Source of the DNA: a bacterium | GTDB taxonomy: Bacteria > Zhuqueibacterota > Zhuqueibacteria > Residuimicrobiales > Residuimicrobiaceae | NCBI GenBank assembly: GCA_029554865.1 | Contig: JAKPUX010000228.1 | Location: 25,883 to 89,882 of the forward strand | Length of the DNA: 64,000 bases | Direction of reading: 5' to 3' | In this document: in pieces, positions 1 through 64,000 of the stretch | Layout: each line of letters opens with the position of its first letter | Numbering within the stretch: position 1 is the first letter of the stretch | Translations under genes and position numbers: made by a program | Notes under the pieces: generated by a model | Told to the model about the DNA's origin: nothing | Databases searched by the model: none | Seen by the model: only the letters and a program-made list of their open reading frames with translations

Positions 1-74
1 TCCACAAGGTCTCTCCCGAGGGACACGGCGAGGAGATACTGAAACTCATCTGACCTTATTGGCCAAGGGCGTAT

Positions 75-1340
75 ATGGAGCTCTCCTACGGAACCACCAT
101 CCTTTCCTTCCTGCCTGATCCCCGCGTAGCCTGGCGCATACTTCCGGAGGTGGAGCCGGTCCCAGCGGCAGCCGCCGGTCCGGGCATTCTGCGGAACGCT
201 ATTAAGCAGCTGTTGGGGAAGCTGAAGGAGGGGGGCGCTGCAGCCGGAGAGAGCCTGCTGCTGGTCGTGCCCGACCATACCCGGCGCTGCCGCCTTGACG
301 AGGTTCTTGGCCTGCTGCTGCCTGAACTGGAGGCCCGTTTCGCCCCGCGGGTGAGCATCCTCGTCGCCAATGGCAGCCATGTGGTGCAGCCGGACCCGCT
401 GGTGCGCGACCTGGTTGGAGATAAGGTTTACAACTGTTATCCCGTCGCCCAGCACGACTGCCGGGAGGAGGGCCAACTCGAGTCGATCGGGATGACCTCC
501 TTCGGCACCCCGGTGATCATCAACCGCGCCGCCCTGGAGGCGGACCGGATTGTCACCATCGGGGGGATTCTCTATCACTACTTTGCCGGCTTTGGGGGCG
601 GACCCAAGATGCTGCTGCCCGGCATCGCCGGCGCCGAGACCATTCGCATCAACCACCGCCGGACGCTCAATCCCGCCACCGGCCAGTTTCATCCCGACTG
701 CCGGGAGGGCAACATCGAGACCAATCCGGTCTATCTTGATCTGGCCGAGATTGTGCGCTTTTTCCCGGCCGCCCTCTCCCTGCAGCTTGTGCTTTCCCCG
801 CAGGGGGAGATCGCTGCTGCGGCCGCCGGCCCCATTCTGCCGGTGCAGAGGGAACTGGTACCGCTGGTGCGAGATTTTTACAATCTGCCGATCGGAGAGC
901 GGGCGGATGTCGTCATCGCCAGCGCCGGCGGCCATCCCGCCGATATCAACCTTATTCAATCCCACAAATCCATCCATCACGCCTACCAAGCTGTCAAGAG
1001 CGGTGGCACCCTGATTGTGCTGGCCGAATGCCGTGAGGGCGTAGGGTCCGCCGCTTTTATGGACTATTTCACCGGTGTGAGCGCCGCGGAGATGGGCCGG
1101 GAGCTGCTCGGCAACTATCGTATCAATGGCCACACCGCCCTGACCCTGAAGAGCAAGTGTGAGGGGGCGCAGATCATTCTGATCTCGGCCCTTCCCCCTG
1201 AGCTGGTCCGGCGCACCGGCATGGTCCCGGCTGCATCGCTGGCGAAGGCCTGGCAGCTGGCCGGTCCGAATCTGCCCGCGGGTGCGACCGGTCTTATCCT
1301 GCCCAGGGCTGCCAAATATCTGCCGATCTCCCAATCCTGA
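75..1340 (+). CDS. LarA-like (lactate racemase N-terminal/DUF2088 family) protein
   Basis: 421-aa ORF; motif HYFAGFGGGPKMLLPGIAGAETIRINH resembles the LarA/DUF2088 nickel-pincer-cofactor enzyme family; family call from recalled motif only. Confidence 0.5.
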   Translation: MELSYGTTILSFLPDPRVAWRILPEVEPVPAAAAGPGILRNAIKQLLGKLKEGGAAAGESLLLVVPDHTRRCRLDEVLGLLLPELEARFAPRVSILVANGSHVVQPDPLVRDLVGDKVYNCYPVAQHDCREEGQLESIGMTSFGTPVIINRAALEADRIVTIGGILYHYFAGFGGGPKMLLPGIAGAETIRINHRRTLNPATGQFHPDCREGNIETNPVYLDLAEIVRFFPAALSLQLVLSPQGEIAAAAAGPILPVQRELVPLVRDFYNLPIGERADVVIASAGGHPADINLIQSHKSIHHAYQAVKSGGTLIVLAECREGVGSAAFMDYFTGVSAAEMGRELLGNYRINGHTALTLKSKCEGAQIILISALPPELVRRTGMVPAASLAKAWQLAGPNLPAGATGLILPRAAKYLPISQS

Positions 1341-1349
1341 AAGGACACT

Positions 1350-2837
1350 ATGAGCGACAATAGCCGCTCCCCGGTACTGGCCTCGTTTCCGCGCGTTTTC
1401 TGGGTGGCCAATCTGATGGAGCTTTTTGAACGCGCCGCCTATTACGGCATGAATTCAGTCCTGGCCGTCTATCTCACCAACAGCGCCGCGCAAGGGGGAT
1501 TGGGTTTCTCGGAGCAGTCGGTGGGCTTTCTGCAAAGTCTGGTCTATGCCATGACCTACGTGGTGCCCATCCTTGGCGGGGCCCTTGCCGACCGCTATGG
1601 CTACCGGCGCATGCTCATGGTCGCCTTCGCCCTGCTCACTGCCGGCTATTACATCACCGGTCATGTTTCGACCTACGGGGTTATCTTCACCAGCCTGCTG
1701 GTGCTGGCTACCGGGGCTGGCCTGTTCAAGCCGATCATCTCGGGTACCCTGGCGCGCAGCACCACCCCGGAGAACAGCGGCTTCGGATTCGGCATCTATT
1801 ACTGGATGATCAATCTTGGCGCCTTTTTGGCCCCGCTGCTGGTCAGCTATCTCAAGGGATTCTCCTGGTCCCTGATCTTTACGGTCTCGGCCCTCTACTG
1901 CGCGCTTATGCTGCTGCCCACCCTCTTTCTCTATCGCGATCCCCCGAGGCCGGAAAACAGCAAGCGTCTGCGCGAGGTGCTGGGCGGAGCGGCTATGGTG
2001 CTGGGCGATGCCCGTTTCATGCTGATGATTCTGGTCTATTCCTGCTTCTGGATTCTTTACTTTCAGAATTTCGGCTCGGTGCTCTGGTATCTGCGCGATT
2101 TTGTCGACAAGGCCCCGGTTGACGCTCTTTTCGCCCGTTTTGGCATCCCTTTCTCTTTCGACGCGGAGCATGTTACGGTGATCAATGCCGGGACCATCAT
2201 CCTGCTGCAGGTGGTGATCAGCCGCATCTTTAAAAACACGGGCGCTCTCTCGACCATGGTGATCGGGCTCTTCTTCGGCGCCCTGGGGTTCCTCTGCCTC
2301 GCCTTCGCCGCTACACCCTGGATTTTTATTCTCGGCCTGGTGATTTTTTCCATCGGTGAGATGACCGCGCATCCCCGCTACTACTCCTACGTGGGGACGA
2401 TCGCTCCGGCGGACAAGACGGCGGTCTATATGGGGTATGCTTTTCTCTACGGGGTGATCGGTTCGCTGGTGGGTTCCAATCTTGGCGGACTGCTCTATGC
2501 CCGCATGCTCAAGCCGCAGATAGGCCTGGCCAGCGCAGTGGAGATGAGCCGCAAATTCTGGCTCCTCTTTGCCCTTCTTGGCCTGGCCAGCATGGCCGGT
2601 CTGGCCCTTTATAACCGGTTCTTCGGACGGGATACGGAGGCTGCGCGCAGGCGGGCGCGCGCCATCATGATCGGGATCTACAGCCTGCTTCTGGCCGGCG
2701 GGGCGGCCTTTGGCTGGTCAGCCCTGAGCGGAGAGAGCGCGGATTACAAGACCTTGGTGCAGTCTGTCATATTGGTCGTGATGGGGGGAGGCGGACTGGC
2801 CGTGAGCCTGCGCCGCAAGCCGGAGCAGGCTCACTGA
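1350..2837 (+). CDS. POT/PTR2-family proton-dependent oligopeptide transporter (MFS)
   Basis: 495 aa, multiple TM segments; N-terminal FWVANLMELFERAAYYGM signature typical of the DtpT/POT family. Confidence 0.8.
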   Translation: MSDNSRSPVLASFPRVFWVANLMELFERAAYYGMNSVLAVYLTNSAAQGGLGFSEQSVGFLQSLVYAMTYVVPILGGALADRYGYRRMLMVAFALLTAGYYITGHVSTYGVIFTSLLVLATGAGLFKPIISGTLARSTTPENSGFGFGIYYWMINLGAFLAPLLVSYLKGFSWSLIFTVSALYCALMLLPTLFLYRDPPRPENSKRLREVLGGAAMVLGDARFMLMILVYSCFWILYFQNFGSVLWYLRDFVDKAPVDALFARFGIPFSFDAEHVTVINAGTIILLQVVISRIFKNTGALSTMVIGLFFGALGFLCLAFAATPWIFILGLVIFSIGEMTAHPRYYSYVGTIAPADKTAVYMGYAFLYGVIGSLVGSNLGGLLYARMLKPQIGLASAVEMSRKFWLLFALLGLASMAGLALYNRFFGRDTEAARRRARAIMIGIYSLLLAGGAAFGWSALSGESADYKTLVQSVILVVMGGGGLAVSLRRKPEQAH

Positions 2838-3398
2838 TCATTTGTCTGCGGTGACCGGTGAGGTGCGGGCGGCGGAGGCCAATTCGTCGCGAAGACGGAG
2901 CGCCCATTGTTCGATGAGCTTCCAGTCCCGGGTATCGACGCTGCCGTCTGCGGGCAGACCGGATTGCTCAAGGACATGGCGCATCAGCTTGCGCATGACC
3001 GGATTGAGTTTATCAAAGTCGATCTTGCCGCCAAAGGCCTCCACGGCGAAGGGGTGGAGATTCGGGAAACGCCGCAGGAGCTGGGGAAGCTGATCTTCCA
3101 TGGCCTTGCAGCGCCCTTCCTCGGAATTGGCACAGAGGCAGACGAGAAAAATCGCCACCCGTTTGGATTCGAGATGGTGACGGTGCAGGGCGATAAAATC
3201 GACCATGTTGGCCAGGGGGTGGCCGGCGCGGATGGAGCTGCCGAGGATGACGGTATCGTACGGGGCAACCGTGGAAACCTCATCGATGGGAAGGAGATCC
3301 ACACTGAGAAGGTCCGCCTGCTGGAGTATCTGCCCGATTTTTTCGGCGACTTCCCGCGTGGTCCCGAATCCACTGCTGTAGGTGATGAGGATCTGCAT
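2838..3398 (-). CDS. flavodoxin-family protein
   Basis: 186 aa; N-terminal MQILITYSSGFGTTREVAEKI FMN-binding flavodoxin signature; convergent with the POT gene (adjacent stop codons). Confidence 0.7.
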   Translation of the reverse strand: MQILITYSSGFGTTREVAEKIGQILQQADLLSVDLLPIDEVSTVAPYDTVILGSSIRAGHPLANMVDFIALHRHHLESKRVAIFLVCLCANSEEGRCKAMEDQLPQLLRRFPNLHPFAVEAFGGKIDFDKLNPVMRKLMRHVLEQSGLPADGSVDTRDWKLIEQWALRLRDELASAARTSPVTADK

Positions 3399-3513
3399 AA
3401 AAACCTTACTGGTTGGCTATGAACGACCCCCAGGGTAAAGGGGCTGGTGTATTCTGTTCCATTTACTTTATAAACAAGCAACAGCGAAGAAATAATTCCT
3501 TTAGTTTCGGCTT

Positions 3514-4842
3514 ATGCGCATTTTATTGCTGCAACCTGCAATCGAAGACTTTTATACCACTCCGATACGCTTCTATCCGCTTGGGCTGCTCTATACGGCC
3601 GCTGCTATGCGGGAGGCGGGCCATGAGGTTCGTCTTGTCGATGCCCTGACCCCGCTGCACAAGCGCACTCTCGCCCTGCCCCGGGCCCTGGCCCATTTGC
3701 GGCCGTATCTCGGCCGCTCCCCGCACTTTTTCAACCGCTTCTACCGCTTCGGCAGGGAGGATGAGTCCCTGCTTCAGGAAGTCAGGAACTGGCAGCCCGA
3801 TGCTGTCGGGCTCTCCAGCCAGTTCACCGCCTATTACAAGAACGTCCACGAGATCGCCGGCCGCATCAAGGCGGAGAGGGATCTCCTCCTTTTCATCGGC
3901 GGGCACCACGCTACCGTTTTCGGCGCTGAATGCCGGCGGAGAACCCCGGCCATCGATGCGGTCTGCACAGGCCCTGCGGAAACGGGCCTGCAGGAGATTT
4001 ATGACCGGGCGGGCGCGCCCCTGGTGAAGGGGGCCGTGGACTGGCGCAGTCTGAGGCCGGCCCACGATCTGCTCCCTGCCGATCTCTACCGTATCGGCCG
4101 CAGCCGCTATGCTTCGCTGCTCTGCAGCCGGGGTTGTCCGAACGGCTGCGACTTTTGCAGTGTCGATCGCATGTTCGGGCGCAGCCTCTCCTACCGCCCG
4201 GTGGAGGAGGTCATGAGCGAGATGCGCTTTCTGCACGAGCGGCGCGGGGTGCGAATCTTCAATTTTGAGGATGATAACCTGACCGGGCGGATGGCGTGGT
4301 TCCGGGAGTTTCTGCAGGGGGTGACCAGAGAGCCGCTTTTCGCCGATATCGAGCTGACGGCCATGAACGGGATCTGCTACCCCGGCCTGGATGAGGAGAC
4401 TCTCGGACTGATGCGCCGCGCAGGCTTCAAACGGCTCAACCTCTCCCTGGTGACGCAGGATCCCGGCCTGCGCCGGAGATATCACCGTCCGCATGGGGAG
4501 GGAGAGCTCGAGGAGGTCATCGCCCGGGCGCAGCGGCTCGGTCTATTTGTCACCATCTATCTCATCATCGGTCTGCCGGGACAGAGCTACGCCGAGATCC
4601 GCGGGACCATAGACCATCTGCTCGATCTCGGTGTCCTTGTCGGCCCCTCGATTTTTTACCTCCCTCCTGCTTCACCCCTTTACGACCGGCTCGAGCTGCC
4701 GGCCCAGCTGCTGGCCGAATGGGAGCTCTATCGTTCCTCCGCCTTTGCCGTTGAGAGCGCGGAACTGCCGCGTGCGGCGCTGATCGAGCTTTTTTCCTAT
4801 GTCCGGGCCGAAAATTTGCGCCGCCGGCCGCCGGCAGCGTAA
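3514..4842 (+). CDS. B12-binding domain radical SAM protein
   Basis: 442 aa; N-terminal B12-binding-like region followed by a CSRGCPNGCDFCSV CxxxCxxC radical-SAM motif. Confidence 0.8.
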   Translation: MRILLLQPAIEDFYTTPIRFYPLGLLYTAAAMREAGHEVRLVDALTPLHKRTLALPRALAHLRPYLGRSPHFFNRFYRFGREDESLLQEVRNWQPDAVGLSSQFTAYYKNVHEIAGRIKAERDLLLFIGGHHATVFGAECRRRTPAIDAVCTGPAETGLQEIYDRAGAPLVKGAVDWRSLRPAHDLLPADLYRIGRSRYASLLCSRGCPNGCDFCSVDRMFGRSLSYRPVEEVMSEMRFLHERRGVRIFNFEDDNLTGRMAWFREFLQGVTREPLFADIELTAMNGICYPGLDEETLGLMRRAGFKRLNLSLVTQDPGLRRRYHRPHGEGELEEVIARAQRLGLFVTIYLIIGLPGQSYAEIRGTIDHLLDLGVLVGPSIFYLPPASPLYDRLELPAQLLAEWELYRSSAFAVESAELPRAALIELFSYVRAENLRRRPPAA

Positions 4843-4882
4843 AAAATCTGCTTGCGCCTGAAGGCCTATAGCTGTAAATTGC

Positions 4883-6481
4883 TTGCGCTTGCCGGAAAAG
4901 GCTTACCGGCTTACTGTTCCTGGACCCATCCTGGAGGCGGAAGTGAAAGAAAGCTATGCCCTGGCTAATCCGATTTCGGTGCTATTGGACAAGCCTCGCG
5001 AAGAGTTCACCCGGCGCGATCTCCTGCGCGTCATCGAAGAAAGACAGATGGAACGCATCACCCTTCATTATACCGCTCTCGATGGCAAACTCAAGGAGCT
5101 CAAGATCCCCCTGGCCAACCGCAGCCAGGCCGACCACATCCTCGCCGACGGTGAAAGGGCGGACGGCTCCTCTCTCTTCAAGGGAATGGTCGACGCCTCG
5201 GTTTCCGATCTTTACGTTGTCCCCCTTTACAAGACTGCGTTTCTGAATCCCTTCGACCCCAACAGCCTCGATTTCATCTGCCGTTATCTCGACAGCAGCG
5301 GCACCTATGCCGCCTTTGCGCCGGACAATATCCTGCTCAATGCCCATGCCTATTTCAAAAAGAGCACAGGATTCACCCTCAATGCCCTTGGCGAGCTGGA
5401 ATTCTATCTGCTGGCGGAACCGGAAAGTCATATTTTCCTGGCCGGCAAGCAGCGCGGCTATCACGCCTCGGCGCCCTTCATCAAGACCGGCAAGGTGCTG
5501 GATGAGATGGTCCGCTACATCACCCAGATCACGGGGGCAGTGAAGTATGCCCACAGCGAGGTCGGTTATCTCGAAAATGTACACAGCGATCTGGCCGAGA
5601 TCAACGGCAAGCGCGCCGAGCAGCTGGAGATCGAGATGCTGCCCACGCCCATCGATGAAGCGGGCGACATCCTGGTGCTGGCGAAATGGCTCATCCGCAA
5701 CGTCGCCTACCGGAACAACTGCGTCGCCACCTTCACCCCCAAGCTTGAGGAGGGTGTCGCCGGCAGCGGTATGCATGTCCACGTCGAACTCTGCAAGGAT
5801 GAGCGCAACGTCATGCTGGGCACCGACGGCCGGCTCACCACGGAGGCGCGCCGGCTCATCGGGGGGTTTTGCACCTATGCCGATTCCCTCACCGCCTTTG
5901 GCAACACCATTTCACCTGCTTATCTGCGCCTGGTGCCCAACCAGGAGGCCCCGACCCGCATCTGCTGGAGCGATTGCAACCGTTCGGCGATGATTCGCGT
6001 GCCTCTGGGCTGGGTCAATGCCAATGATCTCGGGAACAAACTCAATCCCCAGCAGGATGTGGAGAAGGAGAGCTCCGCTGGCCGGCAGACGGTCGAACTG
6101 CGCAGTCCTGACGGCAGTGCGGCGGTCCATCTTTTGCTGGCCGGAATGACCCTGGCGGCTGAATGGGGCCTCACCCATCCAGGATCGCTCGAGCTCGCGG
6201 AACAGCTTTATGTGCGGGGCAATATCTTTGAGGATCCCCAACTCCTGCAGCGGCTGCAGGCCCTGCCGAAGAGCTGCGTCGAATCGGGGAAGCTGCTGCT
6301 GGAAAAGCGCTCTCTCTACGAACGTGAAGGCATCTTTCCGGCCAGCATCATCGACTATTCGGCGAGGCTGCTCTTCGCCGAGCAGGACGAGGACCTCAAC
6401 AACCATTTGCTCCATCTGCCGGCCGATGACCGGTTGAAGGAGACCCGCAAGCTCATGCACAAGGATCTGCACCGGCATTAA
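4883..6481 (+). CDS. glutamine synthetase family protein (GlnA-like catalytic domain)
   Basis: 532 aa; beta-grasp N-domain followed by a GSGMHVHVEL glutamine-synthetase catalytic signature; exact subfamily (GS vs gamma-glutamyl ligase) unresolved. Confidence 0.65.
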   Translation: MRLPEKAYRLTVPGPILEAEVKESYALANPISVLLDKPREEFTRRDLLRVIEERQMERITLHYTALDGKLKELKIPLANRSQADHILADGERADGSSLFKGMVDASVSDLYVVPLYKTAFLNPFDPNSLDFICRYLDSSGTYAAFAPDNILLNAHAYFKKSTGFTLNALGELEFYLLAEPESHIFLAGKQRGYHASAPFIKTGKVLDEMVRYITQITGAVKYAHSEVGYLENVHSDLAEINGKRAEQLEIEMLPTPIDEAGDILVLAKWLIRNVAYRNNCVATFTPKLEEGVAGSGMHVHVELCKDERNVMLGTDGRLTTEARRLIGGFCTYADSLTAFGNTISPAYLRLVPNQEAPTRICWSDCNRSAMIRVPLGWVNANDLGNKLNPQQDVEKESSAGRQTVELRSPDGSAAVHLLLAGMTLAAEWGLTHPGSLELAEQLYVRGNIFEDPQLLQRLQALPKSCVESGKLLLEKRSLYEREGIFPASIIDYSARLLFAEQDEDLNNHLLHLPADDRLKETRKLMHKDLHRH

Positions 6482-6573
6482 TTCGTTCGCAAGGATGGTG
6501 GGAAAAGGGGGGAGGGAGAGCAGGGTGCGCGTGGCGTCTGTATATGCCGGTCACCCGGAGAGGTGGAGGGGGA

Positions 6574-7689
6574 TCAGGAGAGGGCGCGGGTGATGATGCC
6601 CCCGCCAAGGACGATCTCGCCGCGATAGAGGACGACCGACTGCCCCGGGGTCACCGCCGGCCTCGGCTCGAGGAAACGGAGGGTAAAGCCCTCCGGGCCC
6701 GCCTCCTCGATCAGGGCCGGATAACCCGGGTCCTTGTAGCGGATGCGCGCCTCGACCGGTTCGCCCCTCCTGGGCTCGGCCTCGGCGATCCAGTTGGGAT
6801 TTTGCGCCTGCAGTCCGGTCGCCATCAGCTGCTCCTTCTGCCCGATGGTGATGCGGTTGGCGGCCGGATCGATGGCAGTGACGAAGACCGGGTGGCCCAT
6901 GGCCACTCCCAGCCCCTTGCGCTGTCCGATGGTGTAATAGGGATAGCCCCGGTGGCGTCCAACCCTTTTGCCTTCCACAGTGATGATCTCCCCCTCCGCA
7001 ATGGTGATTCCCCTCTGTTCCAACTCCTCAGCAAGAAATCGCTGATAGTTGTCATCATGGATGAAGCAAATCTCCTGGCTCTCGGTTTTATGGGCAGCCG
7101 GCAGTCCGTGTGCGGTGGCGATGGCGCGCACCTCGCTTTTGGTGAGATCACCGAGCGGAAAGAGGGTCCGGGCGAGCTGCTCCTGGGTGAGGCGCCAGAG
7201 GGCATAGGATTGGTCCTTGTCGAGGTTTGCCGCCCGGCGCAGAAGATGGCGGCCGCCGGGGGGGGCGGGCACGAGGCGCGCGTAATGGCCGGTGGCAAAA
7301 AGATCGGCTCCGCTTTCGAGGGCGAATTTGCAGAGTGCGCCCCACTTGATGGTGAGGTTGCACAGGACGCAGGGATTGGGTGTTCGGCCAGCCAGGTATT
7401 CCGCGACGAAACCGTCGATGACGCTTTTCCGGAAGCGGTCGCGCAGATCCACGACCTGATGGGGGATGCCCAGGTGGCGGCAGATCATCGCCGCTTCCTC
7501 GGCTGCGGATGGGGCTGTGTCCTCGCTGTCGGCGTCAAAATGGAGCATGGTGATGCCCAGGACCTCGTAGTTGGCCTCCAGCAACAGCAGAGCAGCGACC
7601 GAACTGTCCACCCCTCCGCTCATTGCTACCGCGACCCGCTGCTCATGCGCCGCCAAATCGGCCCCTCCTCTGCGCCGCCAGACTGCCAC
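6574..7689 (-). CDS. mnmA: tRNA 2-thiouridine(34) synthase MnmA
   Basis: 371 aa; PP-loop VAMSGGVDSSVAA near the N-terminus and conserved MnmA C-terminal region. Confidence 0.9.
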   Translation of the reverse strand: MAVWRRRGGADLAAHEQRVAVAMSGGVDSSVAALLLLEANYEVLGITMLHFDADSEDTAPSAAEEAAMICRHLGIPHQVVDLRDRFRKSVIDGFVAEYLAGRTPNPCVLCNLTIKWGALCKFALESGADLFATGHYARLVPAPPGGRHLLRRAANLDKDQSYALWRLTQEQLARTLFPLGDLTKSEVRAIATAHGLPAAHKTESQEICFIHDDNYQRFLAEELEQRGITIAEGEIITVEGKRVGRHRGYPYYTIGQRKGLGVAMGHPVFVTAIDPAANRITIGQKEQLMATGLQAQNPNWIAEAEPRRGEPVEARIRYKDPGYPALIEEAGPEGFTLRFLEPRPAVTPGQSVVLYRGEIVLGGGIITRALS

Positions 7690-7927
7690 TGCAAAACCGG
7701 AATGTGGAAAAATCGTGCTTTTTTATACGCACTTTGTGGCCTCTGCTGCTATACTTATCAAGAATGTGATATAGAGTAAAATTAGACAATTTCGCCGATT
7801 AAACAAGCGTAATTTTTGCAGCAGGTTGCCAGGCAAGCGCTTTACAGGATCTACCGGGGATGTGACTGCTCAGGGGCGGCACGCAGCAGTTCGCCGTCAT
7901 CGGGTGGAGGGATGAAGGGATGAGAAC

Positions 7928-8659
7928 ATGAATCGGGAAGCCGAGCCGATCCTCTATTATTGGCTGCAGAGCGCCCAAAGCATGCGGGTCCGCCGGATCC
8001 GTGTCGTGGAAGGGCGTGAACGGCTTCAGATCAATCTGGAAAATGCCGTCTTTTTCAGGCTGCTCAGAAGCGGCAGACCCGACGGCATGTCCGCCCGGGG
8101 ATGTGCAACCTATCTCCATTTCTACCGTGAGGAGGCGCGCAAGCTGAGAGCGCAGGGAGAGAGCAAGGGGCTCTCGACGGCCGAGCAGCGCAACCTCGAA
8201 GAGGAACTCCTCAGCTACTTCCCCCGCGCCCTGGCTTTTCTCAAGCTGGGGGAGTACAAGGCCTGCGCCCAGGACCTGCATCACTGCATGGAGTTGGCGC
8301 GTTTCACCTTCCGCCATGGCAAGGGCGGGGGGGCGGCCGAGAGCTGTATGGAGATGATGCCGACGCTGCACATGATCTATTACCTCGCCCTGTGCGCGAT
8401 GAGCCTCGAGGCGGGACATCCAACCCGCGCCCTCTACTATCTCGACCGTGGAGTGCAGAACATCTCCGCCGACTATCTGCGCATCTCCCAGCGCAGCGCC
8501 TGCAGCGACAGCGAGGAGGCCTTGCGGCTGCGCTCCTTTCGAGAAATCATTCTGCAGGAGAGCCGCCGGCGTTTGGCGAGGCGCAGGGGGAAAAGTCCGC
8601 TGCACGTGCCGATCTGCCAACTGCTCTCCCAACAGCGCCGGCCCGCGGTGGAATCGTGA
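7928..8659 (+). CDS. hypothetical protein
   Basis: 243-aa ORF with protein-like composition; preferred over the overlapping 307-aa minus-strand ORF 7799..8722, which is Arg/Ala/Gly-rich (GC artefact); followed by a terminator. Confidence 0.4.
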   Translation: MNREAEPILYYWLQSAQSMRVRRIRVVEGRERLQINLENAVFFRLLRSGRPDGMSARGCATYLHFYREEARKLRAQGESKGLSTAEQRNLEEELLSYFPRALAFLKLGEYKACAQDLHHCMELARFTFRHGKGGGAAESCMEMMPTLHMIYYLALCAMSLEAGHPTRALYYLDRGVQNISADYLRISQRSACSDSEEALRLRSFREIILQESRRRLARRRGKSPLHVPICQLLSQQRRPAVES

Positions 8660-8704
8660 CCAGTCTGCGCGCCCCGCAGCAGTTATTATAATTACGCCCG
8701 ACAC

Positions 8705-8740
8705 AGAAAAGCCCCGTATCAACGGGGCTTTTTATTTTTA
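8705..8740. terminator. bidirectional rho-independent terminator between convergent genes
   Basis: AAAAGCCCCGT-atca-ACGGGGCTTTTTATTTTT: GC stem flanked by an A-run and a T-run. Confidence 0.6.
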
Positions 8741-8763
8741 CTGCAGGGGCCTGAGGCTGCAGA

Positions 8764-9747
8764 TCAGAAGGTCCGCTCGGCGATGGCACCGATAAAGGCC
8801 TCGAGATCGCGGGCGGCGGGATTTTGCGGCAGCACTTTCAGATTTGAACGTGCTTTTTCCAGGCAGCGGGAAATTTCTGCGCGGGCCGCTGCGAGGGTGC
8901 CAATCTCCTCAAAGAGGGCGATGATGGCGGTGAGCCGTTCTTTTTCGATGGGCCTGCGCTCGGTCAGCGCCGCCAGGGTCATCAGCTGGGCGGGAGAGGC
9001 GGTGTGCCGCGCGTGGGCAATCAGAAAGCTTTTTTTACCTTCCTCCAGATCACTGGCCACATCCTTGCCGATGGTTTTTTCCTCTCCGAGCAGATCGAGC
9101 AGATCGTCCTGCAGCTGAAACGCCCGACCCACCTGAGCGCCGTAGCAGGCGAGCGCTGCGCTCGTCTGCTCTTCCCCGCCCCCGAGCATGGCGCCCGCCT
9201 GGCAGGCCAGCTCGAAAAGCCGGCCGGTTTTTTTTTCGATCATCTCATAATACTGCGCCAAAGAGACTTCCACACGCGTTTCGAACTCCTTGTCCAGCGC
9301 CTGCCCTTCACAGATATCGAGGATGGCGCTGCTGAAAGTGCGCAGGATGGCGGGCAGGTGGCGGCTATCCACCCGCGCCAGCAGGGCATAGCCCAGGACC
9401 AGGAGGGCGTCTCCGGCGAGGATGGCGACATTTTCGTCCCAGCGGTGGTGGACGGTTGGCCGGCCGCGGCGAAGTTCATCATGGTCCATGATGTCATCAT
9501 GGACCAGGGTGAAGTTGTGGATCACCTCGATGGCGAGGGCACCATCCAGGGCCTGCTCCGGGTCTCCGCCGACGGCCTCGCAGGAAAGCAGCAGCAGACA
9601 GGGCCGGAGCTGCTTGCCCGGCTGGGAGAGGGCATAGCGCATGGGGTCGTAAAGCGAGACGGGCTCGCCTTTGCGGATAACCTCTTCGAGCCGCCCCTGA
9701 ATGAGCTTTTTATATCCGGCCAATCTGGCTTCGAGTTGCGGATTCAC
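8764..9747 (-). CDS. polyprenyl diphosphate synthase (FPP/GGPP synthase family)
   Basis: 327 aa; first DDxxD motif LVHDDIMD and overall trans-isoprenyl diphosphate synthase architecture. Confidence 0.85.
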   Translation of the reverse strand: MNPQLEARLAGYKKLIQGRLEEVIRKGEPVSLYDPMRYALSQPGKQLRPCLLLLSCEAVGGDPEQALDGALAIEVIHNFTLVHDDIMDHDELRRGRPTVHHRWDENVAILAGDALLVLGYALLARVDSRHLPAILRTFSSAILDICEGQALDKEFETRVEVSLAQYYEMIEKKTGRLFELACQAGAMLGGGEEQTSAALACYGAQVGRAFQLQDDLLDLLGEEKTIGKDVASDLEEGKKSFLIAHARHTASPAQLMTLAALTERRPIEKERLTAIIALFEEIGTLAAARAEISRCLEKARSNLKVLPQNPAARDLEAFIGAIAERTF

Positions 9748-9878
9748 GTGTCTGCCCTGTGTGGAACTTTTTTTAAGGTACGATGGGATAGATTGAGAAG
9801 CAAGTGAAAAGTAAAAGCTCCAGAGATCTGGAGCTTTTCTACGATCACTATAACAGTGCGGCGAAGCGGTGGTATTGG

Positions 9879-10454
9879 TCAGGGCAGTCCGATGGTCCCC
9901 TCGCGGATGGCATCGGCAAAGTCGGCCTGACCGATCTCGGCGTTGGTAAAATTGGCGTTGGTCAGATCGGCCCCCGCCAGGGTGGCGCCGGTCAGGTCGG
10001 CCCGCTCGATATGGACATTCTGGAGATTGGCGCGGCGCAGGGTGGCGTGGCGCAGATTGGCCCGCTTCATGCGGGCACGGCTCAGATCGGCATCGGTGAG
10101 GTCGGCCTTTTCAAGGCTGGAACCGAAGAGCGAGGTGTGAATAAGTGTCGCCTTGACCAGGACGGCCTGGTCGAGATTACTGTCCTGAAGATTGGCCTCG
10201 GAGAGGAGCGCCCCGCTTAGATTGGCCTTGTGCAGGTTGGCTCCGAAGAGAAAGGCGTTTTCGAGGTTGCTGCCGGAGAGGTTGGCCCCCTCGAGGTTGC
10301 AGTTTTGTAGGTGGGCTTCCCGCAGGTCTAATCCTGAGAGATCGACCCCCTTGAGGGATTCATAGGAGAGGTCGACTTCGGTCATGTTGATGCCCGCCAA
10401 CGATTGGCCGCTGCGGATCTTGTCCAAGACTTCTTCCCGGCTCAACTGGATCAT
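9879..10454 (-). CDS. pentapeptide repeat protein
   Basis: 191 aa dominated by A(D/N)L*X pentapeptide repeats (ANLSGANLENAFLFGANLHKANLSGALLSEANL...). Confidence 0.8.
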   Translation of the reverse strand: MIQLSREEVLDKIRSGQSLAGINMTEVDLSYESLKGVDLSGLDLREAHLQNCNLEGANLSGSNLENAFLFGANLHKANLSGALLSEANLQDSNLDQAVLVKATLIHTSLFGSSLEKADLTDADLSRARMKRANLRHATLRRANLQNVHIERADLTGATLAGADLTNANFTNAEIGQADFADAIREGTIGLP

Positions 10455-10464
10455 ACGGCCTCCT

Positions 10465-10803
10465 TCAGTTAAAGCTATTAATGGCCTCCGTCACCGCATC
10501 ATACTGCTGAAAAACGGTATCCAGGCGTGCGATTTCCATCGGGCGGCGCAGCCGCTCCGAGATGCTTGCGAGGCGGAGATCGCCGCTGCTGCTGCGCAGG
10601 CTGATCAGGGCGCGGATGAGCATGCCCAGACCCGAGCTGTTCATCCAGCGCACGCGGCTGAGATCGGCGACGACCTGAATCTGCTCCCGTTCAATGGCTG
10701 CGAGGATCTCTTTCTGAAAGGCCTCTGCCTCGGGTCCGCCCATCAGATCACCCTCGAGGGCAAAGATCAGCACGCCCGATTCCACTTTTTTTTCAATCTC
10801 CAT
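10465..10803 (-). CDS. STAS-domain anti-sigma-factor antagonist (SpoIIAA-like)
   Basis: 112 aa; STAS fold signature with conserved phosphorylatable Ser region (DLSRVRWMNSSGLGMLI). Confidence 0.7.
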   Translation of the reverse strand: MEIEKKVESGVLIFALEGDLMGGPEAEAFQKEILAAIEREQIQVVADLSRVRWMNSSGLGMLIRALISLRSSSGDLRLASISERLRRPMEIARLDTVFQQYDAVTEAINSFN

Positions 10804-10830
10804 ACGGCCTCCTCTTCCCGGTTGCGGGGA

Positions 10831-12057
10831 CTATTCGTAACGCAATGCTGTGATGGGATCCATTCTTGCCGCTTTCAAGGCCGGGTAGACCCCGAAAACG
10901 AGACCGACAAAAGAGCAGAAAATCAATCCGAGAAAGACCGTCCAGACCGGCACGGCGGCGGGGATGGGGGTGAGGGCATCGACCAGTTTGCCGATGCCAA
11001 GTCCCAGCATGATGCCGATGAGGCCACCCAACTCACTGAGGACGATCGCTTCGATGAGAAATTGCCAAAGGATGTCGGAGCGTTTGGCCCCGACCGACTT
11101 GCGAATGCCGATTTCACGCGTTCGTTCGGTTACCGAAACCAGCATGATGTTCATGATGCCGACTCCCGCAACCAGCAGCGAGATCGAGGCAATGGCAATG
11201 GCGACGATGCGGACATATTTGGTAATGTTGTCGAAGAACCCGGTGATGGTTTCATTTGAATAGATTTCAAAATCATTTTCAATCCCGGGTTTGACCTTGC
11301 GCTGCGTCCTCATCACACCGATGGTCTGCTCTGTGGCGGTTTCAACCAGGGCGGGTGTGGCGGCCTGGACGGTGATGTTGATCGAGCGCTCCTTGCCGTA
11401 CAACCTCGTGAACTGGAAAAAGGGGATCGCTATTCTGTTGTCCTGGCTCTGGCCGAAAGCGCTGCCCTTCTTTTCAAAGATGCCGACTACCTCGAATCTC
11501 CGTCCCATGAGTTTGATGTCCTTGCCGAGCGGATCTTCGAAAGGAAAGAGTTTGTCGACGACATCTGCGCCAATGACCGTAACCGCGACGTTGAGGTCGA
11601 CATCCTCGGCGGTGATAAAGCGGCCTTCAGCGATCTCGAGCCCGTTGTTCTCGAGAAATTCCGGCGTCACTCCGGCGAGTTGGATGTTGGGCAGGGTCTT
11701 GCGATCTTTGTAGCGGAGTTCCGCCCCCCAGTTCCAGACCTCGGCGCCGACAGCTTTGGCTGCAGTCACCCGTTCGCGTACCGCAAGTGCGTCCGCATAG
11801 GTGATGTCCTTGCGGTTGCGGTATTTATCATGGTCATGCGGCCCCATGTTGATCGCCGGAAATTTCTGCACCTGGAAGACACTGCTGCCGAGAGAGCTGA
11901 CCTGCTCGTTGATGCTCTTGCGCAGCCCGGTGATCAGGGATTGCATGGCGATGATGGTCATGACCCCGATGATGATGCCCAGCAGGGTCAGCAGCGAACG
12001 CATCTTGTTGCTGCGAAAAGCGGAGAGGGCGAGGTGAAATGTATCGGTTAATACCAT
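10831..12057 (-). CDS. ABC transporter permease, FtsX/MacB family
   Basis: 408 aa; N-terminal TM, large periplasmic domain, C-terminal FtsX 3-TM bundle ending ...PALKAARMDPITALRYE. Confidence 0.85.
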   Translation of the reverse strand: MVLTDTFHLALSAFRSNKMRSLLTLLGIIIGVMTIIAMQSLITGLRKSINEQVSSLGSSVFQVQKFPAINMGPHDHDKYRNRKDITYADALAVRERVTAAKAVGAEVWNWGAELRYKDRKTLPNIQLAGVTPEFLENNGLEIAEGRFITAEDVDLNVAVTVIGADVVDKLFPFEDPLGKDIKLMGRRFEVVGIFEKKGSAFGQSQDNRIAIPFFQFTRLYGKERSINITVQAATPALVETATEQTIGVMRTQRKVKPGIENDFEIYSNETITGFFDNITKYVRIVAIAIASISLLVAGVGIMNIMLVSVTERTREIGIRKSVGAKRSDILWQFLIEAIVLSELGGLIGIMLGLGIGKLVDALTPIPAAVPVWTVFLGLIFCSFVGLVFGVYPALKAARMDPITALRYE

Positions 12058-12079
12058 CGTTCAGCCTGCATATAAAGAG

Positions 12080-13312
12080 TCATTCATAACGCAAGGCCTC
12101 GATGGGATTGAGCCGGGCCGCCTTGCTGGCCGGATAGATCCCGAAAAAGAGGCCGATGGTGACCACAAAGACCAAACCGAGAAAAGCGACCCACCAGGTG
12201 ATGGCCGCGGGCAAGGGGGTTGTAGCGGCGACAAGTTTGGCAATGCCCACCGCCATCAGGATGCCGATGAGGACGCCAATCGAGCAGATCATCATCGATT
12301 CGACCAGGAACTGCCAGAGGATGTCCGAATTGCGCGCGCCCAGGGCCTTGCGTACCCCGATCTCACGCGTCCGCTCCGTCACGGAGACCAGGAGGATATT
12401 CATGATGCCGATGCCGCCGACGATCAGGGAGATGGCCCCGACGCCGATGGCCACCGCCCAGAGGGTGCCGGTGAGCTGATTGTAGGTATCCAGGAGCAGA
12501 CTTTGTTTGTTGATGGCGAAATTGCTCTCCTTCTCCGGAGTCAGTTTGCGGATACGGCGCATGATGCCGGTGAGTTCGTCTTCGGTCTCCTCAATCAGCT
12601 GCGGAGATTTGGCTTTGACCTCAATGGTGACCCAGCGGCGCTGCGCCCCGAAGGCGGACTGGAAGGTGCCGATCGGGATGATGGCCAGGATGTCCTGGTT
12701 GAATCCCATAAAAGAGCCCTTCTTGCCGAGTACACCGATGACGCGGAACTTACGGCCGCCGATGGTGACGCGCTTGCCGAGGGGATCGGATTGACCGAAG
12801 AGCAGCTCGGCCACTTCACTGCCGAGCACCGCGACGGGCCGGTTGCTGGCGACATCGTTAGCGCTGAAGAAACGGCCGATCTCTGGATCGGCATTGGCGG
12901 TGGTCAGGTACTCAGCGGTGGTGCCGGTGATGCTGACACGCTCGACCGTTTTCTCGCGGTGCTTGATGGTGCGGCTGGTTTCGACTGTCGGAGCCACAGC
13001 CGAGACCGTGCGGGAGAGCTCTTTCACCCTATCGGCCTCGTCCACGGTGATATTGGGCCGGTTGCGGTACTTGAACCAGTCGTCGCCCTGCATGGTCCAG
13101 GGAAATTTCTGGATATAGACCGTGTCGGTGCCGAGGGCGGAGATCTCGCTGGAAAAGGCCTGATTCAGGCCCTGGATCAGGGCGACGATGGTGATCACCG
13201 TGGTGACGCCGATGACAATGCCCAGGGTGGTCAGTATTGAACGCATCTTGTAGGCGCGCAAGGCGTCATAGGCGATGCGGATGCCCTCCCACATGTAAAT
13301 CAGAATTCGCAT
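12080..13312 (-). CDS. ABC transporter permease, FtsX/MacB family (paralog)
   Basis: 410 aa; same architecture, C-terminus ...PASKAARLNPIEALRYE. Confidence 0.85.
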   Translation of the reverse strand: MRILIYMWEGIRIAYDALRAYKMRSILTTLGIVIGVTTVITIVALIQGLNQAFSSEISALGTDTVYIQKFPWTMQGDDWFKYRNRPNITVDEADRVKELSRTVSAVAPTVETSRTIKHREKTVERVSITGTTAEYLTTANADPEIGRFFSANDVASNRPVAVLGSEVAELLFGQSDPLGKRVTIGGRKFRVIGVLGKKGSFMGFNQDILAIIPIGTFQSAFGAQRRWVTIEVKAKSPQLIEETEDELTGIMRRIRKLTPEKESNFAINKQSLLLDTYNQLTGTLWAVAIGVGAISLIVGGIGIMNILLVSVTERTREIGVRKALGARNSDILWQFLVESMMICSIGVLIGILMAVGIAKLVAATTPLPAAITWWVAFLGLVFVVTIGLFFGIYPASKAARLNPIEALRYE

Positions 13313-13324
13313 AGGGCGCCCTTA

Positions 13325-14005
13325 TCAATGGACCGATTCATCGCGCTCGACCATACCGTCGCGCAGGCGGATGATGCGATTGGAGTGTTCAGCGATATAC
13401 TCCTCATGAGTGACCAGAATGATGGTGTTACCCTGTTCATGCAGGCCTTCAAAGATCTCCATGATCTCGTCGCCGGTGCGGCTGTCGAGATTGCCCGTCG
13501 GCTCGTCGGCCAGGATGATCGATGGACGATTGACCAGAGCGCGGGCGATGGCAACACGCTGGCGCTGACCGCCCGAGAGCTCGTTGGGCTTGTGGTGCAT
13601 GCGATCGGCCAGGCCGACCTTCTCCAGGGCCTCCTCCGCCATCTTGCGGCGCCCGGCCGCCGGGGTGCCGTTGTAGATCATCGGCAGCTCGACATTGTGC
13701 AGTGCGGAGGCGCGCGGCAGCAGGTTGAAGGTCTGGAAGACAAAACCGATCTCGCGGTTGCGGATCTCGGCGAGCTGGTCATCATCCATGGTGCTCACAT
13801 TGTGCTGATTGAGCAAATAGTCCCCGCTCGAAGGCGTATCGAGGCAGCCGATGATGTTCATCAGGGTCGATTTGCCCGAGCCCGAGGGCCCCATGATGGC
13901 GATATATTCATTCTTTTCGACATTGAGATTGATGCCGCGCAGTGCGGGGACCTGCACAGTGCCGATCTCGTAAATTTTTTCAATCTTTTCAAGCTTGATT
14001 AACAT
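13325..14005 (-). CDS. ABC transporter ATP-binding protein (MacB/LolD-type)
   Basis: 226 aa; Walker [13 protein letters not shown] signature [15 protein letters not shown], Walker [12 protein letters not shown]. Confidence 0.9.
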
Positions 14006-14015
14006 GCAGGGTTCC

Positions 14016-15260
14016 TCACTTGTTCTTGTCGTCAGTCTCTTTGCCCGCTGCCTTTTTCTCCTTCACCTGGCTGCCATCCTTGAGCAGCCTGGAGATGGCC
14101 TTGTAGCTTCCGGTTACGATCTTCTGGCCTTCGCTCAGCCCCGAGATGATCTCGATGTTGTTGTCATCGCTGATGCCGGTCTTGACCGGCACCGCTTTTA
14201 CCGTGCCGCTGTTGACGACGAAAACCACCTCAGTCATCTCGTCCTTCTCGTCTTCCTTCTTCTCGCCCGACTCGGTGGGCGGATTCCCGGATTTACGCTT
14301 CCCTCCCACATTCCTGAGCGAATCGGCCTTGAGGTCGCGGGCAGTGACTGCCTGGATGGGTACGTTGAGAACCTGGGGGCGGGTCTCGGTGAGGATATCC
14401 ACAGTGGCGGACATGCCGGGGCGCAGCAAGTCGACGTTGGAGGTGATGCCGATCTTGACGTCGAAATTGGTCACCTGTTCCTGGGTCCCCGCCCCGGTGG
14501 TGGTGGCGACGTGGGCGATCTCGGTGACCTTGCCCTGGAAGGTGGTGTCGCGAATGGCGTCGACCTCGATTGTGGTCTTGTCGCCGAGATGAAGCAGTAC
14601 AACCTCATTCTCGTCGATTTCGGAGAGGACCTCCATATCCTTGAGGTTGGCGAGATTCATGATGATATCAGCCTGGAACTGCGAGCCCACCGCGATTTCA
14701 CCCTCCTCCTTGTTGAGCTTGGTGACCGTGCCGTCAATGGGTGAGGTCAGTCGGGTTTTGCCGAGGTCATCCATCGCCTGTTTGAGGGCGGCCCGCGTCT
14801 GGTCGAGGCTGCTCGCCGCCGACTGCCGGGTGGCTTCCGCAGCGTCGAGCTCGGCCTGCGAGGCGAGGTTTTTCCCGAAAAGATCCTTGATACGGGCATA
14901 ATCGGCATCGGCCTTTTTCACCCCCGCCTTTGCCGAAGTGAGTTGCGACTGGATCTGCTCGACATAGGCCGCAAGGCTTTCACGGTCCAGTTCGACCAGA
15001 AGCTGACCCTGCTTCACGGCATCCCCCTCCTTGACGTGGATCTTTTTAATCTCGGCGGAGATGCGGGCAGCGATCTTGATGTCGGTTACCGGCTGGATTT
15101 TGCCCGACCCGGAAACCGTCCGGCTGATATCCCCCCGTTTGACCTCGGCTGAGGTGATTTCGATGACTTCACCGCGGCTTTTACGCAGGTTGACCAGGAC
15201 CATCGCTGCGATGATGGTGACAGCGGCCACAGCGATGATGATTTTCATTTTATTGGACAT
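14016..15260 (-). CDS. efflux periplasmic adaptor subunit (HlyD/MacA family)
   Basis: 414 aa; N-terminal TM anchor, coiled-coil hairpin, lipoyl and beta-barrel regions typical of membrane fusion proteins. Confidence 0.85.
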
Positions 15261-15293
15261 GAGGAGACTCCCTATCAGACTGGCTGGGTTTGT

Positions 15294-16670
15294 TCACAAT
15301 CCGGCTTCGGCGGCGCCCATGGCCGTCTCCAGCCGGGCTCTCGCAATCTTGGCTTCATATTCGGCGTTGACCAGGTTGGCCTGGGCGCGGGTCAGCTCGA
15401 CCTGGGCCTGGGTCACCTCCAACTCCGTGCCGGAACCGACGCGGCGCTTTTCCTGCTGCAGGCGCAGGTTCTCGCGAGCGGCCTCGATGTTCTGCTGGTT
15501 GATCTCGATGAAATCCTTGTAGGCCTCGAGCTGCAGGAAATACTGCTTGACCTGAGCGGTGAGGAGGCGCTTCTGCTCGGCCAGATTCTCTTCGTCGATC
15601 TGGTAGTTCAGTTTGGCGCGCTGTACGCCGGCCTTGTCGGAGAGGCCGTTGAAGATGTTCAGGTCGATCCCCACGCCCAGGGTAGCGCTGAAATCCTGGT
15701 CCAGGTTGCTCGAGAAGACGCGGCTGAGATCCTCGTTAGAACGGCCATAGCTGATGCTCCCCCCGATGCTGGGGGCATAGCGCATCTGCGCCATCTTGAG
15801 GTTGAAGAGGCTGGCCCGGGACTGATATTCATAGGCCTTGAGAGCGGCGTTGTTCTTGATTGCTTCATTAGCGGCATCGGCGAAGGTGATGGCCGGGAAG
15901 ATGGGCTGGCTCTCATCCTCGCGCACGCTGACCGGAATGTCAGGATTGCGGCCGAGGGCATTGTTAAGGTCGGCCCGAGCCGCGTCAACCGTGTTCTGCT
16001 GGTTGATCAGGGTGGAGCGGGAGGAGCCGAGGGTGACCCTGGCCTGAAAGACCTCAGACTGGGAGGAGATGCCGATCTCCATCATGGTCTGGGCGCGCTG
16101 AACCTCCTCTTCGGCCAGCCGGACAGCCTCCTGATAGACCTGTTCAAGCTTGATCGCCTTGAGCAGATTGTAGTAGGCGTCCTTGACGTTGTAGATGACC
16201 ATCTGGCGGGTGTTCTCCATGGTCTGGGCGCTCGCCTGCTTGTTGGCCTTGGCCGACTTGATGCTGTACAGGGTCTGGCCGAAATCGAAGATGTTCTGGT
16301 TAAGCGAAATGCGCGCGGAATGGTTGTTGCGCTCGGTCTGCTCCTGGTAGATCTCCTGCTGGGTGTAGATGGTGCGCCCGGTGACGGGATCGATCCCCGT
16401 GGGCACGTCGGCGATATCAACGCGCGCGCCCTGGATGTAGCGGCCGGTGTTGAAGGAGCTGTTGATCTGGGGCAGCCAGGCGGCGGTGGCCGTGGTGACA
16501 TTGGTCCCGGCGATCTCCATGCTTTTGTGGGCGACGCGCAGGGTGGAATTGTTCTCCAGGGCGATGGCGATGCACTGCTGCAGGGTCAAGGGCTCCGGCG
16601 CCGGCTCCTGGGCGAAGGCGCTGCCCAGACCCAGCAGAATGAGAAGAATCAGCGAAGTGAACTTGTTCAT
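15294..16670 (-). CDS. tolC: TolC-family outer membrane efflux protein
   Basis: Signal peptide MNKFTSLILLILLGLGSAFAQ (start moved to the internal Met at 16670; the ORF extends to 16778) plus two TolC-like coiled-coil/beta repeats. Confidence 0.8.
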   Translation of the reverse strand: MNKFTSLILLILLGLGSAFAQEPAPEPLTLQQCIAIALENNSTLRVAHKSMEIAGTNVTTATAAWLPQINSSFNTGRYIQGARVDIADVPTGIDPVTGRTIYTQQEIYQEQTERNNHSARISLNQNIFDFGQTLYSIKSAKANKQASAQTMENTRQMVIYNVKDAYYNLLKAIKLEQVYQEAVRLAEEEVQRAQTMMEIGISSQSEVFQARVTLGSSRSTLINQQNTVDAARADLNNALGRNPDIPVSVREDESQPIFPAITFADAANEAIKNNAALKAYEYQSRASLFNLKMAQMRYAPSIGGSISYGRSNEDLSRVFSSNLDQDFSATLGVGIDLNIFNGLSDKAGVQRAKLNYQIDEENLAEQKRLLTAQVKQYFLQLEAYKDFIEINQQNIEAARENLRLQQEKRRVGSGTELEVTQAQVELTRAQANLVNAEYEAKIARARLETAMGAAEAGL

Positions 16671-16705
16671 GAAAGGTACTCCCGTTGGAAGCGATTGGTT
16701 AGAGC

Positions 16706-17434
16706 CTATGAGAAGAGGCCGCCCATGGCCGCGGATCCCAGATACCAAAGGACCAGCAGTCCGACCACTAGTGGCCACACTTTTTTAACCTTGAGCCCGG
16801 CGACCACGGCGATGCCGATACAGAGCACGCCGATGTACCAGATGTTGAAGAGGTCGGTGTTCATCAGGAACTTGTAGATAAAGCTCTCCCTGGCCGAGTC
16901 GGGCATGAAAGTGGCCAGGCTGAAGTGGACATTCATGGTCTCCTTGAAGCGCATGATCGGCGCCTTGAGCAGCATACCCACCGAGGGGATGAGCATACTC
17001 AGGGAGACCACCTCGAGCATGTGCTTGTAGGTGGTGGTGCCGCCGAGGAGGGTGCGGGCGACGAAAAGCCATACCCCGCCCATCACGAGAATGACCGCCA
17101 GGCCGCCGATGAGGGCGGAACCGTACATGACGTATTTCATCACCGGGCTGTTGATTCTCTCGATGGCGCTGTCGATCTGCTCCTGGTCCAGGCCGCGATT
17201 CTCCATCTGGGTGACCATCTTTTCGTGCTGCTCCTTCTGGATGGCGGGGGCGATATAGATGGTCATGATCAGCGAAAGCAGCAGCACGAGCACGGTGGGG
17301 GCGATCCAGCGCGGATTTTCACGCACAGCCGCAAAACTCTTGCTCGGGGCCGCAAAGACATTGATAATGCGCTGCAGCAGACCCATGTTGCCCTCACTGG
17401 CGGAGGGGACGCCCGAAGTGGAATACTCTTGCAT
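16706..17434 (-). CDS. Yip1-domain integral membrane protein
   Basis: 242 aa with about 5 TM helices and a Yip1-like topology; function unknown. Confidence 0.5.
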   Translation of the reverse strand: MQEYSTSGVPSASEGNMGLLQRIINVFAAPSKSFAAVRENPRWIAPTVLVLLLSLIMTIYIAPAIQKEQHEKMVTQMENRGLDQEQIDSAIERINSPVMKYVMYGSALIGGLAVILVMGGVWLFVARTLLGGTTTYKHMLEVVSLSMLIPSVGMLLKAPIMRFKETMNVHFSLATFMPDSARESFIYKFLMNTDLFNIWYIGVLCIGIAVVAGLKVKKVWPLVVGLLVLWYLGSAAMGGLFS

Positions 17435-17504
17435 GGTGAGGCCTCCAATGTGATGTAAAAAGCAACTAATAACAAAGACGTATCATGGGTGTAAAAGTTT
17501 CGCT

Positions 17505-18917
17505 TTATTCGCCCGGCCCGGCGATAAGTTCGTCCTTCCGTTCCATCATGTAAGTAAAGGCGGCATCGTGGTCGTTCGGGATCACCCCCTCCAGGATGGC
17601 CTCCTCGATGGCCTTTTTGATCTTGCCCACCGCGGGACCCGGCTGCAGATCGAGGGTCGCCATGATCTCTTCGCCGCGGACCGGGGGCTGGAAAGCCCGC
17701 AGACGGTCCCTCTCCTCAACCTCCTGCATGCGCTCGACCACGAGGTCGAAATTGGCCAAATGGCTGGCCACGCGTTTTGGGTTGCCGGAGGTGATGTCCG
17801 CACGGCAGAGGGTGATGAGATCATCGAGCTCGGCCCCGCCGAGAAAGATGAGGCGGCGGATGGCCGAATCGGTCACCCCCTCCTCGGCGAGATGGATGGG
17901 ACGGAGATGGAGCCGGATCAGCTTTTGCGCATAATCGATCATCTCCTGGGAGAGGCGGAGCCGCCTGCCGATGGCCGGCAGCATGCGGGCCCCCAGTTCC
18001 TCATGGCCGTGAAAGCTCCAGCCCACACCGGGCTTGAACTCTTTGGTCTGGGGCTTGGCGACATCGTGATACAGCGCAGCCAGGCGCAGGCCGGGATGGT
18101 CCGAGACCCGCGCCACATTGTCGACCACCTTGAGGGTGTGCTCGAAGACATCCTTGTGGCGGTAGCCGGCGACCTGGTCGACCCCCTTGAGGGCGCTGAT
18201 CTCGGGCAGGATCAGATCGAGCACCCCGGTGTCGTTCATGAGGTGGAAGCCGAGCGAGGGCTTTGTGCTGGCGAGGATTTTCATGAGCTCCTCGCTGATG
18301 CGCTCCTGGGTGATGATGCGCAGCCGCTCCCGTTCGGCGGCGATGGCCTCCAGGGTGACGGGTTCGATGTCAAACTGGAGCTGGGCAGCGAAACGGATAG
18401 CGCGCAGGATGCGCAGGGGATCATCGCTGAAGGTCCGGCGCGGCTCCAGGGGGGTGCGGATGATGCCGGCTTTCAGGTCGGCGCGGCCGTCATAGGGATC
18501 AATGAGCTCGCCCCGGTCGGCGGGATTGAGGCTGACGGCGATGGCGTTGATGGTAAAGTCGCGGCGGGCGAGATCGGTGAGCAGATCAGCGCTGCTGACC
18601 TCGGGGTTGCGCGACTCGCCGCGATAACTCTCTTTACGCGCCCCGACCACCTCAATGACTGTACTGCGGTGGCGGATCATGGCGGTGCCGAATTTCTTGT
18701 AGACCGTGACATTTTTCACCCGCAGGCGGTCGGCGAGCAGGCGGGCGAAGGCCGGACCCTCTCCAACCACGACAATGTCGATATCCTTGCCCTGCTTGCC
18801 CAGGAGCAGATCGCGGACATAGCCGCCGACGGCGTAGGCGGGGATAGCGGAGCGCTCCGCCACCTCACCGATAATTTTTATCAGAGCGGTGTCGAAAAGT
18901 CTGTTATTCTTTTTCAT
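17505..18917 (-). CDS. cca: CCA tRNA nucleotidyltransferase / poly(A) polymerase family protein with HD domain
   Basis: 470 aa; PolyA_pol head domain GGYVRDLLLGKQGKDIDIVV and C-terminal HD-domain histidines. Confidence 0.8.
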   Translation of the reverse strand: MKKNNRLFDTALIKIIGEVAERSAIPAYAVGGYVRDLLLGKQGKDIDIVVVGEGPAFARLLADRLRVKNVTVYKKFGTAMIRHRSTVIEVVGARKESYRGESRNPEVSSADLLTDLARRDFTINAIAVSLNPADRGELIDPYDGRADLKAGIIRTPLEPRRTFSDDPLRILRAIRFAAQLQFDIEPVTLEAIAAERERLRIITQERISEELMKILASTKPSLGFHLMNDTGVLDLILPEISALKGVDQVAGYRHKDVFEHTLKVVDNVARVSDHPGLRLAALYHDVAKPQTKEFKPGVGWSFHGHEELGARMLPAIGRRLRLSQEMIDYAQKLIRLHLRPIHLAEEGVTDSAIRRLIFLGGAELDDLITLCRADITSGNPKRVASHLANFDLVVERMQEVEERDRLRAFQPPVRGEEIMATLDLQPGPAVGKIKKAIEEAILEGVIPNDHDAAFTYMMERKDELIAGPGE

Positions 18918-19450
18918 TTTTATGTAATTTAGTAGGGATTCCGGCGGCCCGGCAGCCTGAGAGCGGCCGTCAGAGGGTCAGTTATAATGTACAAATTCGG
19001 GGGTGAAAATAAAAGCCAAAAGCGCGAGTACCCGGCTGGTATTTGACCGAAATGGTGTAATTCCAGCCAGATGACCGCGACTGCAGCGAGCGCTGTCCGC
19101 CGGCCGGGGGGAGATGTTTCATGGCCGTACAATGTTTCACCAGAACACGAATGCGGGGGGTGGCGTTGAATAATTGGCTTTAAATCGCCATAAATGATGG
19201 GGTTGGCCGGGATCAGGGTGGCCAGGTTAAATCATTAAATAACAATAGAAGCATGCTGCGTTTGCTCAGCCATTGTGACGGAAATCTCAATTGCCGGTGA
19301 AAAATACGGACGATGTCAAACATGGCATTGAATTTGCGATCAAGCCTGCAGTCCATATTATGCTGGCAATATTGCGGCGCCCGGCTTTCGGGCTGCAAAA
19401 CCGGGTGCGGCACAGGGCCGTCATCAAAAAAGAACCAAATGGAGGCGAAA

Positions 19451-22400
19451 ATGAAGTCATCTCCCATGCTACGCATCTTGTTCGTCCTCGCGCTGATGCT
19501 AGGGGCGGCAGGTGATCTCTCCGCGCAGATTCTGCGCCGTGAGACTGCCGATCCTCTGCAGACGGGCACTGCAAGCTGGATCAAAGTCGAATTCAGCATT
19601 GCCGGAGGCAGCAGGACCTATTTGAACGACAACTTTACCGGCACGGAATTCCGGATCGACCTCAACGTCGACGGTGATGACAATCCTAGTACCAACCTCG
19701 GAGACCTCTACACCCTGCGCGGGCCGGCTGAAATCTATACGACGCCTCCGGGAGTCCCGGGGGGCGCTAAAGATGCGGTCATCTACCTTCCCATCCGCCA
19801 GGGCTCTTCGACCCCATTTCCCTACGACACCGACCTGCGCCCCTGGATCTGGCTGGTCGAGGGCGGCGGTCTGCAGATCAGCGGCCAGAGTGTTTCCGGC
19901 CCCTGGGGGGTGATCCAGTATCCCTCGGTCTACATCGAATGCGATGACGGCATCAGCCCGACCATCCGGCATGCCTATTATTACGATGACGGCAGCGGTC
20001 ATTCCCCCGCCGTGTCCGGTTCGCATGTGGGCAACCAGACACCCTTTGACGGTTACATCGACCGCGTTGATCTGGAGTGGAGCGAGCCGATGAGCTCCTC
20101 CAACGTCACCGTCAATGACCAGATTTTCGGCGGCCTGGGCACGACGATTCACAGTATGGAATCGATCGGCAGCTGGAACATGATCGGCCCCTCCTGGAAG
20201 CGTTTCACCCTTTGGGTGCGTTCCAGCGCTCCGAACAGCGGCATCTCCCCGATCCTGACCTATACCCAGCCTCTCAGCCTCACCGACCGCTTCCGCGAGG
20301 CCTCGACCGGGCAGTATCAGGCCTATGCCGCCAGCCATGCCCGTGCCCTCACAGACAAGGCGGGTCCGGCGATCATCAGCGCCCATACCAAGCGCGCGAT
20401 GCGTCGTCAGCTCCTGGCTGCCGCTCTGGCCGACCGGCGCATCGAGGTGACCTTCAGCGAGCCGCTCGATTTCGCCAGCGTCCAGGGGGTCGATTTTACA
20501 GTCAATACCACCACGGCCAGCCCCAATCCCATCACCGCCATCATCTCGCCGACCTCCACGTCGACCTCTCCGAGTGCGGTATGGGAGTTCCAGCTCACCA
20601 CCCCCTATGCGACCGGAGATGAGGTCGGCGCCATTCAGTATGTGTTAGACCGTCAGGTCACCGACGTCGTCGCCAATTATAATGGCGAATCGTTGGCCCC
20701 GGCGCCGCCCACAGCCCCCTCCAACGGGCCGGGATTGATCATTCCGATCACCGATGGCATCTTCCCGATCATCACCCACGTGCTGACCCACGACGCCATT
20801 CTGCCGGGTGATCTGACCACCGGCGGCACCAATGGCTGGGGTTATCTCGACTATGTCGATGTACTGTTTGACCATGCCATGAACACGGCCCGTGTCAGCA
20901 CTGCCGGCTTGCAGGTGACCGGAGAGGGCATCGTCACCATCGCCGGGACCGGCACCTGGATCGCCCCCAACACCCTGCGGGTGATCCTGACGGCGACCAC
21001 CCCCAGGGTGGCCAACACCGGGCTTATCCCGCGCGTAACCTATACCAATCCGGGCGATCCCAACGGCCTCAACGAACCGGTCAATCTCGGTCTCGCCGAA
21101 GCCCTCTACAGCTCCGACATCACCCTCTCCCCGACCAACGGCCAGGTTGTGCAGATTGTGGATAATGCCGGGCCGGCCATCATCCGCGCCCTGACTGCGG
21201 GGACCAAGCGCATCCGCCTGGTCTTCAGCGAGAAGGTCAACACCTCAAGCTGGCCGATCAACCCGACGCCGGGACTGCCCTCGCCCCTGTTCAAGTGGTT
21301 CGTCGGGCCTTCCAATTACGACGTCTCCGGCATTCAGGTCTACTTCACCGGTATGACCCCCTCCCGCCGGGACAGTATTGTTTATCTGAATCATACGGGA
21401 TTGGCCTGGACCAAGAACGACAGCGGCGCCATCAATTACCGCGCGCAGGGGGTGGTTTGGGATCTGGCCTCCTCGTCGAACGGCAACCTGCAGTATGACG
21501 ATGATGTCAGTCTCAGCGGCACGACACGGCGTCTGCTGGGTTCGGATGTCAAGGTGGAACGCGACAATATCCCACCCATCCTGCTGCGACTCGAGACCGT
21601 GGATATCGATGCGGACGGCAAGCTCGATCATTACCGTTTTTCCTTCGATGATCTCTCACCGATCTATCCCAAGCGCTCATTTGTCCCGGGCAACTGGACC
21701 ATCACCGGGTATGACGGCCTCAAGAGCAACCTCGGCGTCAACCTCAATGTCTACAATCCCGGCTACGCCTACTATCAGCCGAATGCCATCAACGCCTACG
21801 GGGATACGGTCGCGGCCTATGTCGCTTTCAACGAGACCACTGCCGGCGGCCCGGCCCTCACCCCCTACGGTGGAGATACCGGGGATGTACCGGATGTCGT
21901 CGTTCTGGCCAACAACGGCTTTGCCGACTGGGCGGACAACCCGATGGCACCCTTGCCGGTGGGCATCACTCTGGAACGCGACGATGCGGGTCCGGCCATT
22001 ATGAGCGCCAAGACCATCAGCCGTTTCGACGTCGAGGCCTTCATGAGCGAGGATCTCGCCGACTGGTCGGTCTTCAGCTCCGATTTCTTCCTGAACATGG
22101 CCCCCAACGCCAACTATTTCGGCGCCTGGCCGATCAAGGAGGCCAAAGAGGTTATCCCCGGCAAGGTGCTGATCAACACCTTCTTCTACAGCAGCTCCCT
22201 GGGCTGGGATCCCAAGAGCGAGGGCATCCTGCGCTTCGACAGCCAGGGCGTCGTCGAGGATGTGGTCAATCCTGTCACCAACGGCAACATCCAGACCAAT
22301 TGGGTGACGGTGACCAGCAATGCCGCCTGCACCTTTGTGATTCAGCCGGTGGTCTCCGGCGCCCAGGTGCGCGGTGTGCCCTTCGACGTCCAGGTCATCG

Positions 22401-23977
22401 CCCGCGACAAGTACGGCAACGTCGACAGGAACTTTGCCGGTTATCTGACCTTCTCGACCAATCTGCAGCAAAACGAGATCGTCCTGCCCAGCGGTCCGAA
22501 GAAGCTGATCGATGGCATCGGCACCTTCCGTTTCACCAGCTGGGTGAACACCACCGATCTGGTCATCACCGCTTCGATCGCCACGGATGTCTATCCCCTT
22601 GATGCCGCCTCCAGCGGTCCGGTCACTGTGATCGATCCGATCATCGACCAGCCGGATTATCTGACGGTCGAGGATGTACCCGGCGATCAGGGTGGTTTTG
22701 TCACCCTCAAGTGGCCCTTCTCGGCTAACCATCAAGGCATGGGTGCCACGCCGGTGATCAATTACTACGAGATCTTTTATACCATCAAGGGCAGCGACAC
22801 CCTGCACTACTGGCCGCAGCAGATTGCCGCCTACAATCCCTCCGGCACAGGCTCCACGATGATGACGGTTGATTTCCCGGTCGTCACCAGCGACTCGATG
22901 GCCTTCTACGTCCGTGCGGTCTGGGTGCCTCCCACCGCCGCGGTTAAGGGCGGCGCCACCCTCTCGATCATGGCTGCGAAGGCGGGTGATCTTCCCCTGG
23001 TCATTCACACCCTGGGCGAGGAGAGCCCGGTCACCTCGGTGCTCGGCGCGACGGGAGCCTCTGTGGTCTCCGGTACGGCCATGGCCAAGGGGCGGGCGGT
23101 GGACAATATCGCACCGATGGCGCCTGAGCGCATGGTTGCTGCCCGGGAAGGCGCGGCCGTCAAGCTGCACTGGGGCCCGGTCACCAAAGGCGTGAACGGC
23201 ACCCTCGAACGTGCGGGCGCTATCGCCTACAAGGTCTATATGCATGAGACCAATCCCTACTTCAATCCGGATGCTGAGGGAACCCTGCTGGCGACCACGG
23301 CCGATACCAGCCTGATGGTCAACTCCGAGTCCCTGCGTCAGTACTATGTCGTCCGCGCGGTCGACGCCGACAACCATTCCGGCATCTCCCGCCGGGTGGG
23401 CAAGTACGGCTTCAGCCTGATCACGGCCGCCAAGCCGAGATACAACTACATCTCCCTGCCTCTCGAGACCGAAATCAGCGATGCCCGGGAGCTTGCCGAG
23501 GCGATCGGTGCGGGAGTCAAGGTCGTGCTCAGGATCGATCCGGTCACCAACGGCTACAGCACCTACTATCTGCCTGACCTGAACTACCCGGCCACCCCCT
23601 TTGCGCTCCACGAGGGCATGCCGGTTCTGATCCAGGCTGATGAGAGCGCGCCGGCCAGCTGGTTCTACTGCGGCGCAGTCCCTGAAGCGGGCGAGTTCCA
23701 GTTCGCTCTCAACCGGGAGCACAAGTTCAGCTACAATGAAATCATCGTGCCGCTCAACCGCTCGGACATCACCAATGCCGCCGAGCTGGCCGCTGAGATC
23801 GGCGGAGTGGAAGTGCTGCTTAAAATCGGCGCCGACGGCAGAGGTTTCACCAACTACTGGCTGCCGTCGCTCAACTTTGGCAATCCGATGACGCCGTTCA
23901 GCGTCGCACCGGGTGAACCGGTTTTGATCCAGGTCAACAAGACCGCGCCGGCTCTCTGGCCCACGTATACTCGATAA
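19451..23977 (+). CDS. large secreted multi-repeat surface protein (FN3/Ig-like domains and repeated ~200-aa modules)
   Basis: Start placed at MKSSPMLRILFVLALMLGAAGDLSAQ (signal peptide) with GGAGG 6 nt upstream; the ORF track begins at 19313. Three modules open with (D/N)AGPAI(I/M)S/RA; at least two FN3-like segments and one Ig-like segment; C-terminal tandem ~85-aa repeat. Confidence 0.7.
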   Translation: MKSSPMLRILFVLALMLGAAGDLSAQILRRETADPLQTGTASWIKVEFSIAGGSRTYLNDNFTGTEFRIDLNVDGDDNPSTNLGDLYTLRGPAEIYTTPPGVPGGAKDAVIYLPIRQGSSTPFPYDTDLRPWIWLVEGGGLQISGQSVSGPWGVIQYPSVYIECDDGISPTIRHAYYYDDGSGHSPAVSGSHVGNQTPFDGYIDRVDLEWSEPMSSSNVTVNDQIFGGLGTTIHSMESIGSWNMIGPSWKRFTLWVRSSAPNSGISPILTYTQPLSLTDRFREASTGQYQAYAASHARALTDKAGPAIISAHTKRAMRRQLLAAALADRRIEVTFSEPLDFASVQGVDFTVNTTTASPNPITAIISPTSTSTSPSAVWEFQLTTPYATGDEVGAIQYVLDRQVTDVVANYNGESLAPAPPTAPSNGPGLIIPITDGIFPIITHVLTHDAILPGDLTTGGTNGWGYLDYVDVLFDHAMNTARVSTAGLQVTGEGIVTIAGTGTWIAPNTLRVILTATTPRVANTGLIPRVTYTNPGDPNGLNEPVNLGLAEALYSSDITLSPTNGQVVQIVDNAGPAIIRALTAGTKRIRLVFSEKVNTSSWPINPTPGLPSPLFKWFVGPSNYDVSGIQVYFTGMTPSRRDSIVYLNHTGLAWTKNDSGAINYRAQGVVWDLASSSNGNLQYDDDVSLSGTTRRLLGSDVKVERDNIPPILLRLETVDIDADGKLDHYRFSFDDLSPIYPKRSFVPGNWTITGYDGLKSNLGVNLNVYNPGYAYYQPNAINAYGDTVAAYVAFNETTAGGPALTPYGGDTGDVPDVVVLANNGFADWADNPMAPLPVGITLERDDAGPAIMSAKTISRFDVEAFMSEDLADWSVFSSDFFLNMAPNANYFGAWPIKEAKEVIPGKVLINTFFYSSSLGWDPKSEGILRFDSQGVVEDVVNPVTNGNIQTNWVTVTSNAACTFVIQPVVSGAQVRGVPFDVQVIARDKYGNVDRNFAGYLTFSTNLQQNEIVLPSGPKKLIDGIGTFRFTSWVNTTDLVITASIATDVYPLDAASSGPVTVIDPIIDQPDYLTVEDVPGDQGGFVTLKWPFSANHQGMGATPVINYYEIFYTIKGSDTLHYWPQQIAAYNPSGTGSTMMTVDFPVVTSDSMAFYVRAVWVPPTAAVKGGATLSIMAAKAGDLPLVIHTLGEESPVTSVLGATGASVVSGTAMAKGRAVDNIAPMAPERMVAAREGAAVKLHWGPVTKGVNGTLERAGAIAYKVYMHETNPYFNPDAEGTLLATTADTSLMVNSESLRQYYVVRAVDADNHSGISRRVGKYGFSLITAAKPRYNYISLPLETEISDARELAEAIGAGVKVVLRIDPVTNGYSTYYLPDLNYPATPFALHEGMPVLIQADESAPASWFYCGAVPEAGEFQFALNREHKFSYNEIIVPLNRSDITNAAELAAEIGGVEVLLKIGADGRGFTNYWLPSLNFGNPMTPFSVAPGEPVLIQVNKTAPALWPTYTR

Positions 23978-23992
23978 TCAGGAGGGATGGTC

Positions 23993-24949
23993 ATGAAACG
24001 CAAATTCACCTATATTCTGTTCGGCCTGCTGCTTCTCGGCCTGTGCGGGGCGGCCCTGCCGCAGGAACCGCACATCATCGGCGGCAAGTTTCTCAATCCG
24101 GATGGTTCAGTGCCCGCCGGGGGCGAAATCCGTTTCCAGGCCTACCTGCAAAAGTCACCCGGGGACACCAGCGCAGCCAGCTGGTGTTCCACCGGCGGAG
24201 GCTGGAGCGTCGAGGTCAAGCAGACCCCGATGATCTCCTATGCCAACTGGGAGGCCGGCGACACCCTGGTAGTCGTCTTTGAAAATGTCCTGGAAACGAG
24301 CCCCTACTACGGGGCGCGCAAGGTGGTCAAGCATGCCACCACCGAGGATTCTCCGGAATTCGTGGGCAGCATCTCCCTGCCGGTTGAACTCACCACCTTC
24401 ACGGCCGCAGTAAAGAACACCTCCATCAGCGATGTGGTGATGCTGGAATGGCGGACCGTGGGGGAGAGCAACAACCTCGGCTTTGAGGTCGAACGCAGCC
24501 TGGACGGCAAAAACTTCAGCAAGCTCGGTTTTGTCGCCGGCGCCGGCTCGACCAATCTGGCCCAGGGCTATGACTACCGGGATGACCGGGTGGAGGTGGG
24601 CACCTATTTCTACCGCCTCAAACAGATCGACCGCAACGGCTCCTTCACCTATTCGGATATCCGCGAGGTGGAAGTCACGGCCCCGCAGCGCTACGAGCTG
24701 ACGCAGAATTTCCCCAATCCCTTCAATCCGCAGACCGACATCGTTTTCCGGGTCAAGGAGGAGGGCGTGGTGACTCTGAAGGTCTTCGATCTGCTCGGCA
24801 GGGAGGTGAAAACTCTGGTCAACGAGAAAAAGGGCGCCGGCGTCCATCGCATCACTTTCGACGCCCATGCCCTTCCCTCCGGGGTCTATCTCTACAGCAT
24901 CACGATGGGCAGTTTCCACGATGTGAAGAAGATGCTGCTGGTCAAATAG
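23993..24949 (+). CDS. secreted protein with C-terminal T9SS (Por) sorting domain
   Basis: Signal peptide MKRKFTYILFGLLLLGLCGAA; AGGAGG 7 nt upstream of the ATG at 23993; C-terminus NFPNPFNPQT...VTLKVFDLLGREVKTLV...SGVYLYS is the canonical T9SS type-A CTD. Confidence 0.75.
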   Translation: MKRKFTYILFGLLLLGLCGAALPQEPHIIGGKFLNPDGSVPAGGEIRFQAYLQKSPGDTSAASWCSTGGGWSVEVKQTPMISYANWEAGDTLVVVFENVLETSPYYGARKVVKHATTEDSPEFVGSISLPVELTTFTAAVKNTSISDVVMLEWRTVGESNNLGFEVERSLDGKNFSKLGFVAGAGSTNLAQGYDYRDDRVEVGTYFYRLKQIDRNGSFTYSDIREVEVTAPQRYELTQNFPNPFNPQTDIVFRVKEEGVVTLKVFDLLGREVKTLVNEKKGAGVHRITFDAHALPSGVYLYSITMGSFHDVKKMLLVK

Positions 24950-25075
24950 GCGCCGCCGCTGCAGGCGCCGTGAAATCTCCAGGTAGGCGATCAGACGGTC
25001 CCTCCCCGTCTGAATGTCCTACGCAGCCCGGCGTCACCGGATGCTTTCAGCTCCGGCGGCGCCTGAGAGAGCGGG

Positions 25076-25106
25076 ACCCTTCGGGGTCCCGCTTTTTTTT
25101 ATTATA
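25076..25106 (+). terminator. rho-independent terminator
   Basis: GCGGGACCC-ttcg-GGGTCCCGC followed by TTTTTTTTATT. Confidence 0.75.
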
Positions 25107-25142
25107 GGAACCCACTCTCCGGTTGTGCGGGCAAAAAAGCCC

Positions 25143-25171
25143 TTGCATATTTGCCGGCTTGTTGCTATATT
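25143..25171 (+). promoter_or_regulatory. sigma-70-like promoter upstream of ppiD
   Basis: TTGCAT-N17-TATATT in an AT-rich intergenic island, about 50 nt upstream of the ppiD ATG. Confidence 0.45.
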
Positions 25172-25224
25172 TATTGGTTTTACTAGAAATATACCTATAA
25201 TTTTATCAATAAGGGATTTTCGCT

Positions 25225-27027
25225 ATGGCTTTGATGAAGAGCATGCGCAACAGCATGAAGACCATTCTGCTTATTCTGGTCTTCGCATTTGTCCTGACGA
25301 TCGTTGTCGATTGGGGCATGGGCGGCTTTAAGAGCAATGCGCCTCAGGGAGTGATTGCCAAGGTCGACGGCCAGTCGATCCACTATGAAGAGTTTTCCAG
25401 CCGCCTGCAGAACGAGCTGGCAGCCTATCGGGAGCAGTCGGGCAGCGATCCCGAGGGCTATCAGCTCCAGCAGCTTGAGACGCGCGTCTTCGACAACCTG
25501 GTGCAGCAGCGCCTTCTCAACGAAGAGGTCAAGGCGGTCAAACTGAATGCCTCGGACCAGGAGATCATCGACGAGATTTTCAACAATCCCCCGCTGGAGC
25601 TGCGTCAGAACGAAGCCTTTCAGGACTCCACCGGGGCCTTTGACATGCAGCGCTATCAGGCCGCACTTAACAATCCCGGCGCGGGTGAGTTCTGGGCCTC
25701 GGTTGAGGAGTATCTGCGCACGACCCTGCCGATGCGCAAGCTCGACAATCTTCTGCGCGCCACCGCCGTGGTCAGCGACCAGGAGGTACGCGCAGAATAC
25801 ATGAAGCGCCAGCTCAAGGCCCAGGCGGAGTATATTCTGGTCCCGGCCAACGATTTTCTCGCCACGGCCGCCAACCCGACTGATGCCGAGATCAAGGCCT
25901 ATCACAAACAGCATGAGGAGGAGTTCAAGGAGGCGGAGAAGCGGATCATCGAGTATGTCCTGCTCAATTTTGTGGCGACCAAAGCCGACTCCCAGGCTGT
26001 CGATGAACAGGCTGCCGAGCTTCTCGCCGAGGCCCGCGGCGGTGCGGATTTCGCCGAACTGGCCCGTCTGAACTCCCAGGATCCGGGTTCAGCCCCCCAG
26101 GGTGGTGACCTCGGTTTCTTCGCCCGCGGCGCCATGGTCAAACCCTTTGAGGAGGCCGCTTTCTCCGGCAAGCCGGGCGATATTATCGGCCCGGTCGCCT
26201 CGCAGTTCGGCATCCATATCATCAAGGTCGGCGAGCGCAAGCAGGAAGAGGGAGAGGAAAAGGTCCAGGCCAGCCATATCCTGCTCAAGTATGAGATGTC
26301 CCCGCGCACCCGCGAGGCCCTGCAGGAGGAGGCCGCCTACATCGCCGAGGCGGCCAAGGAGCAGGATCTCAAGAGCCTCGCCACAGCCGAAAACATCAAG
26401 CTGGAGCGCACCGAACCCTTCGCTGCCGGCGGCTTCATCCCCGGCATCGGCATGGAACCCAGGCTGAGCGGCTTTGTTTTTCGCAGCAAGGAAGGGGCGG
26501 TCAGCGATGTCATCTATGCTGAACGCGGCTACATCGTCGTCCGCGTCGCCGATATCATCCCCGAACACATCAAGTCCTGGAGCGATGCCCGCGAGACCAT
26601 CACCGCCAAGCTGAAAAATGAAAAGGCGATGGAGCTGGCCAGACAAAAGTGCCAGACCCTCTACGAGCAGGCCAAATCGACCGGATCCCTCGCCGGCGCG
26701 GCCGCCCAGATCGGTGCCCAGGTTCAGCAGGCCGCCGATTTCACCTTCTCGAGCTATGTCGCCAGCCTCGGCCGCGAAGCCCGCTTTGTCGGCGCCGCCT
26801 TCGGACTCCAGCCCGGCGCCATTTCCCAGCCGGTCGAGGGGACGCGCGGCTACTATCTGATCAAACTGCTGAGCAAGAACAGCTTCAATGAGCAGGAGTT
26901 CGAGGCCCAGAAAGAGTCGCTGCGCGCACAGCTGATGCAGCGCAAGCAGCAGAGCATCTTCGGGCAGTGGTATACCGGCCTCAAGGAGAAGGCGGATATC
27001 AAGGATTTCCGCAAGGATTACCTCTAG
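25225..27027 (+). CDS. ppiD: periplasmic chaperone / peptidyl-prolyl isomerase PpiD
   Basis: 600 aa; N-terminal TM anchor, long chaperone domain and parvulin-like PPIase motif [21 protein letters not shown]. Confidence 0.8.
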
Positions 27028-27352
27028 GCGCCTGAAGCCGATCGGCGTCGCCGATCGGCTCACCCGCCGTTTCAGCCTGCACAACCATCATGCGGCCCCG
27101 ATGCCCCCGGCATCGGGGTCGTCTCTTTTTACGCCGTACAAGCCTGACTCCCACCTCATTGTCTTCCCGCATGGCAGCACATTCAGCACGCGGGCAGCCG
27201 GCTGAAGACGGCGACTTTAACAGCCGGTTCCGCGCCGCCTTACTTGTGATCCGGGCCAAGATGCCTGACCGGTAAATTTATCACCGGTCGGGAACAAAAT
27301 CCCCGCAGGGGGTGTTACTGTTTTTAAATAAGACTAAAAAAGTCCTATATAG

Positions 27353-27769
27353 ATGTTCAAACTTTCGAAAAAAACCGAATACAGCATCATGGCGCTCCGC
27401 CATCTCGGGCGCAATGAATCGATGACCGCGACTGTCCGGGAAATCGCTGCGGACTGCCGCATCCCTGCACCGCTGCTGGCCAAGCTGCTGCAGCAGCTCG
27501 CCCGGAGCGGCCTGGTCCACTCCTTGCAGGGAGTCAACGGCGGTTACCGTCTCAAGAGCGCCATGGCGGGGATAAGCCTCGCTGAGGTGATCGAGGCCGT
27601 CGAGGGTCCTTTCCGGGTCACCGCCTGCGGCGGGGAAGCAAGCCGGTGCAGCCGTTCCGGTTTTTGCGACCTGCGCAGTGCAATAGCGCCCGTGCAGGGG
27701 CAGATGCTGAGTTATTTACAAAACGTGACCCTGGCCGACCTGCACGGTTCACGGGGCGAAGAGGATTGA
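27353..27769 (+). CDS. Rrf2-family transcriptional regulator (IscR/SufR-like)
   Basis: 138 aa; Rrf2 wHTH N-terminus MFKLSKKTEYSIMALRHLG and C-terminal Cys cluster (CGGEASRCSRSGFC); directly precedes sufB. Confidence 0.8.
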   Translation: MFKLSKKTEYSIMALRHLGRNESMTATVREIAADCRIPAPLLAKLLQQLARSGLVHSLQGVNGGYRLKSAMAGISLAEVIEAVEGPFRVTACGGEASRCSRSGFCDLRSAIAPVQGQMLSYLQNVTLADLHGSRGEED

Positions 27770-29215
<1,446 letters not shown>

Positions 29216-29263
29216 GCAGCCTGTGCTCTTTTATATGGAACCAATCAGAGATGGAGAAAAATA

Positions 29264-30043
29264 ATGCTTGAAATAAAGGAGCTGCGGGTGGGCGTTGACG
29301 GGCGGGAGATCCTCAAGGGGATCAACCTGAGCGTCCGTCCTGGCGAGGTGCATGCGATCATGGGGCCGAACGGTTCGGGCAAGAGTACGCTGGCGCAGGT
29401 GCTGGCCGGCCGGCATGGCTATGAAATTCTCGGGGGCGAGGTGCGTTATGCCGGGCGTGATCTGCTCGAACTCGAGCCCGAGGAGCGGGCCCGAGAAGGG
29501 GTGTTCCTCGCCTTTCAATATCCGGTGGAGATCCCCGGGGTCAACACCGCCTATTTCCTGCGCACCGCCCTCAATGAGGTGCGCGTCCATCGCGGACAGC
29601 CGCGGCTGAGCGCGGGTGAATTCCTCAAGCTGGTCCACACCAAACTGAAGCTGGTGGAAATGGATCCGGCCTTCCTCAACCGTTCGATCAACGAGGGTTT
29701 TTCGGGCGGCGAGAAAAAGCGCAACGAGATTCTGCAGATGGCCGTCCTCGAGCCGAGGTTGGCCCTGCTCGATGAGACCGATTCCGGGCTGGATATTGAC
29801 GCTCTGCGCATCGTTGCTGGCGGGGTCAATCGCCTGCGCAGTGCGGAGAACTCCTTTGTCGTGGTGACTCATTATCAGCGGCTGCTCGAATACATTGTCC
29901 CCGATTTTGTCCATGTGCTCTATGATGGCCGCATTGTCCGCTCCGGCGACAAGTCCCTGGCCCTGGAACTCGAGGCTAACGGCTATGACGAGATCAAGGG
30001 GAATGGCGGCCGGCCGGCGGTGAAAGCGGAGGGCGGGGCATGA
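29264..30043 (+). CDS. sufC: Fe-S cluster assembly ATPase SufC
   Basis: 259 aa; Walker [10 protein letters not shown], signature [12 protein letters not shown]. Confidence 0.95.
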
Positions 30044-31347
30044 GTGAAAGCAGTCATGGCTCCTGGATCGATCTGCATCGGGAGGCGATGCGTTCGGCTC
30101 GGCCGGCTGGGCCCGATTTCCTTGAGCCCCTGCGGGCGGCTGCCCATGCGCGCTTCCGCGAGCGTGGTTTTCCAACCCTGCGTCAGGAGCGCTGGCGTTT
30201 TACGGATGTCTCTGCTGTTGCAGAAACGGCATGGCGCCGCGCGGCCGAGGGGGAGGGCGAAACTGCCTTGCCCCTGGAGGATCTGCATGCAGACCCCGCG
30301 GCCTACCGTCTGGTCTTCGTCAACGGCCGCTTCAGCGCGAGCCGCTCCCGGCTGCCGGGGGCGGAGACCTCGTTTTCCGTGCAGAGGCTTTCCGCGCTGA
30401 ACGATGGGGTGCTCGAGCCCACCGCCCGGCGCATGGCCGAGACAGCTGGGCGGACGGAAGAGCCCTTCGCTCTCATCAACAGCGCCCTCGCCGAGGAGGG
30501 GGTGGTGATCACCATACCGGATCACATGGCTGTGCTCGTACCCCTGGAGATCCTCCATTATGTGGATGGTGACGGGATTGCCCTTCATCCGCGCGTGGTG
30601 ATGATTGTGGGCGAGCAGTCCGAGGCGCTGCTCATCGAGAGCTATGCCGGCAAGAACGGTCAGCGCTATTTCACCAATCCGGCGGCCGATGTTGTGGTCG
30701 GCCGCGGGAGCAAGCTGGATCACTATCTGCTCCAGCGCGAGAGCGCATCCGCCTACCACCTCTCCTATACCCGTGCCACACTCGGACGCGAGGCCCGCTA
30801 TCGCCGTTTTGCCCTCGATATGGGCGGGCGGCTCGTGCGCCACGACCTCGAGGTGGAACTGGATGGTGAAGGAGCTGAGGCCTCCCTCTCCGGGCTTTAT
30901 ATGCCGGCCGGGCGCCAGCACATCGATCATCACACCACCCTGCGCCATCTCCAGCCGCACACCTTCAGCCGCCAGCTTTACAAGGGTGTTTTGCAGGACA
31001 AGGCCCATTCGGTTTTCAACGGCCGGATCTATGTGGCGCGCGAGGCCCAGCGCACCGATGCCATCCAGCATAATCGCAACCTGCTGCTTTCAGACGACGC
31101 CCTGGCCGACAGCCAGCCCCAGCTGGAAATTTTTGCGGATGATGTCCGCTGCACTCATGGTGGCACGGTGGGTCAGCTTGATCAGGAGGGGCTTTTTTAT
31201 CTGCGTTCGCGCGGCATCGGTGCCGATCTGGCGCGGCAGATCATGGTCCACGCCTTCGCCGGTGAGATCACCGGCGGGATCGGCCTTGCCCCGGTGCGCG
31301 AGCTGGCTGAGGCGGTGGTGAACGAGCGGCTGGGCCGGGAGGAGTGA
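30040..31347 (+). CDS. sufD: Fe-S cluster assembly protein SufD
   Basis: 435 aa; SufB/D-family beta-helix region; start overlaps the sufC stop (ATGA). Confidence 0.85.
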
Positions 31348-31350
31348 AGG

Positions 31351-31674
31351 ATGGTGGAATTGAGAGACACAGATGATCTGATGGACAAGGTGGTGCTGGC
31401 CCTGCGCGAGGTCTATGATCCGGAGATTCCGGTCAACATCTATGATCTTGGCCTGATCTACGAAATTGCGGTCACTGAGCTGGGGCGGGTGGATATCACC
31501 ATGACCCTGACTTCGCCGATGTGCCCGGTGGCGGAGACCTTGCCGGGCGAGGTCCGCAATCGGCTCGAGGAGATAGCGGAGGTGCGCGAGGCTGTGGTTG
31601 CGGTCACCTGGGAGCCCCCCTGGGATGAGTCGATGATGACGGAAGAGGCGCGGCTTGAACTGGGCTTGTTTTAA
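31351..31674 (+). CDS. sufT: SUF-system DUF59/MIP18-family Fe-S assembly protein (SufT-like)
   Basis: 107 aa; DUF59 signature ...YDPEIPVNIYDLGLIYEI... with conserved Cys (TSPMCP). Confidence 0.8.
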   Translation: MVELRDTDDLMDKVVLALREVYDPEIPVNIYDLGLIYEIAVTELGRVDITMTLTSPMCPVAETLPGEVRNRLEEIAEVREAVVAVTWEPPWDESMMTEEARLELGLF

Positions 31675-31684
31675 TGAGGTGCGC

Positions 31685-32014
31685 ATGACGGAATATGTGA
31701 CACTGTTTGCGGCCGACGAGCTGGAGGAAGGGGGCATGCGGCGGGTCATGGCCGGGGGGGAACCCCTGGTCATAGTCCGTCAGGACGGGGAGTGGTTCGC
31801 TCTGGCCGACCGCTGTTCCCACGAGACCTCCAGGCTTTCGGAGGGGTATCTGGAGGGTGGAATGATCTGCTGCGCCCTGCACGGAGCGGCCTTTGATCTG
31901 CGCAGCGGCGAGGCCTTGCGTCCCCCGGCCTATGAAGGGATTGCCGTCCATGCGCTGCGCATCGAGGGGGGAATGGTTCAGGTCGCCATCGAGGAGGAGA
32001 ATGATCGAGGTTAG
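31685..32014 (+). CDS. Rieske [2Fe-2S] ferredoxin-like protein
   Basis: Start at MTEYVTLF (the ORF track begins at 31655); Rieske box 1 CSHETSRL and box 2 CCALHGAAF. Confidence 0.75.
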   Translation: MTEYVTLFAADELEEGGMRRVMAGGEPLVIVRQDGEWFALADRCSHETSRLSEGYLEGGMICCALHGAAFDLRSGEALRPPAYEGIAVHALRIEGGMVQVAIEEENDRG

Positions 32015-33224
32015 CAAAATACGCGCTGATTTTCCGCTCTTCGCGCAGCCGGAAAACCGCGATCTGGTTTATCTGGACAGTGCGGCCACGACGCACCGGC
32101 CCCGTCAGGTCCTCGAGGCGATCGATGAGTTTTACCGGCGCGATAATGCCAATCCCCACCGCGGGGCTTACCGCCTTGCTGAGAGGGCGACGACGGCTTA
32201 CGAGTCGGCGCGCAGCCGTGTGGCCGCGTTCATCGGCGCCGGCCGCAGTGAGGAGGTCGTCTTCACCCGCAACGCCACCGAGGCGGTCAATCTCGTCGCC
32301 TGGGGCTGGGCGGAGCGCCATGTCCGAGAGGGCGATGAGATCATCGTCACCGAGCTGGAGCACCACAGCAACCTGGTGCCCTGGCAGATGGTGGCGCAGC
32401 GGCGCGGGGCCAAACTGCGTTTCCTGGAATTCGACCAGGCGGGCAATCTCGATCCGGTTCAGCTGGAGGGGCTGCTGAGCGAAAGGAGCCGCCTGCTCGC
32501 CATCACCCAGGTCTCGAATGCCCTCGGTACGATCAATCCCCTGCGCCCCTTTATTGACAAGGCCCATGCCGCCGGAGCGCTCGTCCTGGTGGACGGCGCC
32601 CAGAGCGTACCCCACACGGCTGTCGATGTCCGCGCTCTCGACGCCGATTTTCTGGTCTTTTCCGGGCACAAGATGCTCGGGCCGCTCGGCATCGGGGTCC
32701 TCTATGCCAAAATCGAGCATCTCGAGGCGATGGAGCCCTTCCTGTTCGGGGGCGACATGATCAGCAGCGTCGGCTACCACTCCTCGGAGTGGAACGACGT
32801 CCCATGGAAATTCGAGGCTGGCACCCAGAATGTCGCGGGCGCGGTCGGACTCGCCGCGGCGATGGATTACCTGGACGGGATCGGCATGGAGGCGGTCGCG
32901 GAGCATGACCGCAGGCTGACGCGGCTGGCGGTCGAAAAGCTGGCGCCGATCGATCAGCTCCACCTCTACGGGCCGATGCCTGAGCGGGGACCGGTGGTCT
33001 CTTTCAATCTGGCCACCATTCATCCCCATGACCTCGCCACCTTTCTTGACCAGAAAGGGATCGCCATTCGCTCCGGCCACCACTGCGCCCAGGTGGTGAT
33101 GCGCAAGCTCGGTCTGGCGGCGACGGCGCGGGCCAGTTTTTATCTCTATAATGATGAACAAGATGTGGAACGGCTTGTCACGGGCCTGCTGCAGGCAAAG
33201 GACTATTTCAAAAAATGGCTCTAG
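32001..33224 (+). CDS. sufS: cysteine desulfurase SufS
   Basis: Start MIEVSKIRADFP preceded by GAGGAGGAGA and overlapping the Rieske gene by 14 nt; class V aminotransferase with PLP-Lys SGHKMLGP and active-site RSGHHCA. Confidence 0.9.
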   Translation: MIEVSKIRADFPLFAQPENRDLVYLDSAATTHRPRQVLEAIDEFYRRDNANPHRGAYRLAERATTAYESARSRVAAFIGAGRSEEVVFTRNATEAVNLVAWGWAERHVREGDEIIVTELEHHSNLVPWQMVAQRRGAKLRFLEFDQAGNLDPVQLEGLLSERSRLLAITQVSNALGTINPLRPFIDKAHAAGALVLVDGAQSVPHTAVDVRALDADFLVFSGHKMLGPLGIGVLYAKIEHLEAMEPFLFGGDMISSVGYHSSEWNDVPWKFEAGTQNVAGAVGLAAAMDYLDGIGMEAVAEHDRRLTRLAVEKLAPIDQLHLYGPMPERGPVVSFNLATIHPHDLATFLDQKGIAIRSGHHCAQVVMRKLGLAATARASFYLYNDEQDVERLVTGLLQAKDYFKKWL

Positions 33225-33709
33225 ATGAACTCTATCAGGAAGTGCTGCTCGACCACTACAAGCAGCCGCGCAACAAGGGGGTGCTGGCCGAGCCGGACAT
33301 CCGCCTGGAGCTCAAGAATCCCTTTTGCGGGGATGAGATCCTGCTCACCTTAAAGATGGCAGAGGGACGGGTTGCGGAGGCCGCCTTTGAGGGGCATGGC
33401 TGCGTTATCAGCCAGGCTTCGGCCTCGGTGATGACCGAGAAGATCAAGGGCCTGAGGGTGGAGGAGGTCGCCGCTATTGCCGACCAGTTCACTCATCTGG
33501 TCAGGGAGGGAAAATATGAGCGGCCGGAGGGGGAGGAATTCGACGAGATCGAGGCCTTCGCCGGGGTGTGCGAATTTCCCACTCGGGTCAAGTGTGCCAT
33601 GCTCGCCTGGCGCACCCTGCTGCAGGGGCTGAAGGAGCATGGAGGCAGGGAGCATCTCCATGACCATCATGCGCATGGAGCGGAGGGGGAAACACCAAAC
33701 CGGGGATAG
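33215..33709 (+). CDS. sufU: SufU/IscU-like sulfur-transfer (NifU N-terminal domain) protein
   Basis: 164 aa; NifU-like N-domain Cys motifs (NPFCGDE, GHGCVIS, FPTRVKCAMLAW). Confidence 0.8.
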   Translation: MALDELYQEVLLDHYKQPRNKGVLAEPDIRLELKNPFCGDEILLTLKMAEGRVAEAAFEGHGCVISQASASVMTEKIKGLRVEEVAAIADQFTHLVREGKYERPEGEEFDEIEAFAGVCEFPTRVKCAMLAWRTLLQGLKEHGGREHLHDHHAHGAEGETPNRG

Positions 33710-33763
33710 TCCCACATCGCCGGCAGGGGAGTTTTTTACCTACGGTGCAAAGATCGTAAAGCA

Positions 33764-33793
33764 AAAAAGCCCTCGCGTGTGAGGGCTTTTTTG
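33764..33793. terminator. bidirectional rho-independent terminator between the suf operon and the convergent eut/BMC operon
   Basis: AAAAAAGCCCTCGCGTGTGAGGGCTTTTTT: GC stem with an A-run on the 5' side and a T-run on the 3' side. Confidence 0.65.
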
Positions 33794-33822
33794 CTATCAA
33801 GGAGGAGGTGGTACGGGTGGTG

Positions 33823-34371
33823 CTAAAAAAACTGTGCAAGGATCTCCTTGCGCGGGGAGGGAATGACGATCTTTTCCACCAGCAGTCCGCGGCGTTTGAC
33901 CACGGCCGCGCCGGCGTCGACGGCGGACTGCACAGCGGCGACGTCTCCCGTCAGGGTGACATAGGCCTTGCCGCCGATGGCCATGGCGATATGGATTTCG
34001 AGCAGATCGACGGCGGCGGCCTTGACCGCAGCATCGGCGGCCTCGATGGCGGAGGCGACCGAAAAGGATTCGATGATGCCGAGGGCGCGCAGTTCCGGGG
34101 TATGGGAAATGCCGCTCAGGGCGGGGAAGACGCTGCGGTGGACATTGGGGATGACAAAATGGTCGACCACCTGATGGCCGCCCAGCTCCACTCCGGTCTC
34201 GATGCTCGCGTTGACGTCATCGACATCGCCGTTGACCAGGACCATATATTTGCCCGGGCAGATGGTGCGATTGACCACCACCTCGACCAGGGCCCGCTTG
34301 ACCATCGCATCTGCCACCTCGATGCCTTTGGCGATGCTTGAGAGTTCGACCAGACCTATTGCAGCAGCCAT
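33823..34371 (-). CDS. pduT: BMC-T shell protein, PduT-like (tandem BMC domains, Fe-S cysteine)
   Basis: 182 aa; two BMC domains; conserved RTICPGKYM matching the PduT [4Fe-4S]-ligating KTICPGKF. Confidence 0.85.
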   Translation of the reverse strand: MAAAIGLVELSSIAKGIEVADAMVKRALVEVVVNRTICPGKYMVLVNGDVDDVNASIETGVELGGHQVVDHFVIPNVHRSVFPALSGISHTPELRALGIIESFSVASAIEAADAAVKAAAVDLLEIHIAMAIGGKAYVTLTGDVAAVQSAVDAGAAVVKRRGLLVEKIVIPSPRKEILAQFF

Positions 34372-34395
34372 GATACTATCCTGCCTTGTAATTTG

Positions 34396-35745
34396 TTAAC
34401 CCTTGATGACGATACTTTTTTCGGATACGGCGGCGACGATGCCGGAGATGGAGGCGTGCACCGGGCAGCCCAGTTTTTCCTCGGCCACCTCGGCGATGAC
34501 CTGCCCCTTGACGACCCGGTCCCCGCTTTTGATCACAGGGACCGCGGGGGCCCCAATGTGCTGCTGCAGGGGCAGCTCGACCTCGGCCGGTGCAAAGTTC
34601 AGCTCCCTGAAGTGGGCCTTGCGGTCGTAGGGCTTGATGCCCAGGCGCTGATAGAGCATGGTGATCGGAATTTCACGGCTGCTGCGCACGGGATGGACAT
34701 CGAGAAAGAGCTCCTTAAGCTCTTCAGTGGTGCGCGAGATCTGTTTCTCGCGCAGCAGCTTTTTGGCGTCGACGCAGATGTTCTTGGGATCGAGCTTCTC
34801 CGGGCAGCTGAAGAGCGAACAGATATTGCATTCGCAGCAGTAGGCCGCCCAGAGTGAGTAGCGCTCCTTCTCGCTGCCGGTCATGAGCAGCGAGCGCATC
34901 ACCTTGTGCGGCTGGATCGGATAGCCGAGCAGGTAGCGCGGGCAGAGCTCAGTGCAGAGCGTGCACTGATCGCAGCAGCTGTGGCCGATGCGTTGATACT
35001 GGGCGGGCGGGGTAAGTTTGCGCACTGCCACCGGATGGTCCGCGGGCAGAAAAATGAGGCCGCCGTTGGTCTTGACGACGGGCAGGGCGAGATCGTTCTC
35101 GACTCCGCCCATCATGATGCCGCCGGTGAAGACCACCGGGCGGTTGAGGGTGGTGCCGCCGGCGAGAGCGAGGAGGTCGCTGAAGCGGGTGCCGACCGGG
35201 ATGCGCACGGTCATGGCTTCGCCGACGGCCCCGGTGATGGTGACATATTTATCCGTTACCGCATCTCCGCGCACGGCGCGGGCGATGTTGACAATGGTTT
35301 CGACGTTGTTGACGATGGCGCCGACATGCAGGGGCAGGCCGCCGGGGGGAATCTGCCGGCCGGTGATCTCGTAGACCAGCACATACTCGTCGCCGGCGGG
35401 ATAGACATCCTCCATGATGAAGAGGTCAAAGCCGAGTTTTTCGGCATCGGGCCGGAGGAGGGCGGCGACGTCGCTGTTCTTGCGCTTGACAGCTATGGTC
35501 ACCCTGCGGGCTCCGGTGAGCTGCTGCATGATCGACAGCCCTTCCAGGAGAAGCTCCTTTTCCTGGAGCATGACCTCGCGATCCTTGTACATCATCGGTT
35601 CGCATTCGGCGCCGTTGGCGATGATCTGTTCGACGCGGGCGTCCAGTTTTTTATAGGTGGGGAATCCCGCCCCTCCTGCGCCGACAACCCCTGCGGCGCG
35701 TATTTTCCGGAGGATGGTGCTGTTATCTTCCATCAGAATGCTCAA
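34396..35745 (-). CDS. pduS: PduS-like RnfC-family flavo/Fe-S oxidoreductase
   Basis: 449 aa; AGVVGAGGAGFPT NADH/FMN motif, two ferredoxin-type Cys clusters (CCDQCTLCTELCP, CCECNICSLFCP) and a C-terminal barrel-like domain; start could be M1 or M5. Confidence 0.75.
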   Translation of the reverse strand: MSILMEDNSTILRKIRAAGVVGAGGAGFPTYKKLDARVEQIIANGAECEPMMYKDREVMLQEKELLLEGLSIMQQLTGARRVTIAVKRKNSDVAALLRPDAEKLGFDLFIMEDVYPAGDEYVLVYEITGRQIPPGGLPLHVGAIVNNVETIVNIARAVRGDAVTDKYVTITGAVGEAMTVRIPVGTRFSDLLALAGGTTLNRPVVFTGGIMMGGVENDLALPVVKTNGGLIFLPADHPVAVRKLTPPAQYQRIGHSCCDQCTLCTELCPRYLLGYPIQPHKVMRSLLMTGSEKERYSLWAAYCCECNICSLFSCPEKLDPKNICVDAKKLLREKQISRTTEELKELFLDVHPVRSSREIPITMLYQRLGIKPYDRKAHFRELNFAPAEVELPLQQHIGAPAVPVIKSGDRVVKGQVIAEVAEEKLGCPVHASISGIVAAVSEKSIVIKG

Positions 35746-36562
35746 AGGTTTGATTCATGGTGATGGCCAGGGGAGTCAAATAGAGGGGTTCCGAGGGCAG
35801 AATGACCTCCAGGCCCGGCAATTCGGCGGCGAAGATATCGGCTGCGCCCGGGAAGCAGCAGGTGCCGCCGCTGAGATAGAGTTGTTCGACCGGACGGTCG
35901 GCGAGATGGGTTCTGATGATATCCGCCATCTTTTCAAAGACCGGCTGGATGATGGGCAGAATCTGCGCAGCGTCTGGGCCGCGCTTGATCGCTTCCGCTT
36001 CTTCATAGGAGATGCGTCGATTGCCGGCCAGGGTGAGGGTGACATGCCGGCCGCCGGTGGGCTCGTCGGCGGAATAGACGATCCGTCCCCCTTCGACGAC
36101 GGAGATGCCGGTGGTGCCGCCGCCGATGTCGACGACGGCGCCGCGGTCGATCTCGAGCAGCCGGGCCACCACCGAGGGTTCGTCGAGCATTCCGGTCACA
36201 TTCAGATTGGCAGCCTTCAGAACGTTGACGCAGGCATAGGGATCAGTGCCCGGAGGGAAAGAAGTGGAGGCGGTGGTGAAGTGCTGACCGAGTTTCTCCT
36301 CCGCTTTGGCGACCAGGGACTTGACGATCTGAATGGCCCCGAAATAGTCGAGCACCACCCCGTCGCGAACAACATCGGCCCATTCGAGAAAGGCGGCATG
36401 GGGCTCGCCGCTCTCGTCGCAGGCGATGAGGACGACGTCGGCGGTGCCGAGGTCGATGCCCAGGTGGCAGGGAGGGGCTCCGGTCACCCGCCGCTTGTTG
36501 TTGACCAGGGCGGCGACGCGCCGCAGGCGTTGATTCACCCTATCCAGTGCGGACATGGTCAT
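35723..36562 (-). CDS. eutJ: ethanolamine utilisation protein EutJ (actin/Hsp70-like ATPase)
   Basis: Start at MTMSALDRV immediately after the aldehyde dehydrogenase stop (the ORF track extends to 36706 across the upstream gene); ASKHA ATPase motifs LGIDLGTADVV and VVDIGGGTTGISV. Confidence 0.8.
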   Translation of the reverse strand: MTMSALDRVNQRLRRVAALVNNKRRVTGAPPCHLGIDLGTADVVLIACDESGEPHAAFLEWADVVRDGVVLDYFGAIQIVKSLVAKAEEKLGQHFTTASTSFPPGTDPYACVNVLKAANLNVTGMLDEPSVVARLLEIDRGAVVDIGGGTTGISVVEGGRIVYSADEPTGGRHVTLTLAGNRRISYEEAEAIKRGPDAAQILPIIQPVFEKMADIIRTHLADRPVEQLYLSGGTCCFPGAADIFAAELPGLEVILPSEPLYLTPLAITMNQTFEHSDGR

Positions 36563-36564
36563 CC

Positions 36565-37980
36565 TCAGACAATGCGGAAATGGTCGACGATGACGCAGCG
36601 GCGCAGGCGGACGAAGGTGCGGCTGCAGGTAACTCCTTCGCCGGTGGGGGTGGAGATGGTCATCGAGGTCCAGCCCTCCCCTCCGAAGCCAAGGCCGGCG
36701 ATGCACGGGCCGTTCTTGACGAAGATGCTGGTGTTAATCTCGCGCGACATGCGGTGGAGATGGTCGATGTTGCGCGAATGCATCGCGGCGGTATGGTGCA
36801 GCCCGTGTTCGAGCTCGATGGCGAGATCGATGGCGGCGTCGGCGTTGGCGGCGCGGATGAGGGAAATGACCGGCATCATCAGTTCGATCTGGGCGAAGGG
36901 ATGGGACTTGTCGGTTTCGGTGAAAAGCAGGCGCGTATCCGGGGGCACCTGGATGCCCGCCTCGCGGGCGATGACGGTGGCGTCCCGGCCGACCATCTTG
37001 CGGTTGATGACCGGATTGGGCCCGGGATACTCCTTCAGGATGACCTGGGCTACGGCCTCGGCCTGGCGGGCGTCAAGCTCGACTGCGCGGTTCTTCGCCA
37101 TTTCGCGTTTAAGCTGATCGGCGACGCTGTCGACGACGATGATTTCCTTCTCGTCGGCGCAGATGATGTTGTTGTCGAAAGAGGCGCCGGAAACGATGCA
37201 GGCGGCAGCGTGGGGGATATCCGCGCTCTCGTCGACGACCACCGGGGGATTGCCGGCGCCAGCGGCGATGAGACGCTTGTCGGTCTGGCGCCTCGCTTCA
37301 TGGACCACGGCCTCGCCGCCCGTGACGACAAGCAGACCGATGCCCGGGTATTTGAAGAGCTGCTGAGCGGTCTCGATGGTGGGCTGGGCCACGGCGGTGA
37401 GCAGGTTGTGGGGTCCGCCGGCAGCCACCACCGCTTCATTGAGCAGGCTGATGGTGCGCTGCGAGACCCGTTTGGCCGCCGGATGAGGCGCAAAGACCAC
37501 CGAGTTGCCGGCACTGACCATGCTGATCGCATTGTTGATCACCGTGGCCGCCGGATTAGTCGAAGGGGTCACTGAGGCGATGACGCCCCAGGGGGCGTTC
37601 TCGATCAGGGTGAGGCCGTGATCACCCGAGATCGCCTCGGCGTGGATCACCTCAGGGCCGGGGGTCCTGAGGGCCTGCGAGGTGTTCTTCGCCACCTTGT
37701 CCTCGACCCTGCCCATGCCGGTCTCCTCGACCGCCAGTTCGGCCAGTTCACGCGCGTGGCGTGCGCCGGCTTCACGCATGGCGAGAATAATCTTGTCCCT
37801 GAATTCCAGATTGCCGATTCTCTTCTGCGCGGCGGTTGCGGCGGCGACCGCTTCGTCGAGGGTCGCGAAGATACCGGCGGGCAGCGCGGATCTGCCGGTG
37901 GTATCACCCGACGTTGTGGTGCGCATGCGTTCTACCACCGCCTCGACGATGCGGGCGACCTCTTGTTGACTCAAATCCAT
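36565..37980 (-). CDS. eutE: CoA-acylating aldehyde dehydrogenase (EutE/PduP-like) with N-terminal encapsulation peptide
   Basis: 471 aa; ALDH-fold catalytic Cys region (NNIICADEKE), amphipathic N-terminus MDLSQQEVARIVEAVVERM. Confidence 0.9.
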   Translation of the reverse strand: MDLSQQEVARIVEAVVERMRTTTSGDTTGRSALPAGIFATLDEAVAAATAAQKRIGNLEFRDKIILAMREAGARHARELAELAVEETGMGRVEDKVAKNTSQALRTPGPEVIHAEAISGDHGLTLIENAPWGVIASVTPSTNPAATVINNAISMVSAGNSVVFAPHPAAKRVSQRTISLLNEAVVAAGGPHNLLTAVAQPTIETAQQLFKYPGIGLLVVTGGEAVVHEARRQTDKRLIAAGAGNPPVVVDESADIPHAAACIVSGASFDNNIICADEKEIIVVDSVADQLKREMAKNRAVELDARQAEAVAQVILKEYPGPNPVINRKMVGRDATVIAREAGIQVPPDTRLLFTETDKSHPFAQIELMMPVISLIRAANADAAIDLAIELEHGLHHTAAMHSRNIDHLHRMSREINTSIFVKNGPCIAGLGFGGEGWTSMTISTPTGEGVTCSRTFVRLRRCVIVDHFRIV

Positions 37981-37998
37981 TACGGGTTCTCCCTCTTA

Positions 37999-38295
37999 TC
38001 AGGCCGATTCACTTTTCTGATAGAGCACCCCGGCCTCCGAACTTACGGTATCGATGATGCCGACGATGGTGAGATCGATCGGCGTAGCGTTGTTGATGGA
38101 AACGCGGGCGGAGCTGCCGCGCACCACCAGGACCCACTCCCCCTCGCCGGCTCCGATGGTGTCGAGGGCGACCTGGGTTTTACCCGCCGCCTTGCCGTGT
38201 TCATCGATAAACCGGACGAGCAGCAGTTTGCCAATGGCCAGTTGCTCCATTTTGACGGTGGAGACCACCTGGCCGACCACTTTTCCGAGTTCCAT
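37999..38295 (-). CDS. eutN: BMC vertex (pentamer) protein EutN/CcmL family
   Basis: 98 aa; MELGKVVGQVVSTVK...GKLLLVRF... BMC-P signature. Confidence 0.85.
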   Translation of the reverse strand: MELGKVVGQVVSTVKMEQLAIGKLLLVRFIDEHGKAAGKTQVALDTIGAGEGEWVLVVRGSSARVSINNATPIDLTIVGIIDTVSSEAGVLYQKSESA

Positions 38296-38368
38296 AGGTA
38301 CCTCTGCAGGTGCCTGCGAGGCGCTTTACGTCCCCGGCCGGACGGCCAGGGACGGGCACGCCTGCAGA

Positions 38369-38656
38369 TTACTTGATCTCGCCTTTCATCTTGATCGGGA
38401 AGATATCTTCCAGATCGCCATGGGGGCGCGGAATGACATGGACCGAAATCAGCTCGCCGATTTTCTGGGCGGCGGCTGCGCCGGCATCCGTGGCTGCTTT
38501 ACAAGCCGCAACATCGCCGCGCACAAGGGCGGTTACATAACCGGATCCGATCTGATGGAATCCGACCAGCTTGACCCGCGCCGCTTTGACCATCGCATCC
38601 GAGGCCTCGATGAGCGCCACCAGACCACGGGTTTCAATCATACCCAATGCTTCCAT
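38369..38656 (-). CDS. eutM: BMC-H shell protein EutM (copy 1)
   Basis: 95 aa; [32 protein letters not shown]..., near-identical to canonical EutM. Confidence 0.9.
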
Positions 38657-38682
38657 ACCACTTTCTCCTTTCCTTGGAAAAA

Positions 38683-38973
38683 TTACCCTTCAATAGTGCC
38701 TTTCATCTTGATCGGGAAGATATCTTCCAGATCGCCATGAGGACGCGGGATAACATGTACGGAGATCAGTTCGCCGATTTTCTGCGCCGCTGCGGCGCCG
38801 GCGTCAGTGGCCGCCTTACAGGCCGCGACATCGCCGCGCACCAAGGCGGTCACATAACCGGACCCGATCTGGTGGAACCCCACCAGTTTCACTCTCGCCG
38901 CCTTGACCATAGCATCCGAGGCTTCGATCAGCGCGACAAGTCCTCTGGTTTCGATCATTCCCAGTGCTTCCAT
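38683..38973 (-). CDS. eutM: BMC-H shell protein EutM (copy 2)
   Basis: 96 aa; protein identical to copy 1 over the first 92 residues, with a different C-terminal tail. Confidence 0.9.
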
Positions 38974-39011
38974 GAGTTACTCCTCGTTAGTTATTGGTAT
39001 GTTGAAAGAGA

Positions 39012-39995
39012 TCAACTTCTCGCCATATAAGCGGCTGTCATGGAGATTTCGACGATATCCTCCCAACTGCAGCCGCGGGAGAGGTCATGCATTGGTTTGC
39101 ACAGCCCCTGCAGGAAGGGGCCGAGCGCCTTGAATCCGCCCAGACGTTCCACCAGCTTGTAGCCGATATTGCCTGCGTTGAGATCGGGGAAGATGAAGAC
39201 ATTGGCCTGGCCCGCCACCGGGCTCCCCGGGGCCTTTTTGGCGGCGACCGCCGGCACAAAGGCCGCATCGAACTGGAGTTCGCCGTCCACCTTGAGATTG
39301 GGGGCCTTGGCCTTAACCAGCTCCGTCGCCTGCCGCATCTTGTCGACCTTGGCGTGGCTGGCGCTCCCCTTGGAGGAGAAGGAGAGCATCGCGACCCTGG
39401 GTTCGTTGGCGGTCAGCCGTTCATACTGCGCGGCCGTAGCCACAGCGATGTCGGCCAGCTGCTCGGGGGTCGGATCGGGGAGCACCGCCGCATCGGCAAA
39501 GGCGTAGACCGACTCGCCGTCGGGGGAGATCATCGCAAAAAAGCTCGAGACCGTGCGCAGGCCGGGGGCCACGCCAAGGACGTGAATAGCCGCGCGCAGC
39601 ACATTGGCCGTCGACGACAGGTTGCCGGCGATGCAGAGATCCGCCTGGGCGTCGCGGAGCAGCATGGCCCCCATGTAAAGGGGATCATCGAGGCGCTGGC
39701 CGGCCTCATAGGCGGTCATGCCCTTCTCCTTGCGCGACTCGTGCAGGATGCGCACATAACGTTCGCGCTCCGGCACATGCTGGGGATGAAGGATGACCAG
39801 ACCGCGGGTCGGGATGTGCACCTTGTCCGCGAATTCCCGCAGTTCGAAGCGGCCGCCGAGGAGGATGGGCTGGGCGAGGCGTTCATCCTTGAGGTAGCGG
39901 GCCGCTCGCAGCACCCGTTCATCGCGGGCGTCGGGAAAGACAATGCGGCGCGGCTGCCAGCGGCAGTATTCGGTGGCGAGATGGATCAGCTTCAT
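39012..39995 (-). CDS. pta: phosphate acetyltransferase (Pta/EutD-type, short form)
   Basis: 327 aa; phosphate acetyl/butyryltransferase family (…[19 protein letters not shown]…SSKGSASH…). Confidence 0.85.
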
Positions 39996-40816
39996 CGTTC
40001 GAGCACCACTTTTTCGAGAGTGAGCTGTTTGCCCTGTTCGGCCAGCAGGGTCAGCAGCATGAGCACATAGAGGGCGCTGCTGAGGCGATTGGCCGCCTGG
40101 ATCAGATCGGGACGGGTGACGGTGAGGTCCGGGGCGATAAAGACCCTGGCGGCCTCGACCTCCGCCTCACGCACCTGGGCGCGCAGCAGATTAAGCAGCG
40201 CCACATTACGGCCGTGACTCATCTCCGGGACGATGTGGTCGTGGCCCAGATACTTGAGGGGGTTGTGCGAGACCGCATGGACCACATTTTCATCGGCGCC
40301 GCCGAGGGCGATCGGGATCATCGTCTCCCCGCTCACCTCGCTTTTAAGCAGATTGCCGAGGTAGGAGCGGACGTCCGCGAGATAGGGGTGGAGCCAGGGG
40401 AACTTGTTCTCGCGATCGAATTCGATCTGGACCAGGACCGTGTGAGCGATCAGGGTGTCGATCTTGCCGCGCAGGGCGATGCGGGGGTGGTTCTTGACCA
40501 CCATGGTGTTGGTATCCAGATGGGTGAGGGCTTCAGGTTTCTTCGCCACCGGCTGATGGCAGAGCAGACACTCCGCCTTCTGGCCTCCGGTGCTGCTGGT
40601 CAGGGGATGTACCTGCACGGGAGCCTCCTCGCCGCTCTTGTCCGGATTGAAGACCCGGCCTTCGGCGTCGATGTATTTGATGACGATCTTGCGTTCTTCG
40701 AGCAGCTGATGCGCGGCCGGGGTCAGTCGGCTGTCGAGGGGGAGATGGACCTCGGTGCCCCAGCCCAGACCGAATTTTTCGCGCAGCCAGCCCTCGGTGA
40801 TATATTCGGAAGCCAT
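39992..40816 (-). CDS. eutT: EutT-type cobalamin adenosyltransferase
   Basis: 274 aa; recalled EutT blocks [68 protein letters not shown]. Confidence 0.75.
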
Positions 40817-40820
40817 ACGC

Positions 40821-41588
40821 TTATCCCTGTTTTTGCGACGCCCAGTCCGCCGGATAGGTCACGTACATGATCTTGGTATAGGTGGGCGTGCCGAAGATGA
40901 TCTGGCTGCCCTTGGGGATGTAAAATACATCCCCCACCTTGCCCTCGAAGCATTTGCCGTTGATGGTGATGGCCAGGGTGCCCTGGAGGACGATGTCGAT
41001 CTCGTCGTAATTGAGGGTCCAGGCGAAGGAGTCCATCTTGCGCCAGGACATGAATCCGGCGCACATAGGCGAACGGTCCGTCGAGGTGATGACGTCGGCG
41101 AGGCGCACCTGTTTACCGGGCCCGGCCTCTGGCATGATATCCATACGCACCGAGCCGCCGCGCACCACGATCAGGCCGCTGTCGTCGACCACGCGCTGGC
41201 AGCAGGGGGCAGTGGGGGCGAGGGCCGCGGTGATGGAGGGCTGGCTCACGGGCAGGGGTGAAGGCGACGGCGGACAGGCTGCGGGCGGCTGCTGCAGCTG
41301 TTCCGCGACCAGCCGGGCGATCGTGGCGGGGTCGCGTTTGTCCGCGGGCAGCCGCTGGATGACCTGGGCGGCGATGGCTTTGACCAGCTCCTGGTCGCCG
41401 CCGGCGGCCTGGGCCCTCTGCTGCAGGGGGCAGCTCTCGCTTCCCGGCTCGACGAAGCAGATGCCGAACTTGGCGGCCAGGGTGGCTGCTTCGGGGGTGA
41501 TGATGGTCGTCTGCACCGAGGCCGGCAGCTCCTTGATGCCAGCGGTGCAGGCTTCTTTTATGGTCTGGGCTGTGATCAGTTTTTTCAT
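40821..41588 (-). CDS. eutQ: ethanolamine utilisation protein EutQ (cupin)
   Basis: 255 aa; N-terminal MKKLITAQ...IITPEAATLA and C-terminal cupin AGFMSW...WTLNYDEIDIVLQG...GDVFYIPKGSQIIFGTP matching EutQ. Confidence 0.85.
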   Translation of the reverse strand: MKKLITAQTIKEACTAGIKELPASVQTTIITPEAATLAAKFGICFVEPGSESCPLQQRAQAAGGDQELVKAIAAQVIQRLPADKRDPATIARLVAEQLQQPPAACPPSPSPLPVSQPSITAALAPTAPCCQRVVDDSGLIVVRGGSVRMDIMPEAGPGKQVRLADVITSTDRSPMCAGFMSWRKMDSFAWTLNYDEIDIVLQGTLAITINGKCFEGKVGDVFYIPKGSQIIFGTPTYTKIMYVTYPADWASQKQG

Positions 41589-41601
41589 TTTGGTTTCCTT
41601 T

Positions 41602-42069
41602 TTACTCTCCCGGATGGACGGCAGAAAAGGGCTCCCTGCTCAGAAAACGGCGCAAGGCATCGATGCTTTCGGGCTGGTAGACCGAGACCGGATAGATGGG
41701 GCCCTGGATGCCCGCATCCCGGATGAGCTCCTCGACCTCGGAGACCCGGGCATCCTCAAGATCGATTTTGGAAATGACGCCGATGATTTGTTTGGTCTCA
41801 TAGATATGAAACAAGCCAAAAGGCAGTTTGCGCTCCAGGGAGTTGGCCTGGTGCACATAGACAATGGTCTGGATATCGGTCATGGTCGAGATGAGCGCCG
41901 TATAGAGCCGGGGATTGTCAAAGTACTCGCCCGGGGTGTCGATGGTGCACTCATCGTGAAAGACCAGGGCCTGGGTTTTCTGGACCTCCCCCAGCCGGCC
42001 GAGCAGGGCTGCAAAGAGAGTCGACTTGCCCACCCCGGTGCCGCCGATGAGGATAAAATTGTTGAGCAT
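41602..42069 (-). CDS. eutP: EutP/PduV-family GTPase
   Basis: Start at [17 protein letters not shown] (the ORF track extends to 42318 in another gene's frame); P-loop plus DTPGEY switch; ATGA overlap with the eutS stop. Confidence 0.85.
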   Translation of the reverse strand: MLNNFILIGGTGVGKSTLFAALLGRLGEVQKTQALVFHDECTIDTPGEYFDNPRLYTALISTMTDIQTIVYVHQANSLERKLPFGLFHIYETKQIIGVISKIDLEDARVSEVEELIRDAGIQGPIYPVSVYQPESIDALRRFLSREPFSAVHPGE

Positions 42070-42428
42070 CAGGTCACCGTCACCGCGCAGGGGGTGTAGT
42101 TGAGAATCTCCTGCAAGGTCTTGTTGACCGATTTGAGTGCCTCCTCGACAGCACCGACCTCGCCATGGATCACCAGGGCGCCGGTGAAGCGGTCGAGAAA
42201 CCCGATCTGGACGTTGGCGGCCTTGACGGCGATATCGCCGGCGATCATGGCGGTCTCGCCCGGGGTGAGGGTCATAATGCCGATGGCATTGACGTAGGGG
42301 ATGCCGATTTTTTTGCACACCTCCTCACCCGGATGGGCGATCATATGGGCCAGGGTCACCTGCTTGCCTGGCACATACTCCTGGATGATGCGCTCTTTGT
42401 CCTGATAGGGGTTTCTCGAATCTTCCAT
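42069..42428 (-). CDS. eutS: circularly permuted BMC shell protein EutS/PduU
   Basis: 119 aa; ...[26 protein letters not shown]...[33 protein letters not shown]... matching EutS. Confidence 0.9.
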
Positions 42429-42429
42429 T

Positions 42430-43194
42430 TCAGTCCTGCATTCTGGCCAACAGGGCCCTGGTCAGCTCGCCGTATTCGAGCGCGCCGCGGGCGGAGGGGG
42501 CATAGCGGAGGATCGGTTCCCCGGCGCGGGCCGCTTCCGCCAGTTTGATATTCATGCCGATCACGGTCGGCAGCAGCAGATCGCCGTAGCGCTGCTTGAG
42601 GGTGTCGTAGACTTCGGCCGCGCTCCTGGTACGGCGGTCGAAGTGGGTCACAAAATAGCCGAGGGTGCGCAGGCGCGGATTGAGATGCCGCCGCGCTTTG
42701 GAGAGCATGTCGTCGGTCACCTCGAGGCCGGCGACGGCCAGGTACTGGGCCTGGACCGGGATGAGGGCATAGTCGGCGATGGCGAGGGCGTTCATCGCCA
42801 GGGGCCCCATATTGGGCGGACAGTCGCAGATGACCAGGTCGAATTCCTGAGGGATCTGCTCCCGGCTGATGAAAAAGGCCTCCGCCGCATCCTCGGCGAC
42901 CTCAAGATAAAAGTCGGCGAGGGAGGGTTCGGCGGGCAGGCAGAAGAGCTGCTCATCCCCGGCCGGATGGATAGCCGCGGAGAGATCGCGGCTTGCGTCG
43001 ACGAGATAGTCGCAGAGGGTCTTGACCCGTCCGGCTCCGGGGCCGAAGCCGAGGTGGCGCGATGCTCCGGCCGAGGGATCGAAATCAGCGAGCAGGGTCT
43101 TGTGGCCGAAGCGGGCACACCAGGCGGCAATGTTGACTGCACTGGTGGTTTTGCCCACGCCGCCCTTGTTGTTGATGACGACGACGATCTTCAT
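42430..43194 (-). CDS. ParA/MinD-family P-loop ATPase embedded in the BMC operon
   Basis: 254 aa; deviant Walker [19 protein letters not shown] with signature Lys, Walker B LVICDCPP; start overlaps the eutK stop (ATGA); stop 1 nt before the eutS start. Confidence 0.85.
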
Positions 43195-43772
43195 TTTTTA
43201 TCCGTGAGCGGATAATACTTGCGCTGCATTTTTTCGATGACACCCTCATCCAGCAGGGTCTTGAGGACGCCAAGGATGGCGGGGCGGTCACACTTCAAGG
43301 CCGCGGCCAGTTCATCCGCGGTGCTGCCTGCGGGGCGGGCCTGGATATGGCGCAGGGCGCGACTGCTCAGGTCCGCTCCGGTGCGTTTGGGTTTTTCAGG
43401 TTGCGGGGTTTTAGCCGGTGGCTGGCCGCCCCGGCCCTGACCGCTCCCGCCCTTGCCCGAGCCCTTTCTCTGGCCCATGCCCTTGCGCTTCTTGCTGATC
43501 AACTCCTCGACCAGAAAGTCGGTGTCTCCATCAGGGCGCGGGATGACATGGGCCGAGATCAGTTCGCCGAAGCGGATGGCCGCGGCGGAGCCGGCGTCGA
43601 CAGCCGCCTGGCAGGCGGCGAGGTCACCCTCACAGACGATGGTCACCAGGGCCCGCCCAGGGTTGTGCTGTTTGATCAGGCGCACGCGGGCGGCCTTGAC
43701 CATGGCATCAGCTGACTCGATGGCGCAGATCAGCCCTCTGGTTTCAATAAAGCCGTAGGAGAGTCCAGCCAT
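43191..43772 (-). CDS. eutK: BMC-H shell protein EutK (BMC domain, basic disordered linker, C-terminal wHTH-like domain)
   Basis: 193 aa; N-terminal BMC domain ([23 protein letters not shown]...HVIPRP), Gly/Lys/Arg/Pro-rich linker, C-terminal roughly 60-aa helix-turn-helix-like module as in EutK. Confidence 0.8.
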   Translation of the reverse strand: MAGLSYGFIETRGLICAIESADAMVKAARVRLIKQHNPGRALVTIVCEGDLAACQAAVDAGSAAAIRFGELISAHVIPRPDGDTDFLVEELISKKRKGMGQRKGSGKGGSGQGRGGQPPAKTPQPEKPKRTGADLSSRALRHIQARPAGSTADELAAALKCDRPAILGVLKTLLDEGVIEKMQRKYYPLTDKK

Positions 43773-43780
43773 AAAAAGCC

Positions 43781-44446
43781 TCAGCCCAGCATGAAGTAGA
43801 TGGGATTGCGCGCGATATCGAGTACGGTCTCCTGGAAGGCATCGCAGGCGGCTTTGCAGGCGGCCTGGGTGCCGGTGAGCAGACCTCCGGAAAAGTTGGT
43901 CTCGGAGGGCGGCGCAAAATAGAGGCAGAGGCGCACGTTGGCGGCCTTCATCGCCTGGTCGAGGGCGTAGGTGGCCTCGAGCGGCGGTGCGATCAGATAG
44001 GAGAGGGGCTCACCGGGAGTGATGCCGGCCACACCCGAGAGATAACTGCCGGTGCGGGCGATGAGGTGCGGGAAGAAGGTCAGGCTGTTGGCCTCGTTGG
44101 CTGAATACCAAATCGCTTCGTTTTCGAGATAGTCGAGGGCGGCCTGGATGCCGGCCTGGACCTCGCCGGGATTGGGGCCGGCCAGCATGGCGATGATCTC
44201 GCCGGAGAGGGGCCCGGAGGCGTGCGCAGCGCCGGCGTAGAAGGATTTGGCATAGACCACTTCGACTTCGGCCTTTTTGGTCGCCTCATCGATGCTGACG
44301 TAGAGGGCATCATCGATATCGGCGGTGATAAGGCCAAGGCTGCGCTGTTCGGGCTTGAGTTTGAGCTCGGCATGGAGTCCTGCATCCACCGAGGAGATCA
44401 GGCGGACGGCGAGGGGCCGGGCTTTGATGGGATCGAGGATTGCCAT
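43781..44446 (-). CDS. eutL: BMC-T shell protein EutL
   Basis: 221 aa; close match to recalled EutL throughout (…RSLGLITADIDDALYVSIDEATK…GPNPGEVQAG…SRTGSYLS…PPSETNFSGGLLTGTQAACKAAC…ARNP). Confidence 0.9.
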   Translation of the reverse strand: MAILDPIKARPLAVRLISSVDAGLHAELKLKPEQRSLGLITADIDDALYVSIDEATKKAEVEVVYAKSFYAGAAHASGPLSGEIIAMLAGPNPGEVQAGIQAALDYLENEAIWYSANEANSLTFFPHLIARTGSYLSGVAGITPGEPLSYLIAPPLEATYALDQAMKAANVRLCLYFAPPSETNFSGGLLTGTQAACKAACDAFQETVLDIARNPIYFMLG

Positions 44447-44476
44447 AATTTCTGTCCTGTCGCTAGAGTATACACA

Positions 44477-45367
44477 TTATTTCAGGTTGATGCCACTGGT
44501 TTTTTGGGCGATCATTTTCTTGACGGTATCGACGATCACGGCCGAAGCCTCGACCGGGGGGGTACCGAGCTTGTGAATGTTCGAGATCACGGTCCGGTCC
44601 GACTCGACGGTGGTGGCGACCGCGGGGCGGTAGACCATGTAGGCGCTCATGCTCTCAGACTGGCCGAGGCCGGGGCGCTCGCCGATGAGGAGGACCACCA
44701 CGTCGGCCTGAAGGTGCTCGCCGATCTCATCCTCCACCTTGACACGGCCGTATTTCACAAAGAAGGGGGTCCCCACCTTCAGGCCGGCCGACTCAAAGCC
44801 CTTGACCAGGGGGGGAAGGATTTCATCATAGTTGGCGGTCATGGCGTCCGTGGAAAGGCCGTCGGAGAGAACGATCTGCACCTGGGGTTGGTGGATGCAT
44901 TTTTCGCTGATGAGCCTGCGCCCCTCCTCCGAGAGCATGCGGCCGAGATCGGGCCGGGTCAGGTATTCGTCTTTGTCGGAGACCTGGGTCTGCACGATGA
45001 ACAGGCCGGTGCGTGTGGTCCACTCCTCGGGGATCTCCTTGAAGACGGTGTCGCGCGACAGGGAGTGATCGGCGAGGAAGCGCAGATAAGGCAGGGTACG
45101 GCTGCGGGTGCCGGTGCGGCCGACGGCGACGCGGGCATTGGTGGCGGCGCGCAGATCGCCCAGGGCCTTGGCGTTGTTGGGCTGCCCGATCCCGATCCAA
45201 CGCTTGACCTCCTCCCCGGCCAGGTCGGGCAAGGGGCCCTCGCCGGCTGTGGAGGGGGCGGGCGCAGGCGCTGCGCCTGCACTCTGGAGAGGACGGGGGG
45301 CGGCCGCCGGCGAGTTCATCTCCTGCAGCACCGCGTTGACAATGGCTTCAATCTGTTTTTGATCCAT
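44477..45367 (-). CDS. eutC: ethanolamine ammonia-lyase small subunit EutC with N-terminal encapsulation peptide
   Basis: 296 aa; N-terminal [17 protein letters not shown] helix, Pro/Ala linker, conserved EutC core. Confidence 0.9.
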
Positions 45368-45385
45368 GATTATCGGTCTCCAGAT

Positions 45386-46747
45386 CTAGAAAAATATCGA
45401 CGCATCGCCGGCCTTTTCGGTCAGCATACCATTTTTCATGATGCCCATCTTTTCGAGCCAGGCTTCAAATTCCGGGGCGGGACGCAGTCCCAGGGTGGCG
45501 CGGATGGTGGCAGTGTCGTGATAGGCGTTGGTCTGATAGTTGAGCATGATGTCATCGCCGAGGGGAACGCCCATGACGTAATTGATACCTGCTGCGGCGA
45601 GGAGGACGGTCAGGTTCTCGAGTGCGTTCTGGTCGGTGTTGGCATGGTTGGTGTAGCAGGCATCGGCCCCCATCGGAATGCCGTGGAGTTTGCCCATGAA
45701 ATGATCCTCGAGTCCGGCGCGGGTGATCTGGCGGCCGTCATAGAGGTACTCGGGCCCGATGAAGCCGACCACGGTGTTGACCAGGAAGGGGCGATAGCGC
45801 CGGGCCAGGCCGTAATTGCGCGCCTCGAGGGTGACCTGATCGGCGCCGTTATGGGCCCCGGCGGAGAGGGCCGAACCCTGGCCGGTTTCGAAGTAAAGCA
45901 TGCTCGAGCCGGCGATGCGGCAGTATTTCTTGCCCACCTCATAGGCCTCGTCGAGGAGTTCGACGGTGATGCCGAATTCCTTGAGCCCCTTCTCGGAGCC
46001 CGAGATGCTCTGGAAGATGAGGCCGGCCGGCGCGCCGTCGCGGATGGCGGCCATCTGGGTGGAGACGTGGGCGAGGACGCAGCTCTGGGCCGGGATCTGC
46101 CACTTGTCGATGATCTCCTGGATGCAGATAAGCAGCTTTTTGACATTTTCGGGCGAATCGATACAAGGGTTGATGCCGATCACCGCGTCGCCGACCCCAT
46201 AGGAGAGCCCCTCGTATATCTGCGCGGTGATGCTTTTGAGATCATCGCGCGGGTCATTGGGCTGAAGGCGGGCGCTGAAATGGCCCGGCAGACCGACGGT
46301 GGTATTGGCCTTGCTGACCACCGGGATGCGTTTGGCCGCATAGATGAGGTCGAGATTGGACATCAGTTTGGTGCAGGCCGCCACTATTTCGGAGGTCAAC
46401 CCCCGGCGCAGACGCTGGATGTCCTCCGGGGTGGTCCGGTCGCAGAGGACGTACTCGCGCAGTTCTCCCACTGTCCAGTTGCGGATCTCGGCAAAAACAT
46501 TCTCATTGACGGCGTCCTGGATCACGCGCGTGACTGCATCCTCCTCATAGGGGATGACCGGATGGTTACGCAGATCGGCCAGACTGAGGTTGGCGAGCAC
46601 ATATTTGGCGGCGACACGCTCCTGCGAGGTCTCGGCGGCGATGCCGGCGAGGACGTCGCCCGAGCGCAGCTCGTTCGCCTTGGCGAGGACATCCTTGATA
46701 TCCTTGAATTGATAGGTTTTCCCGAACAGCAGGGCGCTGAGCTTCAT
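45386..46747 (-). CDS. eutB: ethanolamine ammonia-lyase large subunit EutB
   Basis: 453 aa; MKLSALLFGKTYQFKDIKDVLAKANE... and full-length EutB similarity. Confidence 0.95.
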   Translation of the reverse strand: MKLSALLFGKTYQFKDIKDVLAKANELRSGDVLAGIAAETSQERVAAKYVLANLSLADLRNHPVIPYEEDAVTRVIQDAVNENVFAEIRNWTVGELREYVLCDRTTPEDIQRLRRGLTSEIVAACTKLMSNLDLIYAAKRIPVVSKANTTVGLPGHFSARLQPNDPRDDLKSITAQIYEGLSYGVGDAVIGINPCIDSPENVKKLLICIQEIIDKWQIPAQSCVLAHVSTQMAAIRDGAPAGLIFQSISGSEKGLKEFGITVELLDEAYEVGKKYCRIAGSSMLYFETGQGSALSAGAHNGADQVTLEARNYGLARRYRPFLVNTVVGFIGPEYLYDGRQITRAGLEDHFMGKLHGIPMGADACYTNHANTDQNALENLTVLLAAAGINYVMGVPLGDDIMLNYQTNAYHDTATIRATLGLRPAPEFEAWLEKMGIMKNGMLTEKAGDASIFF

Positions 46748-46761
46748 CTGCTTCTCCTCAA

Positions 46762-48198
46762 TTAGGATGGAAAGGCCAAAGATTTGACGGTCAGGGGCAC
46801 AATATCACCGCCGAAATAGCTTTTGCCGATATCTATGTAATCCCCCTCGCGGGTGTTCACCTCATCGATGACCGCGAGGGCTTTGGGTTTGATCAGGGGC
46901 TCGAGTTCCATGCCGAGCACCTTGCCGACATCATTGGCTGAGATTATGATCGCCGGATGGGCCGGATCGGGGTATTCCCGATAGAGCCGGGCCAGGGCGG
47001 AGGCGCACTGGACCACCGCGCGATAGGTCACCGGCATGGCGGCCGAGAGGGCGATGGCGAAGAGGTCGGCGCCGGGATCGAGGTCGTGACGCCGGGCGGC
47101 CTGCAGTATCTCGCCATATATCTCCGGCTCGGGCTGCTGCCAGTCGATCGCCGGATGCAGCACCGGGATGTTGCGCAAGGGCAGTTTCTCATAAGCGACC
47201 CAGATGGTGCTGCCGCTCAGCGAGAGCGAATAGGCACCGGCGCCGATGACGGTGGCGCGGATCGTCTGCCTGGGAAGCCGGACCGGATAGGCCTGCAGGC
47301 GGGGGTGAGTACGCAATGCATCAGCCAGAATGGGCCCAAGATCCCTGAAGTAAAAGGGATCACCTTGGGTCAATTGCGGATGATAAAAGCATTCACCCAC
47401 ACCGCCGGAGATGAAGAGGGCGTCCAGTTTGCCGGGCTCCTTCAGAGGCGGGGTCATGAGCAGTTCCTCGAGCAGGGGCGAGGAGAGGCCTTCGATAAGG
47501 TCGACGACGAGGTCGGCCATGCGCTGGGCTGTGCGCTCGAGATCAGCGCGGGTCAGGGCGTTGTTCTGGGGGATGGAGCCCGGGAAGAGGCTGCGCAGCA
47601 CCCTGGAGGCCGGTTCCCGTACCCGGGTGACCCGGCCGGCCGGATCGGTCTCGATGAGATGGCCGCCGACGTTGAGACAGGCGGTATCGATGACGCGGCC
47701 GTTATCAAAGAGCACATAGTTGGAGGTTCCGCCGCCGATGTCGATGTTGAGGACGCGGGCGGAACGGCTGTCGGAAAAATCGGCGGCTCCCGATCCCCGG
47801 CCGGCGATGACCGACTCCAGGTGGGGGCCCGCTGTAGCGACAACGAAATCGCCGAGGCGGTCGGCGAGGGTCATGATGGAACGGCGGGCGTTGCTCGCCT
47901 TGGAACTCTCGCCGGTGATGATGATCGCGCCGGTCTCGATCTCGTTGAGGGTTCTGCCGGCACGGGCATATTCACTTTGGAGCAGGGCGAAGAGCTGCTC
48001 TTCATCGATGGAACCATCCTCGTGCACGGGGGTCATGTGAATGGCGCTCTCGTAGAGGATGCGGCGCTCGCTGAATTCGTAACGCGGCACCTGGGTGGCG
48101 GGTGCGCGGTTGATCAGTTCGAGCGCGGAAAAGATCAGCTGCAGGGTGGTGGTGCCGATATCGATGCCGACACTGTCTATTTTCTTGGTTTCACTCAA
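46762..48198 (-). CDS. eutA: ethanolamine ammonia-lyase reactivase EutA
   Basis: 478 aa; tandem ASKHA ATPase repeats (GIDIGTTT...; NIDIGGGTSN). Confidence 0.9.
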   Translation of the reverse strand: MSETKKIDSVGIDIGTTTLQLIFSALELINRAPATQVPRYEFSERRILYESAIHMTPVHEDGSIDEEQLFALLQSEYARAGRTLNEIETGAIIITGESSKASNARRSIMTLADRLGDFVVATAGPHLESVIAGRGSGAADFSDSRSARVLNIDIGGGTSNYVLFDNGRVIDTACLNVGGHLIETDPAGRVTRVREPASRVLRSLFPGSIPQNNALTRADLERTAQRMADLVVDLIEGLSSPLLEELLMTPPLKEPGKLDALFISGGVGECFYHPQLTQGDPFYFRDLGPILADALRTHPRLQAYPVRLPRQTIRATVIGAGAYSLSLSGSTIWVAYEKLPLRNIPVLHPAIDWQQPEPEIYGEILQAARRHDLDPGADLFAIALSAAMPVTYRAVVQCASALARLYREYPDPAHPAIIISANDVGKVLGMELEPLIKPKALAVIDEVNTREGDYIDIGKSYFGGDIVPLTVKSLAFPS

Positions 48199-48255
48199 AT
48201 CGCCGCGCTCGTAAAGAGGGCCGGAGGGGACAAGCCCCTCCGGCTGTTGAAAGAA

Positions 48256-49491
48256 TTACTTCAGGAGTTTCGCTTCCGATTTGCCGACTGAAATGGTTTC
48301 GGACTGGGGCAAAAGCAGACCGGTGTTCTCGTTGCGGCCCTGGAGGATGAAGCGCGGAGTCTTCTCCGTCATCTGTTCCACGGCGAGCTTGCTGGCCTTG
48401 CCGATCGGGCCGCCCTTGAGGCGGTTGAAGATCAGGGCCAGTTTCATGCCCTTGAACTCGGTGATCATCTCATAGTCGCCGTCGCTGTCGGAGGCGGAGA
48501 AGATCGGATCGCCGCGATGGCCGAGCACCTTTTTGATGGCTTCCACTTTGCCCATGCGCTGGGTCTGCACCCAGCCGGTCTTGTACTGCGGCAGCAGTAT
48601 GTTATTTTTCACTTCCAGTTCCATGGCAATGACCTTGTTGGGGTCGATGTTGTAGCCGAAATTGCCAGGGGCGCCGAAGGTCTGGACCACCTGCTTGAGG
48701 CTGGCGGAGCAGATGTAAACGTCGATGCCGGCTTTCATCATCGATTCGGTCAGATCCTGCATCTCGGGATGGACGCGCAGGCCGCTCTTGTAGGTATAGT
48801 CAATCGGACCGGCCTTGCAGGCGAAGTTGCAGGGGGCTTTCCAGGTCACCTTGGTCAGTTTGTCGTTAAGAGCGAAGGTGATCGCATCTTTGGCCAGGGC
48901 CTGAACCTCTTCGACGGAGTGATTGGCCAGGAAGAAGAGCACCCAGGGATAGCCGTAGACAGCCTCGATGCCGGCGGTCTCGCAATAGCCGTCATAGAGG
49001 AAGGGCATCTTGGTGATGAAATCCTTGAACTGCGGGGTCTCGCGGATCTCTTCAATGGTCATCTTGCCGACGCCGAAGCCCGCATAGTTGTCATGCAGGA
49101 ATTCATAGGCGGAGATGATGTCGGCGTTGATGTCGGCCAGCTTGATGTTTTTGTAATCGGCATTGAGCTGCTTGACACCATTGACCTCGTCCTTGAAGAG
49201 GGCCTTGAACTCTTCCTTGCTCAGCTTGAACTTGAGATTCCAGAGCTGATGACGGAAGGTCGCCTCTTCGCAGTCAAGATGGGCCATGGTCTGGTCCCAG
49301 TCGAGAGCGACGTAGGGGGGATTCTTCTTGTCGTAGTACTTGCCGCCCACACCATAGTCCTTGATGAACTTGGAAAGGACTTCGTAGTTGCGCGGGGACC
49401 AGTTCATTTTGTTGAGGGCATAAACGGAGCTGGTGCCCAGGAAAAGAACAGCGATGAGAAGCAGGGCTATCGGGAGAAAAAATCTCTTCAT
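48256..49491 (-). CDS. secreted HAD-superfamily phosphatase (signal peptide, DxDxT motif)
   Basis: 411 aa; N-terminal signal peptide MKRFFLPIALLLIAVLFLGTSSVYA; HAD motif I DWDQTM, motif IV-like SASDSDGD; lower GC than flanking genes. Confidence 0.55.
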   Translation of the reverse strand: MKRFFLPIALLLIAVLFLGTSSVYALNKMNWSPRNYEVLSKFIKDYGVGGKYYDKKNPPYVALDWDQTMAHLDCEEATFRHQLWNLKFKLSKEEFKALFKDEVNGVKQLNADYKNIKLADINADIISAYEFLHDNYAGFGVGKMTIEEIRETPQFKDFITKMPFLYDGYCETAGIEAVYGYPWVLFFLANHSVEEVQALAKDAITFALNDKLTKVTWKAPCNFACKAGPIDYTYKSGLRVHPEMQDLTESMMKAGIDVYICSASLKQVVQTFGAPGNFGYNIDPNKVIAMELEVKNNILLPQYKTGWVQTQRMGKVEAIKKVLGHRGDPIFSASDSDGDYEMITEFKGMKLALIFNRLKGGPIGKASKLAVEQMTEKTPRFILQGRNENTGLLLPQSETISVGKSEAKLLK

Positions 49492-49527
49492 GATTGTGAC
49501 CTCCGGTTGATTAGGGATTTGGGTTGC

Positions 49528-50595
49528 CTAGAACTCCACCCAGAACTGGGTGACAAAGCGCAGGTTGCCTTTGGATTCATCGCCAACCTTGAAGCCGTCG
49601 CGGACGACGTTGAACATCAGATAGTTCTCGCCGATGATCTTGTAGTTGAGGCCGGCGAGGATCATGTTCCACTCATCATTGTCCACATCGCCATTGGGAT
49701 CGAGCTGGCCATACTCGCCGACGAACATCAGGTTCGGGAGGATGTTATAGTTGACATAGCCCATGTAGGTCAGGCCACTGACGCCATCGAGTTCGGGGAC
49801 CGCCTCGACGTTCTTCTTGCCGGTAGTGACTTCAACACCGACATCGAGCTTCTTGTCGATGGCGTACTCAGCGCCGCCGCCGATCCAGAAGTTGTTGTCC
49901 TTGTTGCTGGCCTTGTTGTAGTAATCGGTCATGGTCCAACCGAAAACGGAGAGGCCGGCTACCGGTTTCAACCAGATGTCAGCGATGACGTTTTTGGCTT
50001 TGTTGTCTTCTTTGGCATAGCTGTAGGTGTTCTTGTTGGCCACGGCGAGGCGGGCATAGCCCTTGACGCCCAGGCTGGCCGGGAGGTTGTAGGTCGCCAT
50101 GGCGCCGGTGACGGCAGAGCTGTAGCCATTGTCAAAAGCGGTGCCGCTGACGTAAGCGAAGCGGTCGATCCACGAATTTTCGATGGTGTTGTGGTAGCTC
50201 TGAGCTCCCGGCTGCTCATAGTTGCCAAAGAGCATCTCGAGGCCCGGCAAACCCAGGAAATTCTTGAACTGAATGTAGGCGTACTTGATGCGGGCGTTGG
50301 TGCCCTGATTCAGCAGTTTGCCGTTCTGGGGGTCGGTGTAGTTGCGGTGGTTGAAATCCAGGGTGTAGCGCATCGCGATGTTGTCCGAGTATTTGTATCT
50401 CATCGTGACATAGCCGCGATCGAAGTAGAAGTAGTTGGAGGTTGCTTTGGTGTAGGGTTCCTCGACCATGTAGCGGTAGCGCAGAACGGTCTGGAAGGTG
50501 AGTTTGTCGTTGAGCTTTTCAGCCTGGGCCACGCTCGAGGCGAAGATCAGAACTACCAGCGTCAACAGGATGGTAACGGTGAGTTTTTTGTACAT
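49528..50595 (-). CDS. outer-membrane beta-barrel porin
   Basis: 355 aa; signal peptide, alternating amphipathic beta-strand pattern rich in Tyr/Gly/Asn, C-terminal ...FWVEF with terminal Phe; lower GC. Confidence 0.6.
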   Translation of the reverse strand: MYKKLTVTILLTLVVLIFASSVAQAEKLNDKLTFQTVLRYRYMVEEPYTKATSNYFYFDRGYVTMRYKYSDNIAMRYTLDFNHRNYTDPQNGKLLNQGTNARIKYAYIQFKNFLGLPGLEMLFGNYEQPGAQSYHNTIENSWIDRFAYVSGTAFDNGYSSAVTGAMATYNLPASLGVKGYARLAVANKNTYSYAKEDNKAKNVIADIWLKPVAGLSVFGWTMTDYYNKASNKDNNFWIGGGAEYAIDKKLDVGVEVTTGKKNVEAVPELDGVSGLTYMGYVNYNILPNLMFVGEYGQLDPNGDVDNDEWNMILAGLNYKIIGENYLMFNVVRDGFKVGDESKGNLRFVTQFWVEF

Positions 50596-50669
50596 ACTAC
50601 TCCTCCTTAGATTGGGGTTTGGGTGGATTGATCAAGCCGTGGAGCCACCGGCCGCGATCTTTCGTTTGC

Positions 50670-51929
50670 TCATTCTCCCTTGGGTGGGGCGGCTTCCAGG
50701 GCCGCCTGGCTGCCCTTGGGGGCAAGGAGCATGGCGAAGAGCACTGCGGTGATGCCTCCGATGAGTTTGCCGACAATTACTGCAAAGATCATGTCCGGCT
50801 TGTTTGCTGCGGTGAAACCAAGATGGTCGCCGAAGGTGAAGGCGGCGCTGACGGCGAAGGCGACATTGAGGACCTTACCGCGGTCATCCATGCCGCTCAT
50901 CAGCTTGAACATCGGGATGTTGTTGGCCAGGGTGGCGATCATGCCGGCGGCGGCGGTGCTGTTCATCTTGAGCAGGCGGCCGACGCTGAGCAGGGGTTTT
51001 TCGAACCAGCGCGTGAGGAGATAGACCATGGGATAAGCGCCGAGGAGGACGATGGCGATACGGCCGATGACCTCGATGGCGCGCAGGTCGATGCCGGGCT
51101 GATCACCGCTGACCGGGAAGATCGGATCCATGCCGGGGATGATCTTGAGGCCGGTGAGGGTCTCGAGGACGATCGAGGCGAGGCCGAGTGTGATCAGGGC
51201 CACCAGCAGCTTGGCGAAGACCAGGAAGCCCTTGATCATGGCGTTGGGTCGGCGCCAGAGTCCGAGGGCGATGAGCAGGGAGACGATGACCACCGGGATG
51301 AGGTTCTTGAAGATCAGCCCCAGGGTGAAAATCACCGCGGTGCCGTCCGCTGCCTTGATGTTGGAGATCATGGCCACCAGACCGCCGGCGATACAGCCGA
51401 GGGGGATGGTGACGATGCCGGCGAGGACGCCGAGGGCGAGGTGTTTGCGGTCGGCCTTGTCGATGATGCCGATGCCGACGGGTATCGAAAAAACGATGGT
51501 CGGGCCCATCATGGCGCCCAGGATGAGGCCGGCGTACATCCAGGCGGGATAGTCGATCTGGCCCGCTGTGGTGGCCAGCTCTTTGGCGAGGAAAAAGCCG
51601 CCCATGTCATTGGCCAGCAGGGTGGTGGCGAACATGGCGGGGCTGGCGCCGAGGAACTGGTAGAGAGGGATGATGACCGGGCCGAGCAGGCGGGCCAGCA
51701 CCGGGGCCAGGCTGATCACACCCACCATGGCCAGGGCAAGGGGCCCCATGGCGTTAAAGCCCTCCTCGAATTGGGCCCCTGCGCCGTCAAAGGCGCGGCC
51801 CAGCCGGCCGAGGCGCACCCTTTTGAAAACGCTTTCCGATCCCCCGAACTGCATCAGGATGCGATCCAGGGCGCCCAGCACCATGAATGCCATCATGATG
51901 TCGATGATGATTTGATTGACCAGTGCCAT
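50670..51929 (-). CDS. eutH: ethanolamine permease EutH
   Basis: 419 aa polytopic membrane protein matching the EutH family. Confidence 0.8.
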   Translation of the reverse strand: MALVNQIIIDIMMAFMVLGALDRILMQFGGSESVFKRVRLGRLGRAFDGAGAQFEEGFNAMGPLALAMVGVISLAPVLARLLGPVIIPLYQFLGASPAMFATTLLANDMGGFFLAKELATTAGQIDYPAWMYAGLILGAMMGPTIVFSIPVGIGIIDKADRKHLALGVLAGIVTIPLGCIAGGLVAMISNIKAADGTAVIFTLGLIFKNLIPVVIVSLLIALGLWRRPNAMIKGFLVFAKLLVALITLGLASIVLETLTGLKIIPGMDPIFPVSGDQPGIDLRAIEVIGRIAIVLLGAYPMVYLLTRWFEKPLLSVGRLLKMNSTAAAGMIATLANNIPMFKLMSGMDDRGKVLNVAFAVSAAFTFGDHLGFTAANKPDMIFAVIVGKLIGGITAVLFAMLLAPKGSQAALEAAPPKGE

Positions 51930-51967
51930 CTTTTCTGCTTCCTTCCGGGTTTAGCTGTTCTCTGCTG

Positions 51968-53188
51968 TCAGAGTGCCTGTTGGTAAATCCTGATGATATC
52001 CTCTTTCTGCGCCGTGCGCGGGTTGGTGCGCAGGCAGCTGTCCTGCAGCGCCTGGTCGGCGAGCTGGGGCAGATCTTTGTCCGTGACCCCGAATCCGGCC
52101 AGACCCGAGGGCATGCCGAGATCCTCGATGAGGTGGATGACGGCGGTGACAGCACGCTCGGCGGCCTCCCGCCGGTTCAGGTTTTCGACCCTCTCTCCGA
52201 GGGCGGTGGCGATATCGCCGAACTCTTCGGCCCGCACCAGCAGGTTGAAGCGCATCACATGCGGCAGGATCAGGGCGTTGGCCGTGCCGTGCGGGATCTT
52301 GAAGCGGCCGCCCGCCTGATGAGACATGGCGTGGCAGAGGCCCAGGCCGGCGTTGGAAAAGGCCATGCCGGCCATGTAGCAGGCGACGGCCATCTTGTGG
52401 CGCGCCAGGGTGTTGGTGCCGTAGCCGACGGCGATGGGCAGATAGGTCGCAACCAGGCGGATGGCGCGGAAGGAGAGCGCGCGCGCCAGGGTGCAGGAAC
52501 TCTGGGCGACATAGGCTTCGATGGCGTGGGTCAGCACGTCGAGGCCGGTGGCGGCAGTCACCGCCGGCGGCAGGCCGATAGTCAGCAGGGGGTCGATGAT
52601 CGCCACGGCGGGGATCAGGGCTGGATGTTCAAAGACGACCTTGCGGCCGGAGGCGGGATCGCCGATGACGGCGAGGTCGGTGACCTCTGAAGCGGTGCCC
52701 GCTGTGGTCGGCATGGCGGCCAGAGGAAGAGGCTTTTGCGCCAGCTCGCTGTCGGGATCGATCTCGGCGAAGGGAAGGGGGTTGCGGGCGAGCAGGGCGA
52801 TCATCTTGGCGGCATCGATAGGAGAGCCGCCGCCAACCGCCAGAACCGCATCGCATCCTGCGCTCTTGACCATCGCCGTGCCCGCGTTCACCATCGCCCA
52901 GGTCGGTTCACCCGAGATCTGGGCGAAAATCTCCGCACTCAGCCCCTTGCGCTGCAGGGAACGCAGGACGACATCGAGGAGGCCGAGCTGAAGGATGGTC
53001 TGATCGGTGACGATCAGCACCCGGCTGGCCCCGATCCGTTTCATCTCCGCGCCGGTCCTGGCCGCGACCCCGTCACCCACAAGGGCCAACGGCGGCACGC
53101 GGAAGGTGAAATGGTTGGCGACGGAGATCTCGTCCACGGTCTGGGCGACGATCTCTTCGATGAAGCGCTGTTCGCTGCCTCTCTCCAA
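51968..53188 (-). CDS. eutG: iron-containing alcohol dehydrogenase EutG-like with N-terminal encapsulation-type extension
   Basis: 406 aa; Fe-ADH motifs (GGGSPIDAAK, metal-binding His cluster CHAMSHQ); about 25-aa N-terminal amphipathic extension RFIEEIVAQTVDEI before the ADH core. Confidence 0.85.
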   Translation of the reverse strand: MERGSEQRFIEEIVAQTVDEISVANHFTFRVPPLALVGDGVAARTGAEMKRIGASRVLIVTDQTILQLGLLDVVLRSLQRKGLSAEIFAQISGEPTWAMVNAGTAMVKSAGCDAVLAVGGGSPIDAAKMIALLARNPLPFAEIDPDSELAQKPLPLAAMPTTAGTASEVTDLAVIGDPASGRKVVFEHPALIPAVAIIDPLLTIGLPPAVTAATGLDVLTHAIEAYVAQSSCTLARALSFRAIRLVATYLPIAVGYGTNTLARHKMAVACYMAGMAFSNAGLGLCHAMSHQAGGRFKIPHGTANALILPHVMRFNLLVRAEEFGDIATALGERVENLNRREAAERAVTAVIHLIEDLGMPSGLAGFGVTDKDLPQLADQALQDSCLRTNPRTAQKEDIIRIYQQAL

Positions 53189-53190
53189 GG

Positions 53191-53856
53191 CTACTGTTTC
53201 CTGAGATTCTCAATGAACAATCGGATCGCTTCGCGCGCGGCGAGCTTGACCGGATCCCGCCCGACAGCCTCGTCAAAGGCCCCGCTGCGGGCGACGACGC
53301 CCTCGAAACGGCCGTGGGCCAGCGTGACGGCCCCGCTGCGGTCAAAGATGGCATAATCGAGCTTCGCCGCCATACCGCGCACAGGGGCATCGCTGCTCCG
53401 CATCGACACATCGTCGCTGGCCTCCTGGGTGATGGTCAGTGCCGCAGGGGCCACGATGAAATCGAACCCCTGGGGCGCCGAGGTCAGTCTGGCGGGATCG
53501 AGGGCGGCCGCGCGCCAGTAATCCTTTTCCTGCACCACGGAGAGCACCGGCGCCGCATCCGCTGCTGCGGCCTCCGCCCAATAGATGGTCTTCCAGGGGC
53601 CGGCTGTAAAGGCCTGATAGAGATCCTGCTGGATGAGAGCGCGGACCTGGTCGAGATCATCGGATTTGTCGAAGAGGGAGATGACGGAGGAGGAGCTTTC
53701 AATATCGATAAGAGTCAGGGGAAGCAGAAGGATGTTCTTGCCATGAAGGTCACGCTTGCTGAAAGAGGGATCGTCCACCTGCAGGGGTTTTACAAAGGAG
53801 TGGCAGCCGGCGATGATCAGCAGTAGCAGACAAAAGGGAGGCAATATTTTTTTCAA
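53191..53856 (-). CDS. lipoprotein of unknown function
   Basis: Start proposed at TTG with AGGAG 8 nt upstream (the ORF track ATG lies at 53895); lipobox LLIIAGC. Confidence 0.45.
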   Translation of the reverse strand: MKKILPPFCLLLLIIAGCHSFVKPLQVDDPSFSKRDLHGKNILLLPLTLIDIESSSSVISLFDKSDDLDQVRALIQQDLYQAFTAGPWKTIYWAEAAAADAAPVLSVVQEKDYWRAAALDPARLTSAPQGFDFIVAPAALTITQEASDDVSMRSSDAPVRGMAAKLDYAIFDRSGAVTLAHGRFEGVVARSGAFDEAVGRDPVKLAAREAIRLFIENLRKQ

Positions 53857-53878
53857 GGTGTTAACTCCTGGATTGGTT

Positions 53879-54292
53879 TCAGACCAGGTGCACATGACTG
53901 GAATGGTTCTTCTTTTTCAGGCCGCGGGTCACCGCCTGAATGAGCTGCTGGTCGTCGAAGGGTTTGTCGAGATACCCCGCGCAGCCGCGTTCGCGCAGCC
54001 CGGTGCGCAGCTCAGTATCGCCATAAGCCGAGATGGCGATCAACGCATAGTAGGATCTAAAGTGCTGCAGCTCCTCGAGCAGGGCCAGTCCACCGGAAAC
54101 CGGCATCTGCAGGTCGATGATGACAAGCTGGACGGGACAGCCCTGGCTCTCCGCGAGTTGGATCTTCTTCAGGGCCTCACCGAGATTCCGGGCCGAGCTG
54201 ACCAGAAAACGCGCGCTTTGCAGGATAAAATCGATGCTGTCTCGCGTGTATTCATCGTCATCAACGATGAGTATGTGCGGCGAATTATCCAT
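53879..54292 (-). CDS. stand-alone response-regulator receiver (CheY-like) protein
   Basis: Start at MDNSPHILIVDDDEYT (the ORF track begins at 54313); receiver acidic pocket and VIIDLQMP phospho-Asp region; no output domain. Confidence 0.75.
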   Translation of the reverse strand: MDNSPHILIVDDDEYTRDSIDFILQSARFLVSSARNLGEALKKIQLAESQGCPVQLVIIDLQMPVSGGLALLEELQHFRSYYALIAISAYGDTELRTGLRERGCAGYLDKPFDDQQLIQAVTRGLKKKNHSSHVHLV

Positions 54293-54317
54293 AGCGGGCC
54301 CTTGTTTGCACACTCTA

Positions 54318-54338
54318 CTTGCAATAAGCAGGCCAAAG
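54318..54338 (-). promoter_or_regulatory. candidate sigma-54 (-24/-12) promoter for the eut/BMC operon
   Basis: Minus-strand sequence cTTTGGCCTGCTTATTGCAag: GG-N10-GC spacing with TGGC at -24 and TTGCA at -12, about 35 nt upstream of the receiver ATG and downstream of a sigma-54 activator gene. Confidence 0.4.
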
Positions 54339-54415
54339 CGGCGCGGACATCTTTATTGATAATAAAAACAGTCAGATAGCGCAATCAATGACAGGCGGGA
54401 GGCGGGAAAAGGGGT

Positions 54416-54455
54416 GCCACAAAAATGCCTTGCCGAGGTGCATGCCGGGCAAGGC
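54416..54455 (-). terminator. putative rho-independent terminator after the sigma-54 activator gene
   Basis: Minus-strand hairpin GCCTTGCCG...CGGCAAGGC (9-bp stem) followed by ATTTTTGT. Confidence 0.45.
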
Positions 54456-54512
54456 TAATAAATACAGTCGATTGGATGAGGTGCATTGCCTGGGGTGGAA
54501 AAAATGTGGCAC

Positions 54513-55946
54513 CTATTTCTCGAGGCTATCCGGTTTCCGGTGCAGGCGGTTGTTGAGGGCGCGGCGAGTGATGCCAAGCATCATGGCGGCGATTTTCTGG
54601 TTGCCCCGGCTGCGGGCGAGGGCCTCCTGGATGAGCAGATCCCCGGCTTCTTTCATGGTCGGGAGCGAGTCGCCGAAGGCCATCCGTTTGGCGGTGGCGA
54701 TGGCGGCCGCGGGATCCGTCTCACCGTTTTTAGGCAGACCATTGTTGCCCACCTTCTCGCGGATGGCCTCAAGGGAGAGGATCCCCTTTTGATGGCGGCT
54801 GATGGTATCGAGGATCATCCCTTCCAGTTCGCGGATGTTGCCGGGGAAGAGGTAGTTGCTGAGCAGGATGAAGAGTTCGGGCGGCACAGCCGGCACCTTT
54901 TTCTGCAGGGTGGCGCAGGCCTTGCGGATAAAATGGTCGGTGAGCAGGTGGATATCGTCGCGGCGCTCGCGCAGGGGAGGAATATGGATGCGATGGGTTT
55001 GCAGGCGATAAAAGAGATCGCGGCGGAAAGCTCCGCTCTGCACCATCTCTTCGATGTCGCGGTTGGTGGCGACAATGAAGCGGGCATTGGAGAGGCGGGG
55101 GATATCCGAGCCGATCGGGTAATAGCGGCCTTCCTGGAGGATGCGCAGCAGTTTGACCTGGGATTCCTGGCTCAGTTCGCCGATTTCGTCGAGAAAGAGG
55201 GTGCCGTCGCCGGCCTGTTCGATGAGACCCTTGCGGTCGCTCTCCGCGCTGGTGAAGCTGCCCCGCTTGTGACCGAAGAGGGTGTCAGAGAAGAGGGTGT
55301 CATCGATGCCGGCGACATTGACAGCGATGAACTGCCCGCTGCGTCCGCTCGCCTTGTGGACCGACTGGGCGATGAGTTCCTTGCCGACCCCGGTCTCGCC
55401 GGTGATGAGCACCGGCAGGGGGGTGGTGGCGACCGCCTCGGCGTACTGGAATATGGAGCGCATGGAGGCGTTCTGGGTGACGGTGGAGGCGAAGGCCTCC
55501 GCATTCTTGAGGGTGTTGGAGAGGAGATACTCCTTGAGGCGTGAGTTTTCATCCTGCATCTGGCGCAGTTCGGCGGCGCGCCGGACGGTCGTCACCAGCC
55601 GGCTCTCGTCGACGGGCTTGACGAGGTAGTCAAAAGCCCCGCATTTCATGCATTCGACGGCGGAATTGACCTCATTGATGGCGGTGAGGATGATCACCGG
55701 TAGATGGGGGTACTCCTTGACGATCTCGGGGAGGAGCTTGGAGCCGGAGAGTCCGGGCATCGCCAGGTCGAGGAGGGCCATCTCGCAGGGGGTCTCCTGG
55801 AGCATTCCGAGCACGGCGCGGCTGTCGCCGCATTCGATGACGTTGTTGATGCCGTTGGAGCTGAGGGTCATCATCAGGCTGAGCCTGAACTGTTCTTCGT
55901 CATCCACAACCAGGACCGGCAGGGCGGGATAGGTGATTTTTTTCAT
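54513..55946 (-). CDS. sigma-54-dependent Fis-family response regulator (NtrC-like enhancer-binding protein)
   Basis: 477 aa; receiver domain, AAA+ sigma-54 interaction domain (GETGVGKE, GAFRRDLFYRL, ESELFGH-like FGHKRGSFT) and C-terminal Fis HTH. Confidence 0.9.
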   Translation of the reverse strand: MKKITYPALPVLVVDDEEQFRLSLMMTLSSNGINNVIECGDSRAVLGMLQETPCEMALLDLAMPGLSGSKLLPEIVKEYPHLPVIILTAINEVNSAVECMKCGAFDYLVKPVDESRLVTTVRRAAELRQMQDENSRLKEYLLSNTLKNAEAFASTVTQNASMRSIFQYAEAVATTPLPVLITGETGVGKELIAQSVHKASGRSGQFIAVNVAGIDDTLFSDTLFGHKRGSFTSAESDRKGLIEQAGDGTLFLDEIGELSQESQVKLLRILQEGRYYPIGSDIPRLSNARFIVATNRDIEEMVQSGAFRRDLFYRLQTHRIHIPPLRERRDDIHLLTDHFIRKACATLQKKVPAVPPELFILLSNYLFPGNIRELEGMILDTISRHQKGILSLEAIREKVGNNGLPKNGETDPAAAIATAKRMAFGDSLPTMKEAGDLLIQEALARSRGNQKIAAMMLGITRRALNNRLHRKPDSLEK

Positions 55947-57199
55947 CTCTCTTCGCTCGGTTTTGCATTTGGGCCGTTTTTCTTCTGTTTGCTGCCCATA
56001 AGCGAGGGTGCACTGGACTGTCCTCCCGGCGACTGGGCGATGTAAAGAATGGTGCTCTTGACCGAGGTGACGAAACGGTCAAAGGCGCGCGTCAGCTCCC
56101 CGATCTCGTCCGGCCGGGTGGAATTGAAAAGGGTGTTGATGTGGGCGTTCTTCATGCGCTCGGCCACCTCCTTGATCGGGGTGGTGATCTTGGTGGCGAC
56201 CAGAAAGACCAGGCCGGTCATGAGCAGCAGGGCGGCCAGCCCGATCAGGAGCATCGCCCGGGTGAGCGAGCGGACCCCCGCCAAGGCCTCCTGGCGCGGC
56301 ACGACAGCGATGAAGCTCCAGTTGCCGGTCTTCATCGGTGAAAAGAAGATCAGGATGGGGTGGTGGGTTTCAGGATCTTCGGTTTCGATGAAGCCGTCCT
56401 CCCCGCGCTGGATCTGCTCCGCCAGCTTGATGAACCCTTCGCCGCCGGCCTCGCGCCCGTATTCACTGAGGCTCTTGTGACCGACCAGACTGCGGTCCTT
56501 GTGGGCGATGATGGTGCCCTTGTTGCTGACCATGAAGGCGAAGCCGCTCTCGAAGAGCTTGATCCTGGTGATCATGTCCGAAAGGTATTCGAGCGAGACG
56601 TCGCCGGTGGCGACGCCGGTGAATTTGCCCTCCCGGAGGATGGGGGCGGAGAAGGTGGCCATGAGCACGCCGCGGTAGAGATAGGGTTCGGTAAGCAGGG
56701 AGGTGCCGGTGGCCTTGGGAATCTGGTACCAGTCATCAGTCTGATAGTTGACGAGGGGTTCGACGGCGATCTTGCCGGTGATGCGGTTCCAGTAGGGGAG
56801 GAAGCGGCCGTCGGCATCGCTGCCCGGGGTGCCGCGGTACTGACTGTCGCGGCCGTCGAAGGCGTTGGGTTCGAAGCCCAGGCTCAGGCCGACAAAGTTC
56901 TCATGACGGATGATGAACTGGCGCAGCATGGCGTTCACCTCCGCCCGGTCCCGGGAACGATAGTTTTCCATCACGGTCGCCACGGTTTCGACAAATTCGA
57001 GGCCGGCGCGCATCTGCACCTGCACCTCGGAGGCGTAGTGGCGTGTGGTCTCCTGGGTTTGCCTGATGATCGCTTCATTCTGCTGGGTGGTGCTCATGTT
57101 GATGATCGTCAGGGCGAAGAACATCAGGATGAAGAGCAGTCCCGGAATCAGATAGAAGAGGATCTCTGTGCGGATGGAGTTGCGCCATGTTGAAAACAT
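55943..57199 (-). CDS. membrane sensor protein with periplasmic Cache-like domain and cytoplasmic HAMP domain (no transmitter)
   Basis: 418 aa; two TM helices bracketing a roughly 280-aa periplasmic domain with dCache-like pattern, HAMP (IKEVAERMK...IGELTRAFDRFV) and no kinase or MCP domain; overlaps the regulator start (ATGA). Confidence 0.7.
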   Translation of the reverse strand: MFSTWRNSIRTEILFYLIPGLLFILMFFALTIINMSTTQQNEAIIRQTQETTRHYASEVQVQMRAGLEFVETVATVMENYRSRDRAEVNAMLRQFIIRHENFVGLSLGFEPNAFDGRDSQYRGTPGSDADGRFLPYWNRITGKIAVEPLVNYQTDDWYQIPKATGTSLLTEPYLYRGVLMATFSAPILREGKFTGVATGDVSLEYLSDMITRIKLFESGFAFMVSNKGTIIAHKDRSLVGHKSLSEYGREAGGEGFIKLAEQIQRGEDGFIETEDPETHHPILIFFSPMKTGNWSFIAVVPRQEALAGVRSLTRAMLLIGLAALLLMTGLVFLVATKITTPIKEVAERMKNAHINTLFNSTRPDEIGELTRAFDRFVTSVKSTILYIAQSPGGQSSAPSLMGSKQKKNGPNAKPSEER

Positions 57200-57231
57200 C
57201 TCAACCTCTTTGGTAGATTTGATCCCGACCC

Positions 57232-58683
57232 CTATGCACTCTCTTTTACTCCTTCTGCGGGCCGGGTGGTGACAGGCAGGCGGACCTCGACACTGGTGCC
57301 GCAGCCGGGAGTGGATGATATCTTGAGTTCGCCGCCGAAATTCTTGATCAGGTTGTAGGAGATGGATAGCCCCAGTCCGGTGCCGCCGTGTTCGCGCTTG
57401 GTCGTGTAAAAGGGATCCATGATATGCTGGAGGTTGTCCCCGGTGATGCCCTCGCCCTCGTCGGTGACCGAGAGAATAATGCTCTCGCTGCGGCTCTCCC
57501 AGCGGGTAACGACCCGGATCCCCTCCTGATTGCTGCGCAGGGCCTGGCAGGCGTTGGTGATCAGGTTGACGAGGACCTGTTCGAGATGGACGGCATTGCC
57601 GTGAAGTTTGGGCAGATCCGCGGCGCAGTCGAGTTCGAAGCGCTCGGTGCTGCGCTGGATGAGTCCGCGCAGGATCTCCACCGAGGTCTCCACCGCCAGG
57701 TTGACATCCACCTCACCGAAGACATGATCGCTGGTCTGGCGGGCAAAATCCTTGAGATGCTGGACGATGCGTTCGATGCGGATGGCTCCTTCGGTGATCC
57801 CCTTGTAGAGATTGCCGAGGCGGTCGCGGGCGGAGGAGTAGGGCATGCCGGCGATGGCAAAGTCGCCGTTGGCCTCGTAATACTCCTCCACGATCGGCTG
57901 GATGTCATTCCAAGCCTTGCTGAGGACGCGGGCGTTGAGGAGGACGTAGTTGTTGGGATTGTTGATCTCGTGGGCCATGCCCGAGACCAGCACGCCGAGC
58001 GAAGCCATCTTGTCCGCCTGGATGAGCTTCTGCTCCTGCAGATGGGCGAATTCCTCCATGCGTTTCAGCTCGGTGAGATCGCGGATGTTGGCGAGCAGCA
58101 GATCCTTTTCGCCGAGCTGGATGCGGCGGAGAAAGACCTCGACATCAAAAACGGAGCTGTCCGAGGGGCGCCTCGCCTGGTAGTGGAAGAGCTGCTCTTC
58201 ACCGCGCAGCACCTTGTCCCAGATTTCGGTCAGAGGCTCCGTGGTCTCGGCAATAGGGACGAAGAAATCCTGAACCCACCCCCCGATCATGTGCTGGCTG
58301 TCGGCCTGAAAGAGGTCGAGGGTGCTTTGATTGATGTCGATGATGGTGCCGGCGGCATTATGAATGATCACCGCATCATAGACGCCGTCGAAGATCATGC
58401 GCCGGGCGCGATCCGAGGAGGCGACCAGGCTCTCGGCCTCCTCCCGCCAGCTCAGAGCCATCTCGGTCTGGCGGCGCAGCTGGCGCTCCTTGGCGATGAC
58501 CGAGAGGCTGGCGAACACAGCGCAGAGGGTGATGAAAATGATGGTGGCGATATGGGACGGCCACATGCCCAGATCCGGCCACCACGTGGTCTTGATGAAT
58601 TCGAAGAGAATCATGACCCCTGCGGTGAGCATGGCGATGATCAGGATCTGGGCGGCCGGATTTTTATCATAATTGGCGGGCAT
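57232..58683 (-). CDS. PAS-domain sensor histidine kinase
   Basis: 483 aa; N-terminal TM helices, PAS-like region, HisKA H-box MAHEINNPNNY, HATPase_c N/G boxes (NLITNA..., GGTGLGLSIS). Confidence 0.85.
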   Translation of the reverse strand: MPANYDKNPAAQILIIAMLTAGVMILFEFIKTTWWPDLGMWPSHIATIIFITLCAVFASLSVIAKERQLRRQTEMALSWREEAESLVASSDRARRMIFDGVYDAVIIHNAAGTIIDINQSTLDLFQADSQHMIGGWVQDFFVPIAETTEPLTEIWDKVLRGEEQLFHYQARRPSDSSVFDVEVFLRRIQLGEKDLLLANIRDLTELKRMEEFAHLQEQKLIQADKMASLGVLVSGMAHEINNPNNYVLLNARVLSKAWNDIQPIVEEYYEANGDFAIAGMPYSSARDRLGNLYKGITEGAIRIERIVQHLKDFARQTSDHVFGEVDVNLAVETSVEILRGLIQRSTERFELDCAADLPKLHGNAVHLEQVLVNLITNACQALRSNQEGIRVVTRWESRSESIILSVTDEGEGITGDNLQHIMDPFYTTKREHGGTGLGLSISYNLIKNFGGELKISSTPGCGTSVEVRLPVTTRPAEGVKESA

Positions 58684-58716
58684 GGTCTGAGTATACTAAA
58701 AACTGTCCAACAAAGC

Positions 58717-58750
58717 AATAAAAAAAGCCCTGTCAAAGCGACAGGGCTTG
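58717..58750 (-). terminator. rho-independent terminator of ssrA
   Basis: Minus-strand AAGCCCTGTCgctttGACAGGGCTT followed by TTTTTTTATT, immediately 3' of the tmRNA CCA end. Confidence 0.75.
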
Positions 58751-59114
58751 TGGTGGAGACGGTGGGAGTCGAACCCACGTCCGAAAACCCGGCCATAGCA
58801 GCCACTACATGCTTGTTCCGCTGCTGAATCTCGATCGCTTCAGGCGCAACGGACCAGGCCGAAGCGATCCAGCCCTGTAAGGTTTCGCCTCCTGGCCCAG
58901 AGCATGCCGGAAGGCTAGCCCGCAGAGATCGACGTTCATCCGCAGCCCCTGCAGGCACAAACCGCGGTGAACGAGGCCGCCTTTAATTAGGCAGCCAGTG
59001 CATACGAATAATCGTCTGCATTTACTTGTTTTCCCGGATGATTAACGAGGAAACCGGGGTCCTCGGCATGCGTCCACTACCACCATGATTCCCGTCGAAG
59101 CCAGATTCGTCCCC
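58751..59114 (-). ncRNA. ssrA: tmRNA (SsrA)
   Basis: Minus-strand 5' end GGGGACGAATCTGGCTTCGACGGG and 3' end GGACGTGGGTTCGACTCCCACCGTCTCCACCA (tRNA-Ala-like acceptor/T-arm); internal tag ORF GCA GAC GAT TAT TCG TAT GCA CTG GCT GCC TAA = ADDYSYALAA. Confidence 0.85.
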
Positions 59115-59251
59115 ATGTAAAGCTGAAACGATTCCCTGGCGGGATTTGTTCCCCCTAATGTAGCAAATTTCCGGATGCCGGGCAAGAGCTTTGTTGACGC
59201 CAGGATCGGGCCGGCCGGCTGCCGCTGCCGGCATCCGCAGCCGGCCGGTGC

Positions 59252-60499
59252 TCACTCGTAGCGCAGGGCCTCGACCGGGTCGATGCGCGCCGCCTTGCGC
59301 GCCGGAAAGATCCCGGCGAACAGGCCGATGAGGGCGAGCAGAGAGACCGCAGCCGCCATCACCGCATTCGAAAGCAGCGGGCGGCCGAGGAACTCCATGG
59401 CCCCCTCACCGGCCGGGATCATCCAGACCATCTTGATGATCCCGACAGCGAGCAGGATGCCGGCGACCCCTCCGGCGCTGGACATCAGCAGGGACTCAAA
59501 GATGATCTGAAGCATGATGTGCCACCGCTTGGCGCCGACTGCCCGCTTGATGCCGATCTCGCGGGTGCGCTCTTTCACCACCACGTACATGATGTTGGCC
59601 ACACCAACCCCGGCGATGAGCAGGGTCATGCCGCCGACTACACCCAGAAAGATGTTGAGGCCGAGAAAGACCTTCTCCTGCTGGGCGACGAACTCGGCCG
59701 TGTCCCAGACAAAGAGGGCCTTGTCATCCGCGGGATCGAAGCGGTGTTTGCGGCCCAGCACCCTGAAGACCTCCTCCTTGATCCGCTTGCCCTCGAGGGG
59801 ATTGGCCGGCTGGAGAATGATGCTGTTGAGATAGCGCCAGCCGTAAATGCTGTGAAAGGTGGAGTAGGGGATGACCGCGCGGCGGTTGTCCGGCCCGTTG
59901 TTCATCGAGGTCTGCAGCTTTTTCGGCAGGACGCCGACGACGGTGAAGGGCAGGCCGTCCACCTCGCAGCTCTTGCCAATCGGGCTCTCATCCCCGAAAA
60001 GCTCTCCAGCGATCTCGCTGCCGAGAAAGAGGACGCGCCGTTTCTGCTGCAGGTCCATCTCGTCGAGAAAGCGGCCGCCTGCGGCCGGGTACATCCGGCG
60101 CATGAACTCGAAATTGGGATAGACCGCCTCCATATAGGTCAGGGCGGTGCGGCTGCCGTTGCGCAGGCGGGTGCCGTGTTTGCCCTGCTGGGGGCAAACC
60201 TGCGCGACCATGGGGATGCTCTGCTGGAGCAGCTCCGCGTCGGCCTCGGTAAAGCGGATGCGACGACCGATCGGCAGCCCCTGGTATTTGACGCTGGTCT
60301 GGTTGGGCCAGATGGTGACAATGCGGTCAGCCGCATTGAGCAGCCCCTCACGCATGCGAAAGGCGAGGCCGGCGCCGAAGGCCATCAGCAGGATCACCAC
60401 CATGGTGCCCCAGGTGATGGCGAAGGTGGTGAGGAAAGCGCGCAGCTTTTGCTTTTTGATGTCCTCGATGAATTCTCTGAACAGCATCCAGATATGCAT
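59252..60499 (-). CDS. ABC transporter permease, FtsX/MacB family
   Basis: Start probably at MHIWMLFREF (the ORF track begins at 60535); FtsX C-terminal bundle ...PARKAARIDPVEALRYE. Confidence 0.8.
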   Translation of the reverse strand: MHIWMLFREFIEDIKKQKLRAFLTTFAITWGTMVVILLMAFGAGLAFRMREGLLNAADRIVTIWPNQTSVKYQGLPIGRRIRFTEADAELLQQSIPMVAQVCPQQGKHGTRLRNGSRTALTYMEAVYPNFEFMRRMYPAAGGRFLDEMDLQQKRRVLFLGSEIAGELFGDESPIGKSCEVDGLPFTVVGVLPKKLQTSMNNGPDNRRAVIPYSTFHSIYGWRYLNSIILQPANPLEGKRIKEEVFRVLGRKHRFDPADDKALFVWDTAEFVAQQEKVFLGLNIFLGVVGGMTLLIAGVGVANIMYVVVKERTREIGIKRAVGAKRWHIMLQIIFESLLMSSAGGVAGILLAVGIIKMVWMIPAGEGAMEFLGRPLLSNAVMAAAVSLLALIGLFAGIFPARKAARIDPVEALRYE

Positions 60500-60556
60500 A
60501 GCGACGACCTTGTGCTGGGTTAAGGAGCTCTCCAATGCCGGGTTGGTGCAGGCCCG

Positions 60557-61795
60557 TCAGTGGCGCAAGCATTCGATGACGCTGAGCCGGGAGGCCTTGC
60601 GCGCCGGGAAAAAGCCGGCCACCATGCCGACCAGGCCGAGGATGAGGACGGTGATCAGGGCGACCCGGAGATCGATGACCGGATCGCCGACGAAATCCTC
60701 ATAGGGCAGGGCGGCGATGCCCTTGATGATCAAGGCGGCGAGGATGAAGCCGACGAGCGCCCCCACCGTGACGATGATGAAGGCTTCGATGAGGAACTGG
60801 CTGAGGATATGGCTGCGCCGGGCGCCGATGGAACGGCGCACACCGATCTCCGCCGTCCGCTCCTGGACGACGACGTACATGATATTGGCCAGACCGATCC
60901 CCCCCACGGTCAGGGTCATGACGCCGATCAGCCCCATGAAGAGGGTGAAGCCGAGGGAGAAGTAATAGATAAATTTATCCATTTCGGTGGTATCCCATAT
61001 GCCCAGGGCCTGCTTGTCGGCGGGATCGAAACCCTTCTTCTTACCGAGCACTTCATATACACGCTGCTGCGCCTGCTGCGAATCCAGGGGGCCCCTGATC
61101 TGGTAGACGATGTTGTCGATATAGCGGTGGCCGAAGAGTGACTGAAAGGTCGCGGCCGGGATGAAGGCGCGGTCCTCATCGCGCGAGCTGTAGGAGGAGT
61201 TTTGCAGCTTGTGGGCGAGCACGCCGATGACCAGAAAGGGCGAATCGGCGACATAGAGATACTGGCCAACAGGATTGCTCCCCTGGCCGAAGAGGTATTT
61301 GGCCAGGCCGTCGCCGAGAAAGATCACCCGCCTGCGTTCCTGCATATCCAGGTCGTTGATCCAGCGTCCGCCCGGCTGCACCTGGATATTGCGCATCTCC
61401 GCGTATTCGGGGTAGATGCCGGCGATGTTGGGCTTGTTGACCTGCTCGCCGTAGCGCAGAGGAGCGTTCCATTTGCCATACTCCGGGCTGATGCTGCGGA
61501 TCTCCCGCACCTCCCGGCGCAGGAGTTCGGCATCCTCCTCGACGAGGTGGATGTAGCGGTCGCGGTTAAAGCCCATCCAGGGCATGCTGGTGCGGCCGGG
61601 CCAGAGGATGGCAATGCGTTCACCCATGCCGTGCATGCTCTTGCTCAGGGATCTCTGCACCCCGGCGCCGAAGGCGAGGAGCACGACGATGCTGACCGTC
61701 CCCCAGACGATGCCGAAGAGGGTCATGAAGGTGCGGGCCTTGTACTGGCGCAGGTAGTAAAAGATCTCTTTGATGGTTTCGATCAGATGGCTCAT
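60557..61795 (-). CDS. ABC transporter permease, FtsX/MacB family (paralog)
   Basis: 412 aa with the same architecture. Confidence 0.8.
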   Translation of the reverse strand: MSHLIETIKEIFYYLRQYKARTFMTLFGIVWGTVSIVVLLAFGAGVQRSLSKSMHGMGERIAILWPGRTSMPWMGFNRDRYIHLVEEDAELLRREVREIRSISPEYGKWNAPLRYGEQVNKPNIAGIYPEYAEMRNIQVQPGGRWINDLDMQERRRVIFLGDGLAKYLFGQGSNPVGQYLYVADSPFLVIGVLAHKLQNSSYSSRDEDRAFIPAATFQSLFGHRYIDNIVYQIRGPLDSQQAQQRVYEVLGKKKGFDPADKQALGIWDTTEMDKFIYYFSLGFTLFMGLIGVMTLTVGGIGLANIMYVVVQERTAEIGVRRSIGARRSHILSQFLIEAFIIVTVGALVGFILAALIIKGIAALPYEDFVGDPVIDLRVALITVLILGLVGMVAGFFPARKASRLSVIECLRH

Positions 61796-61847
61796 AATCG
61801 CTGCCTTGCAATGGTTTACGCCTTTTACGGGCGGGTGCGGCCCGCGG

Positions 61848-62951
61848 CTAGACGATCGGCTTGACCTTCTTCTCGAGCACCTCCTGCCCCTCCTGCAGGC
61901 CGGAGATCACCTCGATGTTGATGGCATCGCTGAGGCCGGTCTGGATGGCCGTCTCCTTGCTCTCTTGGGCTCCCGTGCTGATCTGGACGAAGGCCGAGTC
62001 GTTGCGGAAGGTGACGACCCGTTCCGGGATGGCCAGCACCTGCACCTTTTTGTTGATGATGATAGTGGCGTTGGCGGAAAACCCGGCGCGGAGCACGGCG
62101 CCGCCCGCGTCATCGATGGCGATCTCGACCGGGAAGAGGGTGGTGTTCTCCTCCTTGCGCGCTTTGAGCGAGATGAGGGTGACATGGCCCTTGACGGTCT
62201 TGCCCGGCAGTGCGCCGATCGCCAGCTCGCAGGGCATGCCCTCACTGATCTTGCCGACGTCGATTTCGTCGAGGGTGCCGCGGAAGAGCAGATCCTTCAT
62301 ATCGGCCATTTTCATCAGTTCGGTGCCGGCCTGATAGGAGGTGAGGGGGACGACCGGGTCGCCGAGGTTGACCGACTTTTGCAGGATATAGCCGGTGATC
62401 GGCGCCCTGACCGTGGTCTCGATGGCGTTGCCGGCGATCTGGACGCGTCCCTTCTTGAGCAGCTCGAGGCGTTCCCGGGCGATTTTGGTGCGCACCGAGG
62501 CCTGTTCGTAATGCTGCTCGAGGGTCTCAAACTCCTGCTGCGAGATCAGCCCCTTGGTCTTGAGCTCTTTCTGGCGCTCCAGCTCCCGGCTGAGGGTTGA
62601 GAGCTCGATCTCGGCGATCTCCACGCCTCGGGTGGTCTCGGCCAGCTCCAGCGGGGTGGGATCGGGACGGACATCAAGCAGGGGAGCGCCGGCCTGGACA
62701 TAATCGCCGACCTCGACGTAGAGCTTGCCCACCACTCCCGAGGTCTTGGATTTTACAGCGATCTCATTTTTAGGCTCGATCGCCCCCACGGCCAGGGCCT
62801 TGTCGATGATATCCATGCGTCCGACCTTGATTTTCGCCGGACCCGTTTCCTTGCCGTTCTTCGAACCGGCTCCGAAGGCGACCACAAGCAGGGCCACCAC
62901 GGCCACAGCTGCGGCGATCCAGTACCATTTTTTCTTGTTTCGCTTTGTCAT
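61848..62951 (-). CDS. efflux periplasmic adaptor subunit (HlyD/MacA family)
   Basis: Start at MTKRNKKKWYWIAAAVAVVALLVVAF (TM anchor); the ORF track begins at 62999; membrane-fusion-protein coiled-coil and barrel regions. Confidence 0.8.
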   Translation of the reverse strand: MTKRNKKKWYWIAAAVAVVALLVVAFGAGSKNGKETGPAKIKVGRMDIIDKALAVGAIEPKNEIAVKSKTSGVVGKLYVEVGDYVQAGAPLLDVRPDPTPLELAETTRGVEIAEIELSTLSRELERQKELKTKGLISQQEFETLEQHYEQASVRTKIARERLELLKKGRVQIAGNAIETTVRAPITGYILQKSVNLGDPVVPLTSYQAGTELMKMADMKDLLFRGTLDEIDVGKISEGMPCELAIGALPGKTVKGHVTLISLKARKEENTTLFPVEIAIDDAGGAVLRAGFSANATIIINKKVQVLAIPERVVTFRNDSAFVQISTGAQESKETAIQTGLSDAINIEVISGLQEGQEVLEKKVKPIV

Positions 62952-63148
62952 AGGGGAAGACTCCCAAGGATAAGACCATATTGCCGGGGGTTGTTTCATC
63001 GATATATACGGCGGGGTATCTCAATTTGTTACACTGCATGGCCGGTCCGGGAGGCGATATAAAAAAAGCCCCGCAGCCGAAGCTGCGGGGCAGGATGAAA
63101 AGGAGATGCGCAGAGCCCCGGGGTGAGCCGGTTGACTCCGCGGGGGGG

Positions 63149-64000
63149 TCAGGATTTGGCGAGGGTTTCGATGATCCGCAGCAGGTGCTCATAGAATTTG
63201 GCCACGGTTTTGACGTTCACCTTCTCCTCGGGGGAGTGGGGGTGCTTCAGGTCCGGGCCGAAGGAGATCATGTCCATGCCGGGGAACTTTTCACCGATGA
63301 TGCCGCATTCCAGGCCAGCGTGGATGGCCGAGTAGACCGCCTTTTTGCCGGTAACTTCCATGTAGGTGTCGAGAGTGACCTTGAGCAGGGGCGAGTCGAG
63401 GTTGGGCATCCAGCCGGGATAGCCTTCGGGCTGTTCCACCTTGGCGCCGGTCATGCGGGCAATGGCGGCCAGCTTGTCGCGGGTGGCGCGCAGGGCGGCG
63501 CTGTTGGAGCTGCGGCTGCTGCAGAGGATGATCGCCCTGGCGGCGCTCGACTTGATGGCGGCGACATTGTTGGAGGTCTCCACCAGCCCCTGCATGCTGC
63601 GACTCATGGCCAGAGGGCCGTGGGGCAGGGCAAAGATCAGGCCGAGGAGCTTCTCCATCGATGCTGCCTCGAGCACCTTGGGCGCCTTGCCCTTGAGCAC
63701 TTCGATGGTCAGCTCGATTTTGGCTTCGACCGGCTTGAACTCGGTGTGGATCTCCTCCATCGCCTTCTCCAGCCAGGCCGTGACCTTGGCGCCATCCCGC
63801 TTGCGCACGACGATTTCGGAAAAGGCCTCGCGCGGGATAGCGTTATGCTTGTCGCCCCCGTTAAAGCTCACCATCTCGATTTTGAACTCGCGTGAGAGCT
63901 GCCAGATCAGGCGATTGAGAATCTTGACCGCATTGCCGCGCCCTTCATGAATGTCGATGCCGGAGTGGCCGCCGCGCAGGCCGTGAATGTGCAGGTAGAG
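63149..64000 (-). CDS. pepD: aminoacyl-histidine dipeptidase PepD (M20 family), 5' end beyond window
   Basis: C-terminal PepD region; the frame stays open upstream of the first in-window Met through ...LYLHIHGLRGGHSGIDIHEGRGNA... to the window edge. Confidence 0.8.
   Translation of the reverse strand, partial: LYLHIHGLRGGHSGIDIHEGRGNAVKILNRLIWQLSREFKIEMVSFNGGDKHNAIPREAFSEIVVRKRDGAKVTAWLEKAMEEIHTEFKPVEAKIELTIEVLKGKAPKVLEAASMEKLLGLIFALPHGPLAMSRSMQGLVETSNNVAAIKSSAARAIILCSSRSSNSAALRATRDKLAAIARMTGAKVEQPEGYPGWMPNLDSPLLKVTLDTYMEVTGKKAVYSAIHAGLECGIIGEKFPGMDMISFGPDLKHPHSPEEKVNVKTVAKFYEHLLRIIETLAKS

Follow-up and report, generated by a model that had tools for sequence, protein, structure and literature searches.

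A conserved two-gene operon of the KSB1 lineage that may encode a two-component surface structure, with the T9SS sorting domain on the small partner

We analyzed a 64,000-nt stretch of DNA (here, the window) from a diderm bacterium of the KSB1 lineage in the FCB group; an outer membrane is present, given that the window encodes a TolC-like OEP. Two adjacent genes on its forward strand are the subject of this report. The first, the large gene (19451-23977, with the stop codon TAA at 23975-23977), encodes a predicted Sec-exported multidomain protein of 1,508 aa, one residue shorter than given in a preliminary description of the locus. It is preceded by a ribosome-binding site, GGAGG (19441-19445), with the ATG 5 nt further 3´. 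The Sec-type signal peptide (residues 1-26, 19451-19528), already noted in that description, can be read directly as MKSSPMLRILFVLALMLGAAGDLSA followed by Q and has no lipobox Cys. Its predicted cleavage would leave an N-terminal Gln, and the ortholog consensus at the end of the signal is FAQ.

The large protein contains three mutually homologous modules of about 110-130 aa, each with an AGPAI motif (at residues 304, 573, and 846): X1 (residues 301-432), X2 (residues 569-702, 21155-21556), and X3 (residues 843-955, 21977-22315). Pairwise hhalign comparisons gave 97.6-98.1% with E values of 1e-12 to 1e-13, the match of X2 to X3 being the strongest (98.1%, E 9e-14) and those of X1 to the other two lying at 97.6-97.9%. 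Y1 (residues 166-300) and Y2 (residues 433-568), which flank X1 and together with it span 19946-21154, represent a second module type (hhalign 97.8%). Because Y-type modules alternate with X modules, the AGPAI period is about 270 aa, and not the 200 aa or so initially proposed for the three modules. The Ig-like and FN3-like segments suggested earlier drew weak sequence matches: Big_5 (PF13205) reaches 18.8 bits at residues 328-364, below the Pfam cut-off of 23.6, and is matched by 14 of 26 orthologs at E≤0.1 (best E 1.7e-7). An FN3-like domain, FN3b (residues 1215-1317, 23093-23401), always directly precedes the C-terminal repeats described below: an HMM of this region hits immediately 5´ of them in all 23 proteins from outside KSB1 that it matches. 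To call the protein giant and repetitive, as had been done, overstates the case. Its 29 full-length orthologs are 1,459-1,571 aa long (41-91% identity), and it is better described as a multidomain protein of fixed length and even conservation, with about 50% pairwise identity in every domain. It was present in every related KSB1 locus retrieved, with no second copy of the gene at any locus examined.

The extreme C-terminus is formed by two tandem repeats (residues 1318-1412, 23402-23686, and residues 1413-1508, 23687-23974), hereafter the pair. The repeats had been reported before and are real, with a Smith-Waterman score of 168 compared to 25 ± 5 for shuffled sequences (z = 28) and an hhalign match of 99.9% (E 3e-37), but the unit is about 95 aa rather than 85 aa. 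An AF2 model of the C-terminal 196 aa, computed from a 40-row alignment, was confident (pLDDT 92.6, pTM 0.86) and predicts a beta-alpha-beta tandem module that contains a helix. As had been suspected, the repeats fall outside known domains. No Pfam or NCBIfam family matched the pair of the window protein, and none recurred in 40 diverse copies; a search of PDB sequences gave a best E of only 0.087, no solved structure in the PDB matched the fold of the model, and profiles built for the entire family or for the PH domain (see below) matched no PDB sequences. The alternative raised in the preliminary description, that the repeats are a type B C-terminal sorting domain (CTD) or a common adhesin domain, is ruled out by the absence of any such Pfam or NCBIfam match. 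Across the whole large protein, no type A or type B CTD model matched at E≤1 in Pfam and NCBIfam, the type B models PF13585 (CHU_C) and TIGR04131 included, and an HMM built from the CTDs of small-protein orthologs matched only the small ORF within the window, in agreement with the earlier view that the large protein has no recognizable T9SS CTD.

The second, small gene (23987-24949) follows after a gap of 9 nt, not the 10 nt counted before, which holds a ribosome-binding site, AGGAGG (23980-23985). The reading frame encodes 320 aa, as described, but the true start is probably the ATG at 23993, 7 nt past AGGAGG, which would give 318 aa. Behind its signal peptide, which is kept in 18 orthologs, lie a beta-rich N-domain, here PH (residues 26-140, 24062-24406), an FN3-like domain with the signature LPVELTTFTA...YYRLKQID that is conserved across all orthologs (residues 141-237, 24407-24697), and the type A T9SS CTD (residues 238-320, 24698-24946), the best-conserved part of the protein. 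At residues 242-317, TIGR04183 scores 42.3 bits (cut-off 23) and PF18962 35.2 bits (cut-off 27). With both curated cut-offs exceeded and an N-terminal Sec signal present, the small protein classifies as a predicted T9SS type A CTD cargo, and the canonical CTD attributed to it stands. CTD-type families were the only Pfam and NCBIfam matches on this gene, with none to PorP/SprF. No terminator was found between the two genes, and a strong intrinsic one (25065-25106; a 15-bp stem, 8 of its pairs GC, followed by a T-run) ends the two-gene operon. We take the genes to be co-transcribed on account of their spacing, the ribosome-binding site, and the single terminator 3´ of the second gene.

The arrangement is conserved. 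In all 19 related loci with enough downstream sequence, the small CTD gene (42-92% identity) directly follows the large gene on the same strand, with gaps of about 10-140 nt, and a stop codon and ribosome-binding site separate the pair from PH-CTD at every one. PpiD, the next gene downstream, is present in 10 of the 19, such that the adjacency outlasts downstream synteny. Upstream synteny is likewise conserved, the locus lying within a syntenic housekeeping region, and part of the linkage between the two genes could therefore be inherited gene order.

In other bacteria, the same elements occur in a single chain. Among the 141 listed matches outside the KSB1 family, 41 complete proteins have the order pair-PH-CTD; a further two end after PH and another contains an additional PH domain (44 in total), and none of the 141 joins the pair to a CTD without an intervening PH. 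The PH of the fused proteins is homologous to the N-domain of the small protein (hhalign 98.7%, E 4e-16, 85 columns). An HMM of PH built from fused proteins only matched the small protein of the window at E 1.2e-4 and its orthologs at values down to 2.7e-9, and the HMM matches between the two were reciprocal. The KSB1 large protein ends with the pair, and the mature small protein begins with PH; the split point coincides exactly with the site of a 20-35-aa linker in the fused proteins. This linker is long and variable, and the two domains therefore need not touch there. Compared to the fused family, the KSB1 large protein shares the tandem pair, with PH and the type A CTD placed on the next gene behind a signal peptide of their own. 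One fused protein, P0093, has 2,581 aa and GH31, GDSL, and PKD domains. Cluster look-ups gave no annotation for proteins with the fused cassette, which are uncharacterized.

A search for the repeats in other genomes, as the preliminary description had proposed, revealed a sizeable family that is new to Pfam and NCBIfam. An exhaustive search of representative proteins found at least 585, nearly all with two copies; these are clusters at 50% identity and the count is a lower bound (a word-indexed search with the repeat profiles returned 2-3 proteins). The family is spread over several phyla, including lineages or contexts resembling Chloroflexota (Caldilineaceae), and in non-T9SS lineages the pair proteins have no PH-CTD. 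The pair is usually C-terminal and in some proteins lies near the N-terminus. All architectures found place it at the anchored end, adjoining either an N-terminal membrane anchor or PH-CTD, and the N-terminally anchored proteins comprise both small ones (215-245 aa, the pair alone) and giant ones. Its conserved positions are aromatic and polar (W, F, N, Q), and invariant catalytic-looking residues are absent.

Small partner genes recur as well. At five of eight loci examined in other lineages, a small secreted DNRLRE/CBM96 protein is encoded directly 3´ of the pair gene, four of the five partners ending in a TM helix plus RRR, and at one further locus two CBM96 proteins lie upstream. A comparison of the PH and DNRLRE/CBM96 profiles detected no relationship. 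In one other lineage, where a subtilase ends in the pair, its partner is matched at 41 bits by the HMM of the FN3-like domain from the small protein of KSB1. PH also occurs without the pair: it directly follows the signal peptide of pair-less T9SS cargo in three of five PH-containing ORFs, which came from a degenerate DNA motif scan of metagenomes that yielded mostly chance matches and only three loci with a real PH. A mirror-tree analysis, based on partial correlation between domains of the large and small proteins, gave no specific co-variation of pair and PH (partial r = -0.28 and 0.16). The earlier proposal of a two-protein surface unit is thus partly supported by comparative sequence data: the conserved linkage, the fused homologs, and the partner genes elsewhere speak for a functional unit, while the pair-less PH proteins and the missing mirror-tree signal do not.

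The reading we rank as most likely, with confidence somewhat short of even, is that this bicistronic operon builds a two-component cell-surface structure in which the large protein is docked to the small one via the pair. In this model, both products would be exported by Sec. The small protein would be an ordinary T9SS cargo whose CTD, by analogy with other type A cargo, would direct passage through the SprA/Sov translocon and then be either replaced by a surface anchor or cleaved off. The pair would serve as a docking module through non-covalent binding of the small partner, which would restore the order passenger-FN3-pair/PH-...-CTD found in one polypeptide in other lineages. It would be the CTD of the partner that takes the large protein outside, or that at a minimum retains it on the surface, with the pair end nearest the cell. 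Given that these elements make up a single protein in other bacteria, the partner is probably what brings the large protein to the cell surface or keeps it there. We infer that the two proteins would be in physical contact, possibly through a domain such as PH, that they would be co-exported by T9SS, with the large protein crossing the outer membrane via the small one, and that they would be localized at the surface. The T9SS is able to export folded proteins and CTD fusions (PMC9251779; PMC10994853). A more far-reaching version, which we regard as a possibility but a doubtful one, is that the operon is the first example of trans-acting T9SS sorting, with a CTD-less 1,508-aa cargo clamped non-covalently by the pair to a type A CTD carrier, and that the pair is a general, hitherto unnoticed means of tethering surface proteins to small partners that are themselves anchored (PH-CTD in T9SS phyla, membrane-anchored DNRLRE/CBM96 proteins elsewhere). 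Our literature searches on T9SS piggy-back export found no documented CTD-less protein carried by a partner, and those on KSB1 together with T9SS found no precedent.

It is also conceivable, if rather unlikely in our judgment, that the two proteins are independent, that they are neighbors owing to an ancient gene fission or simply to conserved synteny, and that the large protein is periplasmic or is exported by vesicles or a type II system and makes no contact with the small one. Synteny of the whole neighborhood within the clade fits this explanation, but an adjacency that holds at each of the 19 loci, with both genes on one strand and no intervening terminator, and that outlasts downstream synteny, does not. 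Similarly, N-terminal PH domains in T9SS cargo without the pair and the lack of a specific mirror-tree signal agree with independence, yet the 41 fused pair-PH-CTD proteins argue that the domain content of the partner is not random, and in unrelated lineages pair genes are repeatedly found beside genes for small secreted proteins, most of which are anchored. A 1,500-aa protein rich in Ig and FN3 domains would moreover be atypical for the periplasm, which we count against independence. As for vesicles, CTD-less proteins have been found extracellularly in other T9SS bacteria, and vesicles were suggested as their route (PMC6247017).

Two further explanations concern the pair itself. An unlikely one is that it is lectin- or CBM-like and binds an envelope or substrate glycan, making the large protein an adhesin or a glycan-attached surface-layer protein and the small protein merely co-expressed or a ligand of the same polymer. 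The pair does occupy the usual place of a CBM in multi-enzyme T9SS cargo such as P0093 (GH31, GDSL), its recurrent DNRLRE/CBM96 neighbors belong to a carbohydrate-binding module family, and the conserved W, F, N, and Q positions without catalytic-looking invariant residues also agree with this reading. However, no CBM or lectin similarity was found in Pfam, PDB sequences, or PDB folds, the membrane-anchored proteins of 215-245 aa that consist of the pair alone better suit a docking or structural role than substrate capture, and the crossing of the outer membrane by the large protein would be left unexplained. It is extremely improbable that the pair represents a T9SS export signal of a new class, which would make the large protein a direct T9SS cargo. 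Although the pair is usually C-terminal and type A is not the only kind of T9SS signal, types B and C being known (PMC10202324), such a signal would be redundant with the PH and genuine type A CTD that follow the pair in 41 complete proteins, and these CTDs together with the non-T9SS occurrences largely refute it; the pair is also found near N-termini and in Chloroflexota-like lineages or contexts, contains a helix, and is not matched by type A or B CTD models. Given its occurrence upstream of type A CTDs and in Chloroflexota-like lineages, identity with a type C CTD (ChiA-like, cl41395) is unlikely as well.

T9SS cargo is defined by a C-terminal sorting domain of its own. If, as in the docking model, the CTD can sit on a separate partner, the rules for predicting T9SS secretomes would be extended, and the operon would offer a naturally occurring design for surface display, in two parts, carrier and cargo. 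The position of the pair at anchored ends and the recurrence of small partner genes make the docking function directly testable. With one copy at each of the related KSB1 loci retrieved, the large protein may belong to the core envelope components of these uncultured bacteria.

Several known systems resemble parts of this arrangement. In Tat "hitchhiker" co-export (PaoABC, hydrogenase small and large subunits), a signal-less subunit is exported bound to a signal-bearing partner (PMC4273604). That is a different machine, at the inner membrane, and the literature searched held no T9SS equivalent. In Flavobacterium johnsoniae, sprB-sprF likewise places the gene for a large surface protein, a type B CTD cargo, beside a small partner gene of the PorP/SprF type, and in such clusters the small partner is required for secretion or anchoring of the large protein (PMC10202324). 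In contrast, the KSB1 large protein has no type B CTD and its partner is a soluble multidomain protein with a type A CTD, not a beta-barrel. The S-layer proteins TfsA and TfsB of Tannerella forsythia are encoded by adjacent genes, and each carries its own CTD. They share with the KSB1 operon the two adjacent genes for beta-rich proteins and a surface display dependent on T9SS, which is proposed for KSB1; for TfsA/TfsB the T9SS dependence has been documented (PMC4175972). In KSB1, however, the CTD is on the small protein only, and no sequence similarity was found. The single copy per locus, fixed length, and even conservation of the large protein, and its place in a syntenic housekeeping region, are indirect hints of a structural envelope protein, which may be S-layer-like. 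Pair genes in five non-T9SS operons (L031, L033, L036, L158, and L160) have the same pair followed by a small secreted protein, as in KSB1, but the partners are DNRLRE/CBM96 proteins not detectably related to PH, whose anchor, where present, is a TM helix plus RRR instead of a CTD. The fused FN3-pair-PH-type A CTD cassettes (P0093, P0118, and P0153) have homologous elements in the identical order; in those proteins a single chain combines them with various enzymatic passengers, whereas KSB1 splits the cassette into two genes between pair and PH, adds an FN3-like domain to the small protein, and has as its passenger a lineage-specific array of Ig-like modules.

The large gene (19451-23977, + strand, stop codon TAA) encodes 1,508 aa, not the 1,509 of the preliminary description, whose signal peptide stood: the N-terminus reads as a Sec-type signal, MKSSPMLRILFVLALMLGAAGDLSA|Q, without a lipobox cysteine. 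The small gene (23987-24949, + strand, 320 aa) starts 9 nt, rather than 10, past this TAA, and its product does carry the canonical T9SS C-terminal sorting domain (CTD) claimed for it, with residues 242-317 matching the type A model TIGR04183 at 42.3 bits (cut-off 23) and PF18962 at 35.2 bits (cut-off 27). GGAGG lies 5 nt before the ATG of the large gene. The small gene has two in-frame ATGs within 23987-23995, and because that at 23993, 7 nt past AGGAGG (23980-23985), is better spaced than the first and agrees with the 'MK..' with which the orthologs begin, translation probably starts there and yields 318 aa. Since no terminator-like site was found between the genes, and a GC-rich, terminator-like hairpin of 15 bp followed by a T-run lies downstream of the small gene (25065-25106), the two look like one transcription unit. 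Upstream, the large gene is set apart from the divergent CCA-enzyme gene by ~530 nt of non-coding DNA (18918-19450), an unusual length that may accommodate a long leader or regulatory sequences; a sigma-70 consensus scan of it gave nothing above chance. Both mature proteins are predicted to start with Gln (…A|Q; 19526-19531 and 24059-24064, and the ortholog alignments), in keeping with the 'Q-rule' of signal-peptidase cleavage in Bacteroidota.

The large protein indeed has no recognisable T9SS CTD, with zero matches in NCBIfam and Big_5, below threshold, as its sole match in Pfam. The AGPAI motif lies at residues 304, 573 and 846, and in profile-profile comparison of slices cut from a 26-ortholog alignment the three corresponding modules proved related to one another (97.6-98.1%, E 1e-12 to 1e-13). 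They alternate with modules of another type, Y (Y1 with Y2, 97.8%), so the repeat period is ~270 aa and not the ~200 aa first proposed. The two consecutive C-terminal repeats, here called the pair, are clear paralogs (99.9%, E 3e-37, in the same comparison; Smith-Waterman score 168, against 25 +/- 5 for shuffles), in units of ~95 rather than ~85 aa. Conservation along the protein is even, with a mean pairwise identity per domain of ~0.46-0.59, except in a variable linker at residues 1161-1214. With these small corrections to length, intergenic gap, repeat unit and module period, what the preliminary description reported is confirmed.

The pair proved to be widespread. A profile of 45 repeat copies, searched against 1.84 billion representative proteins, matched 585 proteins at E<=1e-3, of which 213 also passed E<=1e-10, with exactly two matched stretches in almost all. 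As the preliminary description had held, it can be placed in no known domain: no Pfam or NCBIfam family recurred across 40 diverse pair segments, and the best match among PDB sequences had an E of only 0.087. Architectures were mapped in the best 150 of the 585 matches, 141 of them outside the KSB1 family. In 86 of these 141, varied proteins that include many of 215-245 aa consisting only of an N-terminal signal or transmembrane (TM) anchor and the pair, the pair lies at the C-terminus or at most 40 residues from it. In 41 it is followed by a constant ~115-aa domain, named PH for its invariant Pro-His, and a type A CTD; one further protein has this arrangement with an extra PH copy upstream, and two, probably truncated, end after PH. 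Eight have more than 40 further residues without PH or CTD, five of them large to giant proteins with the pair near the N-terminus (one from Caldilineaceae), and three showed one or three repeat copies. The FN3-like domain immediately ahead of the pair (residues 1215-1317) accompanies it: its HMM matched 23 non-KSB1 proteins, in all 23 directly upstream of the pair. One match, P0149 (240 aa; EukProt, Plagiopyla frontata transcriptome), is a signal peptide plus pair from an anaerobic ciliate, and most likely derives from a prokaryotic symbiont or contaminant. In Foldseek, the only high-probability structural match to a model of the pair was BFVD A0A8D9C8P8 (0.97, TM 0.45), a 587-aa 'putative hemin binding protein' of an uncultured marine phage; the annotation points to a protein with a CTD, and the entry is probably a pair-PH-CTD cassette of bacterial origin whose contig was assigned to a virus.

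The fused proteins, in which pair, PH and CTD share one chain, give a domain-fusion ('Rosetta stone') link to the small protein. Its CTD matches theirs, and its N-terminal domain, weakly similar to their PH by BLAST, is homologous in profile-profile comparison (18 orthologs against 42 fused proteins: 98.7%, E 4e-16, 85 columns). A PH HMM made exclusively from fused proteins matched the small proteins of KSB1 (E 2.7e-9 to 7.6e-4) and nothing else in a ~500-kb six-frame translation of the window and related loci; the reverse HMM matched 15 fused proteins. The order of the KSB1 operon is therefore that of the fused proteins, passenger-FN3-pair followed by PH-(FN3-like)-CTD, with the gene break falling where the fused proteins have a 20-35-aa linker, the pair closing the large protein and PH opening the mature small one. 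PH lies between pair and CTD in 44 of 44 same-chain proteins among the best 150 matches, the two truncated ones included.

This split is lineage-wide. Close relatives of the large protein number 29 (1,459-1,571 aa, 41-91% identity), the few named ones labelled candidate division KSB1 or Calditrichaeota. A genome scan gave 25 loci, every one in a MAG; phylum labels, where given, are mostly KSB1, and some are probably wrong. At all 19 loci extending past the large gene, a full-length small-protein ortholog (42-92% identity) follows on the same strand after ~10-140 nt. Such a split of a T9SS cargo cassette implies sorting or anchoring in trans.

Small secreted partners also occur outside KSB1. 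Of eight pair-gene neighbourhoods there, five have a small secreted DNRLRE/CBM96 protein directly downstream, behind a subtilase-FN3-pair protein (L160/L162), three DUF6923-pair proteins (L033/L034, L036/L037, L158) and a protein of TM plus pair only (L031); two have no downstream partner, and in one the contig ended too early. At one further locus, L029, two DNRLRE/CBM96 proteins lie directly upstream of the pair gene. Four of the five downstream partners (L031 8786-9541, L036 7033-7758, L158 7053-7853, L033 2280-3038) end in 'PTA[VLI][ST]L..F.', a TM helix and RRR, a tail with the look of a sorting or anchor signal that no curated family covers; the sole hint from NCBIfam, a weak one to CoaP_CTERM, concerned a single partner. 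The L160 partner carries instead an FN3-like domain, which scores 41 bits with the HMM of the FN3-like domain of the KSB1 small protein; the latter opens with LPVELTTFTA, a related motif. No relationship between PH and DNRLRE/CBM96 was detectable. The recurrence of a pair protein followed by different, usually membrane-anchored, small secreted partners supports a general docking role for the pair. The DUF6923-pair genes and their partners sit inside gene clusters at three independent loci (L033 194-5474, L036 1-9739, L158 4504-11947) with PqqD, Transglut_core3, Asn_synthase, an HPr-kinase-like gene, an ABC exporter and a ~45-aa ORF; these resemble lasso-peptide clusters.

We tentatively favour a model in which the pair docks the small partner and the complex is exported and displayed via the partner's type A CTD. 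Sec would carry both proteins into the periplasm, where the pair would bind the partner; the complex would then leave tail first, ordered as in the fused proteins, so that the Ig/FN3-rich large protein would project from the surface with the pair closest to the cell. The two-protein surface complex suggested earlier thus remains plausible and unproven, now with comparative evidence. It is rather unlikely that the two proteins are independent and linked by inherited gene order only. Divergent upstream genes are kept too, namely a CCA-adding/poly(A) polymerase-like enzyme, Yip1 and a TolC-like OEP with its MacB-type efflux system; the downstream block of a PpiD/SurA-like periplasmic chaperone-PPIase gene, Rrf2 and SufB (25225-29215, + strand), past the operon terminator, is kept in no more than roughly half the related loci, and the small gene in every locus that reaches it. 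The efflux operon (10831-16778, - strand) is complete, with two MacB/FtsX permeases, an ABC ATPase, an HlyD-like adaptor and the OEP, and keeps its synteny with the locus throughout the clade; from the OEP gene, the envelope is diderm, with an outer membrane.

Two results set limits to the domain-fusion argument. Once the phylogenetic trend had been taken out, a mirror-tree comparison of pair and PH gave no sign of specific co-variation. Metagenomes scanned with a degenerate DNA motif for the PH core yielded chance matches for the most part, and five genuine PH-containing ORFs at three loci: one pair-PH-CTD, one PH-CTD whose upstream part was lost to the contig end, and three T9SS cargo proteins with PH right after the signal peptide and no pair in the same chain, the arrangement of the KSB1 small protein. 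One of these three lies directly downstream of a pair-PH-CTD gene (L097), and another belongs to a CTD-gene array that has no pair in its vicinity, so PH does not occur with the pair alone. Type A CTD genes stand in consecutive arrays, some of which include signal peptide-PH-...-CTD genes, at the metagenomic loci L050 2-9893, L091 799-6050 and L097 8749-11379. That the pair is a glycan-binding module is more doubtful still. A new T9SS signal is essentially excluded, since genuine CTDs stand in the same chains as the pair, which is also present in non-T9SS lineages. The docked complex might serve as an adhesin or as an S-layer-like envelope component; the fixed length, single copy per locus examined, even conservation and housekeeping-region position tip the balance somewhat to a structural function.

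Sorting by type A CTDs is already known, as are surface proteins rich in Ig/FN3; new are a large domain family absent from Pfam and NCBIfam and without a structural match in PDB, and the lineage-wide split of a T9SS cargo cassette. According to reviews, T9SS moves folded proteins, and it passes cargo of up to 6,497 aa (both PMC9251779) and exports fluorescent-protein-CTD fusions (PMC10994853). Our search of the T9SS literature turned up no case in which a partner carries out a protein lacking a CTD. The known partner-dependent case is type B cargo with PorP/SprF (PMC10202324), from which the KSB1 proteins differ in both components.

Follow-up and report, generated by a model that had tools for sequence, protein, structure and literature searches.

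The 64,000-nt window, the whole stretch of DNA that was analysed, carries 24 genes in one orientation (54292-33823, minus strand) whose Pfam and NCBIfam assignments cover all Eut functions. The locus is probably a functional, EUT1-like ethanolamine metabolosome operon that combines a Eut core with putative modules for control, substrate supply and compartment positioning (Table 1). Its unusual parts are the ParA, porin and phosphatase genes. In the 2021 BMC catalogue, this locus type was left unassigned or incomplete.

Organization and integrity of the operon

Counted from the receiver gene onward, the 24 genes have intergenic distances of -17 to +74 nt and contain no terminators above chance; on the basis of this spacing and terminator result, they apparently form a single transcription unit. 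The first-pass annotation had reported about 24 genes with every Eut hallmark present, and both statements stand, except that five of the genes (receiver, lipoprotein, porin-like outer-membrane protein, secreted HAD phosphatase and ParA ATPase) had been left unnamed. It had also described a circular permutation of the enteric order. Relative to the Salmonella eut operon, the two gene blocks are indeed swapped, giving the order G-H-A-B-C-L-K / S-P-Q-T-D-M-M-N-E-J followed by PduS-PduT; the arrangement is not a plain permutation, as PduS/PduT have kept their place at the 3′ end, and there are three insertions (the porin and HAD genes between H and A, and ParA between K and S). A T9SS-type protein is encoded near the operon, so the source, an uncultured bacterium of anaerobic digesters, is probably a member of the FCB group.

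EutBC and the reactivase EutA would make acetaldehyde within a shell of two EutM copies, EutK, EutS, EutL, PduT and EutN, and EutE, Pta and EutG would process the aldehyde and recycle cofactors. EutC has an N-terminal segment that we take to resemble the encapsulation peptide of enteric EutC. The EutB sequence is 70-74% identical to proteobacterial EutB, which argues against a closer relationship of EutB/EutC to other B12-dependent lyases, while EutE and EutL are 62-75% and 55-76% identical to their counterparts in other loci. The alcohol dehydrogenase scored 337 bits against the NCBIfam EutG model, under its cutoff of 556, and its EutG role is therefore assigned by context. The EutM copies are identical over their first 92 residues, with DNA that is just 83% identical. 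The Pta-type phosphotransacetylase is a EUT1 hallmark (PMC4207490).

At the head of the operon, the receiver's start codon (ATG at 54292) is conserved. The lipoprotein that follows had no Pfam or NCBIfam match, and a set of 5.8 billion proteins yielded just 5 clusters of homologues; in the two clusters with fetched contigs (loci L175 and L176), it occupies the same position.

A chimeric misassembly that fused eut and pdu-like fragments has a negligible probability. The only observation in its favor is a fall in GC content to 0.55 at 48-50 kb, which reflects amino-acid composition, because the GC3 there (0.80-0.81) matches that of adjacent genes. Neither GC nor GC3 shifts at PduS/PduT; moreover, at least 6 independently assembled metagenome or MAG contigs show the same gene order, and the architecture recurs in other species.

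Table 1. Features of the eut locus and its upstream control region, listed in the direction of transcription.
Feature	Coordinates	Strand	Evidence
Histidine kinase (membrane N-terminus, PAS, HisKA-like region, HATPase_c)	57232..58683	-	Pfam
dCache_1 + HAMP membrane sensor, without output domain	55943..57199	-	Pfam
Sigma-54-dependent response regulator (REC, AAA+ Sigma54_activat, HTH_8)	54513..55946	-	Pfam, Sigma54_activat E 1e-58
Conserved block AAATAGGTGCCACA, distal inverted-repeat arm, candidate activator-binding site	54505..54518	-	
Conserved block TTTTGTGGCACCC, proximal arm, reverse complement of GTGCCACA	54412..54424	-	
Sigma-54 -24/-12 promoter TGGCCTGCTTATTGCA, GG-N10-GC	54320..54335	-	Position and conservation
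Stand-alone receiver-domain protein, operon gene 1	53879..54292	-	Pfam Response_reg
Predicted lipoprotein, lipobox IAGC, lineage-specific	53191..53895	-	Sequence
Fe-dependent alcohol dehydrogenase (EutG role)	51968..53188	-	Pfam Fe-ADH/ADH_Fe_C
EutH ethanolamine permease	50670..51929	-	PF04346, E 8e-131
Outer-membrane beta-barrel porin, distant OprO/OprP (Porin_O_P) relative	49528..50595	-	Signal peptide, C-terminal Phe
Secreted HAD-IB phosphatase, PchP-related	48256..49491	-	PDB 4gxt E 2e-48; PchP 4as2 E 2e-5
EutA reactivase	46762..48198	-	PF06277, E 5e-166
EutB, ethanolamine ammonia-lyase large subunit	45386..46747	-	PF06751, E 1e-207
EutC, lyase small subunit	44477..45367	-	PF05985, E 2e-78
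EutL, trimeric tandem-BMC shell protein	43781..44446	-	Two BMC domains
EutK	43191..43772	-	Pfam/NCBIfam; end-to-end alignment with enteric EutK
Soj-like ParA/MinD-family ATPase	42430..43194	-	AAA_31/CbiA
EutS, permuted BMC-H shell protein	42069..42428	-	NF012012, 179 bits (cutoff 123)
EutP GTPase	41602..42069	-	PF10662, E 2e-29
EutQ (N-terminal helical region + cupin)	40821..41588	-	PF06249, E 4e-33
EutT-type corrinoid adenosyltransferase	39992..40816	-	NF011595, 338 bits (cutoff 226)
Pta-type phosphotransacetylase (EutD)	39012..39995	-	PF01515, E 4e-113
EutM copy 1 (BMC-H)	38683..38973	-	PF00936
EutM copy 2 (BMC-H)	38369..38656	-	PF00936
EutN, BMC-P vertex protein	37999..38295	-	PF03319
EutE CoA-acylating acetaldehyde dehydrogenase	36565..37980	-	PF00171
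EutJ (actin/Hsp70-fold)	35723..36556	-	FtsA/PilM_2/MreB matches
PduS-like flavin/Fe-S oxidoreductase	34396..35733	-	Complex1_51K, SLBB, Fer4_17, RnfC_N
PduT-like tandem-BMC shell protein, pore Cys38	33823..34371	-	Domains and structure alignment

PduS and PduT

The annotated 3′ end of the operon was confirmed: PduS carries its cofactor motifs (GAGGAG, plus the Cys motifs CDQCTLCTELC and CCECNICSLFSC), and the proposed Fe-S cysteine of PduT is Cys38 within CPGKY, as aligned to solved PduT structures. The accompanying view that the pair is an unusual Pdu-type import did not survive comparison. Among 80 EutB loci fetched, PduS and PduT followed EutL/EutK in 13 proteobacterial EUT1-type loci and were present in 5 Firmicutes loci; PduS has been described for EUT2B/2D (PMC4207490), and the EUT1 main loci in the catalogue of the PMC8217296 supplement include PduT. 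The pair is common in EUT1-type and some EUT2 loci, and therefore is no unusual Pdu graft. The intact cofactor motifs and pore cysteine, together with the swapped blocks, could be read as an enteric-type operon that was circularly permuted and gained a foreign module, creating an unusual electron conduit across the shell; that history is very unlikely, however, and is already largely refuted by these comparative data, by the uninterrupted GC and GC3 profile, and by an EutJ-PduS-PduT junction that is kept across lineages and BMC types. EutT with PduS would regenerate adenosyl-B12, and the Fe-S pore of PduT offers a possible electron route, which is the ordinary role of PduS/PduT, common in EUT loci.

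Probable control by a sigma-54 system

No AraC-type EutR gene was found at the locus, as had been noted at first pass, and the sigma-54 control proposed in its place is supported by the genes and elements upstream. The kinase, dCache sensor, activator and receiver genes are kept together as a conserved cassette: the kinase cassette is retained in loci L175 and L176, where the dCache sensor again lies between kinase and regulator, and the sigma-54 activator has orthologues ahead of the eut genes in L175, L176 and the more distant L177. The -24/-12 element and the two upstream inverted-repeat sites are kept in these three other lineages. In particular, the promoter TGGCCTGCTTATTGCA is identical in L176, reads TGGCCTGCTTCTTGCT in L175, and is found in the same place as TGGCATCTTCTTTGCT in L177; in L176 and L175, it is identical or near-identical, compared to an intergenic region that is 58-75% identical. 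Similarly, AAATAGGTGCCACA is invariant across three species whose intergenic region is merely 58% identical overall, GTGCCACA is also found in L177, and some 80 nt separate the proximal arm TTTTGTGGCACCC from the -24 element downstream of it. The promoter call rests on position and conservation, because the -24/-12 pattern with two mismatches allowed is no commoner than chance in the window (27 occurrences, 30 expected). The window does not contain rpoN.

These elements suggest that the membrane PAS kinase, the dCache-HAMP sensor and the sigma-54 activator stand in for EutR. The activator would probably bind the inverted repeat GTGCCACA...TGTGGCAC and then fire the -24/-12 promoter at 54335-54320.

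A porin and a secreted phosphatase between eutH and eutA

The porin itself has weak OMP_b-brl and DESULF_POR1 matches and no direct Porin_O_P match. However, 11 of its 29 remote relatives match Porin_O_P, and its family profile matches OprP (2o4v, 1.7e-7) and OprO (4rjx), so that for the window protein the relationship to OprO/OprP is transitive and weak. The porin is conserved in eut loci L087, L095, L175, L176 and L177. The phosphatase contains a DxDxT motif (DWDQT) and SDSDGD, and has homologues in eut loci L087 and L095 as well as in those of Thauera, Pseudothauera and Accumulibacter, where PduT is followed by the phosphatase homologue. Both genes have the GC3 of the remaining operon.

By structure match, the phosphatase is a relative of PchP, a phosphorylcholine/phosphorylethanolamine phosphatase. 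Besides phosphorylcholine, PchP also hydrolyses phosphorylethanolamine. The porin and phosphatase would probably admit a phosphorylated head group, for example phosphoethanolamine, and dephosphorylate it to supply ethanolamine to EutH. The pair could instead serve general phosphate scavenging, or be unrelated envelope proteins, considering that the OprO/OprP family is selective for phosphate or pyrophosphate and that the closest solved structure of the phosphatase (4gxt) has no assigned function. This is somewhat unlikely: the two genes still lie between eutH and eutA in L095, where identity has fallen to 51-55%, the L177 eut operon keeps the porin at 50% identity, the phosphatase is attached to Rhodocyclales eut loci too, and its characterised relative acts on phosphorylcholine.

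EutK, ParA and a proposed role in compartment positioning

EutK consists of a BMC-H domain (residues 1-93), a disordered basic linker (95-130, net charge +11) and a winged helix-turn-helix (132-190), and its AF2 model shows the same three parts. The C-terminal profile matches the EutK C-terminal domain 3i71 and the winged helices of CAP, MarR and Lrp. The end of eutK and the start of parA share 4 nt; the parA product has the signature Lys10 in KGGVGKT and an invariant R188, and its closest structures are chromosomal, DNA-binding ParA/Soj proteins.

The pairing of these genes is strict. Across 11 distinct related loci examined (five of the eut type and six of the aldolase or shell-only type, two of the 11 having been reached via EutK without reference to ParA), the ParA clade directly followed an EutK-like gene in 11 of 11, with ParA identities of 43-100% and spacings of -26 to +12 nt. 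The partner has a BMC domain, a usually basic linker and a winged helix in these loci. Further, the independent ParA and EutK match lists are linked by about 25 contigs of exactly equal length. By comparison, BMC genes were found at none of 77 generic ParA loci (≤41% identity), nor alongside a 40%-identical Soj gene. Within 10 kb of EutB, none of 80 other EutB loci had a ParA in the orientation of the eut genes, the single match (30% identity, in L056) being on the opposite strand. McdB-like genes are absent.

In Salmonella, deletion of eutK leaves Eut BMCs polar and static, and a ParB-like role was suggested (PMC12487888). As loss of EutK mislocalises Eut compartments there, EutK is proposed as a shell-embedded adaptor for ParA. 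Seated in the shell, it would expose the basic disordered linker and the winged helix on the cytosolic side. ParA, which is Soj-like and translationally coupled to EutK, would probably bind the nucleoid as an ATP dimer, and EutK, in the place of a ParB or McdB, would be the cargo adaptor that allows compartments to be spaced and inherited by a diffusion-ratchet. If so, the EutK and ParA pair may explain organelle spacing in the cell.

ParA might not position compartments at all. Together with the winged helix of EutK, it could be a regulator that acts on DNA (by Soj-like transcriptional control, or by tethering newly forming compartments at the eut locus), or it could be a passenger partition gene. 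Its similarity to chromosomal Soj, the resemblance of the EutK C-terminus to sequence-specific regulators and the missing EutR would fit. We consider this improbable, as the pair is kept in 11 of 11 loci with varied BMC types and regulators, which argues against a passenger gene; regulation is already explained by a sigma-54 system of the operon's own; and the Salmonella mutant still forms Eut BMCs, at the poles.

Alternatively, EutK alone, by means of the basic linker and the winged helix, may tether compartments to the nucleoid, likened to PhaM, PhaF and AlgP on storage granules, with ParA using another partner or only modulating spacing. Lys/Ala/Pro-rich linkers resemble histone-like DNA-binding tails (PMC13052382), and enteric EutK may act without ParA, because it positions BMCs with no operon-encoded ParA (PMC12487888) and Salmonella Pdu BMC positioning is unaffected by ParA or MinD (PMC12866334). 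Such tethering is also improbable: the strict adjacency and overlapping stop and start codons suggest that EutK and ParA are made together in matched amounts, and the basic tail tracks with the presence of ParA, since the three enteric EutKs examined have acidic linkers (and one Oxalobacteraceae EutK has a near-neutral one). Of 30 ParA-linked EutKs, 27 have a basic linker; however, the three exceptions, EutK-like proteins of aldolase-type loci, still precede ParA, and a basic linker therefore cannot be its universal contact. The enteric case weighs against the adaptor proposal, since Eut BMCs are positioned there via EutK although the operon encodes no ParA.

Gene content and integrity of the operon

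The region is a dense minus-strand run of 24 genes, according to Pfam and NCBIfam scans, with intergenic gaps from -17 to +74 nt. These scans confirmed the gene list and block order of the first-pass annotation, made from the sequence alone, with two amendments: five of the 24 genes had been left unnamed, and the order, described as a circular permutation of the enteric one, has the swapped blocks as described and three inserted genes besides.

Features of the eut region and its surroundings (window positions)
Feature	Position	Strand	Remarks
tmRNA gene	58751-59114	-	directly upstream of the histidine kinase gene; tag ADDYSYALAA; Rfam 194 bits
PAS histidine kinase			upstream of the 24-gene run; Pfam
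dCache_1-HAMP membrane protein	57199-55943		upstream of the run, between PAS kinase and sigma-54 regulator; Pfam
Sigma-54 activator			upstream of the run; Pfam
Invariant block AAATAGGTGCCACA	54518-54505	-	one of the two longest invariant blocks
Invariant block TTTTGTGGCACCC	54424-54412	-	the other of the two longest
TGGCAC element	54419-54404		
-24/-12 element TGGCCTGCTTATTGCA	54335-54320	-	in the 220-nt gap from activator gene to receiver gene
Stand-alone receiver protein	54292-53879	-	first gene of the run
Predicted lipoprotein	53895-53191	-	lipobox IAGC; second gene, between receiver gene and eutG
EutG-like Fe-ADH, then EutH		-	Pfam/NCBIfam
Porin-like outer-membrane protein	50595-49528	-	after EutH
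Predicted secreted HAD phosphatase	49491-48256	-	before EutA
EutA, EutB, EutC, EutL, EutK, successive		-	EutA PF06277 E 5e-166; EutB PF06751 E 1e-207; EutC PF05985 E 2e-78
ParA/MinD-family ATPase	43194-42430	-	between EutK and EutS
EutS, EutP, EutQ, EutT, EutD, in that order		-	EutT above NCBIfam equivalog cutoff; EutD Pta-type, PF01515 E 4e-113
EutM, two copies	38973-38683, 38656-38369	-	Pfam/NCBIfam
EutN, EutE, EutJ, then PduS, PduT		-	Pfam/NCBIfam
SUF-type Fe-S assembly operon	27770-33709	+	SufB, SufC, SufD, FeS_assembly_P, cysteine desulfurase, NifU_N scaffold
T9SS C-terminal sorting-domain protein	23987-24949	+	320 aa
1554-aa ORF	19313-23977	+	before the T9SS-domain gene; no Pfam match
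B12-binding radical-SAM gene	3514-4842		far window end
LarA-like (lactate racemase family) gene	75-1340		far window end

Two readings that would undo the assignment had been raised, and both fail. A chimeric misassembly is contradicted by the same gene order in at least six independently assembled metagenome or MAG contigs, by its recurrence in a sister species at protein identities of 76-96% and by an even GC3; a grouping of EutB and EutC with other B12-dependent lyases is contradicted by the 70-74% identity of EutB to proteobacterial EutB (best match in the genome collection, 74%). GC content is flat overall, except for a dip to 0.55 across the porin and phosphatase genes, whose GC3 (0.80-0.81) equals that of their neighbours. 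The dip is therefore due to amino-acid composition and not to foreign DNA, and horizontal acquisition of the two genes, considered on the basis of GC, was rejected. Scans for sigma-70 promoters and terminators inside the operon stayed at chance level.

The predicted lipoprotein has just five homologous clusters among 5.8 billion proteins, and its homologues on two fetched contigs (the comparison loci L175 and L176) occupy the same slot. The two EutM copies are identical in their first 92 residues and 83% identical in DNA (50 differences), so that every DNA difference in that stretch is synonymous, a pattern that on its face points to extreme purifying selection acting on the two copies, without gene conversion in recent times.

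Probable sigma-54 control and the absence of EutR

The sigma-54 control proposed in the first-pass annotation is borne out as very probable by elements conserved in four lineages. In particular, the -24/-12 element is identical in L176 and reads TGGCCTGCTTCTTGCT in L175, where the activator-receiver gap is overall 75% and 58% identical to that of the window, respectively. The two longest invariant blocks, AAATAGGTGCCACA and TTTTGTGGCACCC, form an inverted repeat and are positioned like activator-binding sites, with GTGCCACA/TGTGGCAC as the candidate activator-binding sequences. The layout is the same in the far more distant locus L177 (receiver 37%, activator 63% identical), in which GTGCCACA, GTGGCAC and TGGCATCTTCTTTGCT follow one another ahead of the receiver gene. 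The cassette of kinase, dCache protein, activator and receiver is conserved, and three features expected of such control are found: a GG-N10-GC promoter, an adjacent bacterial enhancer-binding protein and candidate activator sites upstream. Two-mismatch matches to the -24/-12 consensus are not enriched in the window (27 found versus 30 expected), and the support for the promoter thus comes from its position and its conservation across the four lineages, not from a single two-mismatch match, which is at chance level. The second TGGCAC element was considered as a promoter and rejected, having no -12 GC and no conservation in the -12 part; it is better read as a putative activator site.

Every ORF between 58683 and 33823 was assigned and none is AraC-like, in agreement with the earlier report that EutR is absent. 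There is no rpoN within the 64-kb window, and the Rfam scan returned no B12 riboswitch, the tmRNA being its sole match. The dCache_1-HAMP protein carries no kinase, MCP or cyclase output domain, and may sense a periplasmic ligand as a separate input to the kinase, which would make this a three-component system.

PduS and PduT are ordinary components of eut loci

The first-pass annotation gave most weight to PduS and PduT as Pdu-type components in a Eut compartment; the observation holds and the emphasis does not. PduT is a tandem-BMC protein whose pore Cys38, in CPGKY, aligns to solved PduT structures (3nwg, 3pac and 3n79), as expected of the Fe-S cysteine named earlier; it scores 150 bits against NCBIfam eut_PduT, below the cutoff of 250. 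PduS has the NADH/FMN (Complex1_51K) domain, GAGGAG and two 4Fe-4S Cys motifs, which answers the suggested check of its flavin and iron-sulfur motifs. In a tblastn comparison of the window proteins with 80 loci that contain EutB (one genome for each species), PduS and PduT stood at the 3' end in 13 EUT1-type loci of Proteobacteria, among them Pluralibacter, Morganella, Photobacterium, Thauera, Zhongshania and Pseudomonas citronellolis, and they occurred in five Firmicutes loci as well. Moreover, PduS is a feature of EUT2B/2D (PMC4207490), and PduT homologues in EUT1 main loci are catalogued in the searchable text of the supplement to the 2021 BMC locus catalogue (Sutter et al. 2021; PMC8217296).

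As judged by these homologues, the module is ordinary in eut loci. PduS likely reduces corrinoid for EutT-dependent regeneration of adenosyl-B12, which is its usual role as known from established Pdu biochemistry, and the Fe-S pore of PduT may, by the same analogy, pass electrons. The features of interest are the EutK-ParA pair and the porin-phosphatase pair, both of which had gone unnoticed.

The SUF operon and the eut operon are convergent, meeting at the PduS/PduT end of the latter. This adjacency is probably coincidental, since it is not kept in the sister species, where L087 has a beta-helix protein in that place. No eut link was seen for the LarA-like and radical-SAM genes.

A ParA ATPase is strictly paired with EutK

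The eutK and parA genes share 4 nt, where the stop of the first overlaps the start of the second. Homologues of the ATPase at 42-92% identity form a clade, and every member with a readable neighbourhood lies in a microcompartment locus, directly after an EutK-like gene (167-207 aa). The pair occurs in contigs of identical order to the window, in L087/L088, in the aldolase/MIC4-type loci L089/L090 and a JGI contig, in L091 (Calditrichota) and L174, in an Ignavibacteriae eut locus with the window gene order (L092), and in L094 and L095. In the reverse test, both EutK-like proteins picked regardless of ParA (L177 and L178; 2 of 2) precede a ParA of the clade, and the independent ParA and EutK match lists coincide exactly in about 25 'longest contig' entries. 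When metagenomes were scanned with the ParA alignment, generic Walker-A patterns dominated the result, which comprised 77 ordinary ParA loci and just three clade members and served as a negative control only. No BMC genes lie at the 77 generic loci (at most 41% identity) or at a 40%-identical Soj gene by scpAB. Further, ParA is found on the eut strand in none of 80 other EutB loci; one (L056) has a 30%-identical match on the opposite strand.

The clade keeps Lys10 of the KGGVGKT signature (a deviant Walker A) invariant, and likewise Arg188, which we take to be the position of the Soj DNA-binding arginine; the window gene lies inside the BMC operon. Its profile matches chromosomal Soj/ParA proteins at 4e-60 to 2e-49 (Thermus Soj, E 1e-54) and McdA (6noo) at 6e-16 over the N-terminal 170 residues only. 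An Mrp/NBP35-type Fe-S carrier, which would share the P-loop, was rejected: the P-loop alone matches, and the clade does not conserve the Cys residues of the window protein. No McdB-like ORF follows parA, the next gene in the window, eutS, starting 1 nt past its stop.

In two non-eut loci of the same chassis, an ORF of about 100 aa after parA (L091, 10817-11119, identified by sequence inspection; L174, 10793-11101, by tblastn) lacks a cupin domain and is similar to EutQ in its N-terminal helical part only; a third non-eut locus, L178, has an ORF of about 100 aa after parA at 10396-10710. The N-terminal helical region of EutQ is a reported shell-cargo link in Salmonella.

EutK itself aligns end to end with enteric EutK at 35% identity. 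An AF2 model, built with an alignment of database homologues, predicts with confidence a BMC domain and, beyond a disordered linker (95-130), a domain of three helices plus a hairpin, and the C-terminal profile matches the E. coli EutK C-terminal domain (3i71) and the winged helices of CAP, MarR and Lrp. Foldseek matches to the model were dominated by the BMC domain and were uninformative for the C-terminus. Of the 30 ParA-linked EutKs, 27 have a strongly basic linker (median net charge +8); the remaining three all belong to aldolase-type loci. Enteric EutK linkers are acidic (-2 to -4, n=3), and that of one Oxalobacteraceae EutK is near-neutral.

Sequence analysis has placed McdA/McdB-like genes inside or close to a few operons other than those of carboxysomes, EUT and PDU operons among them, and none has been studied (PMC8359340, section 2.9; PMC8262871; PMC13052382). 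In Salmonella, deletion of eutK leaves Eut compartments polar and static, and its authors offer the speculation that EutK works in the manner of ParB or together with it, the mechanism being 'to be determined' (PMC12487888). PduK likewise prevents polar aggregation in Salmonella (PMC13052382), and Salmonella ParA and MinD have no effect on Pdu positioning (PMC12866334). The searchable text of the catalogue supplement (PMC8217296) makes no mention of ParA.

What is new here, at the level of gene arrangement, is that eutK and parA are strictly paired and translationally coupled, with no McdB, in loci of several compartment types. From this pairing we infer, with slightly more confidence than doubt, that EutK is a shell-embedded adaptor for the Soj-derived ATPase. 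The wider proposal, that EutK is the cargo adaptor of a two-part metabolosome segregation system with a dedicated ParA, stands at an even chance. Under this proposal, the basic disordered linker and winged helix of EutK would be a ParB/McdB-like module on a shell protein, and ParA together with EutK would space Eut and related compartments over the nucleoid. The non-basic-linker subgroup implies that the basic linker would not be the contact surface for ParA in every locus.

A putative porin and a predicted secreted phosphatase between eutH and eutA

The phosphatase is a predicted secreted HAD-IB hydrolase of 411 aa, with DxDxT and SDSDGD motifs and a signal peptide read from its sequence; it matches PDB entry 4gxt, which has no assigned function, at E 2e-48, and the phosphorylcholine phosphatase PchP remotely, at E 2e-5. 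The porin has 355 aa, a signal peptide and a C-terminal Phe, and its direct family matches are weak. Its family is rare (34 representative clusters among 1.84 billion proteins). There is no direct Pfam match to the window porin itself; Porin_O_P (PF07396), the model of the phosphate-selective OprO/OprP porins, matches 11 of 29 remote relatives, P0309 and P0312 passing the cutoff. A profile of the family aligns with the whole length of OprP (1.7e-7) and of OprO. A single-sequence AF2 model of the porin was of low confidence (pLDDT 34).

L087 and, at 51-55% identity, L095 keep both genes in this position between eutH and eutA. L177 retains the porin; it has no eutG or eutH next to the operon, and the slot beside its porin holds a 412-aa protein (2059-3297) without a Pfam match or detectable similarity to the window phosphatase. 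A phosphatase homologue (37% identity) follows PduT in L012, L017 and L020 (Thauera, Pseudothauera and Accumulibacter), loci with divergent eut blocks in which no match to EutA was found near EutB. It is an evenly balanced possibility that the two proteins form a front end, in which the porin would admit, and the phosphatase dephosphorylate, head groups of the phosphoethanolamine type, supplying EutH.

An EUT1-like locus outside the Proteobacteria

Comparison with the BMC locus classes (Axen 2014; Sutter et al. 2021), which the first-pass annotation had recommended, gave a divided result. The signature EutB/EutC with the EutA reactivase (Pfam) is that of EUT1, as is a Pta-type EutD in place of PduL, a hallmark of that class (PMC4207490). 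A sigma-54 system stands where EUT1 has the AraC-type EutR, the host is neither a Beta- nor a Gammaproteobacterium, and the canonical order S-P-Q-T-D-M-N-E-J-G-H-A-B-C-L-K is broken by swapped blocks and three inserted genes. By exact match the operon proteins belong to unclassified anaerobic-digester MAGs and share 90% clusters with 'bacterium ADurb.Bin431', the nearest relatives of several locus proteins carry Calditrichota, Ignavibacteriae or Bacteroidetes names, and relatives of the locus are found in Ignavibacteriae and Calditrichota. With the T9SS sorting-domain protein of the window, this suggests a probable affinity to the FCB group. In its searchable text, the catalogue supplement describes EUT1 as 'exclusively' Beta- and Gammaproteobacterial and labels ADurb.Bin431 and Ignavibacterial eut genes 'incomplete' or 'UA (omitted)' (PMC8217296); a full-text literature search gave no further mention of ADurb.Bin431. 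By its predicted enzyme content (Pta-type EutD, EutT, EutG, EutS and EutK) the locus is EUT1-like, and it is a complete form of this type outside the Proteobacteria, unassigned in the main catalogue.

Elsewhere in the window, a gene for a protein with a T9SS C-terminal sorting domain follows the 1554-aa ORF, whose exact sequence is absent from the protein collection.

Implications

McdAB accounts for carboxysomes only, and the distribution and inheritance of catabolic compartments is a wider question; control of Eut compartment distribution by EutK was shown in Salmonella in 2025. If true, the proposed EutK-ParA system would provide a mechanism for the mislocalisation phenotypes of Salmonella ΔeutK and ΔpduK mutants, and it would be the second ParA-based means of positioning microcompartments, with an independent evolutionary origin. 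The eutK-parA pair is a concrete hypothesis for which two proteins are enough for a test, and it could supply a compact positioning part for engineered compartments. In addition, eut genes are here under apparent sigma-54 control, and the locus raises the possibility that phospho-head-groups, rather than free ethanolamine, feed the pathway in some anaerobes.

Comparison with known systems

Among the closest known systems is the EUT1 operon of Salmonella enterica and E. coli (eutSPQTDMNEJGHABCLKR), which has the same enzyme and shell set, including a Pta-type EutD, an EutT-type adenosyltransferase, EutG, EutS, EutK and EutH; EutB is 70% identical, and both gene blocks are collinear within themselves. 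The window differs in having its blocks swapped, EutM duplicated and no EutR, in its control by a predicted sigma-54 and two-component system, in the addition of PduS/PduT, ParA, porin, phosphatase, receiver and lipoprotein, and in a host from neither the Beta- nor the Gammaproteobacteria. The proteobacterial EUT1-type loci with PduS/PduT share the Eut core and the 3'-end pair, but there the pair lies behind EutL/EutK, whereas in the window it lies behind EutJ, and those loci have no ParA. In their fetched flanks, tblastn found no homologue of the window porin; the Thauera, Pseudothauera and Accumulibacter loci do share the HAD phosphatase homologue.

The phosphatase resembles PchP of Pseudomonas aeruginosa in its HAD fold with DxDxT, in its predicted secretion and in a detectable, remote homology, and the porin resembles OprP/OprO through its full-length family profile, again remotely. 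A literature search found neither a PchP-like phosphatase nor an OprP/OprO-like porin inside a eut operon.

The ATPase is like McdA in being a ParA-family protein with a deviant Walker A, encoded in a microcompartment operon. However, it is Soj-like and falls outside the McdA clades, and where McdAB systems have a small disordered McdB with a C-terminal Trp or aromatic residue downstream, the window has none, its sole conserved partner being the upstream shell protein EutK. Members of this ParA clade also occur in the FRAG1/MIC4 loci (Sutter et al. 2021) of Ignavibacteria, Calditrichota and relatives, which have an aldolase or no signature enzyme instead of EutABC. Finally, the EutK of Salmonella matches that of the window in architecture and can be aligned with it over the entire length; in contrast to the enteric loci, which have an acidic EutK linker and no ParA, the window combines a strongly basic linker with a translationally coupled parA.

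What the first reader, a model, noticed from the sequence alone, without database searches (positions are those of the whole stretch)
42430..43772. ParA/MinD-type ATPase translationally coupled to EutK inside a eut microcompartment operon: candidate positioning system
A canonical deviant-Walker-A ParA/MinD ATPase ([10 protein letters not shown]) sits in the middle of the shell/enzyme genes. Its ATG overlaps the eutK stop (ATGA), and its stop lies 1 nt before the eutS start, so it is co-transcribed and probably co-translated with shell proteins. Recalled classical Salmonella/E. coli eut operons (eutS...eutK-eutR) have no such gene. Here it occupies exactly the eutK/eutS junction of a rotated operon. 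EutK is a BMC-H protein with a basic disordered linker and a C-terminal winged-helix-like module, proposed but never shown to bind nucleic acid. ParA-family McdA ATPases position carboxysomes on the nucleoid through an adaptor (McdB). A ParA gene coupled to the one shell protein that carries a putative DNA-binding domain suggests a nucleoid-based segregation system for a catabolic microcompartment, with the shell itself providing the adaptor.
Basis: partly seen in the sequence, partly recalled or inferred. Interest (0 to 1): 0.85.

Follow-up and report, generated by a model that had tools for sequence, protein, structure and literature searches.

The report
ParA ATPase paired with EutK shell protein
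A ParA-type positioning ATPase is fused into an ethanolamine-microcompartment operon directly behind the shell protein EutK, and this two-gene pair recurs in every related locus examined, across three kinds of microcompartment, so it is probably a motor-plus-adaptor system that spreads these protein organelles through the cell.

Summary
On the minus strand a 254-aa ParA/MinD ATPase (42430-43194) starts in an ATGA overlap with the stop of a true EutK homologue (43191-43772). It ends 1 nt before eutS, inside a tight ~20-gene eut operon.

The ATPase belongs to a distinct, monophyletic ParA clade of more than 110 protein clusters, mostly from Calditrichota, Ignavibacteriota and unclassified MAGs. 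In all 18 loci inspected it lies directly after (-26 to +12 nt) a EutK-like shell protein: a BMC-H domain, a disordered linker and a winged-helix tail. This holds in eut loci and in two other microcompartment locus types.

No ParB, parS or McdB-like gene accompanies it. Of 152 outgroup Soj-like loci, 125 carry ParB and none carries a shell gene.

ParA-linked EutKs have long K/R-rich linkers (median 39 aa, net +9). Enterobacterial EutKs have short near-neutral ones (21 aa, +1).

The best reading is a Soj-derived, McdAB-like positioning system in which the shell protein itself is the adaptor. This rests on comparative genomics only. The general idea (McdA-like genes near eut loci; EutK controlling Eut BMC distribution in Salmonella) is already published, but I found no description of the EutK-ParA cassette. 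I class it as a new variant of a known kind.

The parts
42430..43194 (-). ParA/MinD-family ATPase, 254 aa, Soj-like. It belongs to a clade found only next to EutK-like shell genes.
   Evidence: AF2 model pLDDT 88. Best structural matches are Soj, TM 0.88-0.91. The clade is monophyletic in 50 of 50 resamples.
43144..43173 (-). Deviant Walker A motif [10 protein letters not shown], with signature Lys10 and catalytic Lys15.
   Evidence: Read from the sequence. These residues are invariant in 30 family members, together with D37, D39, D124 and R188.
43191..43194 (-). ATGA overlap of the eutK stop and the parA start.
   Evidence: Seven of 14 family loci show the same 4-nt overlap. The full range is -26 to +12 nt.
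43191..43772 (-). EutK homologue, 193 aa: a BMC-H shell protein with a C-terminal extension. It is the proposed adaptor for the ParA.
   Evidence: hhalign against E. coli EutK gives 99.9% probability over the full length. BLASTP identity is 35%.
43494..43772 (-). BMC-H domain of EutK (residues 1-93). It keeps the edge Lys26 (KAA motif) and the PRP motif used for tiling into facets.
   Evidence: Pfam BMC 3.5e-24. Model pLDDT >90. K26 and P80 are invariant. The motif definition is from PMC8217296.
43377..43493 (-). Disordered K/R-rich linker of EutK (about residues 94-132; the 45-aa stretch between domains has net charge +9).
   Evidence: pLDDT <50 for residues 96-131. ParA-linked EutKs have a median linker of 39 aa and net +9. 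Enterobacterial EutKs have 21 aa and +1.
43209..43376 (-). Winged-helix domain of EutK (residues 133-188: three helices and a beta-hairpin), followed by a short basic tip (43194-43208).
   Evidence: AF2 secondary structure with pLDDT about 90. The tail profile hits the E. coli EutK C-terminal domain 3I71 at E=0.002. Weak Pfam matches to MarR and TrmB.
42069..42428 (-). eutS (permuted BMC-H), starting 1 nt after the parA stop.
   Evidence: NCBIfam EutS 2e-53. Junction read.
43781..44446 (-). eutL (BMC-T), 8 nt upstream of eutK.
   Evidence: NCBIfam EutL 1e-103. Gap measured.
33823..53188 (-). The whole eut microcompartment operon, from eutG to a pduT-like gene, that contains the cassette.
   Evidence: The same gene order occurs in L001/L002, L087 and L166.
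54513..58683 (-). Upstream sigma-54 two-component module: histidine kinase, Cache/HAMP sensor and NtrC-type regulator. It is the likely regulator of the operon.
   Evidence: Pfam matches.

Best explanation
The ParA and the EutK-like shell protein form a two-gene positioning cassette for the microcompartment.

Shown here:
- The ATPase is catalytically intact.
- It is a Soj-derived clade.
- It is always encoded directly after a EutK-type BMC-H protein.
- It is never accompanied by ParB or McdB.

Inferred mechanism:
1. EutK tiles into the shell through its BMC domain.
2. EutK displays its flexible K/R-rich linker and winged-helix tail on the cytosolic face.
3. ATP-bound ParA dimers coat the nucleoid. 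The Soj DNA-binding Arg is invariant, as R188, and the second basic position is kept as K217.
4. The EutK extension binds ParA and stimulates its ATPase. This clears ParA locally, so the organelle moves up the ParA gradient.

The expected result is spacing and inheritance of microcompartments, as McdAB achieves for carboxysomes and ParABS for DNA. The difference is that the adaptor is part of the shell itself and not a separate McdB.
For: 1. Strict synteny. Fourteen loci reached from the ParA side and four reached from the EutK side all have the pair adjacent. This holds in EUT loci, in aldolase-type loci and in Calditrichia-type loci.
2. Clean separation from housekeeping ParA. Of 152 outgroup loci, 125 have ParB nearby and none has a BMC gene. 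Of 8 family loci, 7 have BMC genes and none has ParB. The clade is monophyletic in 50 of 50 resamples. The outgroup protein P0118 sits in a XerD-ParA-ScpAB context.
3. ATPase motifs and the basic residues equivalent to Soj DNA-binding residues are conserved.
4. The EutK model shows a BMC domain, a disordered linker and a winged helix. ParA-linked EutKs have long basic linkers, unlike enterobacterial EutKs, which have no ParA in K-12. Known ParA/MinD partners act through positively charged disordered regions (PMC10241942).
5. EutK and ParA pairwise distances correlate (r=0.82, Mantel 0/5000).
6. In Salmonella, delta-eutK gives polar, static Eut BMCs (PMC12487888).
7. A separate sigma-54 regulator lies upstream, so EutK's HTH is not needed for regulation.
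Against: - No experiment or complex prediction links the two proteins. Adjacency and co-inheritance are also expected for any two genes of one operon.
- No single EutK feature is universal in ParA-linked members. One sub-clade has a neutral linker, and 18% lack a C-terminal tip.
- The linker contrast rests on one narrow ParA-less clade, the Enterobacterales.
- Salmonella EutK affects BMC distribution without any cognate ParA, so EutK may act independently of ParA.
- A similar winged helix occurs in a gas-vesicle cluster protein with no ParA visible nearby.
- The orientation of the EutK tail towards the cytosol is taken from published shell structures and was not tested here.
Confidence: 0.6

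Rival explanations
1. The ParA acts on the microcompartment, but in assembly or quality control and not in positioning. For example, it could be an ATP-driven chaperone that controls EutK incorporation, shell closure or anti-aggregation, without using the nucleoid as a matrix.
For: The same synteny evidence applies. In two of the three locus types, K-ParA are the first genes of the shell operon. Salmonella Eut biogenesis is shell-initiated (PMC12487888).
Against: Characterised ParA/MinD ATPases are positioning or patterning proteins that act on a matrix (PMC10241942). The Soj DNA-binding Arg is invariant in the family. There is no membrane-targeting helix. No chaperone-like domain is present.
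Confidence: 0.15
2. EutK's winged helix binds DNA and, with ParA as a cofactor, works as a ParB/ParG-like DNA-binding pair. The pair would either repress or activate the operon, or tether nascent shells to a specific chromosomal site.
For: The tail is a winged helix with weak MarR/TrmB/Lrp similarity. Type Ib ParB-like proteins double as repressors (general knowledge). E. coli EutK has been proposed to bind nucleic acid (cited in PMC12487888).
Against: A dedicated sigma-54 two-component regulator sits upstream. No centromere-like repeats were found upstream of the cassette in eight loci, and no parS above chance. The net charge of the winged-helix core is modest and variable (median +2, range -5 to +7), and the invariant residues include two acidic ones. 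In the window the cassette is mid-operon with no intergenic DNA.
Confidence: 0.1
3. It is an ordinary chromosome- or plasmid-partition ParA (Soj) that happens to lie in the eut operon. Alternatively, it is a MinD or CobQ-type protein.
For: The closest solved relatives are chromosomal Soj/ParA (1WCV 4e-45, 8RAY 5e-38). Public annotation calls it Soj or a chromosome partitioning protein.
Against: There is no ParB in the 64 kb window and no parS above chance. The clade is separate from Soj, always has EutK upstream and never has ParB. The MinD equivalog score is 48 against a cutoff of 508, and the ParA_partition score is 89 against 180. There is no amidotransferase domain and the protein is only 254 aa.
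Confidence: 0.03

Closest known systems
McdA-McdB carboxysome positioning system (alpha and beta types)
   Same: A ParA-type ATPase is encoded inside a microcompartment locus, with the signature lysine present as in alpha-McdA and beta-McdA type 2. The presumed logic is the same: a nucleoid-bound ATPase gradient plus a cargo-bound stimulator with a charged disordered region (PMC8359340, PMC8262871).
   Different: - It is not in the McdA sequence group (6NON/6NOO 2e-8 and 20% identity, against Soj 4e-45 and 37%).
- There is no separate small McdB gene.
- The candidate adaptor is a shell protein (a BMC-H fusion).
- The cargo is a catabolic metabolosome.
- The charged region is internal or C-terminal, not N-terminal.
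Chromosomal Soj/ParA-Spo0J/ParB-parS
   Same: It is the closest relative in sequence and fold (TM about 0.9). The ATPase motifs and the Soj R189-equivalent arginine are conserved.
   Different: There is no ParB and no parS. The clade is distinct, with its own invariant residues: N9, H47, C61, E89, F95, Y96, F108, Q150 and R187. It is always preceded by a shell gene.
Enterobacterial EutK (PF00936 + PF16365 EutK_C; tail structure 3I71)
   Same: The architecture is the same, and homology is detectable over the full length. The position after eutL is the same. Salmonella EutK controls the subcellular distribution of Eut BMCs (PMC12487888).
   Different: - Enterobacterial eutK is followed by eutR, not ParA (shown for K-12).
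- Its linker is short and nearly neutral (21 aa, +1, against 39 aa, +9).
- The window protein does not reach Pfam EutK_C at E<=1e-3.
- The family-invariant residues K171, D175 and E180 are not kept in E. coli.
PduK and PduV/EutP (other proposed metabolosome positioning factors)
   Same: PduK is a minor BMC-H protein with a C-terminal extension, and its loss causes polar aggregation of Pdu BMCs (cited in PMC13052382 and PMC12487888). A EutP/PduV GTPase gene is also present in this operon.
   Different: No ATPase partner is known for PduK. PduV is a Ras-like GTPase, not a ParA. In Salmonella, neither ParA nor MinD affects Pdu BMC positioning (PMC12866334).

Membership tests
ParA/MinD (deviant Walker A) ATPase superfamily | Deviant Walker A KGGxGK[ST] with signature lysine, plus Walker A' and Walker B aspartates | tested here: met
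   The motif is [10 protein letters not shown] at residues 8-17. K10, K15, D37, D39 and D124 are invariant in 30 family members.
ParA/MinD (deviant Walker A) ATPase superfamily | ParA/Soj fold | tested here: met
   AF2 model with pLDDT 88 and pTM 0.90. Foldseek matches to Soj 2BEK and 9A6N with TM 0.88-0.91.
McdA (carboxysome positioning ATPase) | Encoded within or next to a BMC locus | tested here: met
   It lies between eutK and eutS in the window. The same holds in all 18 inspected loci.
McdA (carboxysome positioning ATPase) | Groups by sequence with known McdA proteins | tested here: not met
   McdA-like 6NON/6NOO give E=2e-8 and 20% identity. Soj 1WCV gives 4e-45 and 37%. Only the solved McdA-like proteins could be compared.
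McdA (carboxysome positioning ATPase) | Cognate McdB: a small, disordered protein with an invariant C-terminal Trp, usually encoded next to mcdA | tested here: not met
   No such ORF exists. The flanking genes are eutK and eutS with -4 and +1 nt spacing. The only unassigned operon ORFs are secreted or lipoprotein-like.
McdA (carboxysome positioning ATPase) | ATP-dependent non-specific DNA binding and positioning of BMCs on the nucleoid | not testable with these tools
   Only indirect evidence is available. The Soj R189-equivalent R188 is invariant and K217 is conserved.
Chromosomal or plasmid ParABS partition system | Adjacent parB (or another centromere-binding protein) and parS sites | tested here: not met
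   No ParB homologue occurs in the 64 kb window with 12 ParB seeds. There is one parS match at 3 mismatches, against 0.53 expected. None of 8 family loci has ParB, against 125 of 152 outgroup loci.
MinD | MinD-level sequence similarity, a C-terminal membrane-targeting helix and MinC/MinE partners | tested here: not met
   NCBIfam MinD equivalogs score 46-48 bits against cutoffs of 213-508. The protein ends where Soj ends. No minC or minE is nearby.
CobQ/CobB amidotransferase | Glutamine amidotransferase domain fused to the CbiA-type ATPase | tested here: not met
   The protein is 254 aa with only the P-loop domain. The best Pfam match is AAA_31.
EutK (BMC-H + EutK_C) | N-terminal PF00936 BMC-H domain with facet-interface motifs | tested here: met
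   Pfam BMC 3.5e-24. K26 and the PRP motif are conserved.
EutK (BMC-H + EutK_C) | C-terminal helix-turn-helix domain homologous to EutK_C (PF16365, PDB 3I71) | tested here: inconclusive
   In favour: hhalign of the family profile against E. coli EutK aligns the tail (99.9% overall), the tail profile hits 3I71 at E=0.002, and the AF2 model is a winged helix. Against: Pfam EutK_C is not reached at E<=1e-3 for the window protein.
EutK (BMC-H + EutK_C) | Encoded after eutL in a eutABCLK block | tested here: met
   E. coli K-12 has the same order.

The most novel reading that the evidence does not exclude
EutK-type shell proteins are the long-sought adaptors that couple catabolic microcompartments to a ParA motor. 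The EutK-ParA cassette would then be a portable organelle-segregation module that was recruited from chromosomal Soj independently of McdAB and moved between at least three metabolosome types.

By extension, this would explain the EutK-dependent distribution of Eut BMCs in Salmonella: the same tail would work with the nucleoid or with a trans-encoded ATPase. It would also suggest that the EutK-like winged helix is a general surface module of protein organelles, since a related domain occurs in a gas-vesicle cluster.
Probability: 0.45. Interest if true: 0.8.

Novelty: new variant of a known kind. Interest (0 to 1): 0.66.

Why it matters
How catabolic microcompartments are spaced and inherited is an acknowledged open question. 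Reviews state that it is unclear how metabolosomes are organised. The 2025 Salmonella study found that EutK controls Eut BMC distribution but left the mechanism open.

A conserved cassette that hard-wires a dedicated ParA to EutK gives a concrete, testable motor-adaptor pair. It suggests that the shell itself can carry the adaptor, which would be a simpler design than McdAB. It points to a second, independent recruitment of ParA to protein organelles.

It also offers a compact two-gene module for distributing engineered microcompartments in heterologous hosts.

Tried and rejected
They returned mostly chromosomal Soj, with only 8 family loci. They served as an outgroup control but are not an exhaustive survey.
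2. phmmer of the EutK tail against PDB found nothing significant. Only the family profile reached 3I71.
3. The fold search with the whole EutK model was dominated by the BMC domain and said nothing about the tail.
4. I looked for ParB, parS, centromere-like repeats upstream of the cassette in 8 loci and an McdB-like small disordered ORF. None was found.
5. I considered an Fe-S carrier (Mrp/NBP35) role because of the CDC motif in the window protein and the pduS/pduT genes. I rejected it because the cysteines are not conserved: the family consensus is FDSPPNMG.
6. The terminator and promoter scan of the operon was at chance level.
This is only a lower bound, so I replaced it with direct look-ups.
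8. A complex prediction for ParA with EutK was not possible, because the tool predicts single chains only.
9. The supplement of PMC8359340, which might name the EUT example in its Fig. 8f, is not held.
Full report
**1. The observation**

The region is read on the minus strand. A 254-aa ORF (42430-43194) encodes a ParA/MinD-type P-loop ATPase. Its deviant Walker A motif [10 protein letters not shown] lies at 43144-43173. Pfam gives AAA_31 (4e-35) and CbiA (6e-17). NCBIfam gives only sub-threshold matches to ParA partition, RepA, BcsQ and MinD models.

The ATG of this ORF shares four bases (ATGA) with the stop of the upstream 193-aa ORF (43191-43772). Its TGA is separated by one base from the ATG of eutS (42069-42428).

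The gene order is eutG, eutH, two secreted proteins, eutA, B, C, L, K, parA, S, P, Q, a PduO-type adenosyltransferase, pta, M, M, N, E, J, a pduS-like gene and a pduT-like gene. The junctions measured, from eutG to eutE, have gaps of at most 74 nt. In E. coli K-12, eutK is followed by eutR and there is no ParA.

One qualification applies. Overlapping or abutting junctions are common in this operon: eutS/eutP overlap by 1 nt and eutT/pta by ATGA. The overlap proves operon membership, not a special K-ParA relationship.

**2. The two proteins**

The upstream protein is a genuine EutK homologue.
- A profile of nine family members aligns with E. coli EutK over 162 columns, C-terminal domain included (hhalign 99.9%).
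- BLASTP gives 35% identity end to end.
- AlphaFold2 with a 57-sequence alignment predicts a confident BMC-H domain (residues 1-93), a disordered segment (96-131, pLDDT <50) and a confident three-helix plus beta-hairpin winged helix (133-188).
- A tail-only profile finds the solved E. coli EutK C-terminal domain 3I71 at E=0.002, among HTH regulators.
- Pfam EutK_C is not reached for the window protein. The tail is therefore a divergent relative.
- The BMC domain keeps the edge lysine and the PRP motif that mediate facet contacts (motifs as defined in PMC8217296).

The ATPase model is confident (pLDDT 88, pTM 0.90). It superposes best on chromosomal Soj/ParA (TM 0.88-0.91, 36-38% identity). McdA-like structures rank well below (TM 0.82, 20% identity). 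The sequence search agrees: Tth Soj 4e-45 against McdA 2e-8.

**3. A conserved cassette**

The protein search found about 113 clusters at 42-92% identity (E<=1e-60). There is then a gap to E about 1e-47. Named members come from Calditrichota, Ignavibacteriota, a "Bacteroidetes" MAG and unclassified digester MAGs. The window protein itself is HOH06217.1, and a close relative is annotated "Soj" in bacterium ADurb.Bin431.

Every locus of this clade that could be inspected has a 167-207-aa EutK-like BMC-H gene directly upstream of the ParA.
- eut loci: the window, L001/L002 (76% identity), L087 (43%) and L166 (49%, Ignavibacteriae).
- Loci of the form K-ParA-M-M-AldDH-(J)-PduS-PduT, next to a divergent class II aldolase, AldDH, PduL and three EutN genes: L003/L004, the P0006 contig, L086 and L168.
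- Calditrichia-type loci of the form K-ParA-short cupin-Pta-M-M-AldDH-J-PduS-PduT: L005 to L009 and L167, the last from a complete 5.0-Mb genome.

Starting instead from EutK-like hits, four of four look-ups had the ParA immediately downstream. One of these was a truncated N-terminus at a contig end. Spacing ranges from -26 to +12 nt, and seven of 14 loci use the ATGA overlap.

The controls are clean.
- The next-best ParA, P0118 (40% identity), lies in a XerD-ParA-ScpA-ScpB context.
- Of 152 outgroup loci from the two collection scans, 125 have a ParB homologue nearby and none has a BMC gene. Of the eight family loci, seven have BMC genes and none has ParB. The eighth is a 1-kb contig.
- The clade is monophyletic against 30 Soj sequences in 50 of 50 column resamples of a neighbour-joining tree.
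- The window contains no ParB homologue, and no parS match above chance.
- No centromere-like repeats precede the cassette in eight loci.

**4. Features that bear on mechanism**

All ATPase motifs are invariant (K10, K15, D37, D39, D124). The arginine equivalent to the Soj DNA-binding R189 is invariant (R188), with an extra family-specific R187. The second basic position is kept as K217. This is compatible with nucleoid binding but does not prove it.

Thirteen positions are fixed in the clade and different in Soj. They include an aromatic group, F95, Y96 and F108. They are candidates for a partner surface but were not mapped in three dimensions.

On the EutK side, 84 ParA-linked sequences have linkers of median 39 aa and net charge +9, and 87% reach at least +4. 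By contrast, 115 enterobacterial EutKs have 21 aa and +1, and only 5% reach +4. Known ParA/MinD partners engage their ATPase through a positively charged disordered region (PMC10241942).

The contrast rests on a single ParA-less clade. One ParA-linked sub-clade also has a neutral linker. Even so, 81 of 84 sequences have either a basic linker or at least two K/R residues in the C-terminal tip.

The invariant tail residues are G149, K171, D175, E180, K181 and Y186. E. coli keeps only three of these.

EutK and ParA distances co-vary (r=0.82, Mantel 0/5000). This shows co-inheritance and is expected for neighbouring genes. A sigma-54 two-component module upstream is the likely regulator, which makes a purely regulatory role for the EutK winged helix less necessary.

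**5. Most likely mechanism**

I commit to a ParA-gradient (diffusion-ratchet) positioning system, at about 0.6 confidence.
1. EutK is built into the shell.
2. Its C-terminal extension faces the cytosol. This follows from published shell structures, in which the BMC-H termini lie on the outward concave face. That is my own knowledge and was not tested here.
3. ParA-ATP dimers on the nucleoid are captured and stimulated by the EutK extension.
4. The organelle then moves towards higher ParA concentration.

The shown steps are the intact ATPase, the exclusive and conserved pairing, the absence of ParB and McdB, and the EutK architecture. The inferred steps are DNA binding, the contact, ATPase stimulation and the cellular phenotype.

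The rivals are an assembly or anti-aggregation role for the ATPase (0.15), a DNA-binding or regulatory pair (0.1), and an ordinary partition ParA, MinD or CobQ (0.03).

**6. Comparison with what is known**

The system would work like McdAB, but it is not a McdA family member. It fails the tests of sequence grouping and of a McdB partner. It appears to be an independent offshoot of chromosomal Soj.

The literature already contains the general idea.
- ParA is listed as an ancillary Pfam of BMC loci (PMC4207490).
- McdA/B-like sequences occur in or near four non-carboxysome BMC operon types (PMC8359340). A later review summarises these as including EUT and PDU (PMC13052382).
- In Salmonella, delta-eutK makes Eut BMCs polar and static. 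The authors speculate that EutK acts like ParB or with ParB, and they state that the mechanism is undetermined (PMC12487888).
- Salmonella ParA and MinD do not affect Pdu BMCs (PMC12866334).

Full-text searches found no description of a EutK-ParA cassette. The figure that names the published EUT example is not held, so some overlap cannot be excluded.

**7. Verdict**

It is a new variant of a known kind. I score interest at about 0.66. It does not overturn a paradigm, but it turns an open question in metabolosome cell biology into a defined two-protein experiment.

Noticed in passing
L174:42-752 and L175:42-752 (protein P0425): A 236-aa protein with an N-terminal coiled coil and a C-terminal winged helix resembling the EutK tail (tail-profile E=1e-6) is the first gene seen on the contig in a gas-vesicle cluster (GvpN-like AAA, GvpL/F, GvpG, GvpO, GvpA, GvpK). 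The EutK-type tail may be a surface module shared by different protein organelles. P0371, P0303, P0364 and P0384 carry one to three similar domains.
   Followed up: partly
window 48256-50595 (-): Two genes for signal-peptide proteins sit between eutH and eutA: a 411-aa HAD-like hydrolase and a 355-aa protein with no Pfam match. Both are conserved in L001/L002. They may release ethanolamine from phospho-headgroups outside the cell. Classical eut operons do not have them.
   Followed up: no
window 33823-35745 (-) and 39992-40816 (-): This eut operon is a hybrid. It ends with pduS-like (RnfC/Complex1_51K, Fe-S) and pduT-like (tandem BMC) genes. Its adenosyltransferase is PduO-type (PF01923), not EutT-type.
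   Followed up: no
window 54513-58683 (-): A sigma-54-dependent NtrC-type response regulator, a Cache/HAMP sensor and a PAS histidine kinase lie just upstream of the operon. Neither EutR nor EutVW is present in the region examined.
   Followed up: no
window 38369-38973 (-): There are two tandem, nearly identical eutM genes (95 and 96 aa). The M-M pair is conserved in every related locus, including the non-eut types.
   Followed up: no
L001:9684-10004 versus L002:9402-10004; cluster 2: Public annotation of the EutK-like gene is inconsistent. It is truncated to a 106-aa or 74-aa hypothetical protein in some MAGs and named "EutM precursor" in another. The ParA is named Soj or chromosome partitioning protein. 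Annotation-based surveys would therefore miss the cassette.
   Followed up: partly
L167:10817-11119, L170:7396-7710, L172:4625-4933, L173:7334-7633, L005:1494-1808: In Calditrichia-type loci the ParA is followed by a ~100-aa protein that is a short EutQ-like cupin (E down to 5e-15 against the window EutQ). No signature aldehyde-generating enzyme is visible within 10 kb in L167. The substrate of this BMC type is unclear.
   Followed up: no
window 43191-43230 (-); alignments A3 and A5: All ParA-linked EutKs end with an invariant Tyr in a [KR]Y[YF] motif a few residues from the C-terminus. This recalls the C-terminal aromatic residue reported for McdB-like proteins of non-carboxysome BMCs (PMC8359340). 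E. coli EutK has the same Tyr (SRYRL).
   Followed up: partly
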